This document shows, in pieces, positions 1-64,000 of a DNA stretch of 64,000 bases. This stretch comes from Atractiella rhizophila (lineage: Eukaryota). Each line of letters opens with the position of its first letter. The first letter of the stretch is position 1. The position numbers and the translations under genes are program-made. The notes under the pieces are model-generated. The model did no database searches. It was not told the origin of the DNA and saw only the letters and a list, made by a program, of their open reading frames with translations. Location of the stretch: contig MU271195.1 in the NCBI GenBank assembly GCA_021432655.1, forward strand, positions 62,001 through 126,000, in the 5' to 3' direction.

Positions 1-600
1 CCATTTGTACTCCTCCGCCCAACCATGCCTGAAAACTTCTTTACTGAAGGAAGGGGGAAACATGAAGTACCTACGTACGATGCAGCTCTGCATCAGCAAA
101 ACCTGCCTCATCTGTGGTAATGATGTAATGACGGAATAGATCAGCTATTGTAGCTCTCCACCACGTCCTGACACGCTCATCACGCTGGGCAGCTCACTTG
201 GAGAGCCCTTTGCATGTAATCCCCATGCGTATCAATGCCCGCCAGACAGATGCGATTGAGACATATTGTTCATAAGTGTGGAAGAGTCGGTCCCTGAGCT
301 CATCGACATACAGCCCAGGGTTAGCTGCAAGGTTTGCTTTGAGGGAGAGGAGCTGCTTGCGTGTCAGTATGCGTGGTTGACCTCCCTTAAGCTTCGTGGG
401 ATCAATTGGTTGACCAACTCGCGAAAGACCTTAAAGACGCGTTGCACAGTGCGAATGCTGCAGCAGGCACGAAGGGCAATAACCTCATTACTGTCACCCA
501 TTGCTTTCCAGATTAGGAACAACTCCTTGAGCTGTCTCATAAGTCGATTGCCATGTGAACCGTATTTGATGGTAGAGAGTGCTGGGAGCCCAAGATGTGC
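1..600 (-). pseudogene. Tc1/IS630-like DDE transposase remnant, running off the window start
   Basis: Minus-strand translation: HTH IALRACCSIRTVQRVFK, then NPGLYVDELRDRL..VSIASVWRALIRMGITCKGLSK*AAQRDERVR..ITTDEAGF. In-frame TGA stop. Confidence 0.75.
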
Positions 601-1249
601 TCTTAGATAATCATTTCGACTTGTTCTGCTCCAGGAACTTGATCCATGATGAGAAGACATTGAGCATTCATTCCATTCGAATACAACTGATCTTGTTTAT
701 CTGCTGCCAGCTGGCCAGCTGGCGTTGTTTTCCTCATTCTCATTCTCATTCCAAGAGAAACTTGATGATGACGACACAACCGAAACGCACATCGCGTCAC
801 TTCTTGCGCAGATTTGCCACCCGGAAAGTGGCCGGCTGAGATTGACGACGAGCGGGAAACGACACTAATTTCGCGAATGACTGTAACCATCAAAGGTCCA
901 AGATGCTTCTCGAGTGTTCTTGGGACATCGCCGTTGTCCACCTCAACGTCGATCTTATTTTTGCTACCTTGGTTGTTTACGCACTCAGGGCACCAGAAAT
1001 GATTTTACAATCGGGTCATTTGATGGTTTTGTGAGTGTGACCTTAATTGTGAGAGGATGCATGTCACTCGCCAGTAAAATTCAGATTGTATCGGCGTTAC
1101 TTGAATCAGTTATTGTACACTACACAAAGATTGTCCCTAAACTTAACCATGAAATATCTGTGATATCAGTCGATGGACAAGGAATGACCACGACGATGTT
1201 TTCCCAGGGTTTAAGCGTGATGATGATGATGATGAAGTCATATTAACGA

Positions 1250-2408
1250 GCTTTTTAGGACAGGAAGGTCATGAAGCTCTCCACTTAGATTGTAGATATA
1301 TGGCCCCGTGGGTTAGTCGCCTTGGCCATTTGACCAGATTCTTCTCCCTTTCAATTCCATTTACTTCCTACTCCTCTCCGAACGCAGGGGCCCTTGCAGG
1401 TGGTGTGTTCGTCTGGTTTTGTATATCGGCGTAGATGGCTGGGTGAGAGTCAAAACTCCCCTGAAGGATAGATTTTGACGCAATGCTTGATTGCGATTGT
1501 ATCCAAGAGATGTTAGATGCATGTTCTGTAAACGGGGATAGTGGAAGTAGAAATACAAAGAATATGCTGAAGCCAATGAGGAAGAAAGGGAGTTAAAAGA
1601 AAGAGTAAAAGGTGTTGTAAAGCTAAAGAAGACCAAATCTAAGGGGTTAAAGAGAAGGATTCAGAAAGGCTTAGCTTCAGAATCCACGGGCATGAGGAGG
1701 TTGAGTGTGCCTTCTTATCCTACCCCAACCCGGATGCCCAGACGGCAGGGCAGCATCATGAGCTTTCTTCTTGTGTCGTAGGACCCTCTCAGTGGCTCAA
1801 GTGTGGGTAGGAAACCTCCTGGATGCACGGATGAATTTCCAAAGCGGTGGAAGGGCGTCAGGGTTGGAAAGGACCGTGGTGTAGCTAGTTCTGAAAGCAT
1901 CTTGTAGGTGGCAGCTGATGATAGCTCGCCTTTGGCCTTGTTGTGGTGTTTGGATGTGTTGGGATTCGAAGGCAGAGAGGGGGCAAGGGAGTGAATGGTT
2001 TGGGAAAAGGAGGATGGGCTGAAGGGGAAAGGATAAGGGGGATGGTCTCCTACTGACTCCGACGCTTTTCATGCCAGACTGTCAGCTGCTTCATTTCCCT
2101 CTAAGTCGCAGTGGCCTGGGATCCACTGAAGGCGGACACGAACATAGGGATGTAGTTCGGAAGGAGTAGCAAGGGAAGCTAATCCAGGAGGATGTGTTGA
2201 CCAGGGCCTGCGTTAGGGCGGCCTGCAAGGAATATGATGGTGCTTTGGCTGTCCGAGGCGATGACAACATTAGCGGAGGACTTTGTCTTGTGAGAGGCAC
2301 CCTAGCGCGACCAGGTTTAAGCGTTCAATATAGCACCAAGCTGTAGTTTTCAAGCAGGACTACAACGAATAAACCTTCGGTTGTAACGTGCTAGGGACTC
2401 ACGTGACA
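1250..2408 (-). mobile_element. possible degraded LTR-retrotransposon 5' fragment
   Basis: Minus strand has a short TGT..ACA segment (2382-2408) followed by a Pro/Ser-rich broken ORF region. No diagnostic domain seen. Confidence 0.25.
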
Positions 2409-5400
2409 AGTTCATGATAAGTTCATGACGGCTAGTCATGACTTTTTCGACCAAAATTTCAATTCATCGGTCATGTCACGGATCATACATTACATTCATG
2501 ACAAGTCATGATTCTCAGGTGATTATTCATGACACTTATGATTCAGTCACGAAGCAGGGTGGGAAAGAGTAGTTCTGATTGGTTTGTATTTTGTGTATAT
2601 GTCTACTTTGTCTTAAAGTAATCAAAAAGCTCTTTGTCTGTCCCAGAAAGCAATCCAGCGTCATACCAGGAGCCTAAAGCTATAGCAGCACGGAATGAAT
2701 CTTGTGATAGATTGTGCCGGAGGCCGGTGATCTGAAGTCCTCCCGCACTGAAAGCACGTTCCGCATCGGTACTGGTCACTAAGGAAGGGTCACCAGAAGG
2801 CAAGGAGTAAGGAAATGGTACACATCAGGGCAGGAGAGCACAGCTATTGCTAGCTTCGCAAGATTAGGATACCGGCTTCCTTGCCGTTCCCCATTCCACC
2901 AAGCCAGTACATTGAAGTCCTTGCGTGTCTTCTCCAGGTCATCTTCTAAGTACCGCCTGATCTCATCATATTCCGTCTCAACTAATCTTTTCGATATGGA
3001 AACTGTTCCTCTGCATCAGAGTCCTCCTCATCTGGCAGATCAGTTGTAACTATGGTCTCTGCGGAAGGAGTAGGATGGTAGGTCTTGAACTCCTCATGTA
3101 GCAATGTCCGAATATCTTGAATCCAGGAGGTGAACCACCCTGCGTGTTCATAGTCCTTAAGTTTGTGATAAGGGTGAAGCACTAGAAGTTCACATCAGCT
3201 CAGTAATAATAACCAAGAGATGAACCCATTGCCAACTTATACATGCTTGTCTCCTGACAAGCTTTTGAATAATATTTATTAAGAACCACAATTGCCCAAT
3301 AAGCATCCAACCGAATAAACAGATTCACATTTCGGTTAAGCTTGATGTTGTGAAGGTTATGGTCAAACTTATCAAGATAAGGGATTATGTTGGTAAGGAG
3401 CACCCATTTCTTGGTAGATAGCTTGACCGTGGCTTGATAGAAAGGCTGCAGTCCAGGCTCAGATCTTGCACAGATTAAATCGAAGCAATTGATAAACCTT
3501 GAGAACATCCCACAATTCACCTAGGACTTTCCATTCAGGTTCCATCACTTCATACTTCTTAAGTTTGAATGAGCTCTGTTCTGTAAGACCATCGAAAGCT
3601 TGTCAGAGCTGGAGGGCTTGTTCGAGGCAGAGGAAGAGACTTTTCCACCGGGTGACAACATCTCGGATTGGAAGTTGTGTATCTGTAAGGTTCTTGTAAA
3701 ATCGCTCCACAAGGCGCTGAAATTCCGTGTTCATCGAGCTGCCATTAACGATCTTGTGAGACAGTTCCCGAATCTGCAATGTCTGAAGCAAAGAATACAT
3801 GATCAAGCTATACGGACCTTTTGAACACACCCACAAACAGCTTGGTGCTCCTCCATACTGAACTTGATGTTCAGTCTCTTATCATCAGCTCTCAATGGAT
3901 CCTCTTGTTCTAGTTCCTTCAACACTTCATCGGATATCTCTTCAATAATCTCATCATCCATAGCTTCCTATGCTGCATCATGGCTTGCCACTATCTTATC
4001 CATTGTGGTAGCCTCTTCCTTGCTGATATTTACAGCTCCGTCATCTTCAAATCTCTCAGTTTCTTCACCCTTCTTCCTTCTTTTCTTCTCTTTCATGCAG
4101 GGCAAGATCAGAGCCTAAAAGGATGTCAGGTAAGAAATGTGATTAGAAACTAAGGAACATACCTTTGCAACCAGGTTGAGGACATGATTGAGGCACCGGA
4201 TTTGATATTCTTGCCCCTTAAAGGGGGAGCAAGAGCTTGAGTTCTGAAACCATTGCGTCGTTGTTTGACGCACTATCGCTCACCAGTCCCGTCAACTAAT
4301 TTCCATGTTCAATTCGATGGACACGGCAAAGGACATGCAAGACTGATCTTTCCGTCAATACCATACCGCTCCAACACCTTCGCAATCTCTCTGGCCAAAT
4401 ATCTCCCCTTTTGCGAATCACTCAGCCTGTGAGGAAGATCAGCATACAGGACACAGCAGGGTTCTAACACTGTACTAAACAAACTCTAAAATGATCTCTT
4501 TTACCTCAGTTCCCGACCAATAATGAACCAGCACGGCAAGCCAAGCCATGTGGTTCCTTGAGGTCCAAGCGTCAGTAGATACATGAAACCGGTCAATGTC
4601 CTGTCCCACAACTATTGGAAAGTGAGATGTGAAATGAGGAGAAACTTCTACCTTCAAATAAACATCCTTAATAATCTGGGCAGCTCGAGTATAGATGTTC
4701 CAGAGATCCTTCGAGGAGTCAGCACTAACAAGGTGCACATCAAGTCAAAGCATGTTAAAGATGACACGGAGCTCGTAATCCTCAACAATATTGAGCGGCT
4801 GTTTGCGTCGAGCACAGAGGAGAGCGAGCCAGAATCGGAAGCGTTGAGGGGAGTAAGGGAAGCACGGAATGCCACTTTTCTTTCCATCTCCAGAATCCTT
4901 CTTTCCATCACTCTTGTCCCTGAAGGCATACCAAATGTTTTATAGTTGGATTGGCAGCTCTGGATAGAACAGCTGGGAACTGCTTCAAGATTGGCTTGAA
5001 CGGGCTGGAAGGCCATTTGTGATGAATCTGTTCTTCAATAGCGTACTGTTGCCAAACTCGTTTAATCTGCTGGACATGCTCCGAATGTAGCTCTGCAAAA
5101 CACAAAGAGTGTGTAAGTTTTTTTTTTTCTGAGCAAAGACAGTAGTTACGCATGCTGAATCGCTTCTCCCAGTTTGCCAACACCAGTCTTTGGCCATAAT
5201 TCTGTAATAAAGTTGAACAGCTCTTGAGTGACAGCTGATGACTCCTGGGAGTAAGGTATTCCATCTATGCAAGCAACTTAGTCATGTGTTATTAAATCAT
5301 TTAAAAATGCCAATACCTAATTCATATGGCTGAAAGTTCCTTCAAAAGTTAGGAGAGTTGTGCTCCATTTGCCATGAGTCTGACATTTGAGAGAACGACC

Positions 5401-6770
5401 AATTGCTTTCAAATTGTATCATAGCCCAGAAACTGAACCATGACCAGTTGGTGCCAGCCCCTGCTTTTCAACTTTCGCCATGCAGCCTTTGACTGGACAT
5501 TTCTCCATATTATAGCCAGGAGAGTATTCGGGAGTTAGGACAAGGAGAGGTTCAACGAGAAATTTTTCCAGACAGTCAGAAACATTTCTTCGCCGTAAAT
5601 GGTCATAATCGGCAGTGGGAGGAATGAAAAGAGGTCCATAGAGGGGAAAGCCAGTGGAAATGGCTCCTTAGTTAATCTACATTTCACTTGTAACCCAGAG
5701 ACTTTAAAATAAGTACAGAATAGCATACCTCTCTGTCAAGGACCTCGGTTAACAATTTCCCTATATTCTAACACTTGGGCAACAAAGAATAGTTGCCCCT
5801 CTTCTCCCATAATACTTTTATTTTTCTTCCATTTCTCCACTGTATCATTGACCGATTGACTTGTCCACATTGTTTCCCAGTCCACAAGCCAGTTTCCCTT
5901 CTTATTCCCAGCCTTCTGTCGAGTGTGGGTCTCTAGCACCTGTTTGCACAGTGCCTTCACGATGGGGGGATTGAAGATGTTGGGGGAAAGTGCAGACATG
6001 ACAATTGAATAAGGTCCAATGAGCTGGTACTCTGCTGGGAGAAGGCGTGAAGGGTGGGACAGAGTGGATGCGATGAGGAGGGGCGGGGCGTGAGAGAGCA
6101 GTGGTCGTGGAAGCTGGTGGATGGAAGGTGACAAGCAAGTGGAAACAGAAAATACTGGGAGATAATTATTAGTACAACATTCATGCAAAGAGGAAAGGAA
6201 TGAGAAGTAACAAGAAAGGCGGACCTTTCGCCGTGCTGCAGAAGCACATTCACAGATCGGAGAATAGAGGATGACGGAGGAAGCTAGGTGGATGAGAAGA
6301 TGGGGAAGGAAAGGGTGGTGGATGGGTAGATGGAAGGAGGAAAGGATTCGCACAACAGTCCTTTCCTCCGCCATTGCTTGCGGTATGTGGGTCCGTCCGT
6401 CTTCCTTCATTTACTCATTCCATTCCTGCTTTCTTCTGAGAACTCTTCTCTTCGAAGAAAGATCTGGCCATGTTTGTGGCCTTGGACACGTGGCGCGCCC
6501 AACGTCGACCAGTTTCCCCGCAGCACAAAACTGGTGGACCAGTTTTGGACCAGTTTTAACACCGACGGTCTCCGACCGCTTGGGCGATACCCTCGTCGCT
6601 GGCTTTCCGGAGTTGTGGAAGGTGCTCGGGAAAGGCACGCTTGTGTTACCCCCTTACCTTTCTGGTCCCATACCTGGAATGGCTTCAGGCATTTAGGATT
6701 GGACCTCGGATATTGTGCGTCTTCTTAAATCAAATGGTGCAGACTCATTGGTCATGAATGTAGTTCTGAA
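2409..6770 (-). mobile_element. degenerate hAT DNA transposon
   Basis: Motifs in order: LCARRKQPLNIVED, STDAWTS, RCLNHVLNLVAK (CxxH), PIRDVVTRW, LNKYYSK, LHPYHKL, TSTDAERAFSAGG (dimerisation domain). TCATGA repeat cluster at 2409-2550. Right boundary approximate; no TSD found. Confidence 0.85.
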
Positions 6771-6989
6771 TCTGAAAACGAGCTATACCGCGGGTATAGC
6801 GTCATTGGTCTCACTGCGGTTACAACTGTCACTACTGCTCTGCTGTGAGGGCAGTTGCAAGCCGGATGGGAATAAGAGACAGTTGTAGATTCTTCGTGCA
6901 CAATGAATAAAACACTTCCTTTCTGAAGAGGCCGCCGTTAACGTTGCGGCAAATAAAACAATGAAAGGTTACCTAGACATGGACTGAGA

Positions 6990-7600
6990 CTGTATAGAGC
7001 TTCACTCTGGTGTCGGGATATCAGAGAATGCATGGATGGATGAGTTGCTAGGCTATCTACAGTTCACACTGGTTTATGTCTCTTTTGTCAAAAGTCAACC
7101 TGATCCAAATCGTCCTTGTCTCCTCATCCTTGATGGCCATGGTTCCCATACATTGGCACTCATTGTTCACTACGTTTGGGAAAACCTTCGCGATGTTGTC
7201 AATATCATTTGTCTCCCTCCCCACACAATCCACAATTTGCAACCTCTCCATATTGGTGTGTTTGGGCCGATTGGAAAAGCTTGGAGCAATGTGACAGACG
7301 ATATGTTGGACGATGGTCATGAAGTCTCCAAGAGAAATCTTATCGAGGGGTACTTACGGTGTCATGATGAAGGAATGAAGGCTTCAACAATTGTCAGTGC
7401 TTGGGCAGCTACCGGACTCTTAATCCATGACCACTCCGGAAGGGAATTTGTGAGTTGAAATCACTTTGTGAAAGCCGACTTTTGCTCCTGCCCATCAAAC
7501 CTCGTCTAGAACACAGTTGCCAGATTGTATTCCTCTGGACCTCGAACTTGATCTCTAGCCATCTCAGGTGCTCATTGTTGATTCCAAGCATCTAAAGGAA
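6990..7600 (+). pseudogene. Fot1/pogo (DDE_1) transposase, C-terminal half
   Basis: SENAWMD, LLILDGHGSH, CLPPHTIHNLQPLHIGVFGP motifs (ORF 7036-7458). Confidence 0.85.
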
Positions 7601-8229
7601 TACATTACAATGAAGTTATAATGGGCTTTTTATACCTTGAGGAACTCAGCAAAATGAGAGAAACAGCAGGGGGAAAGAAAACTAGAGCCACAAATGACAG
7701 TGGCACGAATGCAGCTTAAAACGGTGCCAAACTCTGATACTCATTACTCTATTCATCTCATAAATCGACAATCACTGGACTAGACAGGGGAGGAGGGAGG
7801 AATAAGGGAGTGTAGTGATGGAGATTGGTTTGGCTTGATGGGATATGGGGAGGAGAGGAAATCTAGTCCAGTGTCGTTACTTCGATCTTGGCGAAGAGCT
7901 TCAAGACCGTGCCGTAAAGCATAACCATCATCATCAAGGCAGCCGGGGCACGTCAGGTCCGCTGGGAAACGTGCTCCGTCCGCTGTCACTTCCCTTTCCC
8001 CTTTGTCCCCCTTCCCTTTGCAGGTCTCTCTCAGGTGACATTGGCGAGCTTCAGCGTCTTCAACATTGGTGATAGCGCGAAGCCTCCTTCTGCTTCCGTA
8101 TTATTCGCCATCAGATCCTACATCCTTAGGATCTCCTCAGACTCCTTCTTCGTCCCCTACACGATACGCGGCCTGGGTTTCTTTACCCTTAGCTGTTTCA
8201 TAGCGATTTGGATGATTTTTTACTTGGGG

Positions 8230-9162
8230 CCTTCAAGAGAGATCACATAGCGACAGGCAGGCATTGACAAACGTGTTGCTTACTCACATCCGGCAAGCTG
8301 GAGCTGCTACACTACTTGTCCCCTCTCACGCTTTTAACTCGCAACCCTATTCACCAAATTCCAGGACTCAGACCTTCATGTTATCTCTTTATTCCGAGTC
8401 ATTTGCGAGGAAACAAGCGAAGAAATAGCTGCAAGAGGTGAAATCTCAGACTTTTTCAAGCCGGACCCTGGTACGAAAGGAAGGTACCATCTCGTCCATC
8501 GCAGTCTTACTTTCACGACTGTCCGATGTCCGGAACTTTTGGAACGTCGTCAACGCATCCACCTCGATAGCAACGGATGACTGCCCACCATCCCCGATTC
8601 TTCAAGACGGTATGATAAGTACGTTCAATTGAGCTACCTGACCAGACTTCTACGAGAGGTGAGGAAAGCCTTAAATCCCACTCTGGGCTTATCAGTTCTT
8701 ACTGCTTCAGTCGCTGCCAATCCAACTCTCTCTTTACAAGTCCGATCCGGCTTTGCTGTCACTGGAACCGTCATATCTTCAATATCTTGCTTTTTCTTCG
8801 CATCCGGGGTGCTCGTCGAGATCCTCAAAACGAACGTGCGACACCTCATTATCAACGTCGCTCCACTAGTCGCAGACGGCTCAGTGGCGAACCGGGGTCG
8901 TTCAAGTTTCTTCGGGAGCTTTATAACCATCAAACGTTACTTTTCACTTTTCGTCGCCTTTGCAGTGCTGGCGGCATCGATCTCTTCACATCCCGACGTT
9001 CCGCTAAACACGAAGAAAGGGTTTGCCGTGGCTGGGATCGTGCTTGCTGCCACTGGATGGACTCTCTGTGTCATCGGCATGGCGACATCCATTTTGGTTC
9101 AAATTGATAGTATTGCAGAAGGAGGAGCAAGGAGCGAATCAAGCGAATCAGCGGAGGAGTAG
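8230..9162 (+). CDS. orphan gene: NTF2/SnoaL-like segment plus two tandem 2-TM hairpins; 5' end and splicing uncertain
   Basis: Frame about 8356-8570 reads DLHVISLFRV..IAARGEISDFF..GRYHLVHRSLTF. ORF 8629-9162 has a duplicated hydrophobic unit (VLTASVAANPTL..FAVTGTVI / VLAASISSHPDV..FAVAGIVL). Confidence 0.5.
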
Positions 9163-9314
9163 CCTCCTGATTCTTTTCATTCAACCCTGCAGCAGGACCC
9201 TGATCTTTACGATGAACGGTTCCGACTTATGTATTTACTTATTAATGACGTTACGTGAAGCTGATCATCAGGTATTTCTGAACATTTTGTCCTACATGCA
9301 GGAAAAATGGTGAT

Positions 9315-10000
9315 TCAGGTTGTATTATGCACTTCCCATGCAATTTTAGTCATGACTGTGTCCGAGCATACATAAAAGCACTTAAGCTGAAGACCAAAAA
9401 GGCGTACAAAATGCCATTCTTTTGTGCTTCTGTCAAACCCTCTAGCCAGTTCTTCATGAAACGTTTGCCAGAGAAGATAAAAAGTGAAGGCAGATAATTC
9501 CCATTTGCAGTGAAACATTCAAAAAGTGTAACCAGCTCAAGTTTGTTTGACTTCGCTCGATATACCGATTTTCCTCTCAGCAGCACCGATAACACGCTGT
9601 TTCCCCAAATTCGACCTCCTCCCAGTTGCAATCCCATCTCGTCCATATTTAATTTGTGCGGCCTCAACAAAATCCTTTTCTTTCTGTGCAACTCCTGAGC
9701 CTCTGTCAGACCTTTCTTCTTCCAACGAGGCATTTGGAGGATGGTGGGAAGTGTGAGGGAAAGACAGAAGGTCGGGTTGCGTCAAAGAAGACAATCAAAG
9801 ACTTTCAAACAGACTGCACGGTTGTTCCGCTTGCATGTGACCCAAAAGTGTGTCATGCTGCGCACTTAAACTCCACTCGGATCTCAACAGGCTGTTTTTC
9901 AGCAACTTGCAGTCAGATCATTATGAGTGTTTGGAATATGATTCCCTATCAAAAGTCCTTTCCGTCGTTTGTCGACATTTCCCGACCTTTTTACAACAAT
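9315..10000 (-). pseudogene. Fot1/pogo transposase, N-terminal half
   Basis: NMDEMGLQLGGG..ELVTLFECFTANGNYLPSLFIFSGK (ORF 9350-9733). Confidence 0.8.
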
Positions 10001-10151
10001 TTCCGTCCTGCTGGAATATGCAGGAAACACCGAAAATTATGGCCTGGGTTGCTGATTATTTCCTGGATTTTCGCAAAGCAGAAAACATATTGAGAATGTA
10101 TAATAGAATTAAATCAAATGTATAGATTGTAAATAGCTGCATTTCCCTGTA

Positions 10152-11712
10152 TTATCCTGCACCCCCTCCCCCCTCTTTCCTGGCCGTGCGCACCTCCTCC
10201 GTCATCAGATCCCCTGCAGGTACCTCTGAAACCCATCTTCCTAACTCTTCTACGCTTTTCCATACAAGTCTGTCTTGCACCATATTATAACTGTCCCTCC
10301 GTCGTCGAGGGGACAATGACAGGAGTCGTGCTATGATCATGAAGTGATGCGTTGAGGTCTTTGTATCGCTTGTTCCACATCTGAAACGGTTACTGGTAAG
10401 CGAATAGATTTGTGGGATAGTAACAATACCTCACCTGCTTTTCAGATTGAGAAAGTCGCTTGTACTCCTCTTTCCAGTTCGGTTCCAAGATGTTGCTGCC
10501 ATCAGCACGTTCCTTTTCCCATTGTTCGATTCGAGAGCGCCGATACATTTCACTGAACAATGCGGTCTGTTAGCCTCATGTGCCTTGAGACGAAGCTGGA
10601 CCTGACCGCCCTCCTTGAATCCGCTTGAGTGATGGTGTCGATGGTGGTGCACAGACGGCAGCTCCTCCCGTATTTGCCTACATTACACATGCCTGTTATC
10701 CGCGTGTTAATCAAAGAAATAATGAACCTTGGCATGTAGAGAAGCGGAAGCTGCAGCGACGTTGTTGACTGCCATGGCATTGCCAAATGACCGCGCCGGT
10801 AGCACAGTTTTCTGTGTGAATGGCACTGCAGAAGATGGAACAGGACTGCCTGTGCATCATGAGTTAGCGTACATCGACTTAGTCAAATGGCATGCAAAGT
10901 CCTACCAGGAGCAGGAATCTCCAACTCGACATTCCACACACTGACAGACCCGCTGTCCATTAACGCCTTTCGAGAACATCAGAATGGCATTTGGTTGAGC
11001 TAGGGGAAAAGACAAACTGATTTCAACATCCCCTTGACACCTTCAGTAGAAACGCCACCTGTCGGTCCTGACTGAATCAGACTTAGGCATGACGAGCCTA
11101 TTCAAAGCAAAGGTACTTTAGCTGTCACTGTGAGCGTGAGATCAAGGAGAAGTAGACAAACCATTAGCATCGGGGACAGTAGGATTCTGTAACCTGTAGC
11201 TACTGGCGATGGAGGTCATGGGAGATGCGGGATTATCGTTTAAATCGCAAGACAGAATAGCTGATGATACTTTGAACAGCGGTCAAGCGGAGGGTGGAAA
11301 CCTTACTGGTTTCAGATTCCTTCGCAAGCTCATTTTGAGGTTGGACTGAGGACCTGGCAGCGCTCCGTAAGGTAGGATCTAGAATGTCCTCGGAAGTAGT
11401 TCTTCTACATACTTTGTCAGAAAATTGGAAGAGTTTCACAGAGAAGACACACAATTGAGGAAAGACTTCAACGTTTCTTCCTTTATTCTCTTTGACTTTT
11501 AACTTCGCTACCTTCTTCTTCTCCACTTCCTTTCTTCCAGGCACAGTTGTGTCTTCTCGAAAGCAGCCATCGTGCCCCTGTGTCACACTTTCCACCTGCT
11601 CTTCTACCTTAACCCGCTTCGCTGCCCGCCTATCCACAGCGTTGAGGTTCTCGAGCTGCCGATGCTTCAGTTCACGAAAAACGTGACGACGCGTCTTCCA
11701 ACTACTAACCAA
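10152..11712 (-). CDS. hypothetical multi-exon gene or pseudogene, head-to-head with RPN10
   Basis: Series of minus ORFs (11233-11712, 10431-10652, 10152-10340), with a Lys-rich NLS-like stretch RAAKRVK. No ATG or domain recognised. Confidence 0.3.
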
Positions 11713-11749
11713 CTTGTGTCAGTCGATAGCAAGCTCATCTCAGCCCAAC

Positions 11750-13869
11750 ATGCCGCTCGAAGCTACTATGATCCTGTAGCTTCTTTCTTTTTTTGTGTAA
11801 TCCAAAGAAACTGACGAGCGGCAGGCTCGACAACTCTTCCCACTCCATAAACGGCGATTACCTCCCTACTCGCTTCCAAGCTCAATCCGATGCTTCGACC
11901 ATTGTTTTTAATAGGAAAACAGGTAGCAATCCTGAGAGTGAGGTTGGACTGATGACTATGGCTGGGAAGGGGTGAGTCTCTGCTTCTTGTTCTGCTTGTG
12001 CATGTTGTGGGAAGGAGAGTTGTATCTTTCTTATTTCTTCTTGTTATCCAAAAAGAGAATTGCCAATCTGACTCCCCTCTCGATGGCTTTTGAGCGAAAT
12101 GTCTGACGAACCTGAAACGGAGACACATTGAAACTAACCGGGAGTGTGCTCGTTTTGTAGCCCAACTCGGTTTCTTCCTCTAGACAATCGAATGTCTATT
12201 TCTGTGCGTGTTATAGGCGTAGTCTGCTTTGATACCCTGTGCCTTATCATCATACGCGCATGCTCCCGTCGAGGCGGGAATTGAAAGCGTCTGAGTTTCG
12301 AATGCTGAACTGGTAGAAACGTACTTCATGCTTGTGCCAACTGCGGCGATTATTCTTGGATAAAGCCAGATCGTATTGAATGTTTCATGCGGCTGCTGAT
12401 GGTGTTCATGGAGACTATTCTCTAGTACAGAGGCACGGAGAAACATTTGGATAGCCCACATTCGCTTAGGAGGTAGCTCAGAGTCACTTTCCCTTACCAA
12501 TTGACCGTTGGGAGTATGTTGCTATCTCGGTCTTATTGCGCATCAAGCTCTTTGCGCAATACACGTCATTCAACTGGAGCCATTTCTGCATCATGAGGTG
12601 GCGAATTGATTAGCCATTGGGCAGCTTGAATAACCTGCACAAAGCGGTCAATCGTTTCCCTCTGCGAAGAAAATGATAATCTGTTGATCTAAACTGATTG
12701 TGCTTGCAGGCCAGAAGTTTTGGTTACCCCGACAAAAGAACTCGGAGCCATTCTGACGAGTATACACGAGATCAAACAATCTGGAGAAGCCGATTTTGTG
12801 ACTTCTATCCAAGTTGCACAAGTACGCATCAATAGTGCACGATTTCTCCCGACCTGACCTGTCAACAGCTAGCGCTCAAACATCGATCGAACAAGAACCA
12901 GCGGCAACGTCTTGTCATCTTCGTCTCTTCCCCTCTAACCTCACCATCAACCTCAGTTGCCAACCTCGAGAAGCTAGCGAAGAAGATTAAAAAGAATAAC
13001 GTCGCTGTGGATATTGTACTCCTCGATGGATATGGGGCGGAAGAGGCTGAAATCTTAGCCGCTTTGGGAGGGAAAGGGAGCGGTGGGGAGACCACTGAAG
13101 AGCGTTTGAGGAAGTTTATCGAAGGCGTCAATAGTAGTGATGATAACAGGTCAGCCTGCTTCCTCTCTATCGAAGGAGACTGACTCAAAGACGTCAGCCA
13201 TCTCCTCGTCGTCCCCCCCGGCGTTGGTCTGCTATCCGACATACTCATCTCTTCCCCCATTCTATCAGAAGACATGCCTGGCGGTTTCGGCGACGGCGGC
13301 GGAGACGTCGCTGCTGGTGGAAGTGGAGCCTTTGCAGAATCAGGAGGCATCGATCCGAACGCAGATCCAGAACTGGCGATGGCACTTCGGATGTCTCTGG
13401 AGGAAGAACAGGCCCGTCAACGAGCCGCCGCTGCTTCTTCGTCTTCGTCCACAAGCGCTGAAGCACAAGCCCAAACTTCAAACGCTGCTCCTGTGGAGGA
13501 TGATACCGCTGCTGCTCCGGCCGGGAAGGCGCTAGCTCAGTCGAAGAAGCGGAGTGGGTCCACTACACCGAGAGCGAAGACTCCTCCACCCGCGAAAAGG
13601 CAGAGAGAGGACGAGGATATCGAGATGGAGGGAGACGATGATGATGAGGAAGATGATGAACTGGCAAGAGCGCTGGCTCTCAGTCGAGGTGGTACGTCGC
13701 GTATTTATTTTCAGCTGAAGCAGAATCGAATTATGGTGGAATAGATGAGGACGTAGACATGCAGGGTGATGATGAAGGCGCAGCAGAAGAGGAGGAGATG
13801 AAGCGAGCATTGACGATGAGCTTGAGAGATTATGGGAACCAGGAGAAGGAACAAGGGAAGAAAAAATAA
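11750..13869 (+). CDS. RPN10: 26S proteasome ubiquitin receptor Rpn10 (vWA domain plus 3 UIM-like motifs)
   Basis: Exons 11750-11775 (MPLEATMIL), 11825-11971 ([34 protein letters not shown]), 12710-12821 (PEVLVTPT), 12869-13149 ([14 protein letters not shown]), 13198-about 13691 ([15 protein letters not shown]), 13745-13869. GT-AG introns. Confidence 0.96.
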
Positions 13870-14908
13870 CATTGTGGCTTGTTTTCCAAGCACAACAAAC
13901 ATGTTCCATTTGGATTATGAAATCACAGATGACCATCAAGGGAGCCACTAAAGCAAGACATGCAATGTTTACAAAATCATGATGAGATATGACACAAATG
14001 TAGGGAATGTATACGGGTCACCCGTGACCCCATGAGGAAATCCGCCACGGGTAAGAGACACAATCCATATCCCTACCCCTCCGCGTACCCGCGGAGGGTT
14101 CACCCGTGCTCCCCTTGGTTGTACGGGGTTTCCCACGGGTAACCTGTGGATGCTCCTGGGTGAAAGGGGCACGGGTTAGACCCATGGATATCATAGCTGA
14201 ACCAAAGTTTTCAATGTATTTCGGACCATGTAACTCACAAATAGTTTCCGATCAATCAATGACAATCTCAGCAACACCTGCCGTCCTCTTCCGCTGCTGC
14301 CTTGCCTCCTTTTGTTCACCATCGCTGTTCTCCAGGAGGATCACAAGCTCATTCACATCCGCTAAGAGCCCATACGCATCCCAAAGCTTCAGCATCAACA
14401 AGGCACGGAATCTGGCATCCGAAAGTCGGTGACGAAGGTGAGTGACTGTGAGGCGCCCATCCGGAAAAAGCCCTCTCAACATCAGTTGAAGAGCCTTCAG
14501 AAGATTTGTCAGAGTGATCACAAAGAGCCTTGAGGAAGGGACTAACACGGAATGGCGGAAATGTCCATCGCAAGCTCCTGGAAATAGCTAGACCACCCCC
14601 GTTTTTCAGCATCATCCTGCAATCATAGCCATCCCACACAATGATTGTCTCCAAGCCCAACCTTGAGAATGGTTCTGCAACCCTGAAAAACAGTTGCCTG
14701 GTAGGCCAGACCCAGAACCTCCATCCCTCCTCTCGCCTCCACCAACTCCATTGCTGCAATTTATGCTGTGTTATTTAGAAGAGATGTGAGGAGTAATAGG
14801 GAGACTGGGGAGTGGAAATTGCTCAGAAGCTCAAAGTGATCAAGTGAGGTGAAGAAGCAAGGAGACGTATGTTGGCAGCTATAGATTGTTAGGGACAAAA
14901 CCTGAAAT

Positions 14909-17900
14909 TCATGCAATCGGAACAAGCAGCTTATTGTGCAATAGAACACCATTTTTCCCCCGGACCACATAGGCTTCTCTCACGCTCGCCAAGATACCCA
15001 AACCAACGATGGGTTCGAAAGGAGCATTCTTCCACTCCTCCACCTTCATCACCTCCGGGACAAATGGTTTTCCAGCTGGTACTTTCTCTTTAATATACTC
15101 AAGTTTGAGAAAAATTCGATCACTGGATCCGTTGCGATGGACGAAGATGAATCGCACCTTAGCAAGGGTATTCAGAGCAGAACTGTCGTGGCCATCAACT
15201 GTGCAAGTGACAATTTGGTTGATCTGTCAGGTTAGCATCTTACGCAAATCGGTGCCCATTCGCCGGATTGCGTCTCCTATCGCCCATTTGTGTTCCCTGT
15301 GAATCGGCGCCCATCACCACTGCGTCTCCCATCACCACTTGGCCCAATTGTGCCTATCCTCCTGTTATTAACTCCGCGTAATCCCACTGTCACTTCCCCT
15401 TTTAGTTCTCTTACATGTTTCATCTGCTCTCCTCTACGCTTTGTGGCAGTGTTATTCCGCTTGTATATATAGATCAGAGAGTAGTGGAGGTGACCTTAGA
15501 GTATTCTCTTAGGTTTATCTCCACTACAGGTTAGTCTTCATGTCATATCATGCTCTTAGGTTTATCTCCACTACAGACGCATCGCCCGTCGGCGACCACA
15601 CATAGTGTCAGCCCTAACATGATCTTGATGGAAATTCACCTTCAAAGGATCTGATCAAACAGTGTGACTTTTTGGAAGTAGGTAAGTCGGCCAGAATTCT
15701 GGTTGATGTCGAATAGAGAGCGGTTTACATTGTAAAATGTGGAATATGCTGTTTTGAGACTGTTGCGAATGGATTCCTTCTTCACATGAGCTGCCAATTT
15801 GTGAACATCAGTCACAAGTGCTTGTCTCCTTGCGTCTGCGACAGAAACAGGTTTCCAAAGCTGAAGATTGTAAAAGCCACTGGAATGGACCTAATCAGTC
15901 TTCAGCTGTAGCAAAGACAACACTACTGACGGCTGAGACAGTGGATCCAGCTGCAGCCCATGGTTTGATCCTGACTTTGTCCACAATATTTCCTTCCATA
16001 TCAAGGTCAACAATACGATGTCCAAAATAATACCCAGAAAACAACCTGGGGCATTCCTCCACTAGTGCATTGAAAACTTCAAAAATCCACATGGAAGAGT
16101 ACGCCCCTTCAAGCAGACATCGTAGAGCTTGCATGAGATTGTCTGTTTGAAGAAAGACAACCTCAATTTTCTTGAAATTTATAGGCGGTGTCAAGCGTTT
16201 GAAAAGTTTGTGAACAATTTCATCAAGAGCAATAGAATTATTGAGTGAAGGTTCCAGTCACTTGAGCTTGTTCTGCGAGATGTAACCCAATGTGCATATT
16301 CGGAAGATTGGAGAGTTCTCCAAAAGGTCCAAAGAGCTAGGGATCGTCAATACAGTTTCTTATAACTCATGGGGTATTAAGATGCTTCACCTTAAGCAGA
16401 CGACGTCTTCCTTCCAGAATAGCCATATTCATCTCAATGTAATCGTTATCGCCTTTAAAGCCCCGCTTAAGAACCATGAAGTTGCTTCGAGCGATTGCAA
16501 ACCAAGTATAAAGGATGATATTCAAGCATTTTGCTGGTGTATTGGCCTCTGCTCCATGAGCATCCTTCAAGACGCCAAGGGCTTGAACTTTAAGGCCTTT
16601 ATCAGGAAGTGTTTCAAGTGCTTTCTGGAGCAAGTGGCCTCCATAAATGGCAAGTCCAAAAAGCTCTTCTGGTTGTATCGCTTCAGATGAGTGATGGGGT
16701 TTGGAGATGTAGTGTAAGCATCTGGAATATCGAAGCACCCCGAATGCAACGGGTCCATGATGGCATCCTTGCCATGTTTACTAAGAAGCAAAATCAAATG
16801 TGAAATCTGAAAGACGCATTGAGATGCCAGCGCCTTCAGAGTGAGAAGGGTCAAAAGTTTGCTGAAGTCCTGGTTGCCAGACCATACCCGCCCTTGTAAA
16901 AACGCAACCCTCTTTCCGTAAACCATAAGACTTTAGTAATGCTTCAGCCTCAGGTGCCGGAAGCTCCAGTGCTTCGTTCCGAATTTCTTCCATTTTGTGT
17001 GACGTGCGGCTAAGTTCAAAACATTCAACCATCGTCATAGAGCAATCAGCATTTAGATGATGTGGCACCTTGCACACCCAGCAATTGAAGTCTGCAGCAG
17101 GGCCAGATAGCCAGCCTGGCTGTTCCCTGCAGGAAAGTCTGTTCGTGCAGACAGGTTCTTGCAAAATATTGCTATCTCCTTTCCATTTGAATCGTATACG
17201 AAAATAGGATGTTTTGATAGAGAGGTGATAGACGTGAGAAATGACTGGCTGGCATCTTCAAATGATACACCGTCAGGCACAAAACCACAGACAAATCTGT
17301 TTCGAAGTTGTTCCCGCATTGGAGCCGGAAGTCTACAAGGAATGCAATAACTCCCTCCAGACTTGCGATGAGTTGTACGGTAAGTTCCGAAATTATCGTT
17401 GAAGGTTGAAATATTGATTGTTATTTCTATGCGGTCAGGCTCTTCTTGCCGCAATCGGGCAAGCTCATGAAGATCCACTTCTCCATTCAAGATCTCCGAT
17501 TCTCCTAAAGTTGATGGTACAAATCCTGTGGAAGAAAATCCTGGTTGTGAATCCTTCAAAGGAAGGTTGCGAGCATGGATTAAAACAGTATCAAGAAGCA
17601 AAGTCTTTCCAGCGTCCCCAAAAATTTCACCGCCATCAGTGATGGTAGAGAGTTCCTCTTGTTTCCAAAGCAAGATTTCTTCGGCTATATCATAAATGGA
17701 TAACAGGGACATTATCTGTGAAATTATGAAATAGAATTCTTCTGTTGGAAGATTATTTGAAGTGTTGTATTGAGAAACAAAGTCTTTCCACATGCGAGCT
17801 GGAGTTGTTTGAGGTGGCGATAGAAGCTTGAGGACTTCAAAATATACTTCTTTATCCAAAATTGAGGAAATCGCAGCCTAACCAGCCCATCAGTCTTAAA

Positions 17901-19254
17901 GATACCTAGAGATGCGGCCATAGGCTTCAGTGCTAGCCAACAGTACCGTGGATTTCGGACGGTGATATTGGACGAGTGCTCCCGGCCATATAAATTCTAT
18001 GGTAAATTGAGCAAGCACAGAAAAAATAGGGCATGGGAGAGCATGAGCTTACGGTTGTTAGATGTATAGATGGGATAGTCTTGGCGGGCTGCAACAATGG
18101 ATTGGTACACAGCTCTCCATGCCAGAACTCAGAGTTCCCTTTGTTACCAGGAGGTGTACAACCAAGCCCAGAATAAAGATTGTTGAAAATATCTGGATTG
18201 TTGATCATTCGTTCCACAAGAAACTTTGGCACGGAATAGAATGGTGCTTCTGCTACTGATCTAACTGACCTCCCTGTTTTGGGGTCCGTAGGAGTGTCTT
18301 GCGGAGGTTCTTGATAGGCTTAATGATTTTCGGAAGATTAGCTGCATTAAATGTTGGCTGTTGAAGAATTGAAACAAGATCAGCATAAGCAGCTTCTGAC
18401 AAATGATATTTGCTGAAGAAAGTAAAAAAAGTAAGTCGATCCTTTTCAAAACTAGAAACTGGTTCCCCTTCATCTGTAAGCAAACCAGTGTTGTTATCAA
18501 TGAGTTCGGAAGGGAAATCAGGTGTGCTAAGTTCAGTGTTGGCTCTGGACGAACAGCCGTCAAGTTCAGGCTCATCCGAAAAATCTTTTTCTTCATCTTG
18601 ACCGAGCAAAAGCCCCGGTGCAGATGGATCATCAGCATCAAAGTCTGATTCAACTCCGGACAGTGCTGCTGGATCGATTAAATGATGACTGCCCTGTTGT
18701 TCATCATCTATACCGATGAGCACTGGTTCACGATCCAATGGTTTGTCTGCAAAAATAGGCTGTTGTGAAAAGTGTAGGCTGGAACTGAGATAAAATGTCT
18801 CTTTCTTTCCAGTTCCAGGATCAGATTCCAGAGGAGGTTGAGGAGAGTCTTCAATTGACATTAAGGAAAAACTAGACACGAGACTTCGTCAGAGGTCAAC
18901 AGGATCATCCTCTGCCAACACAATTGACATGGCGCTGATTGAGGTTTCATCCGAGAGAGGTGCAGGTGGTGAGTGTTGAGTGGCAACATTAGGAGATGGA
19001 TATAAATCGATTCGCTGTGAGAACTAACTCAATGTTAGAATTGAGATTCGGCTAATAGTTAAAATGTGTACAGCCGTTGCCTCATCCTCGTCATACCAAT
19101 CTCTATCTTGAGCAAAGAGAGCTGAGACTGAGTTTAAATCACCATCTTTTACAATTTTTATCTCAGAATTGTTGCTCCTGAAGCGTACAGTCTGAGTAGG
19201 TCCTGCCAAATAAAAGTCAGTAGCTCCATGAATCAAAAGAATGTACACCTTCAA
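14909..19254 (-). pseudogene. EnSpm/CMC-like transposase pseudogene
   Basis: SEFWHGEL, FNDNFGTYRTTHRKSGGSY, RNRFVCGFVP, TDFPAGN, CxxC and DPSHSE motifs. Frameshifts, and a solo LTR insertion. Confidence 0.65.
15225..15619 (+). mobile_element. solo LTR, family A (Gypsy-type), 395 bp
   Basis: TGTCAGG...CCCTAACA with 5-bp TSD TGATC. TATA-like TATATATA near 15465. Confidence 0.93.
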
Positions 19255-21071
19255 GTTGTCTAGGTGTCCTGGCTTGAAAAAGTTGATCTGATTTTCGTTT
19301 TGGCTGAATTGTAGCTGAAGAGATTGGGGTGTGGCTAGGTAGTCTATTTAGAGCAACAGAGAGGGAAGATCGAGGTTTGATGGCAACCTTTTGGCGTCCT
19401 TTGGCAAATGCTCATTGATTCCCCATGGCGCTTTCTTTCTGTTCAGAAGTACAGATGTCAACAGACAAGGATCAAACCCTATTTGTTCCTGTACTGAGAA
19501 ATCCATTGATTCATGACTTCTCTCAGCACAGTCTCAATGACCGTCTCCTTCCCAAAAATGACTCCACACTGAAACGACAACAACGACCAAATTTGTGTGA
19601 AGGAGAGGTTCCAGGATTGTCTTTAGGAGCTGGGATAGGTTGTAGCAAGGCGTGTTGTCTCATATGCACAGAGAGAAAGACATAATTTTGTTTTGAATGG
19701 GGGAAAGGAACTTTTTGTTGCAACCAGAAAATACTACTGGAAACGAAGGAATGGCTGTGGTATGGATGAAAAGGTATGTACTTACGCTTATACTTACTCG
19801 AAATTACTGAATTTGGCATAAAAGCTTTAATTCTCATTGAAATCACTTGAAACGACCAAAACAGCCACGATGAATGGACTTTCGGTTCAATCCAATAAGT
19901 GCCGCTTGGATCGAAGTAGAATAGCACAAGGTATAGATGTAAGCCATTTTACAGCTCGTTCTTGACTAAATCTGCATCGGGACAGCGTAACTCACCTTAG
20001 CAGCCCTTTCTGACGCCGCCACCTCCATCTGCGATGAGACCGTCCCTTTGCTCCCTCTTTCTCCTCAACTGTCACCCTACCTTCGACTGCCTCACGCTTT
20101 TCACTCGCTTCGATCTATGTGTAGACGAGTGGTTGATGTGTGACGAAACTCACTTGCAGAACAGTGACAAGGAGGAGTTGTAAATGGACTTGGAGGACTC
20201 AATTGGAGGGAGCAACTCATCATAAAGTGTACACAGATAAATGACATATAGATAGCAATCAATTTCAACTATTTTGACTTGAAACTACAATGGAACATGA
20301 ACAGGCAAACAGAGCGCACCAAACTGTTATACGACTGAGAAAGTCCGCTTATCTGCACTTGAAGGGAGGAGATCCGGTCCCATTACTAACGTTGGACATG
20401 GGAAGAGAGGTCAATGTCCTGAGAAATGAAGCAAACCTGTTCCGGCGGTGGTCTGGATGCATGCACAAAGCCGCAATTCGTCATTTGGTAGAAAACTGAA
20501 AGGTGGTTATAGCAATTTGGGAGCATTCGGAATGGGGATTTCAGCATGAGGCATCATTTGGGGGGGTAGTACTAGAGGTGGGAATGATGCTACAAGCACC
20601 TTCAGCATGAAGATGAGGCAAGGGGAGCGGGACTGACCTGATTTTGGCAGTGATGACGGTGGAGAGGTGCTACTTCGCAAATTTTCGGTGGAATAAAGTC
20701 ATGCGAGGTGAGGAGGGTTGAGGTGAGTGTACGAGGGGAACTGGAGGGCAATAGGGTTTTTATCGAGGGTCAGAACAGGTCAAAATTGCCGTCTCTGCAT
20801 TCATGATCAGCTCAGGAACGAGACACCAAAAAAAGGTCAGAAAAATGGAGAACTCATTCGTTTAGAACTTCCTTGACCCTTTCATACCCATCGAAGGCTC
20901 TCAATCATCCCTCGTCGACTGTCCACTGGTAGCCCACGAGAGTAATTGCAGGCACCTGAAATATTTGCCGCGTTGTGCATTTTAACTTGAAATTTTCAAG
21001 TCGCGTTCGAACTTCTCATCCACATCTACGAACTTCGAGACTTAAAGCGACTGCTCTATCCACATAATTCA

Positions 21072-23260
21072 ATGTGTTCCACACGGTCAAGATCCGCATC
21101 AAGGCCAGCTCCAGAAGCCATGACAAGACGAACGAAGAGGACCACGAAACGCCAAATCCCTGTCGATTCAGCCAACCCGATTGAGGAGGAAGAAGACTTT
21201 GAAGAGCCGGTCCGAAAAGTCACAGAAACCTATGCTCCCAGTCCCCAGACTCCACAACGCCCAATCAACTACCGTGGACGTCCTTCATCTGAGTCTCCTT
21301 CACCCGGGCTGCAGAGTACGGCAAAAACCGAATTTATCAATCTCGTTGATGGAATCACCTACCGACTATTCAAAGACATCGACTTTGGCTCTGAAGACTC
21401 GAGGAAAGCATTCGCTAGCGGCCTCCAGAAGTTCCAGGAAAAGTATGGAACCCCAGTTGAGGAGCAGTATCTAAATCAGATCAAGGGACGGCTGCACTGG
21501 CTGAATCGCGCGAAGGATGGAATCGTTGCATTTGCTGAAGGTCACATGGATGAACCTGATGCTAACTTATGCCTCCATGCATGTTGTTTTCCTTCTACGA
21601 GTGACAGCGCAGAGGACATGACGACGAAGGAGCTGGTGAGAAGAGATAAATACAATTCCCTTTGTTTCCTTTTGAAGGCCGGCAAAAACGACAAGGAGAA
21701 TAGCATAAATGCAGCTGGTGAGTTGGGTGCCTCTGATTAATGATATGCGTTGATGCCTGAAGGTATAGAGACCCTGCAATCCTTGAAAAGAAGGCCGGAG
21801 AGGGGTGAAAGGGAACAGAGTGCGCATTCTGGCCTCTTTCTACATCAAGCACTCACTGACCTCAAGCTAGCACCATTATCGAGCCGAAGAAGTAGGACTC
21901 GAAATATGAACGGAAGGTAGCAAGCTATGTCATCGCCAGCTCAGCCTCCTTCAAGAGGGTCTCCATTCGATGCAGGTTCAGCAAACCGCGAGCGCTTTTC
22001 TGCTAGAGACGAGGAAGAGGAGGAGGTCCAATCGGACGAAGATGTTCCGATGAACTCAAAGAGAGGGGAAAAAAGGCCAAATGTTGTGATGTCTGATGAC
22101 GATAAGGTAGAAGATGAGCGCAGCTCAAAGAGAACCAAAGGCATGTCAGACCGTGTTCTCCACAATCAATATCAAGCTGATATCATGGAATAGTACAAAC
22201 CCAAGCTTACACCTCTAGAGGTTCTGGCCAATCACACTATCAACAGTCGAATCCTCCGTCTGCCATGAAAAACGAGGACCTTCGAAGAGTAGGAGAACCG
22301 CAGGCGACTTCAATGAGTCTGGTATGCTATTGCCTTTCTTGGCCAACATTGGTTCAACTGAGTTCCCTAACAGAGCTTCGAATCGTTCAGAGTGGATGCC
22401 TTGCATCATATGATGCATCACTACTTGAAATACAAGGATTGGAATTACAAGGAAGTCGCTGAGATGGTCGTCTTCAAGCAGGCAAGGTATCGAAACCTGA
22501 CAATGGATGAAGTCGGCTTCGTCCTAGATGATGATTCTAACCCACCACTACGTGTAAGTCCCTCTCCACTCACGAGGCCAATGGATTGATGCTTTATCAG
22601 CTGCAACTAGAGTGCTATGTTAAGGAGAAGAGACGCGACCTTCAGCATTACGTTTTTGGAAATGCAACCAATCTAGCAAAAGTGTACTTGGAGACAGAGC
22701 ATGAGTATGAATATAGCGAAAAAGTGTGAGCTCTTACTTTGACTACTCAGTTTCAGCAGCAGGCTGATTGTGAATTCAGAACTGAGGCCAAAGAGATACT
22801 GCTGTCATCCGTAAAAGCAATCAAAGACACTTTAATGGACTATCAACCAAATGATCTTATCCAAATGATCTATGTCCATGTGCTTATGGAGGGGGCGAAT
22901 GTTGACGACCTCTACAACCTCCCAGAGTACTCAGGGGCTGTGGTGTGCTTATATCGCAGTGCTCTTCAGATCATTGCAGTGGAAACCTATTTCTGGCATG
23001 ACAAGAAGCAAAAAAAGGGCGGCTGGGTGTGTATTTGTTATTTCAGTAGTCTTGAACTTTGAACTCACCGAAAAAGCAGAAGAAGGTACCACGAGATCCT
23101 GACACTGCCGGTCAGTGATGGCCTCTATTAACAACAACAAGAATGTGCGTAAATTTGTGAATGGACTGCCTTCTCCACGACCGGTCAAGGCCAAAAGAGA
23201 CCTAAGGAAGTGGTTCAAGAGCCTGATGACGGGTCTGATGACTTTGAATCTTAGCGCGAC
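21072..23260 (+). pseudogene. accessory multi-exon ORF inside the EnSpm-like element, degenerate
   Basis: ORFs 21072-21740, 21927-22193, 22392-22589, 22739-23062 with GT-AG introns and internal stops. No domain recognised. Confidence 0.55.
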
Positions 23261-26200
23261 GCAATGGAGGGTGGACAATGGTTGCAATGAAGAGGTGGTA
23301 GTTTCGCAACGTTCATTCATCATTCCATTCTGAATCTCAGTCTTTTTATTCATGCTCCTTCATGTGAGTTTGACAGATTCATCCACGCATTTCGACATAG
23401 GCAGTCAATGTGATGTGGTTATGGGGCTACAGGCGATTCCCTCGCGCCGACAAGACAGTGAACACTGGTGTTGTTGTGGCTGCCTTCGATGGTAACGGTA
23501 GGTGGCAAGGGTGGAAGGGTTGACTAGGACACAGCAGCTGCCAAGCGGACAAACTATGTAATGATAAGTAAGAATAAACAGCAAGGTAAGGGAGGGAGTA
23601 CACACACTGCTGGGAAGAGGAATGGTGTTGGACAGAAACAGGAAAGGGGGCCATGCGAAGAAAGAGATGGAAGCCGTTCCAAGGTAAACATAGAAATTAG
23701 TCAAGGTTACAATAAAAGGATACAGAAAAATTGAGAGTGGCGTCCACTGAGCGCAACCTGGGAGCATTGTCCTTGAGCTAGCACTAGAGGAGTTGGCCAT
23801 GGATTGCCCGTCCATTGCGAACCATTGGGCATCAGAACACGCAATGGCAATGACACACTGATGTGCAACTAAAACCACCCATTATCCCTCAAGATAAATA
23901 CATATCTTTAATCACAAAGTATACTGCACCTTCTGGAAACCTCTTCAAGCTCTTCAGGTCGTTTGAAATTCTGAAGTTGTGGTTGAATCCGTCACAAAAG
24001 AGCTGGAGAGGTACAGCACAGAAGCATATACCCTTCCCACGAGCTTTCAACTACTTATAAACGACTGCCGCCACACAGATACCCAGTCCACAGTAAGTCA
24101 ATGACTCTCCTTCAACCGCTTCATGCAAGCAAATAGAAAAAAAAATACCTGATTTCTGCATTCCCTCTTACACTCCCTTGCCAGTTGACAAACTTGCGTA
24201 GTTACTGCTTCATGCCTTGGAAGAAGGCAGTCAGAGTGTAACGTCACAATCCAAACGACGACAAACTAATAAGTTGGAAATGACAAACTAGACAATTTCG
24301 CGGCTATCGTGTGTCAAACTTCTTCTGTTGCTTTAGGGATACAGGAAGTTAGTTTGAGGCGGTTTTTCCTGCTTTGGACGCGCTTTTTACTTCTAGTCAC
24401 CGAAGTCTCACGTTTGGGGGACTGTTTTTTCGACATGTTTTTTCGACCATTTTGAGTAATTCGACTTCGGTTTCGACTTCTACGGGGAGAGCAATCTTTA
24501 TGTTATGTGGGAGTGTTTTATCTTGGTTATTGAAGATGGAATTGGGCAAAAAGGTGCGTCTGTTGGTCCTAAATCAGACGGAGTGTTCGATGGATCATTG
24601 ATTTATGTCCAAGCGTCATGTTGATTCACTGCGTTGAACAATATTGTATCCCAGCAGAACTGTTCTGCTGCCAAAAACGCGTCACTCTGCACTTCGGAGC
24701 TTGGAACCAAGGTTAGGGTCAGTCTTCCTTGCTTTCTGTATTCAACTCGAAAGGTTATTGAACTGTTTATTTAAAAATGATGTACAGGTTGGTATCTCAG
24801 AAAACTCAAGGGATGCACGCCTCTTTTAGGAGAGAATGTAGATCCAGCAAATAGTAAAGGGGACTTACACGAAGCTTTTGACATTGTACGTCTCTCCTTT
24901 AGTTCTCTTGCTAGAAAACACAAACTGAAAGATAGAGAAAGGGAACAGATAAATCAGGCAATCGGAGCGGGGCCTTCTTGCCCTCCACAATAGGAGAACA
25001 TACTGAACGAAAGAGTTAAACCTGAAGTTGGCCTGACGAACTCAAAGGTTTGGTGAAAAGATTGGGTTCCGTAAAACATTGGAGGAGTATTGGTTCGTTT
25101 TCTCTCCCTTCCCTGCTTCTTTCCGATAGGTTTTTTGATGAGAACATACATGGGAATATGCAGGGAGGCAATGATCAGGCATCAGCTCTTTTCCCTTCTC
25201 ACACTTTCTCTTGACCTGTTCGTCTACACCTCCTTTTTTCTTGCGAATGAGAGGAATATCGACAATGGGATGGCTGGGAAGGAACGAGGATTGGTTTGAC
25301 GGAAACAAGACTGTCGACAATACCAAACCATTTCATGCCCCACTTCGGTTTCTCTTTCTGCTCCTTCCCTTCCGCGTCTCGCTGCGGAGCGGAATGGAGG
25401 AGCCTCAACCTTCTGGCTCTGAATTCTGTACGGCCAGTGACACACGTCAACCGTCCTTCTCAGTGCTCATTTAATCTGGATGGATCGTCTGGACGAGACG
25501 CTCACTCGACGAACTTTCTTTCATAGATCTGCTAAGCCTTTCCACTTGTACACGTTTGAAAATCTCGTTTATCAATGACTTAGGTTCACTCCACACGACG
25601 ACCTAGATCAATTTCTCAACCAATTTTGCTTGCCTCTTTCTTGTTCAATGGGTTACCTGGTCTTCCAAGAGGAAAATCGGACTTGAGACGATTACCTGAG
25701 ACTCGATCTGTAGAACGAACTAACCATGTTTGTCTTTAGGCAGCGCAATATGGAATGAGGAGTACTAGAGCAAGCGATGAAAGACGTGAGCTATCAATTG
25801 CACGACTTGAATGGGAGAGGAAGAATGAGGACAAGGGAAGATGAAGAGTGAAGGCGAAGGTGAACAAGTGGAGAGGAGTAAGAGCGAGCGATCAGCGATC
25901 AGCGATGAAGAGGATCAGGGGATGGGAATGGGAAGAATGAAGCTGGATGGCGAAGGAGGGGAAGGGATGGAGCTCGAATGTTGTGGTACCTTATAATGTA
26001 TGCAATAGTATGAAGGTTGCACAACGAGTTGCATGTGAAGAACTATGGGAATCTACTTGGAAGAAGGTGCTGCAATTAGACTGTACCGCTTAACAGACAC
26101 CAGACCGCTCGCTATACAATCATGAAACAATGCCTCCGCAACACTTCCAAAACGATCACCACACCAGCCACAAATCAATCCAAAACAGTTCTCCAATACC

Positions 26201-29200
26201 ACCCAAACGTTCCTCCCACGGCCATCCAACATCTCCCTGACGCGACCACAGGCCTCCAGCAATCGTCCTCAAACGCTCCAACAACGAGCGCCGAATATAC
26301 CTCCAACGCCGCGAAGCCATTATCGCAGGGACATATTTTCGTGGTGCGAACATTGTTGGGATTGTGGACGGTTTGTACGTCCCCGATACTTGCACGACGA
26401 TTCCGAAAAAGGAGGGTGGTCTAGCTAGGGAATTTCCTCTCCTGCTCTGACCCTGCTACCTTCCAAGCCTTGTAGTGGTAGCTCAATGCATCTAACTCAT
26501 TTGTTGACCCGTCCTCTCACAAGACAATGGCTTCTGGTTTTACATCCAAAAACTCCATAAGGAAGTCCACTTCAACCGATTCCCCATTCAATTGCTTGAT
26601 CATCTGATCATACAATGCCATTTTCATCTTCTTTCCCGGATGCTGGTCCTAACCATAATTCAGTCAGGATTTGTTGGTAACCAGGACATACTTTGCGGCT
26701 CATGTCAGTCTCTCCTGTCATGGTTACTGTGTAATACTTTTCATAATACTCTTTCAGGCTGTTGACTGCATTGGCAATCCAAACTGTTTCCCAATCTAGC
26801 AACTTCAAATAAGCCATCCTTCAATTTGGATGAAGAACTATGAAAAAGTGAGCAAGTTGGGCAATAAGACAACAAAAAACCAGGAGCATACGAAGCGCCC
26901 AAGTGCGTATATGTGCCTCATCTGTTACCTTTGAGAAGTACTTATCAATCAGCTTGTGGGCATGCTCTGCACCATTCCGAATAGCCATATGAGCCTCAGC
27001 AAAATGCCACTCGCCATCCAACTGATAATCTTCATACAGCCGGGATAGGTGAATGCCAATGTTATTGAACATTGGTATCATACAGCGAGATTGGGACTGT
27101 TGTGACATTTTGTCACTCATTTCCTGAAAGAGCTGGAGCCCATTTCAGCACATTACGTCATGATTATCACAAAGGCAAAAGACTTATATCAAACGACGGA
27201 ACGAGTTCATCTAAGATCAACCACTCCATTCCTGTCAGTCAGCATTTCTCCAGCTTCAGCCTTGGCTTCCCACAGCTGCAGAGCACGATTGATCATTGCA
27301 CCTTCACCATTCCACCGGGTGGGGCAAGCACGAATGAGGTGGATTGGCAGCTTGAAGTGCTTGAGCACTCCGGCTGGGTCATCTTTCTGCGCTTGCAGAA
27401 CTTCAGTCTCCAGGCTTGTGCATATTGCATCGCTGTCTTCAACCCTCTTGGCCAGATTAGTGACCTGATCCAATGGAGTGGCTGTGAGAAACATAAGTTG
27501 TAAGTTAAAACAACTAATCAAGCCTTGGTAAGTGTGAAGTGAGCCTCACATTCCTGCTTTGCGGAACATTCTGTTGCCATGACCTGGTTATCAATTGCCA
27601 TGATGGCAGCATCATCAGCCTGCGCTTCGTCCGAAGCCCCTCCAATCTGGTAAGCGCAGAACCGGACTCCAGGACCACTCACCAATGATGCCTGCCTCAT
27701 CTCCAAAGCCCAGCTCATTGATTTCATGATCCAGTTCTGCCAATGCAGCTTCATCCAGTGCAACAGATGTCCCAACTCCATGCACTGAGGACTTCTTGGT
27801 TACCTGACATTTGAAGCATGAGATAAATGCCTGGTGATGGCATTAGTTTGATAATGAACACAAAAACATTTAGTAATGCAACGTACCTTTGCAATGAGCT
27901 TTAAGATGTGCGGAAAGCATCTAACGTGCATTGCCAATCCTCCTCAGTGCACCATCTGAGGGAACTTGCTGAGGTCAGTGAGAGCTTTTGTAAAAGTGTC
28001 ACTGTTCGAGGCATTGTTGGCAATGGGAAGGATGACCTTGTAGGAAACATGTTGAGCGATGCGGCACACATAAAGGCAGGATAAATATGCAAAATCACCC
28101 TTTCACAAACATCAAACTCCTCAAGCACTCTGTAAACCCTCTCTGCAATGGCAACGCCTGTATGTGATTCCGTGATTCTAGCTAGCGGTTATTGCTTGTA
28201 CATGTAAGCTGCCAACACTGACCAGATCATAGCGAGACCGGCCTTCTCCATCCTTCTTTTTTCGTGATAATGCAGGTAAACAAGGACATATGAGAAGGAC
28301 TGTGGCGATGTCCAGCCATCGAGGCTGATGCTGCACATGCCTGTGATTAACTGCACTAATAGTTAATCACATTGCAATGTTAGAGAGAAAAGTACGAACC
28401 TGCAGCTTCTGCCTGACCTTTCCCTTCACATAGTCATTGATCACGGAGCAATCATCCGCAACTTTATGAGAATCCAGGTTGGCAATGCAACCTGTTCCTC
28501 CATTCCCCACCTTGAGTATTTCTCGATAGTACTTATCGTGTGTGATGTTAAATGGGCGAGCTGAGGTGGCACACCACAATGCCGTGTAAACTCATCGAAG
28601 GACAGCACGGCACTCCTGAGTAAGGGTTTGTACCCAAAGCTCTTTGCACTGTTGGCCATCAGAACCGCTTGTTTCTCCTTCACTGACTTGCTTGTGCCGT
28701 GAAACTGTTCTCCATACTTTCAGACATTGGTGGTACGGACAGATAACAAAGATATATCTTGAGACATTCATTGACACTTTTTTGCATCATTCCCGTTGAA
28801 AGATCATCTTGTGCCTACTCAAACCTGTGCTCTTCAGGGTGCTCCTTGCAGAGAAAGGTGTCGAGGACCTGAAAGTCGCTAATAGCGCCATTCTTTGTTT
28901 CTTCACATAAGCCCCACGCCGAACAATAGGTCACTCTTCAAAGTGAGAGTAGGTGCTAGGTTGCATCGAATTCTTCTTTGTAGCTGATTTGCCCCAGCAC
29001 TGGAGATCAAAATCTAGCATTGGAACTGTCAGAGAAACTATACAGAAAGCATGCGATGGCTCACCAATGATGTCATCATCCATCCAAGACTTGAAATTCT
29101 CATCATTGCTTTGACTTTTCTACTATCAAGCTTTCGAGCATGCTTTCTAGGAGATTGATGAGGCGAACCTTCTTCATCCTCAGATGCATTGAGGGCAACT

Positions 29201-31031
29201 GGGTGCAAAGCTGGAGTGATGTCTCGCCTCTGCAGCTCTCTTAACTCTTCTATGGTGCGAAGCGCCTAGTCCAAACCAAAGTGTCCAACCATGACTCATC
29301 ATGACTCACATGTTCCAATTTTTTTGAGCGAAATTTTTCCCCTTCTTGCTTGCAAGCTGAGTGCGGACCTGCAAGAGTTTGATATTCTTAGAAGCACAAA
29401 TATATATTTGGCAAAGAACAAGAAGGCAGTATGATTCAAATGAAAGAAATATCCCCAGTCGAAGCTCATGCCTCCGGAATTCTTCGATGTGAGGCATACT
29501 CCTTTACCTGGTATCCGGCATCAATAACATTCTTCTCCTCCTCGTGAGCTCTGATCCAGCAATGAGAGCGATGCTCAACCTTTCTGATTGTGGAGAGTTT
29601 GATAGACTTCAGGGCTTCTGGAACTGTACGACGTAATCCTTCGAAAGTGTAATCACAGTTTGCTGGAAACAGCTTCAGCATTAATCAACCAAAAGGAGCC
29701 CAATGTGCTTACCACGTGTATATCGCTTTGCATGGCCCCATACAAACTCAATACAATTGATTTCACAGTGAAATTTTGGTAGGAAGATGGCATGATGTCC
29801 TTTATGCTCAAGCAACTCCTACAATTGAGGTTTCTGTTCAAGAAAATCAGGTTGAGAGCCCAACAATCTCTTTGTGACAGCTTCAGATTTCTTCTTCAAC
29901 CTGTGATAAACAAAACTTACCTGCACAGCACATGTTGTCATCAGTGTGATCCACAACGTGCTTGCATTTTGCCCATAGGCCTGGCCTTCAGAGACCTCGC
30001 TCTGGCAATATAGCACTCATCCCTTGTGGGACTCCTTGTTGATCCAACATTGGTTGAGGTACCTTTATACAATCCTTACACCACCACCCATCATGCATCA
30101 CCGGCTGCTTCCCACCTGTCAAAAGATTCCATAAACATTGACTTGCCAAGAAGAGAACCAACTGACCTGGCCCCAAGTTCATGTTCTTTGCATTGAGTGC
30201 ATCACTTGCTATTGCACCGTGCCCTGTGGAATTATCAAAGACAACAAGAGCTGTCTGCCCAGGATGCAGTCTCTTGAAAACTGGTATAAACTTTTCTCCA
30301 CCTGCAAAAAAATCACCTTCAAAGCTCATGGCTGGATGAACCTGAAAAGCATACCTGTTCAATAAGCTTCTCAGCATCCCAATAGCCTGCATGGGCCTTC
30401 CCATATTCCAACTGCTCTCCAGCATCTTCTAGCCAGCCATAAGTTGAACAGATAAAATCAGACCGATGAATCCCCCTCCCTGCACCTTTCTTCCGAAGCT
30501 TTGACTGACCATCCAAGCACCATGAATGGTGCTGAACGTCATTGGCGGTGAAGGTGGACTCATCATGGAAAACAGCAACAACCTCGGTAACACCAGAAGG
30601 GAGGTCTTTAATGATCTCTTTCTCAATATCATTGATGTCGTATTGATGCATGCGAGGGAGGAAGCTTTCCTATGTCGGAATGAAGATGCTCTGACGGTAA
30701 TAAACAACATCTGGTTGTTCATGCCCACTGCAAAAAATGTCAGGTTCTCTTTTGACAGCACAGACATAGAGCCACTAACTCAATATAAAGACCTTTTTTA
30801 TAATTGGTCCACTTAAAACCTTCCCTTTTCAACCATCGGCAAGCGTGCTCAAAGCAATTCCTCGCTTCCTGGCTTGTATTGAATATGAGGGAAAACGGAT
30901 ATTTCAAGGTAATGTTTTAGTCCTTTCGGCATCTGTTGTTCCAGCTCCATCTGAACATATATATGGTGCTCCTGTGGGATAAGTGTGGAGAGAGTATAGT
31001 TGCGGATCTTGGTTGGGTCCATGTTCCATTT

Positions 31032-31432
31032 TGTTAGGGCTGACACTATGTGCGGTCGCCAATAGGCGATGCATCTGTAGTGGAGATAAACCTAAGTGCA
31101 TGATATGACATGAAGACTAACCTGTAGTGGAGATAAACCTAAGAGAATACTCTAAGGTCACCTCCACTACTCTCTGATCTATATATACAAGCGGAATAAC
31201 ACTGCCACAGAGTGTAGAGGAGAGCAGATGAAACATGTAAGAGAACTAAAAGGGGAAGTGACAGTGGGATTACGCGGAGTTAATAAGAGGAGGATAGGCC
31301 ACAATTGGGCTAAGTGGTGATGTAGGTGCAAATGGGCGAACGGGAGACGCAGTGGCGACGCGGCGCCGATTTGCAGGGAACGCAAATGGGCGATAAGAGA
31401 TGCAATCCGGCGAACGGGCACCGATTTGCGTA
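31032..31432 (-). mobile_element. LTR family A copy, about 15 bp missing at the U3 end
   Basis: Colinear with the reverse complement of 15225-15619. No TSD visible. Confidence 0.9.
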
Positions 31433-31707
31433 GAGACAGACCTCTGTTTGAGACTGGAAGCTCTCCTGTCTCCTCATAATGTCTTGCCCAACCCGAATAC
31501 ATCTTGCTCCATACACCTCACCGAAACGAGTTGCACTTGCTGCGTACTTTGATGCCTCAACACACCCTCTCTGCCCACTCTTCAACAGATTATAAAATGA
31601 TCCCAGCCCAGTGCCCTCACTCTCCTCGCCTGCAGCTCCGTATTAAACTTTCCCTTCCCTAGACACTTCTCGATTGCTGCTGCTTGCTTCCTGCACCGCT
31701 CCATCTC

Positions 31708-32197
31708 TGTTAGGGCTGACGCTATGTGCGGTCGCCGACAGGTGATGCGTCTGTAGTGGAGGTAAACCTAAGAGGATACTATAGCATGAGAAGACTGACC
31801 TGTAGTGGAGGTAAACCTAAGAGAATACCCTGAGGTCACCAACACTACTACTCGATGTATATATACATATGCAAAGGCACTGCCATAAACTGTAACATAT
31901 GCTTCTTTGAAACATGTAAGGCAAATAGTTCAGGAAAGCAATAAAGGGAATACTCAGAAATAAGAGATACTGAACAGTACTAGAGAGAAAGGGTAGTAAG
32001 GCGAAAACGCAACGGTGCAGACCGGTGAAATGTATAAGGTTTGCTGAGCGGCGATTCGTATGAGAAAGGGGAAATCGGCGAACAGCGCGGGCATGAGCAA
32101 AGCGGCGACGAGTAGGCACGTGCTCCCATGATGTGGTAAACTGGGTCACGTGACTTCAGATGATGCATTTCAGTTATGCGTAGGGGCAAGCCTGACA
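31708..32197 (-). mobile_element. solo LTR, family B, 490 bp (shares R/U5 with family A, different U3)
   Basis: TG..CA ends, 5-bp TSD ATCTC. Confidence 0.93.
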
Positions 32198-34590
32198 ATC
32201 TCTTGCTCCTTCCATTTCGCACTCTCTTCCTTTGTGCGCTTATTAAAACGGTGACCTCTGTAGCAAGGAGGTGTCAGGTCTTCATCATCTTTTGTCCTCG
32301 AGTGCTTTCCATCCACTATCGTGCTTTGAGTCAAGGTGGAACAGGAGAGAGGAGCCAAGGCAGAATGCAGATGAGTGCAAGCAGATGGGGAATTAGGTGA
32401 TGAAGACACAGGGAGGTGTTGACAATCAATTTCGTACTCGTTGTCTTCATCAGAAAGGTCTACAAAGTTGTCATTGAGAGAGTTTGGAAGTGAGAGAGAA
32501 GGAGTAGGGGATGGCAGTGATGGAGCAAAAGACTGTATTGTAAAGCCGAAGTCATCCAGCTTCATACAATTTCTGTGAAGAAGCATCAGAGTCTGAAGCA
32601 ATGACAAACAGACATACTGTGCCCTCTTTTTTCGCTCCTCCTCATGCCTCCATGTTGTCGTCCTCCCTTGCTTGTGCTCCAACTTTGAGTATCCAATGCT
32701 GGCTGTCCTCGCTCTCTTCAACCAACCCTCTCCAACCTCCCACTGATCTTTATCATTTTCCTTCATCAACTCATCATAAACAGATCCTGGAAGCTCATCC
32801 AGAACAATGAGAAGCTCCTCTCGACGCTCTCTGGTCAGTGGCACCACCTCATCCTCAAGCATCCACTCCCCCATATCCTCCTCCTCTGAATACTCCTCTT
32901 TCTCTTCAGCTTCATCATCACCAATCACTGATTCCCGCTCCTCATCAGCATCCACCTCTTCATCTCCTTCACGTTCCACGCCGTACCATGAGAGAAGAAC
33001 TGGGTCAAATCGGCAAGTCAGCCTGAGAAAGTGAATCGATTCTGATAACTGGTACTGGCAGAAGCATTGTGAGCGGGTGAGAAGGAGCATGAAAGCAGAG
33101 AAGGACAAACCAATCACTGGGCCTGCAGCCATTGGTGCATCCTATGAATTAACCTTGAGCTCAGGAAGAAGATTAGCAAATGGTGCTGCTGCTGCTGTTG
33201 CTACGTCATTTTTCTTCTTTGTAAGGTTGGCTTGTCGTGCACGAAGGGCACGGACAGACAGATATAACGTCGCATGGTGGGCAAATGTTTCACATAAAGT
33301 TAAGGTTCTTGCCTTGGAGCCATCGGTTCCGGCGTACAATGGCATGTACAATGACGGTATCAGTAGTCACCTAATTTCTGTTCCAATTTCTGAGCAGATA
33401 AAAAGGACTTCTCAGCGGGAAGAACTGCAATTGAAAATCTGTTTTATAGTTTCTATCTAGACCCTTAAAGCAACATATTTACAAGAGGGATAGTCCATAA
33501 GGTTAGTATTGCATTTTAAGTTTCAGAATTGGACACTTTGGTTGGGACTAGGTGCTTCGCACCATAGCAACATCTTATTCCGTGAGGGATCTTTGAAGTG
33601 TGGCTCCTCTCTTTTAACTGTGAGCTTTCAGTTGAGCTTTCATGCTTACCCGTAACTCTTTTGTATGTCAAACATTGAAATTACTGACATTTCAGTTTGG
33701 TTGCACTCCTTCAGAGCTACTCTTCCTGGCGATTGCTTTTCACATAAACTTCGCGAAGTCCTTATAGCTTCTCAGGCCCTCTTTTCCACACTTGTAGTTT
33801 GAAAAAGGACTCACGTGCCCACCATATTCGCGCTGCAAATGATGTTTAGAAGACAACTTGGTTCACATTGCATGGCCAGCCATCTCACGGCAGTGCCTCT
33901 TCAATCCGTAATGTGTACTTGTTTCAATTCCTAGTTCCCAGTTCTGAAACCGTTAGAGCTAGTCAGAGCAGCCTTTCTGTGCACGGGTTAACAAGGGGAA
34001 ACCCACAGGCTCGTGAGCTCTGCAGGTGGCCCGCCTATTGATAGGGGCTGGGGAGGGTTAAGGGTTTGACGGATTCCCAAATCTGTACACATTCCCTGCA
34101 CAAATGTGAGCCACAAAGTGATGAGAATACATTTCAAGTGTACTTAAGAGAAACAACTTTACCTGCAAATGTAGCCACAAGCAATGGAACTAAACTGCAG
34201 GGGTCTTGCATATTTGTGAGACACTATCACCATAGCCTGTTGCCATCCCTTGAGCCAATAGAAGAAGAAAGAGAAAAAGGAAAGTCACAAGACCAAAAAA
34301 GATGTATGTTGTTGTAAGACTACGAATAATGATGCGAGGTTTAAGTTAAGAGGAAACAAGGATATCATTACTACCTATTTCTCCCAGACTTTAACACGGT
34401 TTATATATCTGAGAAAGGTGTGGCAAACAAATTCTAGAAGTACACCAACGCGGAAGAAATCAGTAAGCAAGAAGAAGCGAGAAGAAAATAGAATCCCCTC
34501 GAATATGTGGCATCACGTCGTTCTTAGTAAGCCGTGAGTGGTGGTGGCGGGCTGAACTAGAATGTGCACACGTCGTCAAATTCGAACTGC

Positions 34591-35640
34591 TCAACTCCTC
34601 CCTATCACATCCCACATTTTCTGCTGGAGCGGGTCCGGAATCAGTCCCGCTATCAAGGGATTGAAGAGAATTGCTATAGCTGAGCTAACAATGCCAATCA
34701 CAGCCAGCACTAACTGACGCCGTTGGGGCAAGTTGGGAATCGCAGAGATACTAGCCAGGAGTGCAGAAATAGCGACGATTAACATTAGGATTCCTCTTCC
34801 TCGCCGGAGCCAGCCACGCAACCTTGTGTATTTTCTAAAGTCGTTGTGTGCCTGCCGAGTCTCCTCGCTATTCAACATCATCAATCGATGCTAGAAGGTC
34901 ATTGATCTGATACCTACAGCGATTTCGCTTCCTCTCTACTCCAGAATCGCCTGGGAAAAGAGTATGGAAGTGAACCTAGAGATGAAGCAGGAAACGAACG
35001 GTGGGCTTCCTTTCGCAAGAAGACCTGGTTGGTAGATCTGTTTCAACTCGAGACGCCTATGCTTGATTTTCAACTCCAATCCACCTTGTTCATCTTTTCT
35101 TAAAAAAATGTGGTCTGTGACTTTCCCACTGGCCACCAACGGTCCTATTGGCAAAGTAAGCAATAATGACACGAGAAGGATGGGTACCTACTGCCTTCGT
35201 CGTCGAAATCATCAACGAAGGCTCTGATGCGGGCGATGACTTCGATGTCTGCATGCTCTTTTGCGTCTGTTGATTCTATGTAAACCTCAAAGTACACGAG
35301 CTGTTGAGGCAAGTGTAAATCACTCAACTTCGAACTAAGTAGGAGGAGGAGGGAGGAGTGACAGCAGGAGAAATTTCGTACTGGGAAGAAGCAAGTGTTG
35401 TATATGTCGGCAACGCAGTTATTCAACGAGTGCACCAGCCCTTTCTGTGGCTCCATTCGCACCTCAATATTCCAGGTTACATCAGCTGCCCCTCGAATAT
35501 CAGCGAGCATAAGCTCCTCACAGGAAAAATATCGCTTACGATTTAAATGATAAGAGTAGAAACGTTCACTATTATCTGACTTCCTGCTGAGGCATCCTGT
35601 TGACATAAGGTTAGAGCCCAAGACTAAGCTTTTGCACACC
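34591..35640 (-). CDS. orphan gene: NTF2/SnoaL-like region plus one 2-TM hairpin; exon structure uncertain, may extend to about 36270
   Basis: VHSLNNCVAD..DIEVIARIRA..VASGKVTDHIFLRKDEQGGLELKIKHRRLEL, then ISALLASISAIPNLPQRRQLVLAVIGIVSSAI. Confidence 0.5.
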
Positions 35641-36381
35641 TATGGAGTCTCTGATCAAGACAAAAATCTGTGGGTGGAGTGGGCAAAATGCGCGCAACTT
35701 CGTCGTCTAAGTCATGGCTGGGTTTGCCACTAGAAACAGAACTTGTGCTTCGACTCGCAATAGATCCATCTGCATTGGTTATGTCGAGTGGCGACTGCAT
35801 TTAACATAAACTAAAGTGGGTGAAGTGAGGTGAGCTGGGCGAACGAAGTGAGGGCAGGAGAGCTTTTCAATTTTAAGGCCGCCTGGCTAGCCACAATTCG
35901 ACGTTCTGATGTTCCGTATTCAACATCCAATGCCAATTCACGATCTGTTGGAAATACGATGGGCCGATGGGTTTGTCGTTCTAATTTAATTGATCCATTT
36001 ATCACGTACTGAATGTTCAGTATGTACGTTCGGACGAGGATGCACTTGAAGTTAACTTTGACTTATCGAATAATAGTGCTTCGATCGGAGTTACGACGTT
36101 AATGTGTACGTACGCTCTGTTGATCAGTTTGACATCGCTCGCAAGACATCCATCACTTTGCAAGCAATTTGCAGAGTCGGTCTTGTACAGTTTGACCTCT
36201 TCCACATTCCAGCGCTTCGAAGCTGTCGATGGCCCAATATGGAGAAGGAGGAAACATTGTGAGTGCAACAATCATTGCATGGTTACTAGATTCGCAAACA
36301 CTAACATTTCTCGCAGTGAGGGTGTGCGCCTGAAAATAACGAGGGTCCGTGATCGCTTCACTGTTCTGAGATTTGGCATCG

Positions 36382-37340
36382 ATGGGACCGTCCGATCAGG
36401 TGTATCAACAGGATCTAAAAGTCGTGGACCAGTTTGACCAGTCTGCCTTGGGATACATTTTCGAGGTTGATTTCACCTCCGGCCGATGTGGACGCATTAC
36501 CGAACTTTTTCTCAAAGTCAGATTCAATGTTGACGAGGTTCGTGAATATCCCAGGATAAAATCTATGTTTCCGTACAAACTCAATAACAATCGGTCCGTG
36601 CAGACTTCCTTTTTGCTACCTTTTCGCTCTGACTTCAACTGACAAACGACATGGAAGGATCAAGGCAAGGCAGACGGAGGATCAGACGATTGCTTATCCC
36701 GTTAACTTCAAGGACGATGTCCTACATAGGAAAGGTGACTGTACCTCTTCACTGGGAATTGATACCCAGGAAGCAACCTGGAAGCTCAAGCGTGAAGTAC
36801 CTTTTCACACTGCAAGAGCAGACGCACTGAAGACATTAATAGTCGAAAAGCCCAAAAATTTCCGAACACCAGCTTGCTTTTCCTTAGTCGTCTATGTGCG
36901 GCCAGACACTCGAGACTCGTTTTCCATGGGTATCGAGGCTAAAGCGACCTCCATCTCTGAAGGCCAGCGGTTCTTTTTCCAGGGAAAGCACAAGGTTGGT
37001 CCGATGGATTGGACTCTCACGGTTGAGGAGCTCAAAGAGCTCATCTGGCCCAACGAGTGGAAGGCAGCCGGTGAACCTGCGAGCTGGCTTAGAACGAAGG
37101 ATGTTGGTCAAAATTGGCAATGAAACGGAAAGTAAAAGGGATGGTACTTGCGAATTATCAATTGTTTTGCAGAATTTTCTTGTGCTTGTACGACTGGATG
37201 TGAACAGAATTCCGGGAGAAATCAAATTCAGAAAGAATACCTTGATTCGCAAATGCTCATCACCGTATCCGAAAGGAGGAAAGCAAGCGAGCAATCTTGC
37301 CTCAGACCTGATAAGACGTTACTGTTTTCGCTAGTTCGTT
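36382..37340 (+). CDS. hypothetical gene or pseudogene
   Basis: ORFs 36373-36642 and 36894-37334 with plausible splice sites. Product unknown. Confidence 0.3.
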
Positions 37341-37712
37341 GATGGTTTCACATCCCACATTGAGGATGTCAGGCACAGATCTCATCCACCAAATGAGGGT
37401 GAGCCTCGATGCACGGAACATGTTAAACAGTGCACGGTTCCAGCCCATTCAGAAGGCCGCGAGAGTGTAGCTGGGGTAATCGCTAGGGCAGGGCATCTCT
37501 CGAAACGTCACTGCCACCCTAGAAAGAGATTGTGAGACTGTTGATTATATTGTTGCCGTTAGAGGTACCTATGTTAACAAGTCCCTCGCCACCTTTTGAC
37601 GGTCAAATAGCCGTCTGGGGAGCCACCAATTCAGTGTGAGAGCTGGACGCTCATTGTCCCTCAGCCCACATCGCACATCCTAGTCTCTCCCTGTCTTTCT
37701 TTCCTTCTTCCA

Positions 37713-37893
37713 TGTTGGCCACAGTCACGTGGCTAGCACGTGACTGGTGTGCTTTTGTTTGTCTCTCGGACACCTGGATCCCCAAGCGGTTTTTCCACCA
37801 TCTCACACTTCGCTGGGATCCAGGTACGTCTATCCGTTACATCCCAAGAGCGGTTTTTCCACCATCTCACACTTCGCTGGGATCCAGCTCACA
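37713..37893 (+). mobile_element. short Copia-like LTR remnant, family C
   Basis: Starts TGTTGG. 39-bp direct repeat (37785-37823, 37849-37887) split by GTACGT. Possible end CTCACA. No clean TSD. Confidence 0.55.
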
Positions 37894-37931
37894 TTCAGCT
37901 TTGCAAAAAAATGAACATGGATTATTAGGTA

Positions 37932-39486
37932 CATCAGCAATTTCCCTGGGTGCTATACGGTCTATCCTAGCACCACCGTATAGACCCTTCCTAGGAGCTG
38001 CTAGGTGGTCCTATGGTGCTATAGGACCTCGTTGAACCTATGGCAAACTTTAAACGCAAACTTTGAAACTAATCCATGACTCCAGAGTGACTCACCGCAT
38101 TTCCATTGCATAGGGGGCCAGTGGGTTAGGGGCTGTTGCCCTCCTTGAAAAATTTTCACGAAGTCCATCCGCATCGAACGTTCATCTGCATCTTCTTCAA
38201 TATCTCCTTACCCAATTTTCCGCAGCTGTCGCCTTTGTGCAAACCTTCCCTTTCTCTCCACATCCTTTCTGGACATGGAAGCTGCATCTCAACTGACCAA
38301 CTCACACCTTCTGCAATCTAGTGCTGTGACTGTGTGCAACAAACCCCATCGCTGTTATGGAATCTGGATCAGCCTGAAGGGAGTTGTTTCTGTGAACTGT
38401 GCTCATTTATGTGTGGGACTATGTGGAGTGTAGAGAAGTTTTAAAGGTATGTTGTCCTTCTCTTCGGCATACCGTCGGTCAGAGGAACAAGATGGGAAGA
38501 TGTGTGACACTCTTCATATTTCTTCTTACATTGTTGTCTAGACCTTGTCTCTCTCCATCCTCCCGCTTACGCTCCTTCCTCACCGAACCTCTTATCACCT
38601 GCAACGGTCTTGCTGTTACACTCCGCATCACAGCTGACCCCTCGCCCTTTCCTCATGCGCATCCGTGACACCGTTCCATCCGCCTCTGCCCCACTTGCTC
38701 GTATGAGGTGAAGAACCTGCTTACATTCTCTTCAATTCCCCTGAATGCATGCGGTAAAAAGCGGTCCCAGGAGTCAACGGATGGTCATTGAAGCGGCTTG
38801 GACTGTTCAAGCTGTGGTGAGACCACAGAACTTCAAATGTTCTAGTATTCAGTGTTGAATCTAGTGAGTAAGGTCATCATTCTAATGGCAGTCCTAATCT
38901 GAGTTGAGGAAGGAGCAAAGTGACATGAAAATGTTTCAATCTACTTGAGCTACATTGCTGACATAGATCTGCGCACTATTTGTGAGTCAATATATCTCCC
39001 AAAGTCCCTTCACTCACAGCTAGTAGACAGGCACTTCGGTAAGACAGTTTGTTGACGTTGTGTCAACCCGCCCTGTTTAGCACAGGTCGGCTCCACACAA
39101 CCCACAGCACATCCGATCTACCTCCCTCTTTCCTCACGTTTTTCCTCAAATCAAAAAGGTTATCTTAAACATTAGAACGGTGAAACTGTAGGCTGGATAG
39201 GAGGTCGTGATGGGATGTGATAGAACAAGCAAATGATTCAATTTTACAGTGCAAGATGTGTAAACTATGAGATTGCCTTGATTAATATAATGGATTTCAT
39301 TGCGCATATATGTCACAAAGCACGAGAAGGAGCCTGCAAATGAAATAAGGAAGCAAACGAGGTGACTCAGTCATAGCGCTATAGCGCTATAGTGCTGCTC
39401 CTAGGGGTCTAGGATAGCGACCAGGTGACAAAAGCCCTATGAGCTATCTCATAGCTCCATAGACACCCATCCAGAAAGTGCTGATG
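37932..39486. mobile_element. non-autonomous TIR DNA element, 1.55 kb
   Basis: TIRs CATCAGCAATTTC / GAAAGTGCTGATG (12/13), TA on both flanks, CTAG/CTATAG-rich subterminal repeats, no long ORF. Confidence 0.8.
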
Positions 39487-39499
39487 TAGTAGAGGATGA

Positions 39500-40799
39500 T
39501 TTATTATGCTGACAGCCAAGTTTGTGGCGTGTTGGTTGATAGGAACAGTCTCATGGTGAAGGAATGCAGCGAGGCATGCAAGGGGGATGGGATTGATGGG
39601 AGGCTTACTGTAGGTGTTTCCAGCTGCTCCTTTACTTCGTGAGTGTTTCGGAATATATGGACCCTTTTATGGGTAAGGAAATCAGTTTCAGCGAGCTTCT
39701 ATTCACCTTAAAGGAGCAACCGCTCCTAGCTCCTAGCGGATCAGGAAGGTGGGAGTCCAAATGTGATGCGTCTTCTTCCAATTTCTGTACATTTTCGCCT
39801 TGCTTCTAACTCTCAAAACATGCTAATAATCCTATTTATTACCTTAGGTTCTTTTGGATGCCCATTTCCCGCTGTCGACCCACTTCGCCTCGTTTTGCTA
39901 AAGACCACTTCTAACTTGCTTGTTTTATGCAGGCAATTTTCATCCACCTTCGCTTGTTCGAATGGAGGCTTATCTGCCAACAGTCTGGAGGTGCCAACAG
40001 TCAAGGAGACAATGGAGCACTGGGTGGGTACTGGAGATTAATTGCTTAGCGATTGAAGGTCAGTTGAGTTATCCTCCTGTCTTCTCCTTCTGACTGGAGC
40101 ATATGTTTCATTTTTGCAGCATCAAGATTCTTGATATTTAGAGGGGCTTGTTCATTTTGTTGCAAAGGGGACCTGATGTTGAAATCACGTCAAATAACGC
40201 CGATTTTTTCTGGCAAGACCGCGTTCCAAAATCGCTCAAGGTGGCGCAAAAAAACGTGTTTTTCGAGCCAGAAAACTTGTACGTTGGTGAAAACAGGATT
40301 GAGGATCAATTAGGAATAGGAAGACATGAGTATAGTGAGATCTGAGGAAGCCGTAGAGGTTGAATTCGTCGATTTTGGCAGTCTTTTTTCTTTTTTGAAG
40401 GGAGATAGAGGGTGGTGCAAGTCTGATTCCTGCATAAGGCGAAACTGGTGCAGTTTGAGGTATAGATGGAGGAGGGTAAGTTTGGGGTATTGGGTCTGTT
40501 CGTGATAAAAAGGGGGAGGTGGTTCCACTTTCTCTAGGAGGAGGCAGTCTGGAGTCCAGCAATTGTAAAATTCGGTCGTTTGTGTTCTGGACGTCGGACC
40601 TCAGTTGCACAATTTCGTGCGCATTTTGGGAGGTTTGCACGTTTTGTTGGTTGAAACTTGATATGAGGTCTTGTTTGATTTTTTTGAACTGCTTTTCGGT
40701 TGTGAGGTGGAGAGTTTGGAACATCCTTTCTAAGTGATGGATGTGTTCTTCGCTCGTCGGCGATTCGCGCGTTTCCATATCTCCCCAAACCTCCGACAT
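39500..40799 (-). pseudogene. gag-like remnant downstream of a family-A 5' LTR
   Basis: ATG at 40799, about 40 nt after the LTR end. Coiled-coil and Pro-rich ORF 40236-40799, then degenerates. Confidence 0.55.
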
Positions 40800-40838
40800 T
40801 TTCTAAGTTTGGTTTTGAAAAGGAGATAGAGTATTTTC

Positions 40839-41752
40839 TGTTAGGGCTGACACTATGTACGGTCGCCGACAGGCGATGCGTTTGTAGTGGAGATAAACCT
40901 AAGAACATGATATGACATGAAGACTAACCTGTAGTGGAGATAAACCTAAGAGAATACTCTAAGGTCACCTCCACTACTCTCTGATCTATATATTCAAGCG
41001 GAATAGCACTGCCACAGAGTGTAGAGGAGAGCAGATGAAACATGTAAGAGAACTAAAAGGGGAAGTGACAGTGGGATTACGCGGAGTTAATAAGAGGAGA
41101 ATAGTGTCAGGCTTGCCCCTACGCATTACCGAAATGCACCATCTGAAGTCACGTGACCTACTTTACCATGCCATAGGACCACGCGCCTGCCCATCGCCGC
41201 TTTGCTCACGTTCTCGCTGATCGCCGCCTTCCCCTGTCTCACACTAATCGCCGCTCAGCAAACCTTAAACATTTCGCCGGTCTGCACCGTCTCCATTATT
41301 GCTTTATTGTCCTTTCTCACTTGTACTGCTCAGTATGTCTTATTTCCGAGTTTTCCTTTTATTGCTTTCCTGATCTAGCTATCTTACATGTTTCAAGAAA
41401 CTTATGATACAGTTTATGGCAGTGCTTTTACATATGTATATATACATCGAGATGTAGTGGTGGTGACCTCAGAGTATTCTCTTAGGTTTACCTCCACTAC
41501 AGGTTAGTCTCCTCATGCCATACTATTCTCTTAGGTTTACCTCCACTACAGACGCATCGCCTATCGGCGACCGCACATAGTGTCAGCCCTAACAAATAGA
41601 CACAAATGAGCTAAGTGATGATGCAGGTGCAAATGGCCGAACAGGCGCAGATTTGAACTGCGTGCAATTTGGCGACCGGAGACGGTTCACAGATTTGTAT
41701 AGAATGCAAACGGGCGAACAGGCACCGATTTGTGTAAGATGCAAACCTGACA
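40839..41752 (-). mobile_element. family-A 5' LTR interrupted by an inverted family-B solo LTR
   Basis: A halves at 40839-41104 and 41595-41752. PBS-like GAAAATACTCTA immediately downstream (40827-40838). Confidence 0.9.
41105..41594 (+). mobile_element. solo LTR family B, 490 bp, nested in LTR A
   Basis: TGTCAGG..CCCTAACA with TSD AATAG (41100-41104, 41595-41599). Confidence 0.93.
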
Positions 41753-44200
41753 GATGAATTACTTCACCTTTTACGACATTTCAATCTTTATGACGATTTG
41801 TGCTCTCAACATCGCAGCGAGAACATGGCGGAGAAACTCACTGGTCTTGATGGAAACGAGCAACATTGCTGCATCAACTCGTGTGTAGCTTATAACCGGT
41901 ATAAGGATACTCTCAGTTGTCCTCATTGTGGTAAAACAAGATATGATGAACGACATTTAGCGAATAGAAAGAAAATTCCTCGGAAGACCTTTATTTGGCT
42001 TCCTGTTGCTCCTCGAATTCAAGCAATGTACCATGCTACATTTCGCACAGAAGCCATTCTGTATCGTGTGAGGGCAACTGCAGCAATGTGATCAAATGCC
42101 GATAAACCTATTGAGGACTACATTGATTCCGAAAATTACAAGAGGCTGCTCGAAAGGTTTTTCACAGATGATCAAGATGTTGCCTTGCTTTTCTCGTCTG
42201 ATGGAGCCCAGATCCTTTGTAACAAGCATTCTGATGCTTGGCTTATCATGTTGTTGAATTTGAACTTGTCTCCTGAAGAGTGAGTTAAGAAGCACAACAT
42301 GATTCTTGTCTCTATCATTCCCGGGCCAAACAACCCCAAGGATATTTTTATTTTTCTTCAAGAGCCATTAGAAGAATTATGGAAGCTTGAGACGGAAGGT
42401 GTTCGTGTCTGGGACGAGAAGGAGAGAGAATGGTTTATCTGTCATGTATACCTTCTCTTAGGAGCTGCTGATATACAGGGAAGCTCAAAATTCGCTTGTA
42501 GAGTGGGACCGTGAGGCAGCTGTGGTTGTAGCTTTTGCTACCTTATTGGTTATTACACCAGAAAGAGTGGTTACTACTATGCTTTTGAAAATCCTATTGA
42601 CGACTTTGAACTTGGGACAACGAGGCGAAGGAAGAGATTCATCGACAGCAGTATTCACGAGATTCACCACCTCTTTTGCGTACAAACGATACCTACGGGC
42701 GAGAAATGACACAACTGTTACTCGCAAAATCTCAAGAGGAGACAACAAAGCTTACTACCAAGTTTGGAATTGTGCGAAGAACTCCTTTTGCAAGTTTCGA
42801 TACTTTTACCTGGCCTTATTTCTTTCCAATCGATGCCATGCACCTGTTTTTTCAACTCGTCACACTTTTTATGTTCAAGATTTGGTGTTGTGATGACCAG
42901 ATGGGTTTGAACGGTACTGAAGACTTCGTTATCCCTGACGAAAGCTGGGAGAAGATTGGTAGGTGTCCATCTCTTGTTATAATATATGAATCTGACAGTT
43001 TCTGGATAGGCACATTAATGGAGAATGCCTCTAGCTTTTGGCCAGCAGCATTTGGGGAACATCCACGCAATATTCATACTTCTTGGACTTCCTACAAGAA
43101 TAAGGATTAGGCGTAATGGTGCTTTATCTGGTCTCGCCAATTTTTGCCTTATTTTTTGCCGCCGAAATATCTGGATCACTGGTTTAAGTTTGTCAAAGCC
43201 GTGACAATTGCTTGCCAGAGACAGATCACTCACGAGAAGTTACTAGAGATGAAGCACCTCTTTGAAGAGTTTCATGATCGGTTCATGCAACTATACTATC
43301 AGCGGAAGATCAGGCGCATCAAGATGTGTCACATGGCTCTCCATCGCCTCTTGCATGTCTACGACTGTATTTTGCAAATGGGTCCTGTCTGGGTGTATTG
43401 GCAGCATCCGATGGAACGCTTGATTGGTCAAATGGTTCAATCTCTTCAAAATGTCACTCAGTATATGGCTAATTTTGCATGGCTCATGCTTCATTGGGAA
43501 CGAGTAAACATCGTCAGCTGGCTTTGTCCTATTCCGAAGAGAGCCATCACGTCTCGCGTTGCCTTTGAGAAGAGCAATTTCGATGACTCTCGCTTTTTGA
43601 CCGTCAAGAGAGAACCAAGCCCATCTTTGGACAACTCAGTTCGAGAAGCTCTAGTTGTTAGATGGGGAACCTCAAGTTGATGAGAAATGAACAAACCATT
43701 GGCTCTATGTTGGTGGAGTCTGGACGGAAGCGAAAGGAGCTCACTAGAAGTACAACTTGTATCGCAGTGAGTGGCTATTATCTTTGCACAACTGGTTCTG
43801 ATACGGTGAAACCAATCAGGTCACTAATCGGGACAGGGAAAGCAGTGAACTGCAAACACATTTTGGGGACGTACAATTCTACCTCACTTGTCGGTTCAAG
43901 GATGACTTCTTCCAGCTTGCATATGTTACAGTTGTAGATAATCTGAGAGGAGAGGTTGAGCGAGGTGATCTTTCCTGCCGCTTTTCCGCCGAGACGCCTA
44001 GGCATACTCGCTTCATCGACATCGATACAATTAAAGGTCTTGTTTTTATCTTCCTATTGATAAGCAGCTGTTAGAAGCAAGCTCTGAGTTTGAAGGAGAA
44101 GAAGATGATATGGAAGAAGTGAGCAGCCAGTTCGATGAAGATTGGGAGGATACATGGCAGACTGTTGGGCAGCAGTGATACGGCATTGCTTGGAAGCATA
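41753..44200 (+). pseudogene. CACTA/EnSpm transposase pseudogene, copy 1 (5' truncated)
   Basis: CCINSCVAY..CPHCGKTRY, FSSDGAQ, IIPGPNNPKD, IDAMH, HRLLH..GPVWVYWQHPMERLIG. Several stops. Confidence 0.9.
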
Positions 44201-46988
44201 TGACCCTGCTTGCAGATTGGGAGCCAGTTGATGACTGAGCTGCTCAGATGGTTCATGTTTTTATTGTGTGCCGAAGCAATGAATAGATTGACTATCAAAT
44301 ACTCCTTTTGCATACATCTGCCAACATATCTGGCTTGATTCCATTTCCACAACTTCTCTTTGTACCAAATTTCCATGCCTAGATCGATGAAGAGAGTACG
44401 CTGAATGTGGCATGAGAGAGGAATGATTACGGTGCAAAAGAGAAGAGAAGGGGCCGGTGTGAAAGATATGATGAACGACATTTAGCGAATAGAAAGAAAA
44501 TTCCTCGGAAGACCTTTATTTGGCTTCCTGTTGCTCCTCGAATTCAAGCAATGTACCATGCTACATTTCGCACAGAAGCCATTCTGTATCGTGTGAGGGC
44601 AACTGCAGCAATGTGATCAAATGCCGATAAACCTATTGAGGACTACATTGATTCCGAAAATTACAAGAGGCTGCTCGAAAGGTTTTTCACAGATGATCAA
44701 GATGTTGCCTTGCTTTTCTCGTCTGATGGAGCCCAGATCCTTTGTAACAAGCATTCTGATGCTTGGCTTATCATGTTGTTGAATTTGAACTTGTCTCCTG
44801 AAGAGTGAGTTAAGAAGCACAACATGATTCTTGTCTCTATCATTCCCGGGCCAAACAACCCCAAGGATATTTTTATTTTTCTTCAAGAGCCATTAGAAGA
44901 ATTATGGAAGCTTGAGACGGAAGGTGTTCGTGTCTGGGACGAGAAGGAGAGAGAATGGTTTATCTGTCATGTATACCTTCTCTTAGGAGCTGCTGATATA
45001 CAGGGAAGCTCAAAATTCGCTTGTAGAGTGGGACCGTGAGGCAGCTGTGGTTGTAGCTTTTGCTACCTTATTGGTTATTACACCAGAAAGAGTGGTTACT
45101 ACTATGCTTTTGAAAATCCTATTGACGACTTTGAACTTGGGACAACGAGGCGAAGGAAGAGATTCATCGACAGCAGTATTCACGAGATTCACCACCTCTT
45201 TTGCGTACAAACGATACCTACGGGCGAGAAATGACACAACTGTTACTCGCAAAATCTCAAGAGGAGACAACAAAGCTTACTACCAAGTTTGGAATTGTGC
45301 GAAGAACTCCTTTTGCAAGTTTCGATACTTTTACCTGGCCTTATTTCTTTCCAATCGATGCCATGCACCTGTTTTTTCAACTCGTCACACTTTTTATGTT
45401 CAAGATTTGGTGTTGTGATGACCAGATGGGTTTGAACGGTACTGAAGACTTCGTTATCCCTGACGAAAGCTGGGAGAAGATTGGTAGGTGTCCATCTCTT
45501 GTTATAATATATGAATCTGACAGTTTCTGGATAGGCACATTAATGGAGAATGCCTCTAGCTTTTGGCCAGCAGCATTTGGGGAACATCCACGCAATATTC
45601 ATACTTCTTGGACTTCCTACAAGAATAAGGATTAGGCGTAATGGTGCTTTATCTGGTCTCGCCAATTTTTGCCTTATTTTTTGCCGCCGAAATATCTGGA
45701 TCACTGGTTTAAGTTTGTCAAAGCCGTGACAATTGCTTGCCAGAGACAGATCACTCACGAGAAGTTACTAGAGATGAAGCACCTCTTTGAAGAGTTTCAT
45801 GATCGGTTCATGCAACTATACTATCAGCGGAAGATCAGGCGCATCAAGATGTGTCACATGGCTCTCCATCGCCTCTTGCATGTCTACGACTGTATTTTGC
45901 AAATGGGTCCTGTCTGGGTGTATTGGCAGCATCCGATGGAACGCTTGATTGGTCAAATGGTTCAATCTCTTCAAAATGTCACTCAGTATATGGCTAATTT
46001 TGCATGGCTCATGCTTCATTGGGAACGAGTAAACATCGTCAGCTGGCTTTGTCCTATTCCGAAGAGAGCCATCACGTCTCGCGTTGCCTTTGAGAAGAGC
46101 AATTTCGATGACTCTCGCTTTTTGACCGTCAAGAGAGAACCAAGCCCATCTTTGGACAACTCAGTTCGAGAAGCTCTAGTTGTTAGATGGGGAACCTCAA
46201 GTTGATGAGAAATGAACAAACCATTGGCTCTATGTTGGTGGAGTCTGGACGGAAGCGAAAGGAGCTCACTAGAAGTACAACTTGTATCGCAGTGAGTGGC
46301 TATTATCTTTGCACAACTGGTTCTGATACGGTGAAACCAATCAGGTCACTAATCGGGACAGGGAAAGCAGTGAACTGCAAACACATTTTGGGGACGTACA
46401 ATTCTACCTCACTTGTCGGTTCAAGGATGACTTCTTCCAGCTTGCATATGTTACAGTTGTAGATAATCTGAGAGGAGAGGTTGAGCGAGGTGATCTTTCC
46501 TGCCGCTTTTCCGCCGAGACGCCTAGGCATACTCGCTTCATCGACATCGATACAATTAAAGGTCTTGTTTTTATCTTCCTATTGATAAGCAGCTGTTAGA
46601 AGCAAGCTCTGAGTTTGAAGGAGAAGAAGATGATATGGAAGAAGTGAGCAGCCAGTTCGATGAAGATTGGGAGGATACATGGCAGACTGTTGGGCAGCAG
46701 TGATACGGCATTGCTTGGAAGCATATGACCCTGCTTGCAGATTGGGAGCCAGTTGATGACTGAGCTGCTCAGATGGTTCATGTTTTTATTGTGTGCCGAA
46801 GCAATGAATAGATTGACTATCAAATACTCCTTTTGCATACATCTGCCAACATATCTGGCTTGATTCCATTTCCACAACTTCTCTTTGTACCAAATTTCCA
46901 TGCCTAGATCGATGAAGAGAGTACGCTGAATGTGGCATGAGAGAGGAATGATTACGGTGCGAAAGGGAAGAGAAGGGGCCGGTGCGAA
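41938..46988 (+). repeat. 2525-bp tandem duplication
   Basis: Identical ORF sets offset by 2525 (for example 42092/44617 and 43144/45669). Junction near 44463. Confidence 0.95.
44463..46730 (+). pseudogene. CACTA/EnSpm transposase pseudogene, copy 2
   Basis: Same motifs and same stop codons as copy 1. Confidence 0.9.
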
Positions 46989-48049
46989 GGAGTGAGCGAC
47001 AGGAAAGAACGAGGGGCAGATGCAGTTCAAGCGCCTGAATACCCATTTCAGCACTCAAGCGATGTCGGCAGTGGCCGTGCTCACTCGATCTCCTTACCAA
47101 TCTTGTTCCTATTCCGCTTGGTCTGCCGCTTCATGCTCACAAGGTTATTAGGCTAGAAGATGCTATGTCATGCTCGTGGTGAGATACAGCTTAGGAGAAC
47201 TGGAGAGACGGGATACTGACCTAGGCAGCCAAGTCTCAAGTGAGACCTTTCCGAGTACTCCTACAAGCATCCGGTGGTGCTCTCGCACTTTGTTTTCTAT
47301 CCAAACTATTGGCTAACCTTCAAAGTGTGAATTGTGGCCATGGGATAAGGCACCATCGATGTCGAATTGGGATCAATGAAGACAATAAGTTGAGGTGGAA
47401 AACAATAAGGTGAGTAGACAGATTATTTCCTCGGATTGCTGTATACCCAACGAATTCGGGAACGATTCTAACAAAAGTCTCTAGGGAGAAAAAGGTGGAG
47501 AAGGAAGCGAAAGGGGGCATGAATGGATGATGGATGCAGTGTAAGGTGTTGAGATGTTGAAAGGATTTGTGAAATGAAAAAGGTGCTCCCACGTAATTTG
47601 GGATGTAAGTCCTAAATCTGGTTGAAATGGAGGAAGAGAGGACACACCTGGATAGTCGATCATGTTGATTGTGCACGCAACCAGCCTAGCTCCATTCTCT
47701 GCGAACCACCCTCAATCCTTCTTGTCCAACCAACTTGGATAGTTCTCCTGAGTACTCCTCGCTTCTTCAGGTCATCGCCACGCGATGGCTGATCGAAACT
47801 GATCAGGTTTCCTTGGGTTGTTTCGAAGAAGCCTGCTAGAACACCAGTTAGCCTGGTACTCTGCTCCAAGGAAGAACTACTCAGTGAAGTGCGTTCAGTC
47901 GCCTCCGTCAAGCACTCTGACGACTTAAGGCCCCTCCCATCTCTGAAATCTCTGCGGTTGCAGTGCTGCTGGTTGGTTTTGCCAGCAGAAATGCGAGTGT
48001 CTTTGATACCGGCTTCCCATGTAAAAAAAATGGCGAAAAACTTATACAC

Positions 48050-48185
48050 TCACCAGTAAAAGACCGGATGCGACGTTCCCGCTTCCTTGCCAGGTTTTTG
48101 GTACTTTTTACCAGCCTTGCCCAGGTAAATTGCCAGGGTCAAAAACCAGTGGTCTCAAAAAACTGGTCTGGACTGTTCACAGGGG
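48050..48185. repeat. probable subterminal repeats and right end of the CACTA element
   Basis: Dense CCAG/CTGG motifs ending in CACAGGGG (a CCC-type terminus on the minus strand). Partner end not found. Confidence 0.4.
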
Positions 48186-48579
48186 AACGACAAGCTGACA
48201 ATAATAACACCTGTAACCTGCTGCCTACATTTCCCAGTTATGATGCAAGTTGGCTAAGATTTGAAGATATAAGCATCTGAGGAGATATATGTGCATCCAT
48301 TGAGGAAGCCAAGTACCTTTGGGTAGAACTTGCCATTGAGGAGGAGAAAAGCGGAAGGTACCGAAAGCACTTCCTTTCTCAGCTGCTGTAATAATAAGCG
48401 TCATGTTGTGTGCTCAACGTGCACTCAGATCTGCACTCAGATCTTGTCTTCCGAAGCAGGAAATGCCGACAGTCCCTCTCATTTCTTCGGATCTTCGTTT
48501 TCTGATTTCCCCGAATCTGTCTACCGATTTTTCGCTGGTCGTGTGCCTTCTCATTTCCTCCTACAAAGAAAGAATCCAG

Positions 48580-49782
<1,203 letters not shown>

Positions 49783-50158
49783 GAACTCATGGGACTTAAA
49801 CCTGAATGTTTCGACAGACAATTGAAGCTGGATACTGCATGGGCTTACTGTTGTAGAAATGTTTGAAATTGGGATTACTGATGAGGTATTCGATGGAGAG
49901 TACAACTGTACACATTTTCCTTAAGAACACAATCTAGATTGAAAGAATAAACGAATATGAACGAAGGAGATGAAAATTTACGAGTGATAATGCAACATAC
50001 AAGTGACGCAGAGAATCCATGTAGAAATTGAAGTGTTAGGCCGTATGAGTTGGAGTTGGAGGGAAGTGAGGTGATGCATGCGACTGATGAGCAAACTTGG
50101 ACAAAGCGAAAAGCAAGCAAATAATAATCAATCATCAATCCAAAAGCGATCCATTGAT

Positions 50159-53100
50159 TTAGCCAATGTGTCTAGTGGTAAAGAACCTCACGACCTCCCA
50201 AAACTTGGGCAGCATCTCTTCCCCCTCCTCCACCTGGATGCCCTCCGCGCGCACATCGCTCTTCAATCCTGCGCCTTTCCTCTCGTGATTCAAGGCTGCC
50301 AGACCATTCCACTTCCCCACCAAATCTCGCCGTAGCTTCTCCACCGTCACCCCTTCCTCACGGAACTTGTCGCCAAAGATTTTGTTCTGGAACATCACCA
50401 AAACATTGATCGCTAAACAGGAGGTAACGGGAAGTATTGGATCGGATGACAGAGAATTGGCCAGAATGAGAGATGTTGCCGTAGGGACAATGGGACGGGG
50501 TGGAGTGCGCCCACGCCATACGGAAGAGTGAGAAGAGTGAATGTTCGTTATTGTGCCCATGAAGGGTAGATGCATGACGATGTTCCGTGGTGTGTTCGTG
50601 TCGATTAGCTGCCCTTTGCAGAGGGCTTCGCGTTTTTGGTTGGGAGGAGGGATCTCGGCAATATCTGAGTCGGCTGGACTTGTGGAGACTTCTTCTGGCA
50701 ACTGACGCTGGCGTAGAACTGAAAAATGAGGAAACGATGTTTCATCCACTGAGACGAGGGTGAGATGGGCCGGTCGGTCGTAGATCGTGAAATCTTTGGA
50801 TTTCGAGAAACTGATCCAAGCTTCACACATTCTCAGTTCCTGCCACCATATTAGAGAGAACGTAAGAGCATTCATACCCTTCATTTCCAGCCACCCTAGC
50901 TCCTCCGCCCTTCTTACGATCGCAATAGTCCTCCAAGCAGTATTGCTATTCTCCAGTGCTTTAGCTCGAATCGTCTTCCACACCGTCTCCACCCTCTCTC
51001 TCTCTTGAGTTAGCTTCTTCTTCACAGCCACTCCATCTTCATTGTACGACAACCAGCTCTCGCCTTCCACCCGGCAGACAGAAAAGTCTCTTCCTTCTCC
51101 TCGGTCGTCCTCCCAACAGACGAGCAACCTTTCTACCAACTTGCCATCTTCAGTATTTTTCGTCACTTCATTGACTGTGTCCTTGACGGAAGGCAGAAAG
51201 CAGTAACCGACAAATAACACTCGCCCTTCGTTCATGTGGACTCCGCTTGGCGCTGTAGGAACGAGCTTCTTGAGAAACGGTCTCGTCCGTTCTCCGAAAA
51301 CTGAAGCCAAGTTTGCGTCGTCTTCTGATAGGGTGAAAGAAGGGTGATAGAAATAACGCAAATGTTCAGCTTTATCCAGCTTCGCCTTTGCAGACTCGTC
51401 CTCCGCTATTCGTGGCCCATCCTCCGTATCCTCCGTCAGGTCTATGATTTCTCGTGGACGAGTTTCGACGACGAGGGGAACAAGCCGTTTGGGACTATGT
51501 CGCCAAACTGGCATGTAGATCTGATCGTAAGTATTGAAAGACAGATGACGGAACCTAGCTGCCGCAGATGGAGGCATGGGACCATCTGTTGCGACGCCGC
51601 TGAGACTTGTGATGAAGGTCGAACGATCAATGATGTGGATGTGAACCTTAGTCTTTGCGCCAATCAGTTTACGAATTTGAAGTGTAAGATCCACGACACC
51701 GGCCCCGCTCAGAACAAATATTACAGCAGAAGAGGATTTTGGGGTCGCAGCAGAAACATTGGTACCTGCGGGTGATAGCTCAGGATGAACAACCATGGGT
51801 GATAAATACTTACAGAGGTCAGTCAGATACTTAATTCGATCTGGAGTATCATAGGAAGGAAGCATAGCGACACTGTCGCTAGAAAAGGGTTGGAGGTCAC
51901 CAAGGTATGAGTCCTGAGAATTTGTGAGGATTAACATAACCTAACTTATTAGAACACGCACACTATAGACTTGCGCTAATTCATCGAGCCAGGCTGACCC
52001 TTTTGACTTCAGGGCTAAATCTGCTGGCTCCAGCAATAAGAGCGCATTGATAGTCTTTGCACCATAAACTGGTTCTAACTGAATGTTCTCCCAGAACCGC
52101 AAAGACACAGCAGAAAGCTTGACCGTCCAACCCTGATGACAGACATTGATCCTCGGCGCCTCCGAGAACACAAATTGGTTTGCTTGATTGACAGATGCAA
52201 GAGAAATGAATGGACTACATGAATGTACCGCCAACAGCTGAACCGCGTGCAATGATGATGGAACGGAAACTGTAACAAGAGATATAAGACAAAGGAGGAA
52301 GCTGACAAGTGACGTACCAGACTCAGAAATGGATGGGGATGGGAATACATTGTCAGTTGCAAATAAATGCGATATGAGCTCGCTTAGGAATTCGTCTGTT
52401 AAACTGGAATGAGAAGGGAAGAGCCGCGAGAGATGGTTGTCGTCTGAGCGAGGGTCGTGAAGTACATCTCGTTCAAAAAGCATAAGGTCGGTGCTAAGAC
52501 AACCGTCGGTTCGCTGGTCCACTATGGTCAGTTTTGCCATAGAAAGCATCTGAGCATCCAGTTCAGCCTGTGTCAAAGCTGCAGGACTGGAAAAAGTGAT
52601 CGCGTCTTCTGTGTCGTCGCTGAACTCCTCATCCTCGCTTTCATCAAGCTGCAGACTGCCAACGCCGATGATAAGTTCCCTTTGCTTCTGTTCTAAATGC
52701 TTCCGATCTTCGACTCGTTGCCTCCGCATATCCAACTCATCCATCCCCCTAACTGCTGTATTCCAACTCGGCTGCCTTGAGAAAGTCACTCTTGTGTTGC
52801 CGTTCACAACAGGATCACGCCTCTGCATGGACATCCCTCCGTGCGTTATTTTCTGAACCTTCCTCCCACCATTTTCTCTCAAATTCTCACGTTCTCGTAA
52901 TCCATTCGCTCTAGTCCATTTTGGGTCTGTGAACGAAACGGGAGATGGCCCAAAGTGGCCTTGTCGGAAAACAGGGTATTCTTGATTTCGTGGAGGGCTG
53001 AAGGTAATCGGAAATCGTGGTTTAGATAACGGAAGTCGGCCGTCGGTGGACGATGCTCTCTTCCGGATTTGACGATTTGGACTGATGTGGAATAATCCAT

Positions 53101-56100
53101 TTGCGTTGGGAAGATACCCATTAGCTTTGTCCGAGTATGGGGCATCCTGCTTCCGATTTTTGATTGGGATCTCCTCCTTGGATGAAGGAATGGATGCTGG
53201 AGAGGGATCTACTGGAATCGAGGATGGCAGGTCAGAAATGACGATCTCCGCCAAATCGTCGGTGACCTTCTCCAAAGGCGCAGGCGGGACCTGCGGGAGA
53301 TATTGCATGGATGAGTCCATACCTGGGTGATGAGCGAGGGCCAAATGTGTGGCTCTGGTGCCATCGTGAGCGAAAGTAAAGGTAGTTGGGGAAGGAAGTA
53401 GTTCTTTCGACGCGATCGAAGAAGGAATCGACGGCGAGTTGGGTAACATTGGCGTTGGAGGCAGTGGATGCGAGACCGGTTGAGAAATGTCCATCTCATC
53501 CCTAGAGGGATCAAAGTTCCCATCGATCCCTTTCTCGTCATTGTAGAAATCAAAATCGGCATCTTCCAGCCCAGTGAACTCCTTCATCATATCTACATCC
53601 CCATCCATCCAGTAACCTGCACTAAACCCCAGGCCCATGAATGAATCACCGCCATCCACTCCGTTTGATTTCGGTAGATCGTTAGTGCTGGCAGCCATGA
53701 CGACATCTGGACTGTCAGTGAGGGAGAGTGGAGTGATACTGACCACACCGTTCACAACTCCCTGTGAAGGTGTCTTCTTCCTCCCGGACTTCGCTCTAAC
53801 GACAGATTCCTTCTCACGTTCTCTCTCACGTTCCTTTTCTCGCATCAGATATTCAATGTACCCGCCTCCAGCGTCCATCAATCTCTCTATCGGATCCTGA
53901 GGCACTTCCACTTCCTTCGAAAGTGAGGATCTATGAAGACGTTGGACTAACATCTTCCGCGTCCCTTTTGATGTGCGCTCCCGCAACGGGAAACCCGATC
54001 CTTCGGCCCGATGAGCGCTTGATGCAGCCAAACTGGAAGGCTCTGTCCCAGGGTCAGGACCGTTGACATCGCGATCCTTAAATGGTTCCGGCTCTTTACG
54101 TTGGTCCAAACCATACTCGATGACGCAGAGCTCTGCCGGCCAAACAACGTTGGTTGTCTTCCCATCTCCACTCAGCTCCACCTCAACAACGCACCATTTT
54201 CCCTCGCTCTCCTCATCGGGCCAAATTGACCTCACCTCATCCTTCTCCCCATCTCCCATCTTTCCTTCCAACGCTCTCTTCCACTTCGGTCTCAATATGT
54301 CCCTCACCTCCTTTCTCTCGTTTATGATATGCCGATCGCGTTCTGTCATATTCATCAAGGGGGCTTCCAACCGGGCGAACGCGCTGTTGTACATCGCGCT
54401 CGCATCTCCGTAGTATCGTACGAATTGTCCCTTGATGCCTTTAGGTCGGAGGAGAATAGGTGTACCCTTCGTGACTGATAGAGACCGGTGCAAAGATGGG
54501 GCGAGAGGGTATAGCTTGCGGTCTCGACAGCGCGTGAGGGTGATTGACAGGCCGTGAGGATCTAGCGAAAGGCGGAAAGAGGCTTCGATTACTTCTGGGA
54601 CGAGGGAAGAGAGAGAAGGCGAAGCTCTCGCTTTTCCCTTCCCTTTTCGATCGGAGCGGCGTATGCGCTCCCTATCCTCGCTTCCAGCCAAGTAATAACC
54701 CTCGACCTCCTCCACAGTCCTCTCCTCGTCTTGTGGTGCAATGGGAGGGAAAAGGAGCAGGGTAAATTCGCCTGCCCTCTCTCCGGCATATACCACCCTC
54801 CCCTTCCTTCTTTCTTGTGTCCCCGCCTCCTCCCCGCCCCCTCCACCGAATATCTTCCCAACTCTTTCTCCGAGCGACTGAGTGAATGCATTCCAGACTC
54901 CTCCATTGACAGTGTCTGGATTCAAGAGCTCCGAAAGTTCGATGACGGACAACGAGTTGGTGTATGCCCTATTGAGAGGGGATTGGAAGAGGTTGAAAGG
55001 GTCCTGTCGAGGCGGTGGCGGTTTGTCATCGGGGGGAGAGTCGGTTGATAGAGGTGTGAGAGGGGAATCTGGAGGCTTGAGGAGATTCGGGTAGAGGGGA
55101 GCAAACAGCGTGGAATGGGTCAATTGTCCCTGTCCGATTTCTATCCATCGTTATCATCAGCTCCACAATCAGACATAAGCAGGCAAAAACGAACGTTCGA
55201 ACCCTTCTCCTGCCTGCCACTCCATGAAGAGCTTGAACCTCTTCCTATCCTCCTCCCGCACCTCGTTTCCAAAAGCCCAAAAGGTATAAAGCACCCTGCG
55301 TATCGCGCCAGCACAGGTCCCCTTCGCCTTTTCTTCCTCCTTCCAACACCTAATATGCGCCCACACGCCACCCCAACCTTCTCCATCATTTTCAAGATGG
55401 GGGAACAAAGCGAGGAACTCCCCCCTCTTTCTTTCGACGACGTCGTCCAATTCCGCCGCGACAGGATTCGAGGAGGAAGATGGGTCCACGTCCATCTCAA
55501 TTCGGATGGGTGATGCCAGTTGTCCCTCTCCACCTGTTACAACGGTGTTTTCTGTCGCCATGACCGTGGCTAAGGCAGCGGCGGAGGTGGAAGGTGTTAT
55601 CGTCGCCGTTGTTGGAGGAGGTACGGGGGTAAGGGCGGGCAAAGTTTCCGAAATCCTCTGCCTCTTCGCCGGCCTGACGCTATCCACCGTATCCGTCCTA
55701 TGCTTCTCTTTCCCTCCCACCGAGGGCGAAGTATGCATCATCTGAGACTGGGGAATTGGTGGAGGAGCACGAGGAGAATCAGGGTCAAGGTCTACGACCT
55801 CCAATTCCTTTCCTTTTCCTTTTGCCTTCTCTCTCTCTTCCTCCTTCTGCTCCTCCTTCTGTTCTTTAGCTCCTTCCTTCAAAGGTACCGAAACCTCCAC
55901 CCCCCAAACCCTCTCCCAAACCCTCTTAGCCCCATCTCCCTTCTCCTCCCAAGCGCGCCAAAACACTTTTTCCTCCTCCCCTGCACGAGTGGTGCACAAT
56001 GGGATCCTCCACATCGTCGGTTGGAGGGAGGAGGCTGTCGCTTCGGTAGTTACGTGGGGGAGGGGGAGTTGGAACGGCGCGAGAGCGGGTTGGGGGGAGC

Positions 56101-56500
56101 TCGTCGTCGCTGGTCCGTGACGAGTGAAGGTCGAGTGTGGGGAGGTGCCGGTGGTGCGCGTGTACATGATGATCTGTCAACGGGTGGTAGAGTCAGCAAT
56201 GCAGTCCGGAAGGAGCAGCGCACACAAAGCAAGCATTCCCGAGCAATAAATGGATAAGTGCAGACCGTGGGCAAAAGTAAGAAGTGCCGAATCACACGAG
56301 TTGACAGCACTTCTGTCACACTGTTTAACGAAACAAGGTCGTACTGAGCAGATGTGGATCTCGGCGGAAGGCCGCGCACAGCCCTTCTCACTGTCAGTGG
56401 ACCTCCATACATGGAAGAAACGACAATTTGGAGGAGATAGAATTGAGTTGTTTCGGTTAGAACATTTGGTGTTAGAGGCAAATTCGTGTCTTGATTAAGG
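50159..56500 (-). CDS. MED13: Mediator kinase-module subunit 13-like; start not resolved
   Basis: Long exons 55169-56167, 51941-55123 and 50159-51937. Motif PRINVCHQGWTVKLSAVSLRFWENIQLEPVYGAK resembles the Med13 MID region. Overall size about 2000 aa. Confidence 0.72.
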
Positions 56501-57482
56501 GAGGTGCGAACACGAAGGACAGAAGACTTGTGAGATCTCAACTCACTACTGCTCGTCTAACATACCACTTGAAACACAAGTTGCGGTGTCGCTAGGAATA
56601 TTATGAAAGCTTCATGGGACGAGGGTACCTCTGTTCGCCCCTTCGCTCACTTGGGAAAGATCAAAGGCTTGATCAATGATAAGAGGCTGAAAGAAGCTGT
56701 GCGGAGAAGAACAGAGAAAAGTAAAATATGCATATGATTTACTCCATTTCCACAATAGCTCGAGGTGGACGAGCATCCTGTTCATGTGGGCCACAATCTT
56801 CTCATCCCACAGCATGGAAGAAGAGAAGCTCACGCGAGAGTCAGGTTCCTCTAGACAGAAAGGAAACAGATAGGTTTGAAGTCACAAAGAGGTCATATTG
56901 TTCCGCGAACCGTAGAGTGCTTAGCGTTCCCATCTACAACCCATTGGTGTCTGCTCTTTCAAACAGCAAGTAAGACGAGGTAGGGGAAGGAAGCTCGAGG
57001 CAGATAGCCTCTAGCCTCGACACGAGGCGCAACCCAACACAACTAGTGCAACACAAAGTCATTTTATCAACCTCCTCTGAGCACACAAAGTGAGTTGGGA
57101 CGATATAGAGGTATGCCTGGGAAGTAGACAAGCCGAGCGAGGCGGAGCAGGAATGGACGTTACAACTGAATGAATGCAGCACACCAGCAAAAGGGATACA
57201 ATGACACAAATAGAGTGCTGGAGAACGAAGAAGGAAAGGAAAAGATACACTCCCCACCCGATCGCAGAGGAAAGAGCGCACCTTGATTCACACTTTCTTC
57301 GGATGTCGAATGTGACTACGAGGTCATGTCCCTCTGCTTAGTTCCCAGCTTCGTCGACGTTGCCCTCCTCGCAATGCCGGCATTAGGATTAATCCTAGTT
57401 GATAAACGCACTTGCCTGTGCCTTTGCTGAACTCGGTGGATGTTGAGAGGTTGAGCATAAGAAGCCCATGACGTTGCACTGA

Positions 57483-60400
57483 ACCAAAATAGAAATTATG
57501 TGATTGATTTGCGTACCACTGTCACTCAGTTCGCTGGTTTCCCCAATCACGCGTAAGCAGCGAAATAAGAAACAAAGTGATTGGGGAAAATCTGAAATGG
57601 ACCTGATGAGAGCTTTTATAGTCCCGGCTAAGTGGCGAAGTGTCCACATGAAAATAAACAGACCAAAACACCGAACGCCATGCAAACAATGGGAAGGCTG
57701 CCAATACCAGTCAACTTCTAACACCCCCCTTCACTTCGACACTTCTCCTCCTCCATCGTCTTCATTATCCCAATATCCCGTGCCATCGCCTAGCAATCCC
57801 ATGGCGAAACAGAACTTCTGGTGTGACGCCGCTGCCAGCCCCTTCGTCAGGACATCCGCAACCATTCGCCTCGTCGGGATCCACTTCAGTAGAACTTCCT
57901 TGTCTGCGACTTTCTCCCTGGTGTAGTGGTAGTGGACTTCAATATGTTTCGTCCTCCCATGCGCTGCTGGGTGTGCCGCAAGAGTGATTGCACCTTGGTT
58001 ATCGCCTCGAATCAAAGTCGGTTCGACTTGTGAAAATCCGAGCTCATGGCACAGGCGCCTGAGCCAAACCGCCTCTCTTGTGGCCAGCGACATAGCAATG
58101 TATTCAGCTTCTGTTGACGATATGGCAACGCTGAGCTGACGTTTCGAAATCCAAGAAATCGCCGCTCCTGCCATACGAAACAGTACACCAGAGATCGATT
58201 TCCTTGTCGTGGGGTCCGCTGCATGGTCCGCATCAACGTAGGCATCAAAAGAAGGATTGGGTTGGAGGTAGCCATCGAAATGTAAGCCATAATCGTACGT
58301 CCCTGCAATGTACCGCAGAATCCTCTTAACGGCCAACCAATGCTGGCTTCCAGGATTTGCGCAATACCTCGCCACCTCCGAGACCGCGAAAGCCAAATCT
58401 GGGCGAGTACATGTTGTGAGGTAGATGAGAGCGCCCACCGCCTCCCGATAAGGTATGTGCTGCATTGCAGCTCTCTCGTTGTCTGATTTCGGGGACATGT
58501 CAGGGGTTAGCCTACGATTGTAATCGCACGGCATTTTGACGGGGGATACGTCGCCACCCAAGTATCGTTCGACCAACCGTCTCGCATATCCCTCCTGGTG
58601 AACCTTCAGTTTCCCACGTCCCTCGTCCTCCTCCAGTTGTATTCCTAAGAACAAACGAGCCCGACCCGATTCGACCTTGTAGTGTTGCCCCAAACCATCG
58701 AGAACATGGTCTATCAGAGCATCGGAGGAAGATACGAGCAACCCATCGTCAACGTGTAGGCACAGAATTAGGAGGTGACCTTCCTTCTGGAGGATGTAGA
58801 CACCATGGTCCGACGTCGTGCGCACGAGTCCAAGGTCGGTGAGCCTTCCATGTAAGTTCAAGTTGAACTGTCTACCGGCTTGACAGAGACCATAGAGCGC
58901 TTTCGCGAGCTGATGCACACTCTTGGGGTTTTCTCGATCGACGTACCCAGGCGCCTGTCGAATGTACACTTCCTCCTCCAACTCGCCATTAAGGAAGGCA
59001 TTTCCGATGTCAAACTGACGTTTGTACATCTTCAATTGGGCTGCAATCGCCAGAACGACCCTCAGCGATGTGGTTCGAACGGTGGGTGACCAGGTCTCTC
59101 CATAGTCCACCCCTTCCTGTTGTTGATCCCCTCTTACAACTAGTCTCGCCTTATACTTCCTCACCGTTCCATCCGGTTCACGTTTTATGAGGAGCACCCA
59201 TTTCACCCCCAAGGCTTTCCTCCCCTGTGGAAGCTCGACATTCTTGCGCTTGAACGTCCCCATCGCCTCCAACGCGGCCATCTCCGCATCCATCGCGAGC
59301 AGCCACTTATCCCTGTCCGGTCCTGCAACAGCCTGCGCATAGGAGGGTTCGTCAACGTTGCCCGTCCAGAAGACTTCGTATGTTCCATCGTCATCTTCGT
59401 CAGGAGTGAGGAAGTGATACGCATCGTCCGAGATTCTGGCTAATAGGGAATGTGTGTCCCCACTCGACGTAGTCGTCGTCACTCCTCGAAGGAGGTCTTC
59501 GACAGACAGTCTGCTGTCGTGAGTCACACACAATCCTCGTTCGTGCATCTGTCGATAGTCCCTCCTCTCTTTAACTCTCATTCCCCGTCCCAATGATGGC
59601 TTTTTAGGTGTAAACATAGATGATTTCCTCACATGTTCCCTTTCCTTCTGCACCAAGCCCTCGATCGCCTCAACTGCTCGTTTGACGCTCGGGGCATCAC
59701 TCGTCTCGATCTGACCTGGAGTCGTCTCCACTCTTGGCTTTGGAGCTGGCGACGGCGAGGGTGGGGGAGATGGCGTTGTGACACCCGACGGTGCCTGGTT
59801 TCCACCTGGTTCTTTTTCCCTCCCCAGAATTTCTGGGCCCCCTTCCATTCGCACTCCATCCAGTTCGCCTTCCACAATTCCTCGTATTACCTCCTCATCT
59901 TCCTCCATCGCTTCCATCGGAAGAAGATCCAGGAAGTCATCGCCGTTTGTGTTTTCCAATATCTCGTTATCCCCTTTTGACCGTCTTTCGTAGAACTTAT
60001 CTTCGAAGAATCTAGCCGATCTACTTTCCACAATTTTCCGGGGTCCCCCGTCCGGGTCCCAGAATCTCCAGCCATTTCCATCGTTCACGTATCCGACGAA
60101 GTACATGAGTTTCGCTCGTGGAAGTAGTTTCGATCTTCTCTGCTCCGGCATGATCGTAACCGCAGCCAGGCATCCAAAGGCTCTCAGGTGTGTTGTATCA
60201 GGTTTCTTCTTGTAGAAGACTTCGTATGCTGACTTCATTCCTTCGTTCCCCTTTGTAGGCATTATGTTCTTGAGCTTTACAGCAACCTTCATCGCTTCGA
60301 ACCAGAAGGATAGTGGCAACCCAGACTGAATAAGGAGGCAGCGAGTAATATTGAGGACGGTGTACCATTGCCGCTCCCACAGACCTGCTTGATCGTGTGC

Positions 60401-63400
60401 ATAAGGCAATGTCTTCATGGAAGCAATGTTATGTTTCCGTTTCCACTCCTCTATCGCTCGTGAGGTGAATTCTGTGGCTTGGTCGTGACGTATCTTCCTC
60501 ACATCCTCGCCTATTTCTCTCTTAATGAATGCTCTCGTTTCCTCTATTAATGTAGGCGCCTCTCCCTTCCTCTTCATTCCTCCCACGACCATGAGCCTGG
60601 AAGCTTCGTCAATCGCTCCAAATGCGTAAGAATATCCCTCGATGCTCTTAACTGATGCCGGTCCCCATGTATCGAAGCCAAAGGTTTTCCCCACAACCTC
60701 CTCCCTAGACTTTGTGGGAGCCTTACTCTTCACGTATCTCGCTTTTCCTTCCGCACAAACGACACACTGATGAAAATCTTCTTCATTGCACTTTTTTATT
60801 TGGTCGTTTACGAGTACCCCGCTTCTAACAGCTTGCTTAAGCCTTTCCATCCCAGGATGCCCTAATCGGAGGTGCCAGGTACGGAGAGGGACTGCAGGAA
60901 ACGCTTGGTAAGGGACCGTCGTACGTGGAGATGGGGACGCTGGAATGAAACTCGCCTGAAGAGTGATGAGCCTGTTTCCAATCTCACACGTCCCAAATAC
61001 CCTATCGTCCCTCCCAGCGAGGTATACCGTCTGAGTGTCGTTCGTGAATTTGACACCAGATTTCATGAGAATCCTTGATGAAAGAAGGTTGACGCCAAGT
61101 TTAGGGGCAAAGAAAACGTTTCGAATCGTTCCAGAGTGGATCTTTTCATCGACGGCTTGGAAAACAGGACGCAAATCGCCTACTCCTACCGCATATCCTG
61201 TTGATCCGAATGCACCAGAAATTCCGATAGGCGTACTGAGCACTCGATAGTTGTGGAGGAGCCAATCGCAAGTAGTCAAGTGAATAGACGCGCCAGAGTC
61301 CAAATGGAACTTCTCATTTCTGGCAGACGGATTAGAGGGAGGATGCGCAGGCACCACATCGATAGACAAGTCGATCGGAGAGACCACAAATGCCGACTCG
61401 TACCCTTTTGATCCTTCTTTCTTGTTCACACCGATGAGTGACGGCACATCGTCTAACTCAAGCGAATTCCCAACTTCTTGACCAGTTTGTCCCATTCGCC
61501 CTGATTGGGGAGGTGCGAACGGCCTGCACAAGGTGGTATTCTGTAATATGAACTCGAATAGATCCTTGACTTTGTGCTTGAACTCGCGCTGCAACCTCTC
61601 TTCATCCTCAGAAAGAGGTCCCACCCCATCCAAGTTGAGCAAACCGAAGTAAGGAAGAAAATCGTCGGGATATTTCCAAGCACTTGTCACTCTCAAGATA
61701 GTGTCTTCATCTTCGACATCTTCCAGGAACGCTCGTATCGCGACATCAATGGGGTTCCATTGTTCCTTTTCCATCATCTCCTCTTCTTTCCAAAACTCGT
61801 CCTTATCAACGAACGTCTCCTCCTCTTGGATCAAAGGTTCCAAAGGTTCTCCTTGCTCGAGGATATCCTCGTCATTCACCATTGCAAGGTACGCCCCGAA
61901 GTCGCTGGTTATCGTCGTTTCCTCCTCTTCTCCATTATGGACGACATAATAGCCCTTCTCTTGTTGCAAAGGAGTCGTTGAACTTTGGCCCATATGATCG
62001 AAGGAAGACAGGACATTTGGTTCCTCGAAATATGGACGATTCGTTTGAGGGTTTATATCCTCTGCATAGATCGCAGGAGCGTTGCCTTCTTCGAACACCT
62101 TGATCACGTATGCGTTTGCATTCGCACGGGGGAGGTCGATACCGTATTTCTTGAATTCTCGAACGAGGGAGTCTACTTGCTGGTGCTTCTGAAGTGTGCA
62201 CTCTCTACCCCAGTGCCCCTCTTGCCCACAGTGATAGCACTGGTTCATAGATATCCTGAAATACCCCTTCGGAGACGTTCCATGCGGCCACTCTCCCCAA
62301 TTCTTCAACGCACGAGCATTAGGCGCCATCCGATTTATCAACGGAGTCGAGGGAGGGGACTTAGTCGTGGACGAAGGCGTTGTCGGGGGAGAGTTGATTG
62401 GAGTTCTCGCGTTTCGCCGATTTGATGGAGAAGAGATCCTCGATGCCAGACTTGGGGTTTGCGTCTTCTTAGGAGTTACGTTCGTCTTGCTCGTGTCCAT
62501 CCTCGCCAACAGTGATACACCACCTTCTTCCATAGTTCCTCCCCTATTTCTCCTCGCTTGCTCTTCAGCAGTCAACTTCTGGACAACAGTTGCAAGATCT
62601 GTCTGTACGACTCCTGTTGATGACAGCCATCTCCTAAGGGATTCGTCCAATCCGTTGATCAGGATTAAGGAAAGGAAAGCATCGGAGATGTTGATGGTCG
62701 ACTGGGACTCGTTGAATTTCCTTCTCTTATCGTGCAGCTTGGCAATCCAATCTGAAAGGGCGAGATTACTGATGGAGTGCGAAAAATCGAGGAGATCTTT
62801 GAGGAGATGCGCTGTATCAATGTACTGGGTTGTGTCGAATTTTTCTTTCAAAATCCTAAGCGCCTCTACCGGATCCTCCGTACTCTCAATAAACACCTTC
62901 GCCGTGCTTCCCACTCCTTTCCTCAACAGCGCCATCGCAATCGCAGATTTTTGTTGATAGACCGTCAACGACCTCATGAAATTTTCGAGATCTTCCGCAG
63001 AGGCATTTATCGCAGGCACCGTTTCCCTTCTCTTCATCCTTGCTCATTGTTCAGTAAGCGTTATTCCCGTCTTTGGGTTCAACGGTTCTGTCAGGACACC
63101 CTCTGTGACCAGAGAAACTCCATAGGCTCGAAACCATTGGTCAATGAGGCGAAAGAAGGTCTGAGCGTTGTTATAATCGAGTTCGGGCAACGGATCATTT
63201 CCGATAAGGGATTGAATCGCGCTATTCATGTTGATCTCTCCTCCTCTCGCTGACGAAGAGACAGTAAAAGGAATTGACAACGAAGTTGTATCGAGAAGTG
63301 GAGGAGTTACGGTAGTTCTCGTAGGTATGTTAAGAGAATTGTCGGAGAGTTCTGGAGTGATTTCTTCTCTTTGAGACATTCGCGCACGATAATTTTTCGC

Positions 63401-63752
63401 TGAAGGATAATCGCAGGACGTAACGGACCTCTCGCTACCAAAATAGAAATTGTGTGATTGATTTTGTATCACTGTCACTCAGTTCGCTGGTTTCCCCAAT
63501 CACGCGTAAGCAGCGAAATAAGAAACAAAGTGATTTATTACGGAGATTATGTGAAAACATACCTGGTTTCCCCAATCACGCGTAAGCAGCGAAATAAGAA
63601 ACAAAGTGATTGGGGAAAATCTGAAATGGACCTGATGAGAGCTTTTATAGTCCCGGCTAAGTGGCGAAGTGTCCACATGAAAATAAACAGACCAAAACAC
63701 CGAACGCCATGCAAACAATGGGAAGGCTGCCAATACCAGTCAACTTCTAACA
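57483..63752 (-). mobile_element. Ty1/Copia LTR retrotransposon, recent and near-intact
   Basis: 189-bp identical LTR cores (57535-57723, 63564-63752). PBS TGGTAGCGAG at 63431-63440. PPT GAAGGGGGG before the 3' LTR. No TSD. Confidence 0.97.
57731..63379 (-). CDS. Copia gag-pol polyprotein with one in-frame TGA at 63044-63046
   Basis: Zinc knuckle CYHCGQEGHWGREC, protease LDSGAS, WHLRLGH/CVVC, integrase D-D-E, RT YKARLV and LHVDD, RNase H DADHA/EAEY/DNQ/ADVLTK, in Copia order. Confidence 0.95.
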
Positions 63753-64000
63753 GTTTCGAGTCAAGGGGGTAATTGCCATAGTAACTTTATGATGAGCTTG
63801 ATCCCTACCTGAAAAAAAAAAATTTGTTAAAGAAGTGAAACAGCAGGATATTGCCTGAATGTTTCGCAGTGCGGACTCAGTACCATGATATTTTGTAAGC
63901 ATGAGGTAAGCCGCATCGTCGTTTGCAAAATCCTTCCTATTAGACAAGCCTAGACCTCACATAATCCTGTACCAAGACTCAGACCGAGCTCGGTGTCGGA

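Follow-up and report, generated by a model that had tools for sequence, protein, structure and literature searches.

Within a 64,000-nt stretch of an Atractiella rhizophila contig (here termed the window), we found seven short units in which a repeat ending in CAG is followed by a GT donor, a spacer and a second copy of the same repeat. We consider it reasonably probable (about 60%) that these units are split leaders of LTR retroelements, in which U3 and R (exon 1) are followed by a spacer that opens with GT, then by an exon 1 copy with a terminal AG and by U5, and that they would be rebuilt by reverse transcription. Re-reading the sequence placed all seven sites exactly where the preliminary description had them, and the layout [repeat..CAG]GTNNGT-spacer-[repeat], read in LTR sense, held at every one. 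An exhaustive scan of the whole 64 kb for non-overlapping direct repeats (exact match of at least 16 nt, period 20–200) returned seven close direct repeats, all of them these sites; the window, thus, has no background of similar repeats with other geometry, and the GT/AG arrangement is exclusive to the units. The chance of CAG plus GT..GT at the boundary is ~4^-7 for each of three unrelated sequences (families A/B, family C and a Copia element). The units differ from plain tandem repeats or minisatellites in spanning only 1.5–1.6 periods with a unique spacer, and TRF does not report them. Their coordinates and those of the surrounding elements are collected in Table 1.

Table 1. Retroelement features and candidate introns in the window (window positions; intron borders as predicted from sequence).
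Feature	Position	Strand	Remarks
Family A solo LTR, TG..CA	15225..15619	+	5-bp target duplication TGATC at 15220-15224 and 15620-15624
A repeat copy 1 (proposed exon 1/R)	15506..15529	+	begins 42 nt past first T of TATATA
A candidate intron, GTTAGT...CAG	15530..15576	+	47 nt; 23-nt spacer and repeat copy 2 (15553-15576)
Family A LTR copy, U3 end truncated	31032..31432	-	loose end at 31429
A candidate intron, GTTAGT...CAG	31075..31121	-	47 nt
Family B solo LTR	31708..32197	-	joint 31702 to 32198 in DNA contigs
B candidate intron, GTCAGT...CAG	31751..31799	-	49 nt
Family C multi-copy repeat, TGTTGG...TACA	37713..37933	+	~220 nt; boundaries approximate
C repeat copy 1	37785-37823	+	
C candidate intron, GTACGT...CAG	37824..37887	+	64 nt
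Family A LTR, R-U5 side	40839..41104	-	interrupted by B solo LTR at 41104/41105
A candidate intron, acceptor mutated to CAA	40882..40928	-	47 nt
Family B solo LTR nested in A LTR	41105..41594	+	target duplication AATAG at 41100-41104 and 41595-41599
B repeat copy 1	41475-41502	+	28 nt; begins 36 nt past first T of TATATA
B candidate intron, GTTAGT...CAG	41503..41551	+	49 nt
U3 remainder of interrupted A LTR	41600..41758	-	
Intact Ty1/Copia element	57487..63752	-	1770-aa frame at 57731-63043
Copia 3' LTR, 76-nt unit precisely absent	57487..57723	-	
Copia 5' LTR with unit	63441..63752	-	312 nt; PBS-like sequence next, at 63440 and below
Copia candidate intron, GTATGT...CAG	63487..63562	-	76 nt; 27-nt spacer (63536-63562) and copy 2 (63487-63535)
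Copia repeat copy 1	63563..63611	-	49 nt; begins 38 nt past first T of TATAAA

The borders of the units resemble those of host introns. The donor following the CAG of copy 1 is GTTAGT, GTCAGT, GTACGT or GTATGT, so that the host-type GTNNGT opens all seven units, while six of the seven second copies end in CAG, a YAG 3' splice site; the exception is the CAA at 40882, already recorded in the preliminary description. Six host introns of the window were confirmed in RNA contigs, measuring 49–64 nt and opening with GTNNGT in five cases. Along the window, the units measure 47, 47, 49, 64, 47, 49 and 76 nt, which bears out the proposed match in size (47–76 versus 49–64 nt), the Copia unit being somewhat longer. 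Branch sites follow a CTRAY-like motif expected 10–40 nt ahead of the acceptor. Look-alikes at suitable distances, identified by eye, are present in the Copia unit (CTTAC) and in family C (CTCAC), with only a weak CTTAG in families A and B.

Families A and B have TG..CA ends and 5-bp target duplications, within the 4–6 bp expected of LTRs, and share their final ~185 nt, and we therefore treat them as one lineage rather than two. Every copy in the window is a solo or truncated LTR. DNA contigs from runs X1 and X2 join 31702 to 32198, skipping 495 nt, in what looks like an empty-site form of the B LTR. For the repeat, previously given as 24–28 bp across both families, we obtained 28 nt in family B. 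A single repeat position separates A from B and is changed in both copies in all five LTRs, an instance of concerted evolution of the two copies. The exact A/B repeat had no match in metagenome contigs and none in viral contigs. Family C, a putative LTR, has LTR-like ends and multi-copy depth; neither a target duplication nor, in the window, a partner LTR was found. The sequences of A/B, C and Copia are unrelated, with C being only LTR-like. The label ‘Gypsy-type’ is unsupported: none of the 99 ORFs (90 aa or longer) located between 14 and 49.5 kb matched a retroelement domain, whether reverse transcriptase (RT), integrase or gag, and the linked pol with RVT_1 before rve that marks Ty3/Gypsy was not found for A, B or C.

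RNA data came from run X3, labelled ‘?’, which we assign to RNA since host introns with GT..AG borders are missing from its contigs. Its depth over the A and B LTRs was only 1.6–8, summed, and one of its contigs (depth 8.95) spans the C unit unspliced. Joints in RNA and DNA reads were surveyed in a single comparison covering 30900–42000 with a minimum share of 5%, a high threshold for such deep repeats; among the 15 joints listed of 86, none lay at a unit border.

The element at the end of the window belongs to the Ty1/Copia superfamily. Its frame carries, in this order, the Pfam domains zf-CCHC (the gag zinc knuckle), Pol_BBD, gag_pre-integrs, rve, SH3_retrovirus and RVT_2, together with a protease barrel, and integrase, thus, precedes RVT_2. 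The frame is flanked by LTRs, a purine run ahead of the 3' LTR and the PBS-like TGGTAGCG, tentatively assigned to initiator tRNA-Met. A matching target duplication was not found. None of the 120 protein matches listed for the polyprotein exceeded 43% identity, and no relatives were found in viral contigs. The preliminary description did not mention that the unit is confined to the 5' LTR. The two LTRs are identical upstream of the junction (190/190), while the ~47 nt downstream differ by three substitutions and one indel. The unit-less 3' LTR counts against a rebuilt intron, since one replication cycle should yield identical LTRs. A weak likeness of the Copia spacer to the U5 end, seen by eye only, was dropped.

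To place the Copia unit among relatives, we used 80 metagenome Copia loci with 27–42% amino acid identity to the window element and counted right-maximal repeats (12 nt or longer) with AG/GT at the boundary. The sense orientation gave 9 such cases among 343 repeats, the antisense orientation 1 among 347. After setting aside one sense case that proved to be a duplication at the polypurine tract (L073), the unit was present in eight loci (L003, L033, L039, L046, L050, L054, L057 and L058) with unrelated repeat sequences. Shorter repeats (9–11 nt) with AG/GT added one sense and no antisense case, arguing that hidden extra cases are absent. As judged from these sequences, the unit recurs in at least three Copia lineages in addition to families A/B and C. 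It is also dispensable, since the unit-bearing clades include two loci without it (L055 and L072) and one with a single X-Y (L040; X and Y as defined below), and since among ~25 loci with a recognizable LTR pair, by our own count, only L033 and L039 contain it. Another locus, L028, has at its LTR end an intron-like stretch, GTAAGT...CTGAC...CAG, without a repeat.

Six of the eight unit-bearing loci, termed XY loci, have LTRs that all read X - intron A - Y - GTA..spacer - X - Y. Intron A has canonical GTRAG..YAG borders and a length of 47–53 nt as cut by script, or ~49–55 nt if the terminal AG common with Y is counted. In all six loci, the second copy joins X to Y exactly at the borders of intron A and is a precisely spliced counterpart of the first, which shows that it was templated by spliced RNA. 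The last letters of X are ACTGAG in five of the six, and Y is pyrimidine-rich with a YAG end, such that the end of X together with Y looks like a branch site and 3' splice region. The two X copies within a locus differ at 0, 0, 1, 0, 0 and 1 positions and the two Y copies at none, while identity between loci is just 0.55 for X and 0.61 for Y (15 pairs), a pattern indicating that the two copies evolve in concert. In a tree built with the quick version of the search, the XY loci form an old clade (SH-aLRT 97) with long branches. An introner-like gain, with the second copy as a long target-site duplication of an inserted spacer, was ruled out by these loci, where the second copy lacks intron A.

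We also looked for transcription signals at the repeat borders. In nine units, the left border of the repeat is 31–42 nt past the first T of a TATA-like box, the motifs including weak variants picked after the sequences had been seen. If the RNA start sets the limit of the second copy, a border near the predicted RNA 5' end is what one would expect. AATAAA occurs within 15 nt of the border between spacer and copy 2 in four of eight Copia-type units, with one-mismatch variants in three more, against a background of 318 in 40,279 windows; in the Copia unit of the window it straddles this border. Ahead of copy 2 in A, B and C, no AATAAA-like motif was found. For the Copia-type units, the placement is consistent with an RNA that terminates within the second repeat. 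We ruled out poly(A)-tail remnants as the source of the A-rich spacer ends, the motif being AATAAA rather than a run of A.

These observations can be joined into a cycle, in which present-day splicing, the RNA ends and the pairing at the second copy are inferred from sequence. Transcription would start at the first repeat copy. In the 5' LTR, spacer and second copy would be removed as a spliceosomal intron of 47–76 nt, giving an mRNA of the order exon 1 - U5 - PBS. In the 3' LTR, the RNA would be cleaved and polyadenylated within the second copy, just past the poly(A) signal with which the spacer closes, and this end would stay unspliced because cleavage inside the second copy leaves no acceptor. 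Minus-strand strong-stop DNA synthesized on this spliced leader would be complementary to exon 1 and would pair with the part of the second copy left at the 3' end of the RNA; extension through spacer, first copy and U3 would then restore the whole LTR. As exon 1 ends in AG, its copy ahead of U5 would automatically form a correct acceptor, and the arrangement would, therefore, reproduce itself. The preliminary description had proposed such rebuilding. It has strong indirect support from the spliced second copy in six loci, the concerted copies, the TATA boxes and the poly(A) placement, while the window Copia, with the unit in its 5' but not its 3' LTR, is not what it predicts for a single insertion. 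A broader reading, for and against which we see about equal grounds, holds that fungal-type elements share a general ‘splice-proof’ LTR design that arose several times, in at least three Copia lineages and two further LTR families, with the intron regenerating in each cycle. The leader intron, its 3' part being a copy of exon 1, would conceal the poly(A) signal, and a fully spliced, well-expressed mRNA would double as replication template by way of first-strand transfer.

The same units could be real leader introns with ordinary inheritance, where only unspliced RNA, the template used by retroviruses and most LTR elements, is packaged and reverse transcribed. The second copy would then be the relic of one illegitimate strand transfer involving an ancestral spliced RNA, and occasional spliced cycles would homogenize the copies. 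We regard this as rather unlikely, although several observations agree with it: an unspliced RNA with R composed of copy 1, spacer and part of copy 2 would presumably also regenerate the LTR, the stretch in L028 suggests that LTR introns are possible without the device, and the RNA contig over unit C is unspliced. A rebuilt intron also leads us to expect unspliced 3' ends. Against ordinary inheritance, copies maintained on unspliced templates alone would diverge independently, whereas those of the six XY loci differ at two positions in total while the loci differ by ~40–45% from one another. A fused X-Y kept across a deep clade, with near-identical copies, argues that templating by spliced RNA must be frequent rather than a single event.

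A further alternative, in our view improbable, dispenses with present-day splicing. RT readily deletes and duplicates direct repeats, and the units might be partial tandem duplications of R from RT slippage or misaligned first-strand transfer, with GT/AG leftover or incidental and the intron-less Copia 3' LTR a simple repeat-mediated deletion. Deletion between the repeats, by recombination or slippage, gives exactly the ‘spliced’ product, and intron-less LTRs, therefore, cannot tell the two apart; the read joints listed, with no splicing at unit borders, also agree with this account. It leaves unexplained why GT follows copy 1 and AG ends copy 2 throughout the window (7/7, with the mutated acceptor at 40882), why AG/GT repeats in the metagenome loci favor the sense strand and why donors follow the host GTNNGT pattern. 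Units have just two copies, a third being absent from every window site and from the 80 Copia loci, and slippage cannot excise intron A from the second copy at exact GT..AG borders in six of six loci. That chance resemblance or faulty assembly accounts for the pattern is very improbable. The Copia element, with no target duplication and LTRs that differ only downstream of the junction, could be a mis-join between copies, but the geometry occurs at seven places in the window and on eight independent metagenome contigs, and A, B and C sequences recur in contigs of two further runs.

In the main texts of open journals, we found no description of an LTR intron that ends in a copy of its upstream exon. 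Introns within LTRs, giving spliced LTR-contained transcripts, are reported for maize, where they average 1303 bp, lie in kilobase LTRs and belong to non-coding RNAs; the accessible part of that report describes neither a direct-repeat geometry nor a retention mechanism (bioRxiv 10.64898/2026.05.08.723830). Penelope of Drosophila virilis has a 75-bp intron 46 bp past the start site in its terminal repeat; most transcripts have this intron removed, and it is important for expression (PMC2377424). As proposed for our units, Penelope-like elements keep a short intron just downstream of the transcription start inside a terminal repeat; they form a class of their own, with target-primed reverse transcription, and the available portion of that account mentions no exon 1 copy at the intron 3' end and no strong-stop transfer (PMC2377424). 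The unit described here, in contrast, resides in a Ty1/Copia-type LTR retrotransposon, and its proposed rescue is an R-mediated first-strand transfer.

Retroviruses offer a second parallel. HTLV-1 and foamy viruses have a splice donor in R, and in HIV-1 a nearby donor suppresses the promoter-proximal poly(A) site. As in retroviral R, donor and poly(A) signal of our units would lie in a stretch common to both RNA ends and be used differently at each. Retroviral genomic RNA is unspliced, and the acceptor is in the body, a long way downstream, whereas here the LTR contains the entire candidate intron together with the poly(A) signal, and the exon 1 copy forms the intron 3' end. In the model attributed to Rogers, introns are reportedly gained through tandem duplication of an AGGT-containing segment; here, too, the first copy would provide the donor and the second the acceptor, and splicing would restore the original sequence. 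Under that model, both tandem units should be complete and each be followed by GT, while our units have a unique spacer, U5 after the second copy and, in six loci, a second copy that is already spliced. A marked Ty1 is said to have lost its intron precisely during retrotransposition (Boeke et al. 1985). That marker intron was in the body, without a copy of the upstream exon, and was lost for good; the present structure seems to escape the rule drawn from Ty1, by which introns disappear when spliced RNA is copied.

Introns are lost when spliced RNA is reverse transcribed, and retroelements are, therefore, expected to be intron-free or to use unspliced RNA as their only template. In many fungi, genes without introns are poorly expressed, which sets the expression of an element there at odds with its inheritance. 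The structure proposed here would reconcile the two, requiring no more than the usual strand transfer and a duplicated exon. If correct, it would add a rule to LTR anatomy, with R split by an intron bearing the poly(A) signal, and would account for a class of ‘tandem repeats’ in LTR annotations. It would also provide a natural blueprint for intron-bearing retro-vectors and a mechanism by which introns persist, and can be re-created, through an RNA intermediate, making the intron a heritable, self-regenerating part of the retroelement.

Seven sites in the window carry a repeat unit, which we define as a spacer plus the second copy of a repeat, located inside an LTR or LTR-like sequence directly after the first copy. 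Read in LTR sense, all seven sequences show the sites and geometry that a preliminary description had proposed: a repeat that closes with CAG, followed by GTTAGT, GTCAGT, GTACGT or GTATGT, a unique spacer of 19–27 nt and a second copy of that repeat. At six sites this second copy, too, closes with CAG; the exception is 40882, with CAA, where a mutated acceptor had been reported. The units measure 47, 47, 49, 64, 47, 49 and 76 nt. When all 64 kb were scanned for direct repeats without overlap (exact match ≥16 nt, period 20–200), seven rows resulted, all of them unit sites; such close repeats are therefore absent elsewhere in the window. The units were not among the repeats reported by Tandem Repeats Finder, because they span only ~1.5 periods. 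Judged from sequence, a CAG/GT..GT boundary in three unrelated repeats cannot be chance.

The carriers do represent three unrelated repeat sequences (A/B, C and Copia), as previously claimed, but not with equal certainty three LTR families. Families A and B have their last ~185 nt in common in self-BLAST (TATA box, repeat and U5) despite different U3 regions and, therefore, form one lineage. The exact skip of one B copy in DNA contigs looks like an empty-site form. Family C has TGTTGG...TACA ends and is multi-copy in the DNA runs; because neither a target duplication nor a partner was found for it, its LTR status is no more than plausible. With retroelement domains in none of the 99 ORFs of ≥90 aa at 14–49.5 kb, the earlier label ‘Gypsy-type’ has no basis. 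Coordinates are collected in the table.

Coordinates of LTR carriers, selected unit parts and neighboring features in the window and in metagenome Copia loci (L-numbers).
Feature	Sequence	Position	Strand	Details
Family A solo LTR	window	15225-15619		TG..CA ends; target duplication TGATC; self-BLAST and flanks
Family A spacer	window	15530-15552		one or two ATG triplets
Family B copy	window	31708-32197		skipped exactly, 495 nt, in DNA contigs of X1 and X2
Single-copy region	window	34529-37663		expressed spliced host genes; in X3 contigs, GT..AG introns of 49-64 nt are missing, on either strand; Pfam search of ORFs without match
Family A LTR interrupted by B	window	40839-41104 plus 41600-41758		self-BLAST and flanks
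Family B solo LTR	window	41105-41594		target duplication AATAG; inserted within an A LTR; self-BLAST and flanks
Family B spacer	window	41503-41527		one or two ATG triplets
Tandem pair of 2,529-bp segment	window	41938-44466 and 44463-46991 (within 41938-46991)		99.8% identity; Pfam search of ORFs without match
Host genes	window	49360-56176		
Uracil phosphoribosyltransferase fragment	window	49360-49746	+	
Mediator Med13-like gene	window	50159-55150	-	Med13_N and Med13_C matches weak, under Pfam cut-offs
Copia element	window	57487-63752	-	intact
Copia 3' LTR	window	57487-57723	-	unit precisely absent
Copia 5' LTR	window	63441-63752	-	76-nt unit
Copia spacer	window	63536-63562		one or two ATG triplets
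Copia repeat plus upstream 9 nt	window	63563-63620	-	13-bp stem, z -4.8, only with 9 nt upstream of the repeat
LTR end of L028	metagenome	2415-2462		intron-like GTAAGT...CTGAC...CAG, ~47 nt
Spacer of L033	metagenome	4006-4029		one or two ATG triplets
LTR of L040	metagenome	2105-2165		one fused X-Y; intron A, spacer and second copy absent

Sequencing runs X1 and X2 (DNA) and X3, listed without a type, were compared with the stretch 30900–42000. X3 proved to be RNA: in single-copy genes at 34.8–36.9 kb, its contigs leave out segments of 49–64 nt bounded by GT..AG or CT..AC. Five of the six host introns seen in this way (49–64 nt) start with GTNNGT, as do all seven units. The size match to host introns noted before holds for the units of 47–64 nt, and the 76-nt Copia unit is somewhat longer. 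X3 coverage of the LTRs is thin; of the 86 joints in the stretch, the 15 listed include none at a unit border, and one X3 contig (depth 8.95) with the majority variants of family C reads unspliced through its unit.

The 1770-aa frame of the Copia element encodes a zinc knuckle, a protease barrel, an integrase and RVT_2, in Copia-type order. Its two LTRs differ by the entire unit, an absence that the preliminary description had missed. Upstream of the unit junction they are identical (190/190); downstream, ~47 nt of U5 contain three substitutions and one indel. The flanks were checked for a matching target duplication and none was found. As one replication cycle should yield identical LTRs, the asymmetry points to a later event or an assembly mis-join. 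Candidates for such an event are deletion between the repeats and, with an intron-less copy of different U5 as partner, conversion or exchange; the element itself could be recombinant, converted or the product of a mis-join. The 3' LTR shows that a precisely unit-less form exists; splicing and repeat-mediated deletion are not distinguished by it because both yield the same product.

In the protein collection, the 120 matches listed for the Copia polyprotein reach ≤43% identity, none of them a close relative. With an alignment of this protein and nine distant relatives as query, 80 Copia loci were obtained from metagenome contigs; in these we searched for right-maximal repeats of ≥12 nt with an AG/GT boundary. 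This boundary was found in 9 of 343 repeats in sense versus 1 of 347 in antisense. One of the nine, in L073, was set aside as a duplication at the polypurine tract; repeats of 9–11 nt in these loci added nothing. Eight of the 80 loci carry the unit. Two have the simple form (L033, 24-nt repeat; L050, repeat of at least 12 nt), with donor GTATGT or GTATTT, a unit of 48 or 50 nt, short U5 and a PBS of the half-tRNA type. In L028, an intron-like LTR end takes its acceptor from the last LTR base together with the PBS's first G, and the upstream exon is not duplicated there; this may be an ordinary LTR intron that does not regenerate itself.

The remaining six loci (L003, L039, L046, L054, L057 and L058), termed XY, are organized as U3, X, intron A, Y, a spacer starting with GTA, X and Y, followed by U5 (0 to ~24 nt) and PBS. 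Intron A has the form GTRAG...YAG, measures 47–53 nt as cut by script (about 49–55 nt with the terminal AG shared with Y) and has, by eye, a motif resembling CTRAY close to its end. The second X and second Y of all six loci are joined precisely at the former position of intron A, and the second copy is therefore a spliced version of the first. The fused X-Y is explained only by reverse transcription of spliced RNA, and the arrangement shows that spliced-leader cDNA came to lie downstream of an unspliced copy. The second intron (spacer, X and Y) has GT..AG ends in 6/6 loci, and removing both introns gives X-Y-PBS, again the second-copy sequence. In L054 and L057, X lacks a terminal AG, so that the X donor could not be joined to the end of the second X in one long splice; this leaves the two-intron path as the consistent one.

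Within XY loci, the copies are nearly identical (X1/X2 mismatches 0, 0, 1, 0, 0, 1; Y1/Y2 0 throughout), whereas between loci (15 pairs) X and Y reach 55% and 61% identity, no better than intron A (64%) and spacer (63%). Similarly, a single repeat position distinguishes A from B (T versus C), and does so in both copies of all five A and B LTRs in the window. From these comparisons, re-copying of the second copy from the first must far outpace the build-up of substitutions. A quick maximum-likelihood tree built from 78 rows of the RT-RNase H region places the six XY loci in one clade (SH-aLRT 97) whose internal branches are long. This clade also includes L040, a near relative of L003 with a single X-Y, and the unit-less L055. 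L033 and L050 belong to another clade (100) together with the unit-less L072, and the window Copia holds a separate position on a long branch. Tree and copy comparison together imply an old design, kept during sequence turnover in at least three Copia lineages.

Predicted RNA ends were located relative to promoter and poly(A) motifs. In nine units, a TATA-like box precedes the repeat, with its first T 31–42 nt ahead of the left repeat border (38 nt for window Copia, 42 for A, 36 for B and 31–39 for the six XY loci), some of these motifs being weak variants picked after the sequences had been inspected. A cDNA running to the RNA 5' end would stop at this border. At this predicted end, segment X can form a hairpin in four of six XY loci (L003, L039, L054 and L057; z -4.8 to -6.7), with stems differing in sequence from locus to locus; the stem of the window Copia, needing upstream nucleotides, could form in the 3' (U3-R) context only. 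AATAAA lies ≤15 nt from the border between spacer and second copy in 4/8 Copia-type units scored (window Copia, L033, L054 and L058), against a background of 318/40,279 windows (0.8%), and AATACA or AATATA is near it in three more; families A, B and C have no such hexamer there. In fungi, poly(A) cleavage occurs 10–30 nt past the signal, which would fall within the second copy, ahead of its acceptor.

The combined evidence is best read as a more precise form of the regeneration model put forward in the preliminary description. The first copy would be exon 1 and functional R, the spacer would bear the poly(A) signal, and spacer plus exon 1 copy would form the intron. Splicing would remove it at the RNA 5' end, while the 3' end, cut within the second copy, would be unspliceable. 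Strong-stop DNA of the spliced leader could then pair with the partial second copy at the RNA 3' end and rebuild the LTR, placing an exon 1 copy ahead of U5 as acceptor at the exact right place. With exon 1 ending in AG, this copy would serve as acceptor and make the structure self-reproducing. Were the strong-stop DNA to pair with copy 1, single-copy LTRs of the kind seen in the Copia 3' LTR and L040 would result, the latter expected from a fully spliced template. Of this model, formation of the second copy from spliced-leader cDNA is strongly supported by the six XY loci and the full cycle moderately; we infer present-day splicing, the RNA ends and the pairing step.

Conventional inheritance, in which unspliced RNA is the template and the repeat a relic, seems unlikely to us, as it leaves the concerted evolution of the copies unexplained unless spliced templates are frequent. 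Slippage of reverse transcriptase alone, with no splicing involved, is improbable: it accounts neither for the universal GT/AG nor for the sense-strand bias, nor for the loss of intron A from the second copy. That the design arose by chance or artefact is barely credible given its recurrence in independent assemblies.

Like the preliminary description, which knew of no precedent, we found no account of this LTR design in full-text literature outside subscription journals and supplements. A 2026 maize preprint describes long introns within large LTRs, to its authors’ knowledge the first evidence for introns in LTRs (bioRxiv 10.64898/2026.05.08.723830), and Penelope keeps a 75-bp intron, 46 bp past the start site, that is needed for expression (PMC2377424). 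Neither intron type is described, in the parts of these sources consulted, as ending in an exon 1 copy or as rescued by strand transfer. LTR organization and replication of this kind appear to be new. ATG triplets occur in the spacers of families A and B, Copia and L033; the family C spacer has none. These ATGs would leave the leader upon splicing, which may bear on the translation of spliced versus unspliced RNA.
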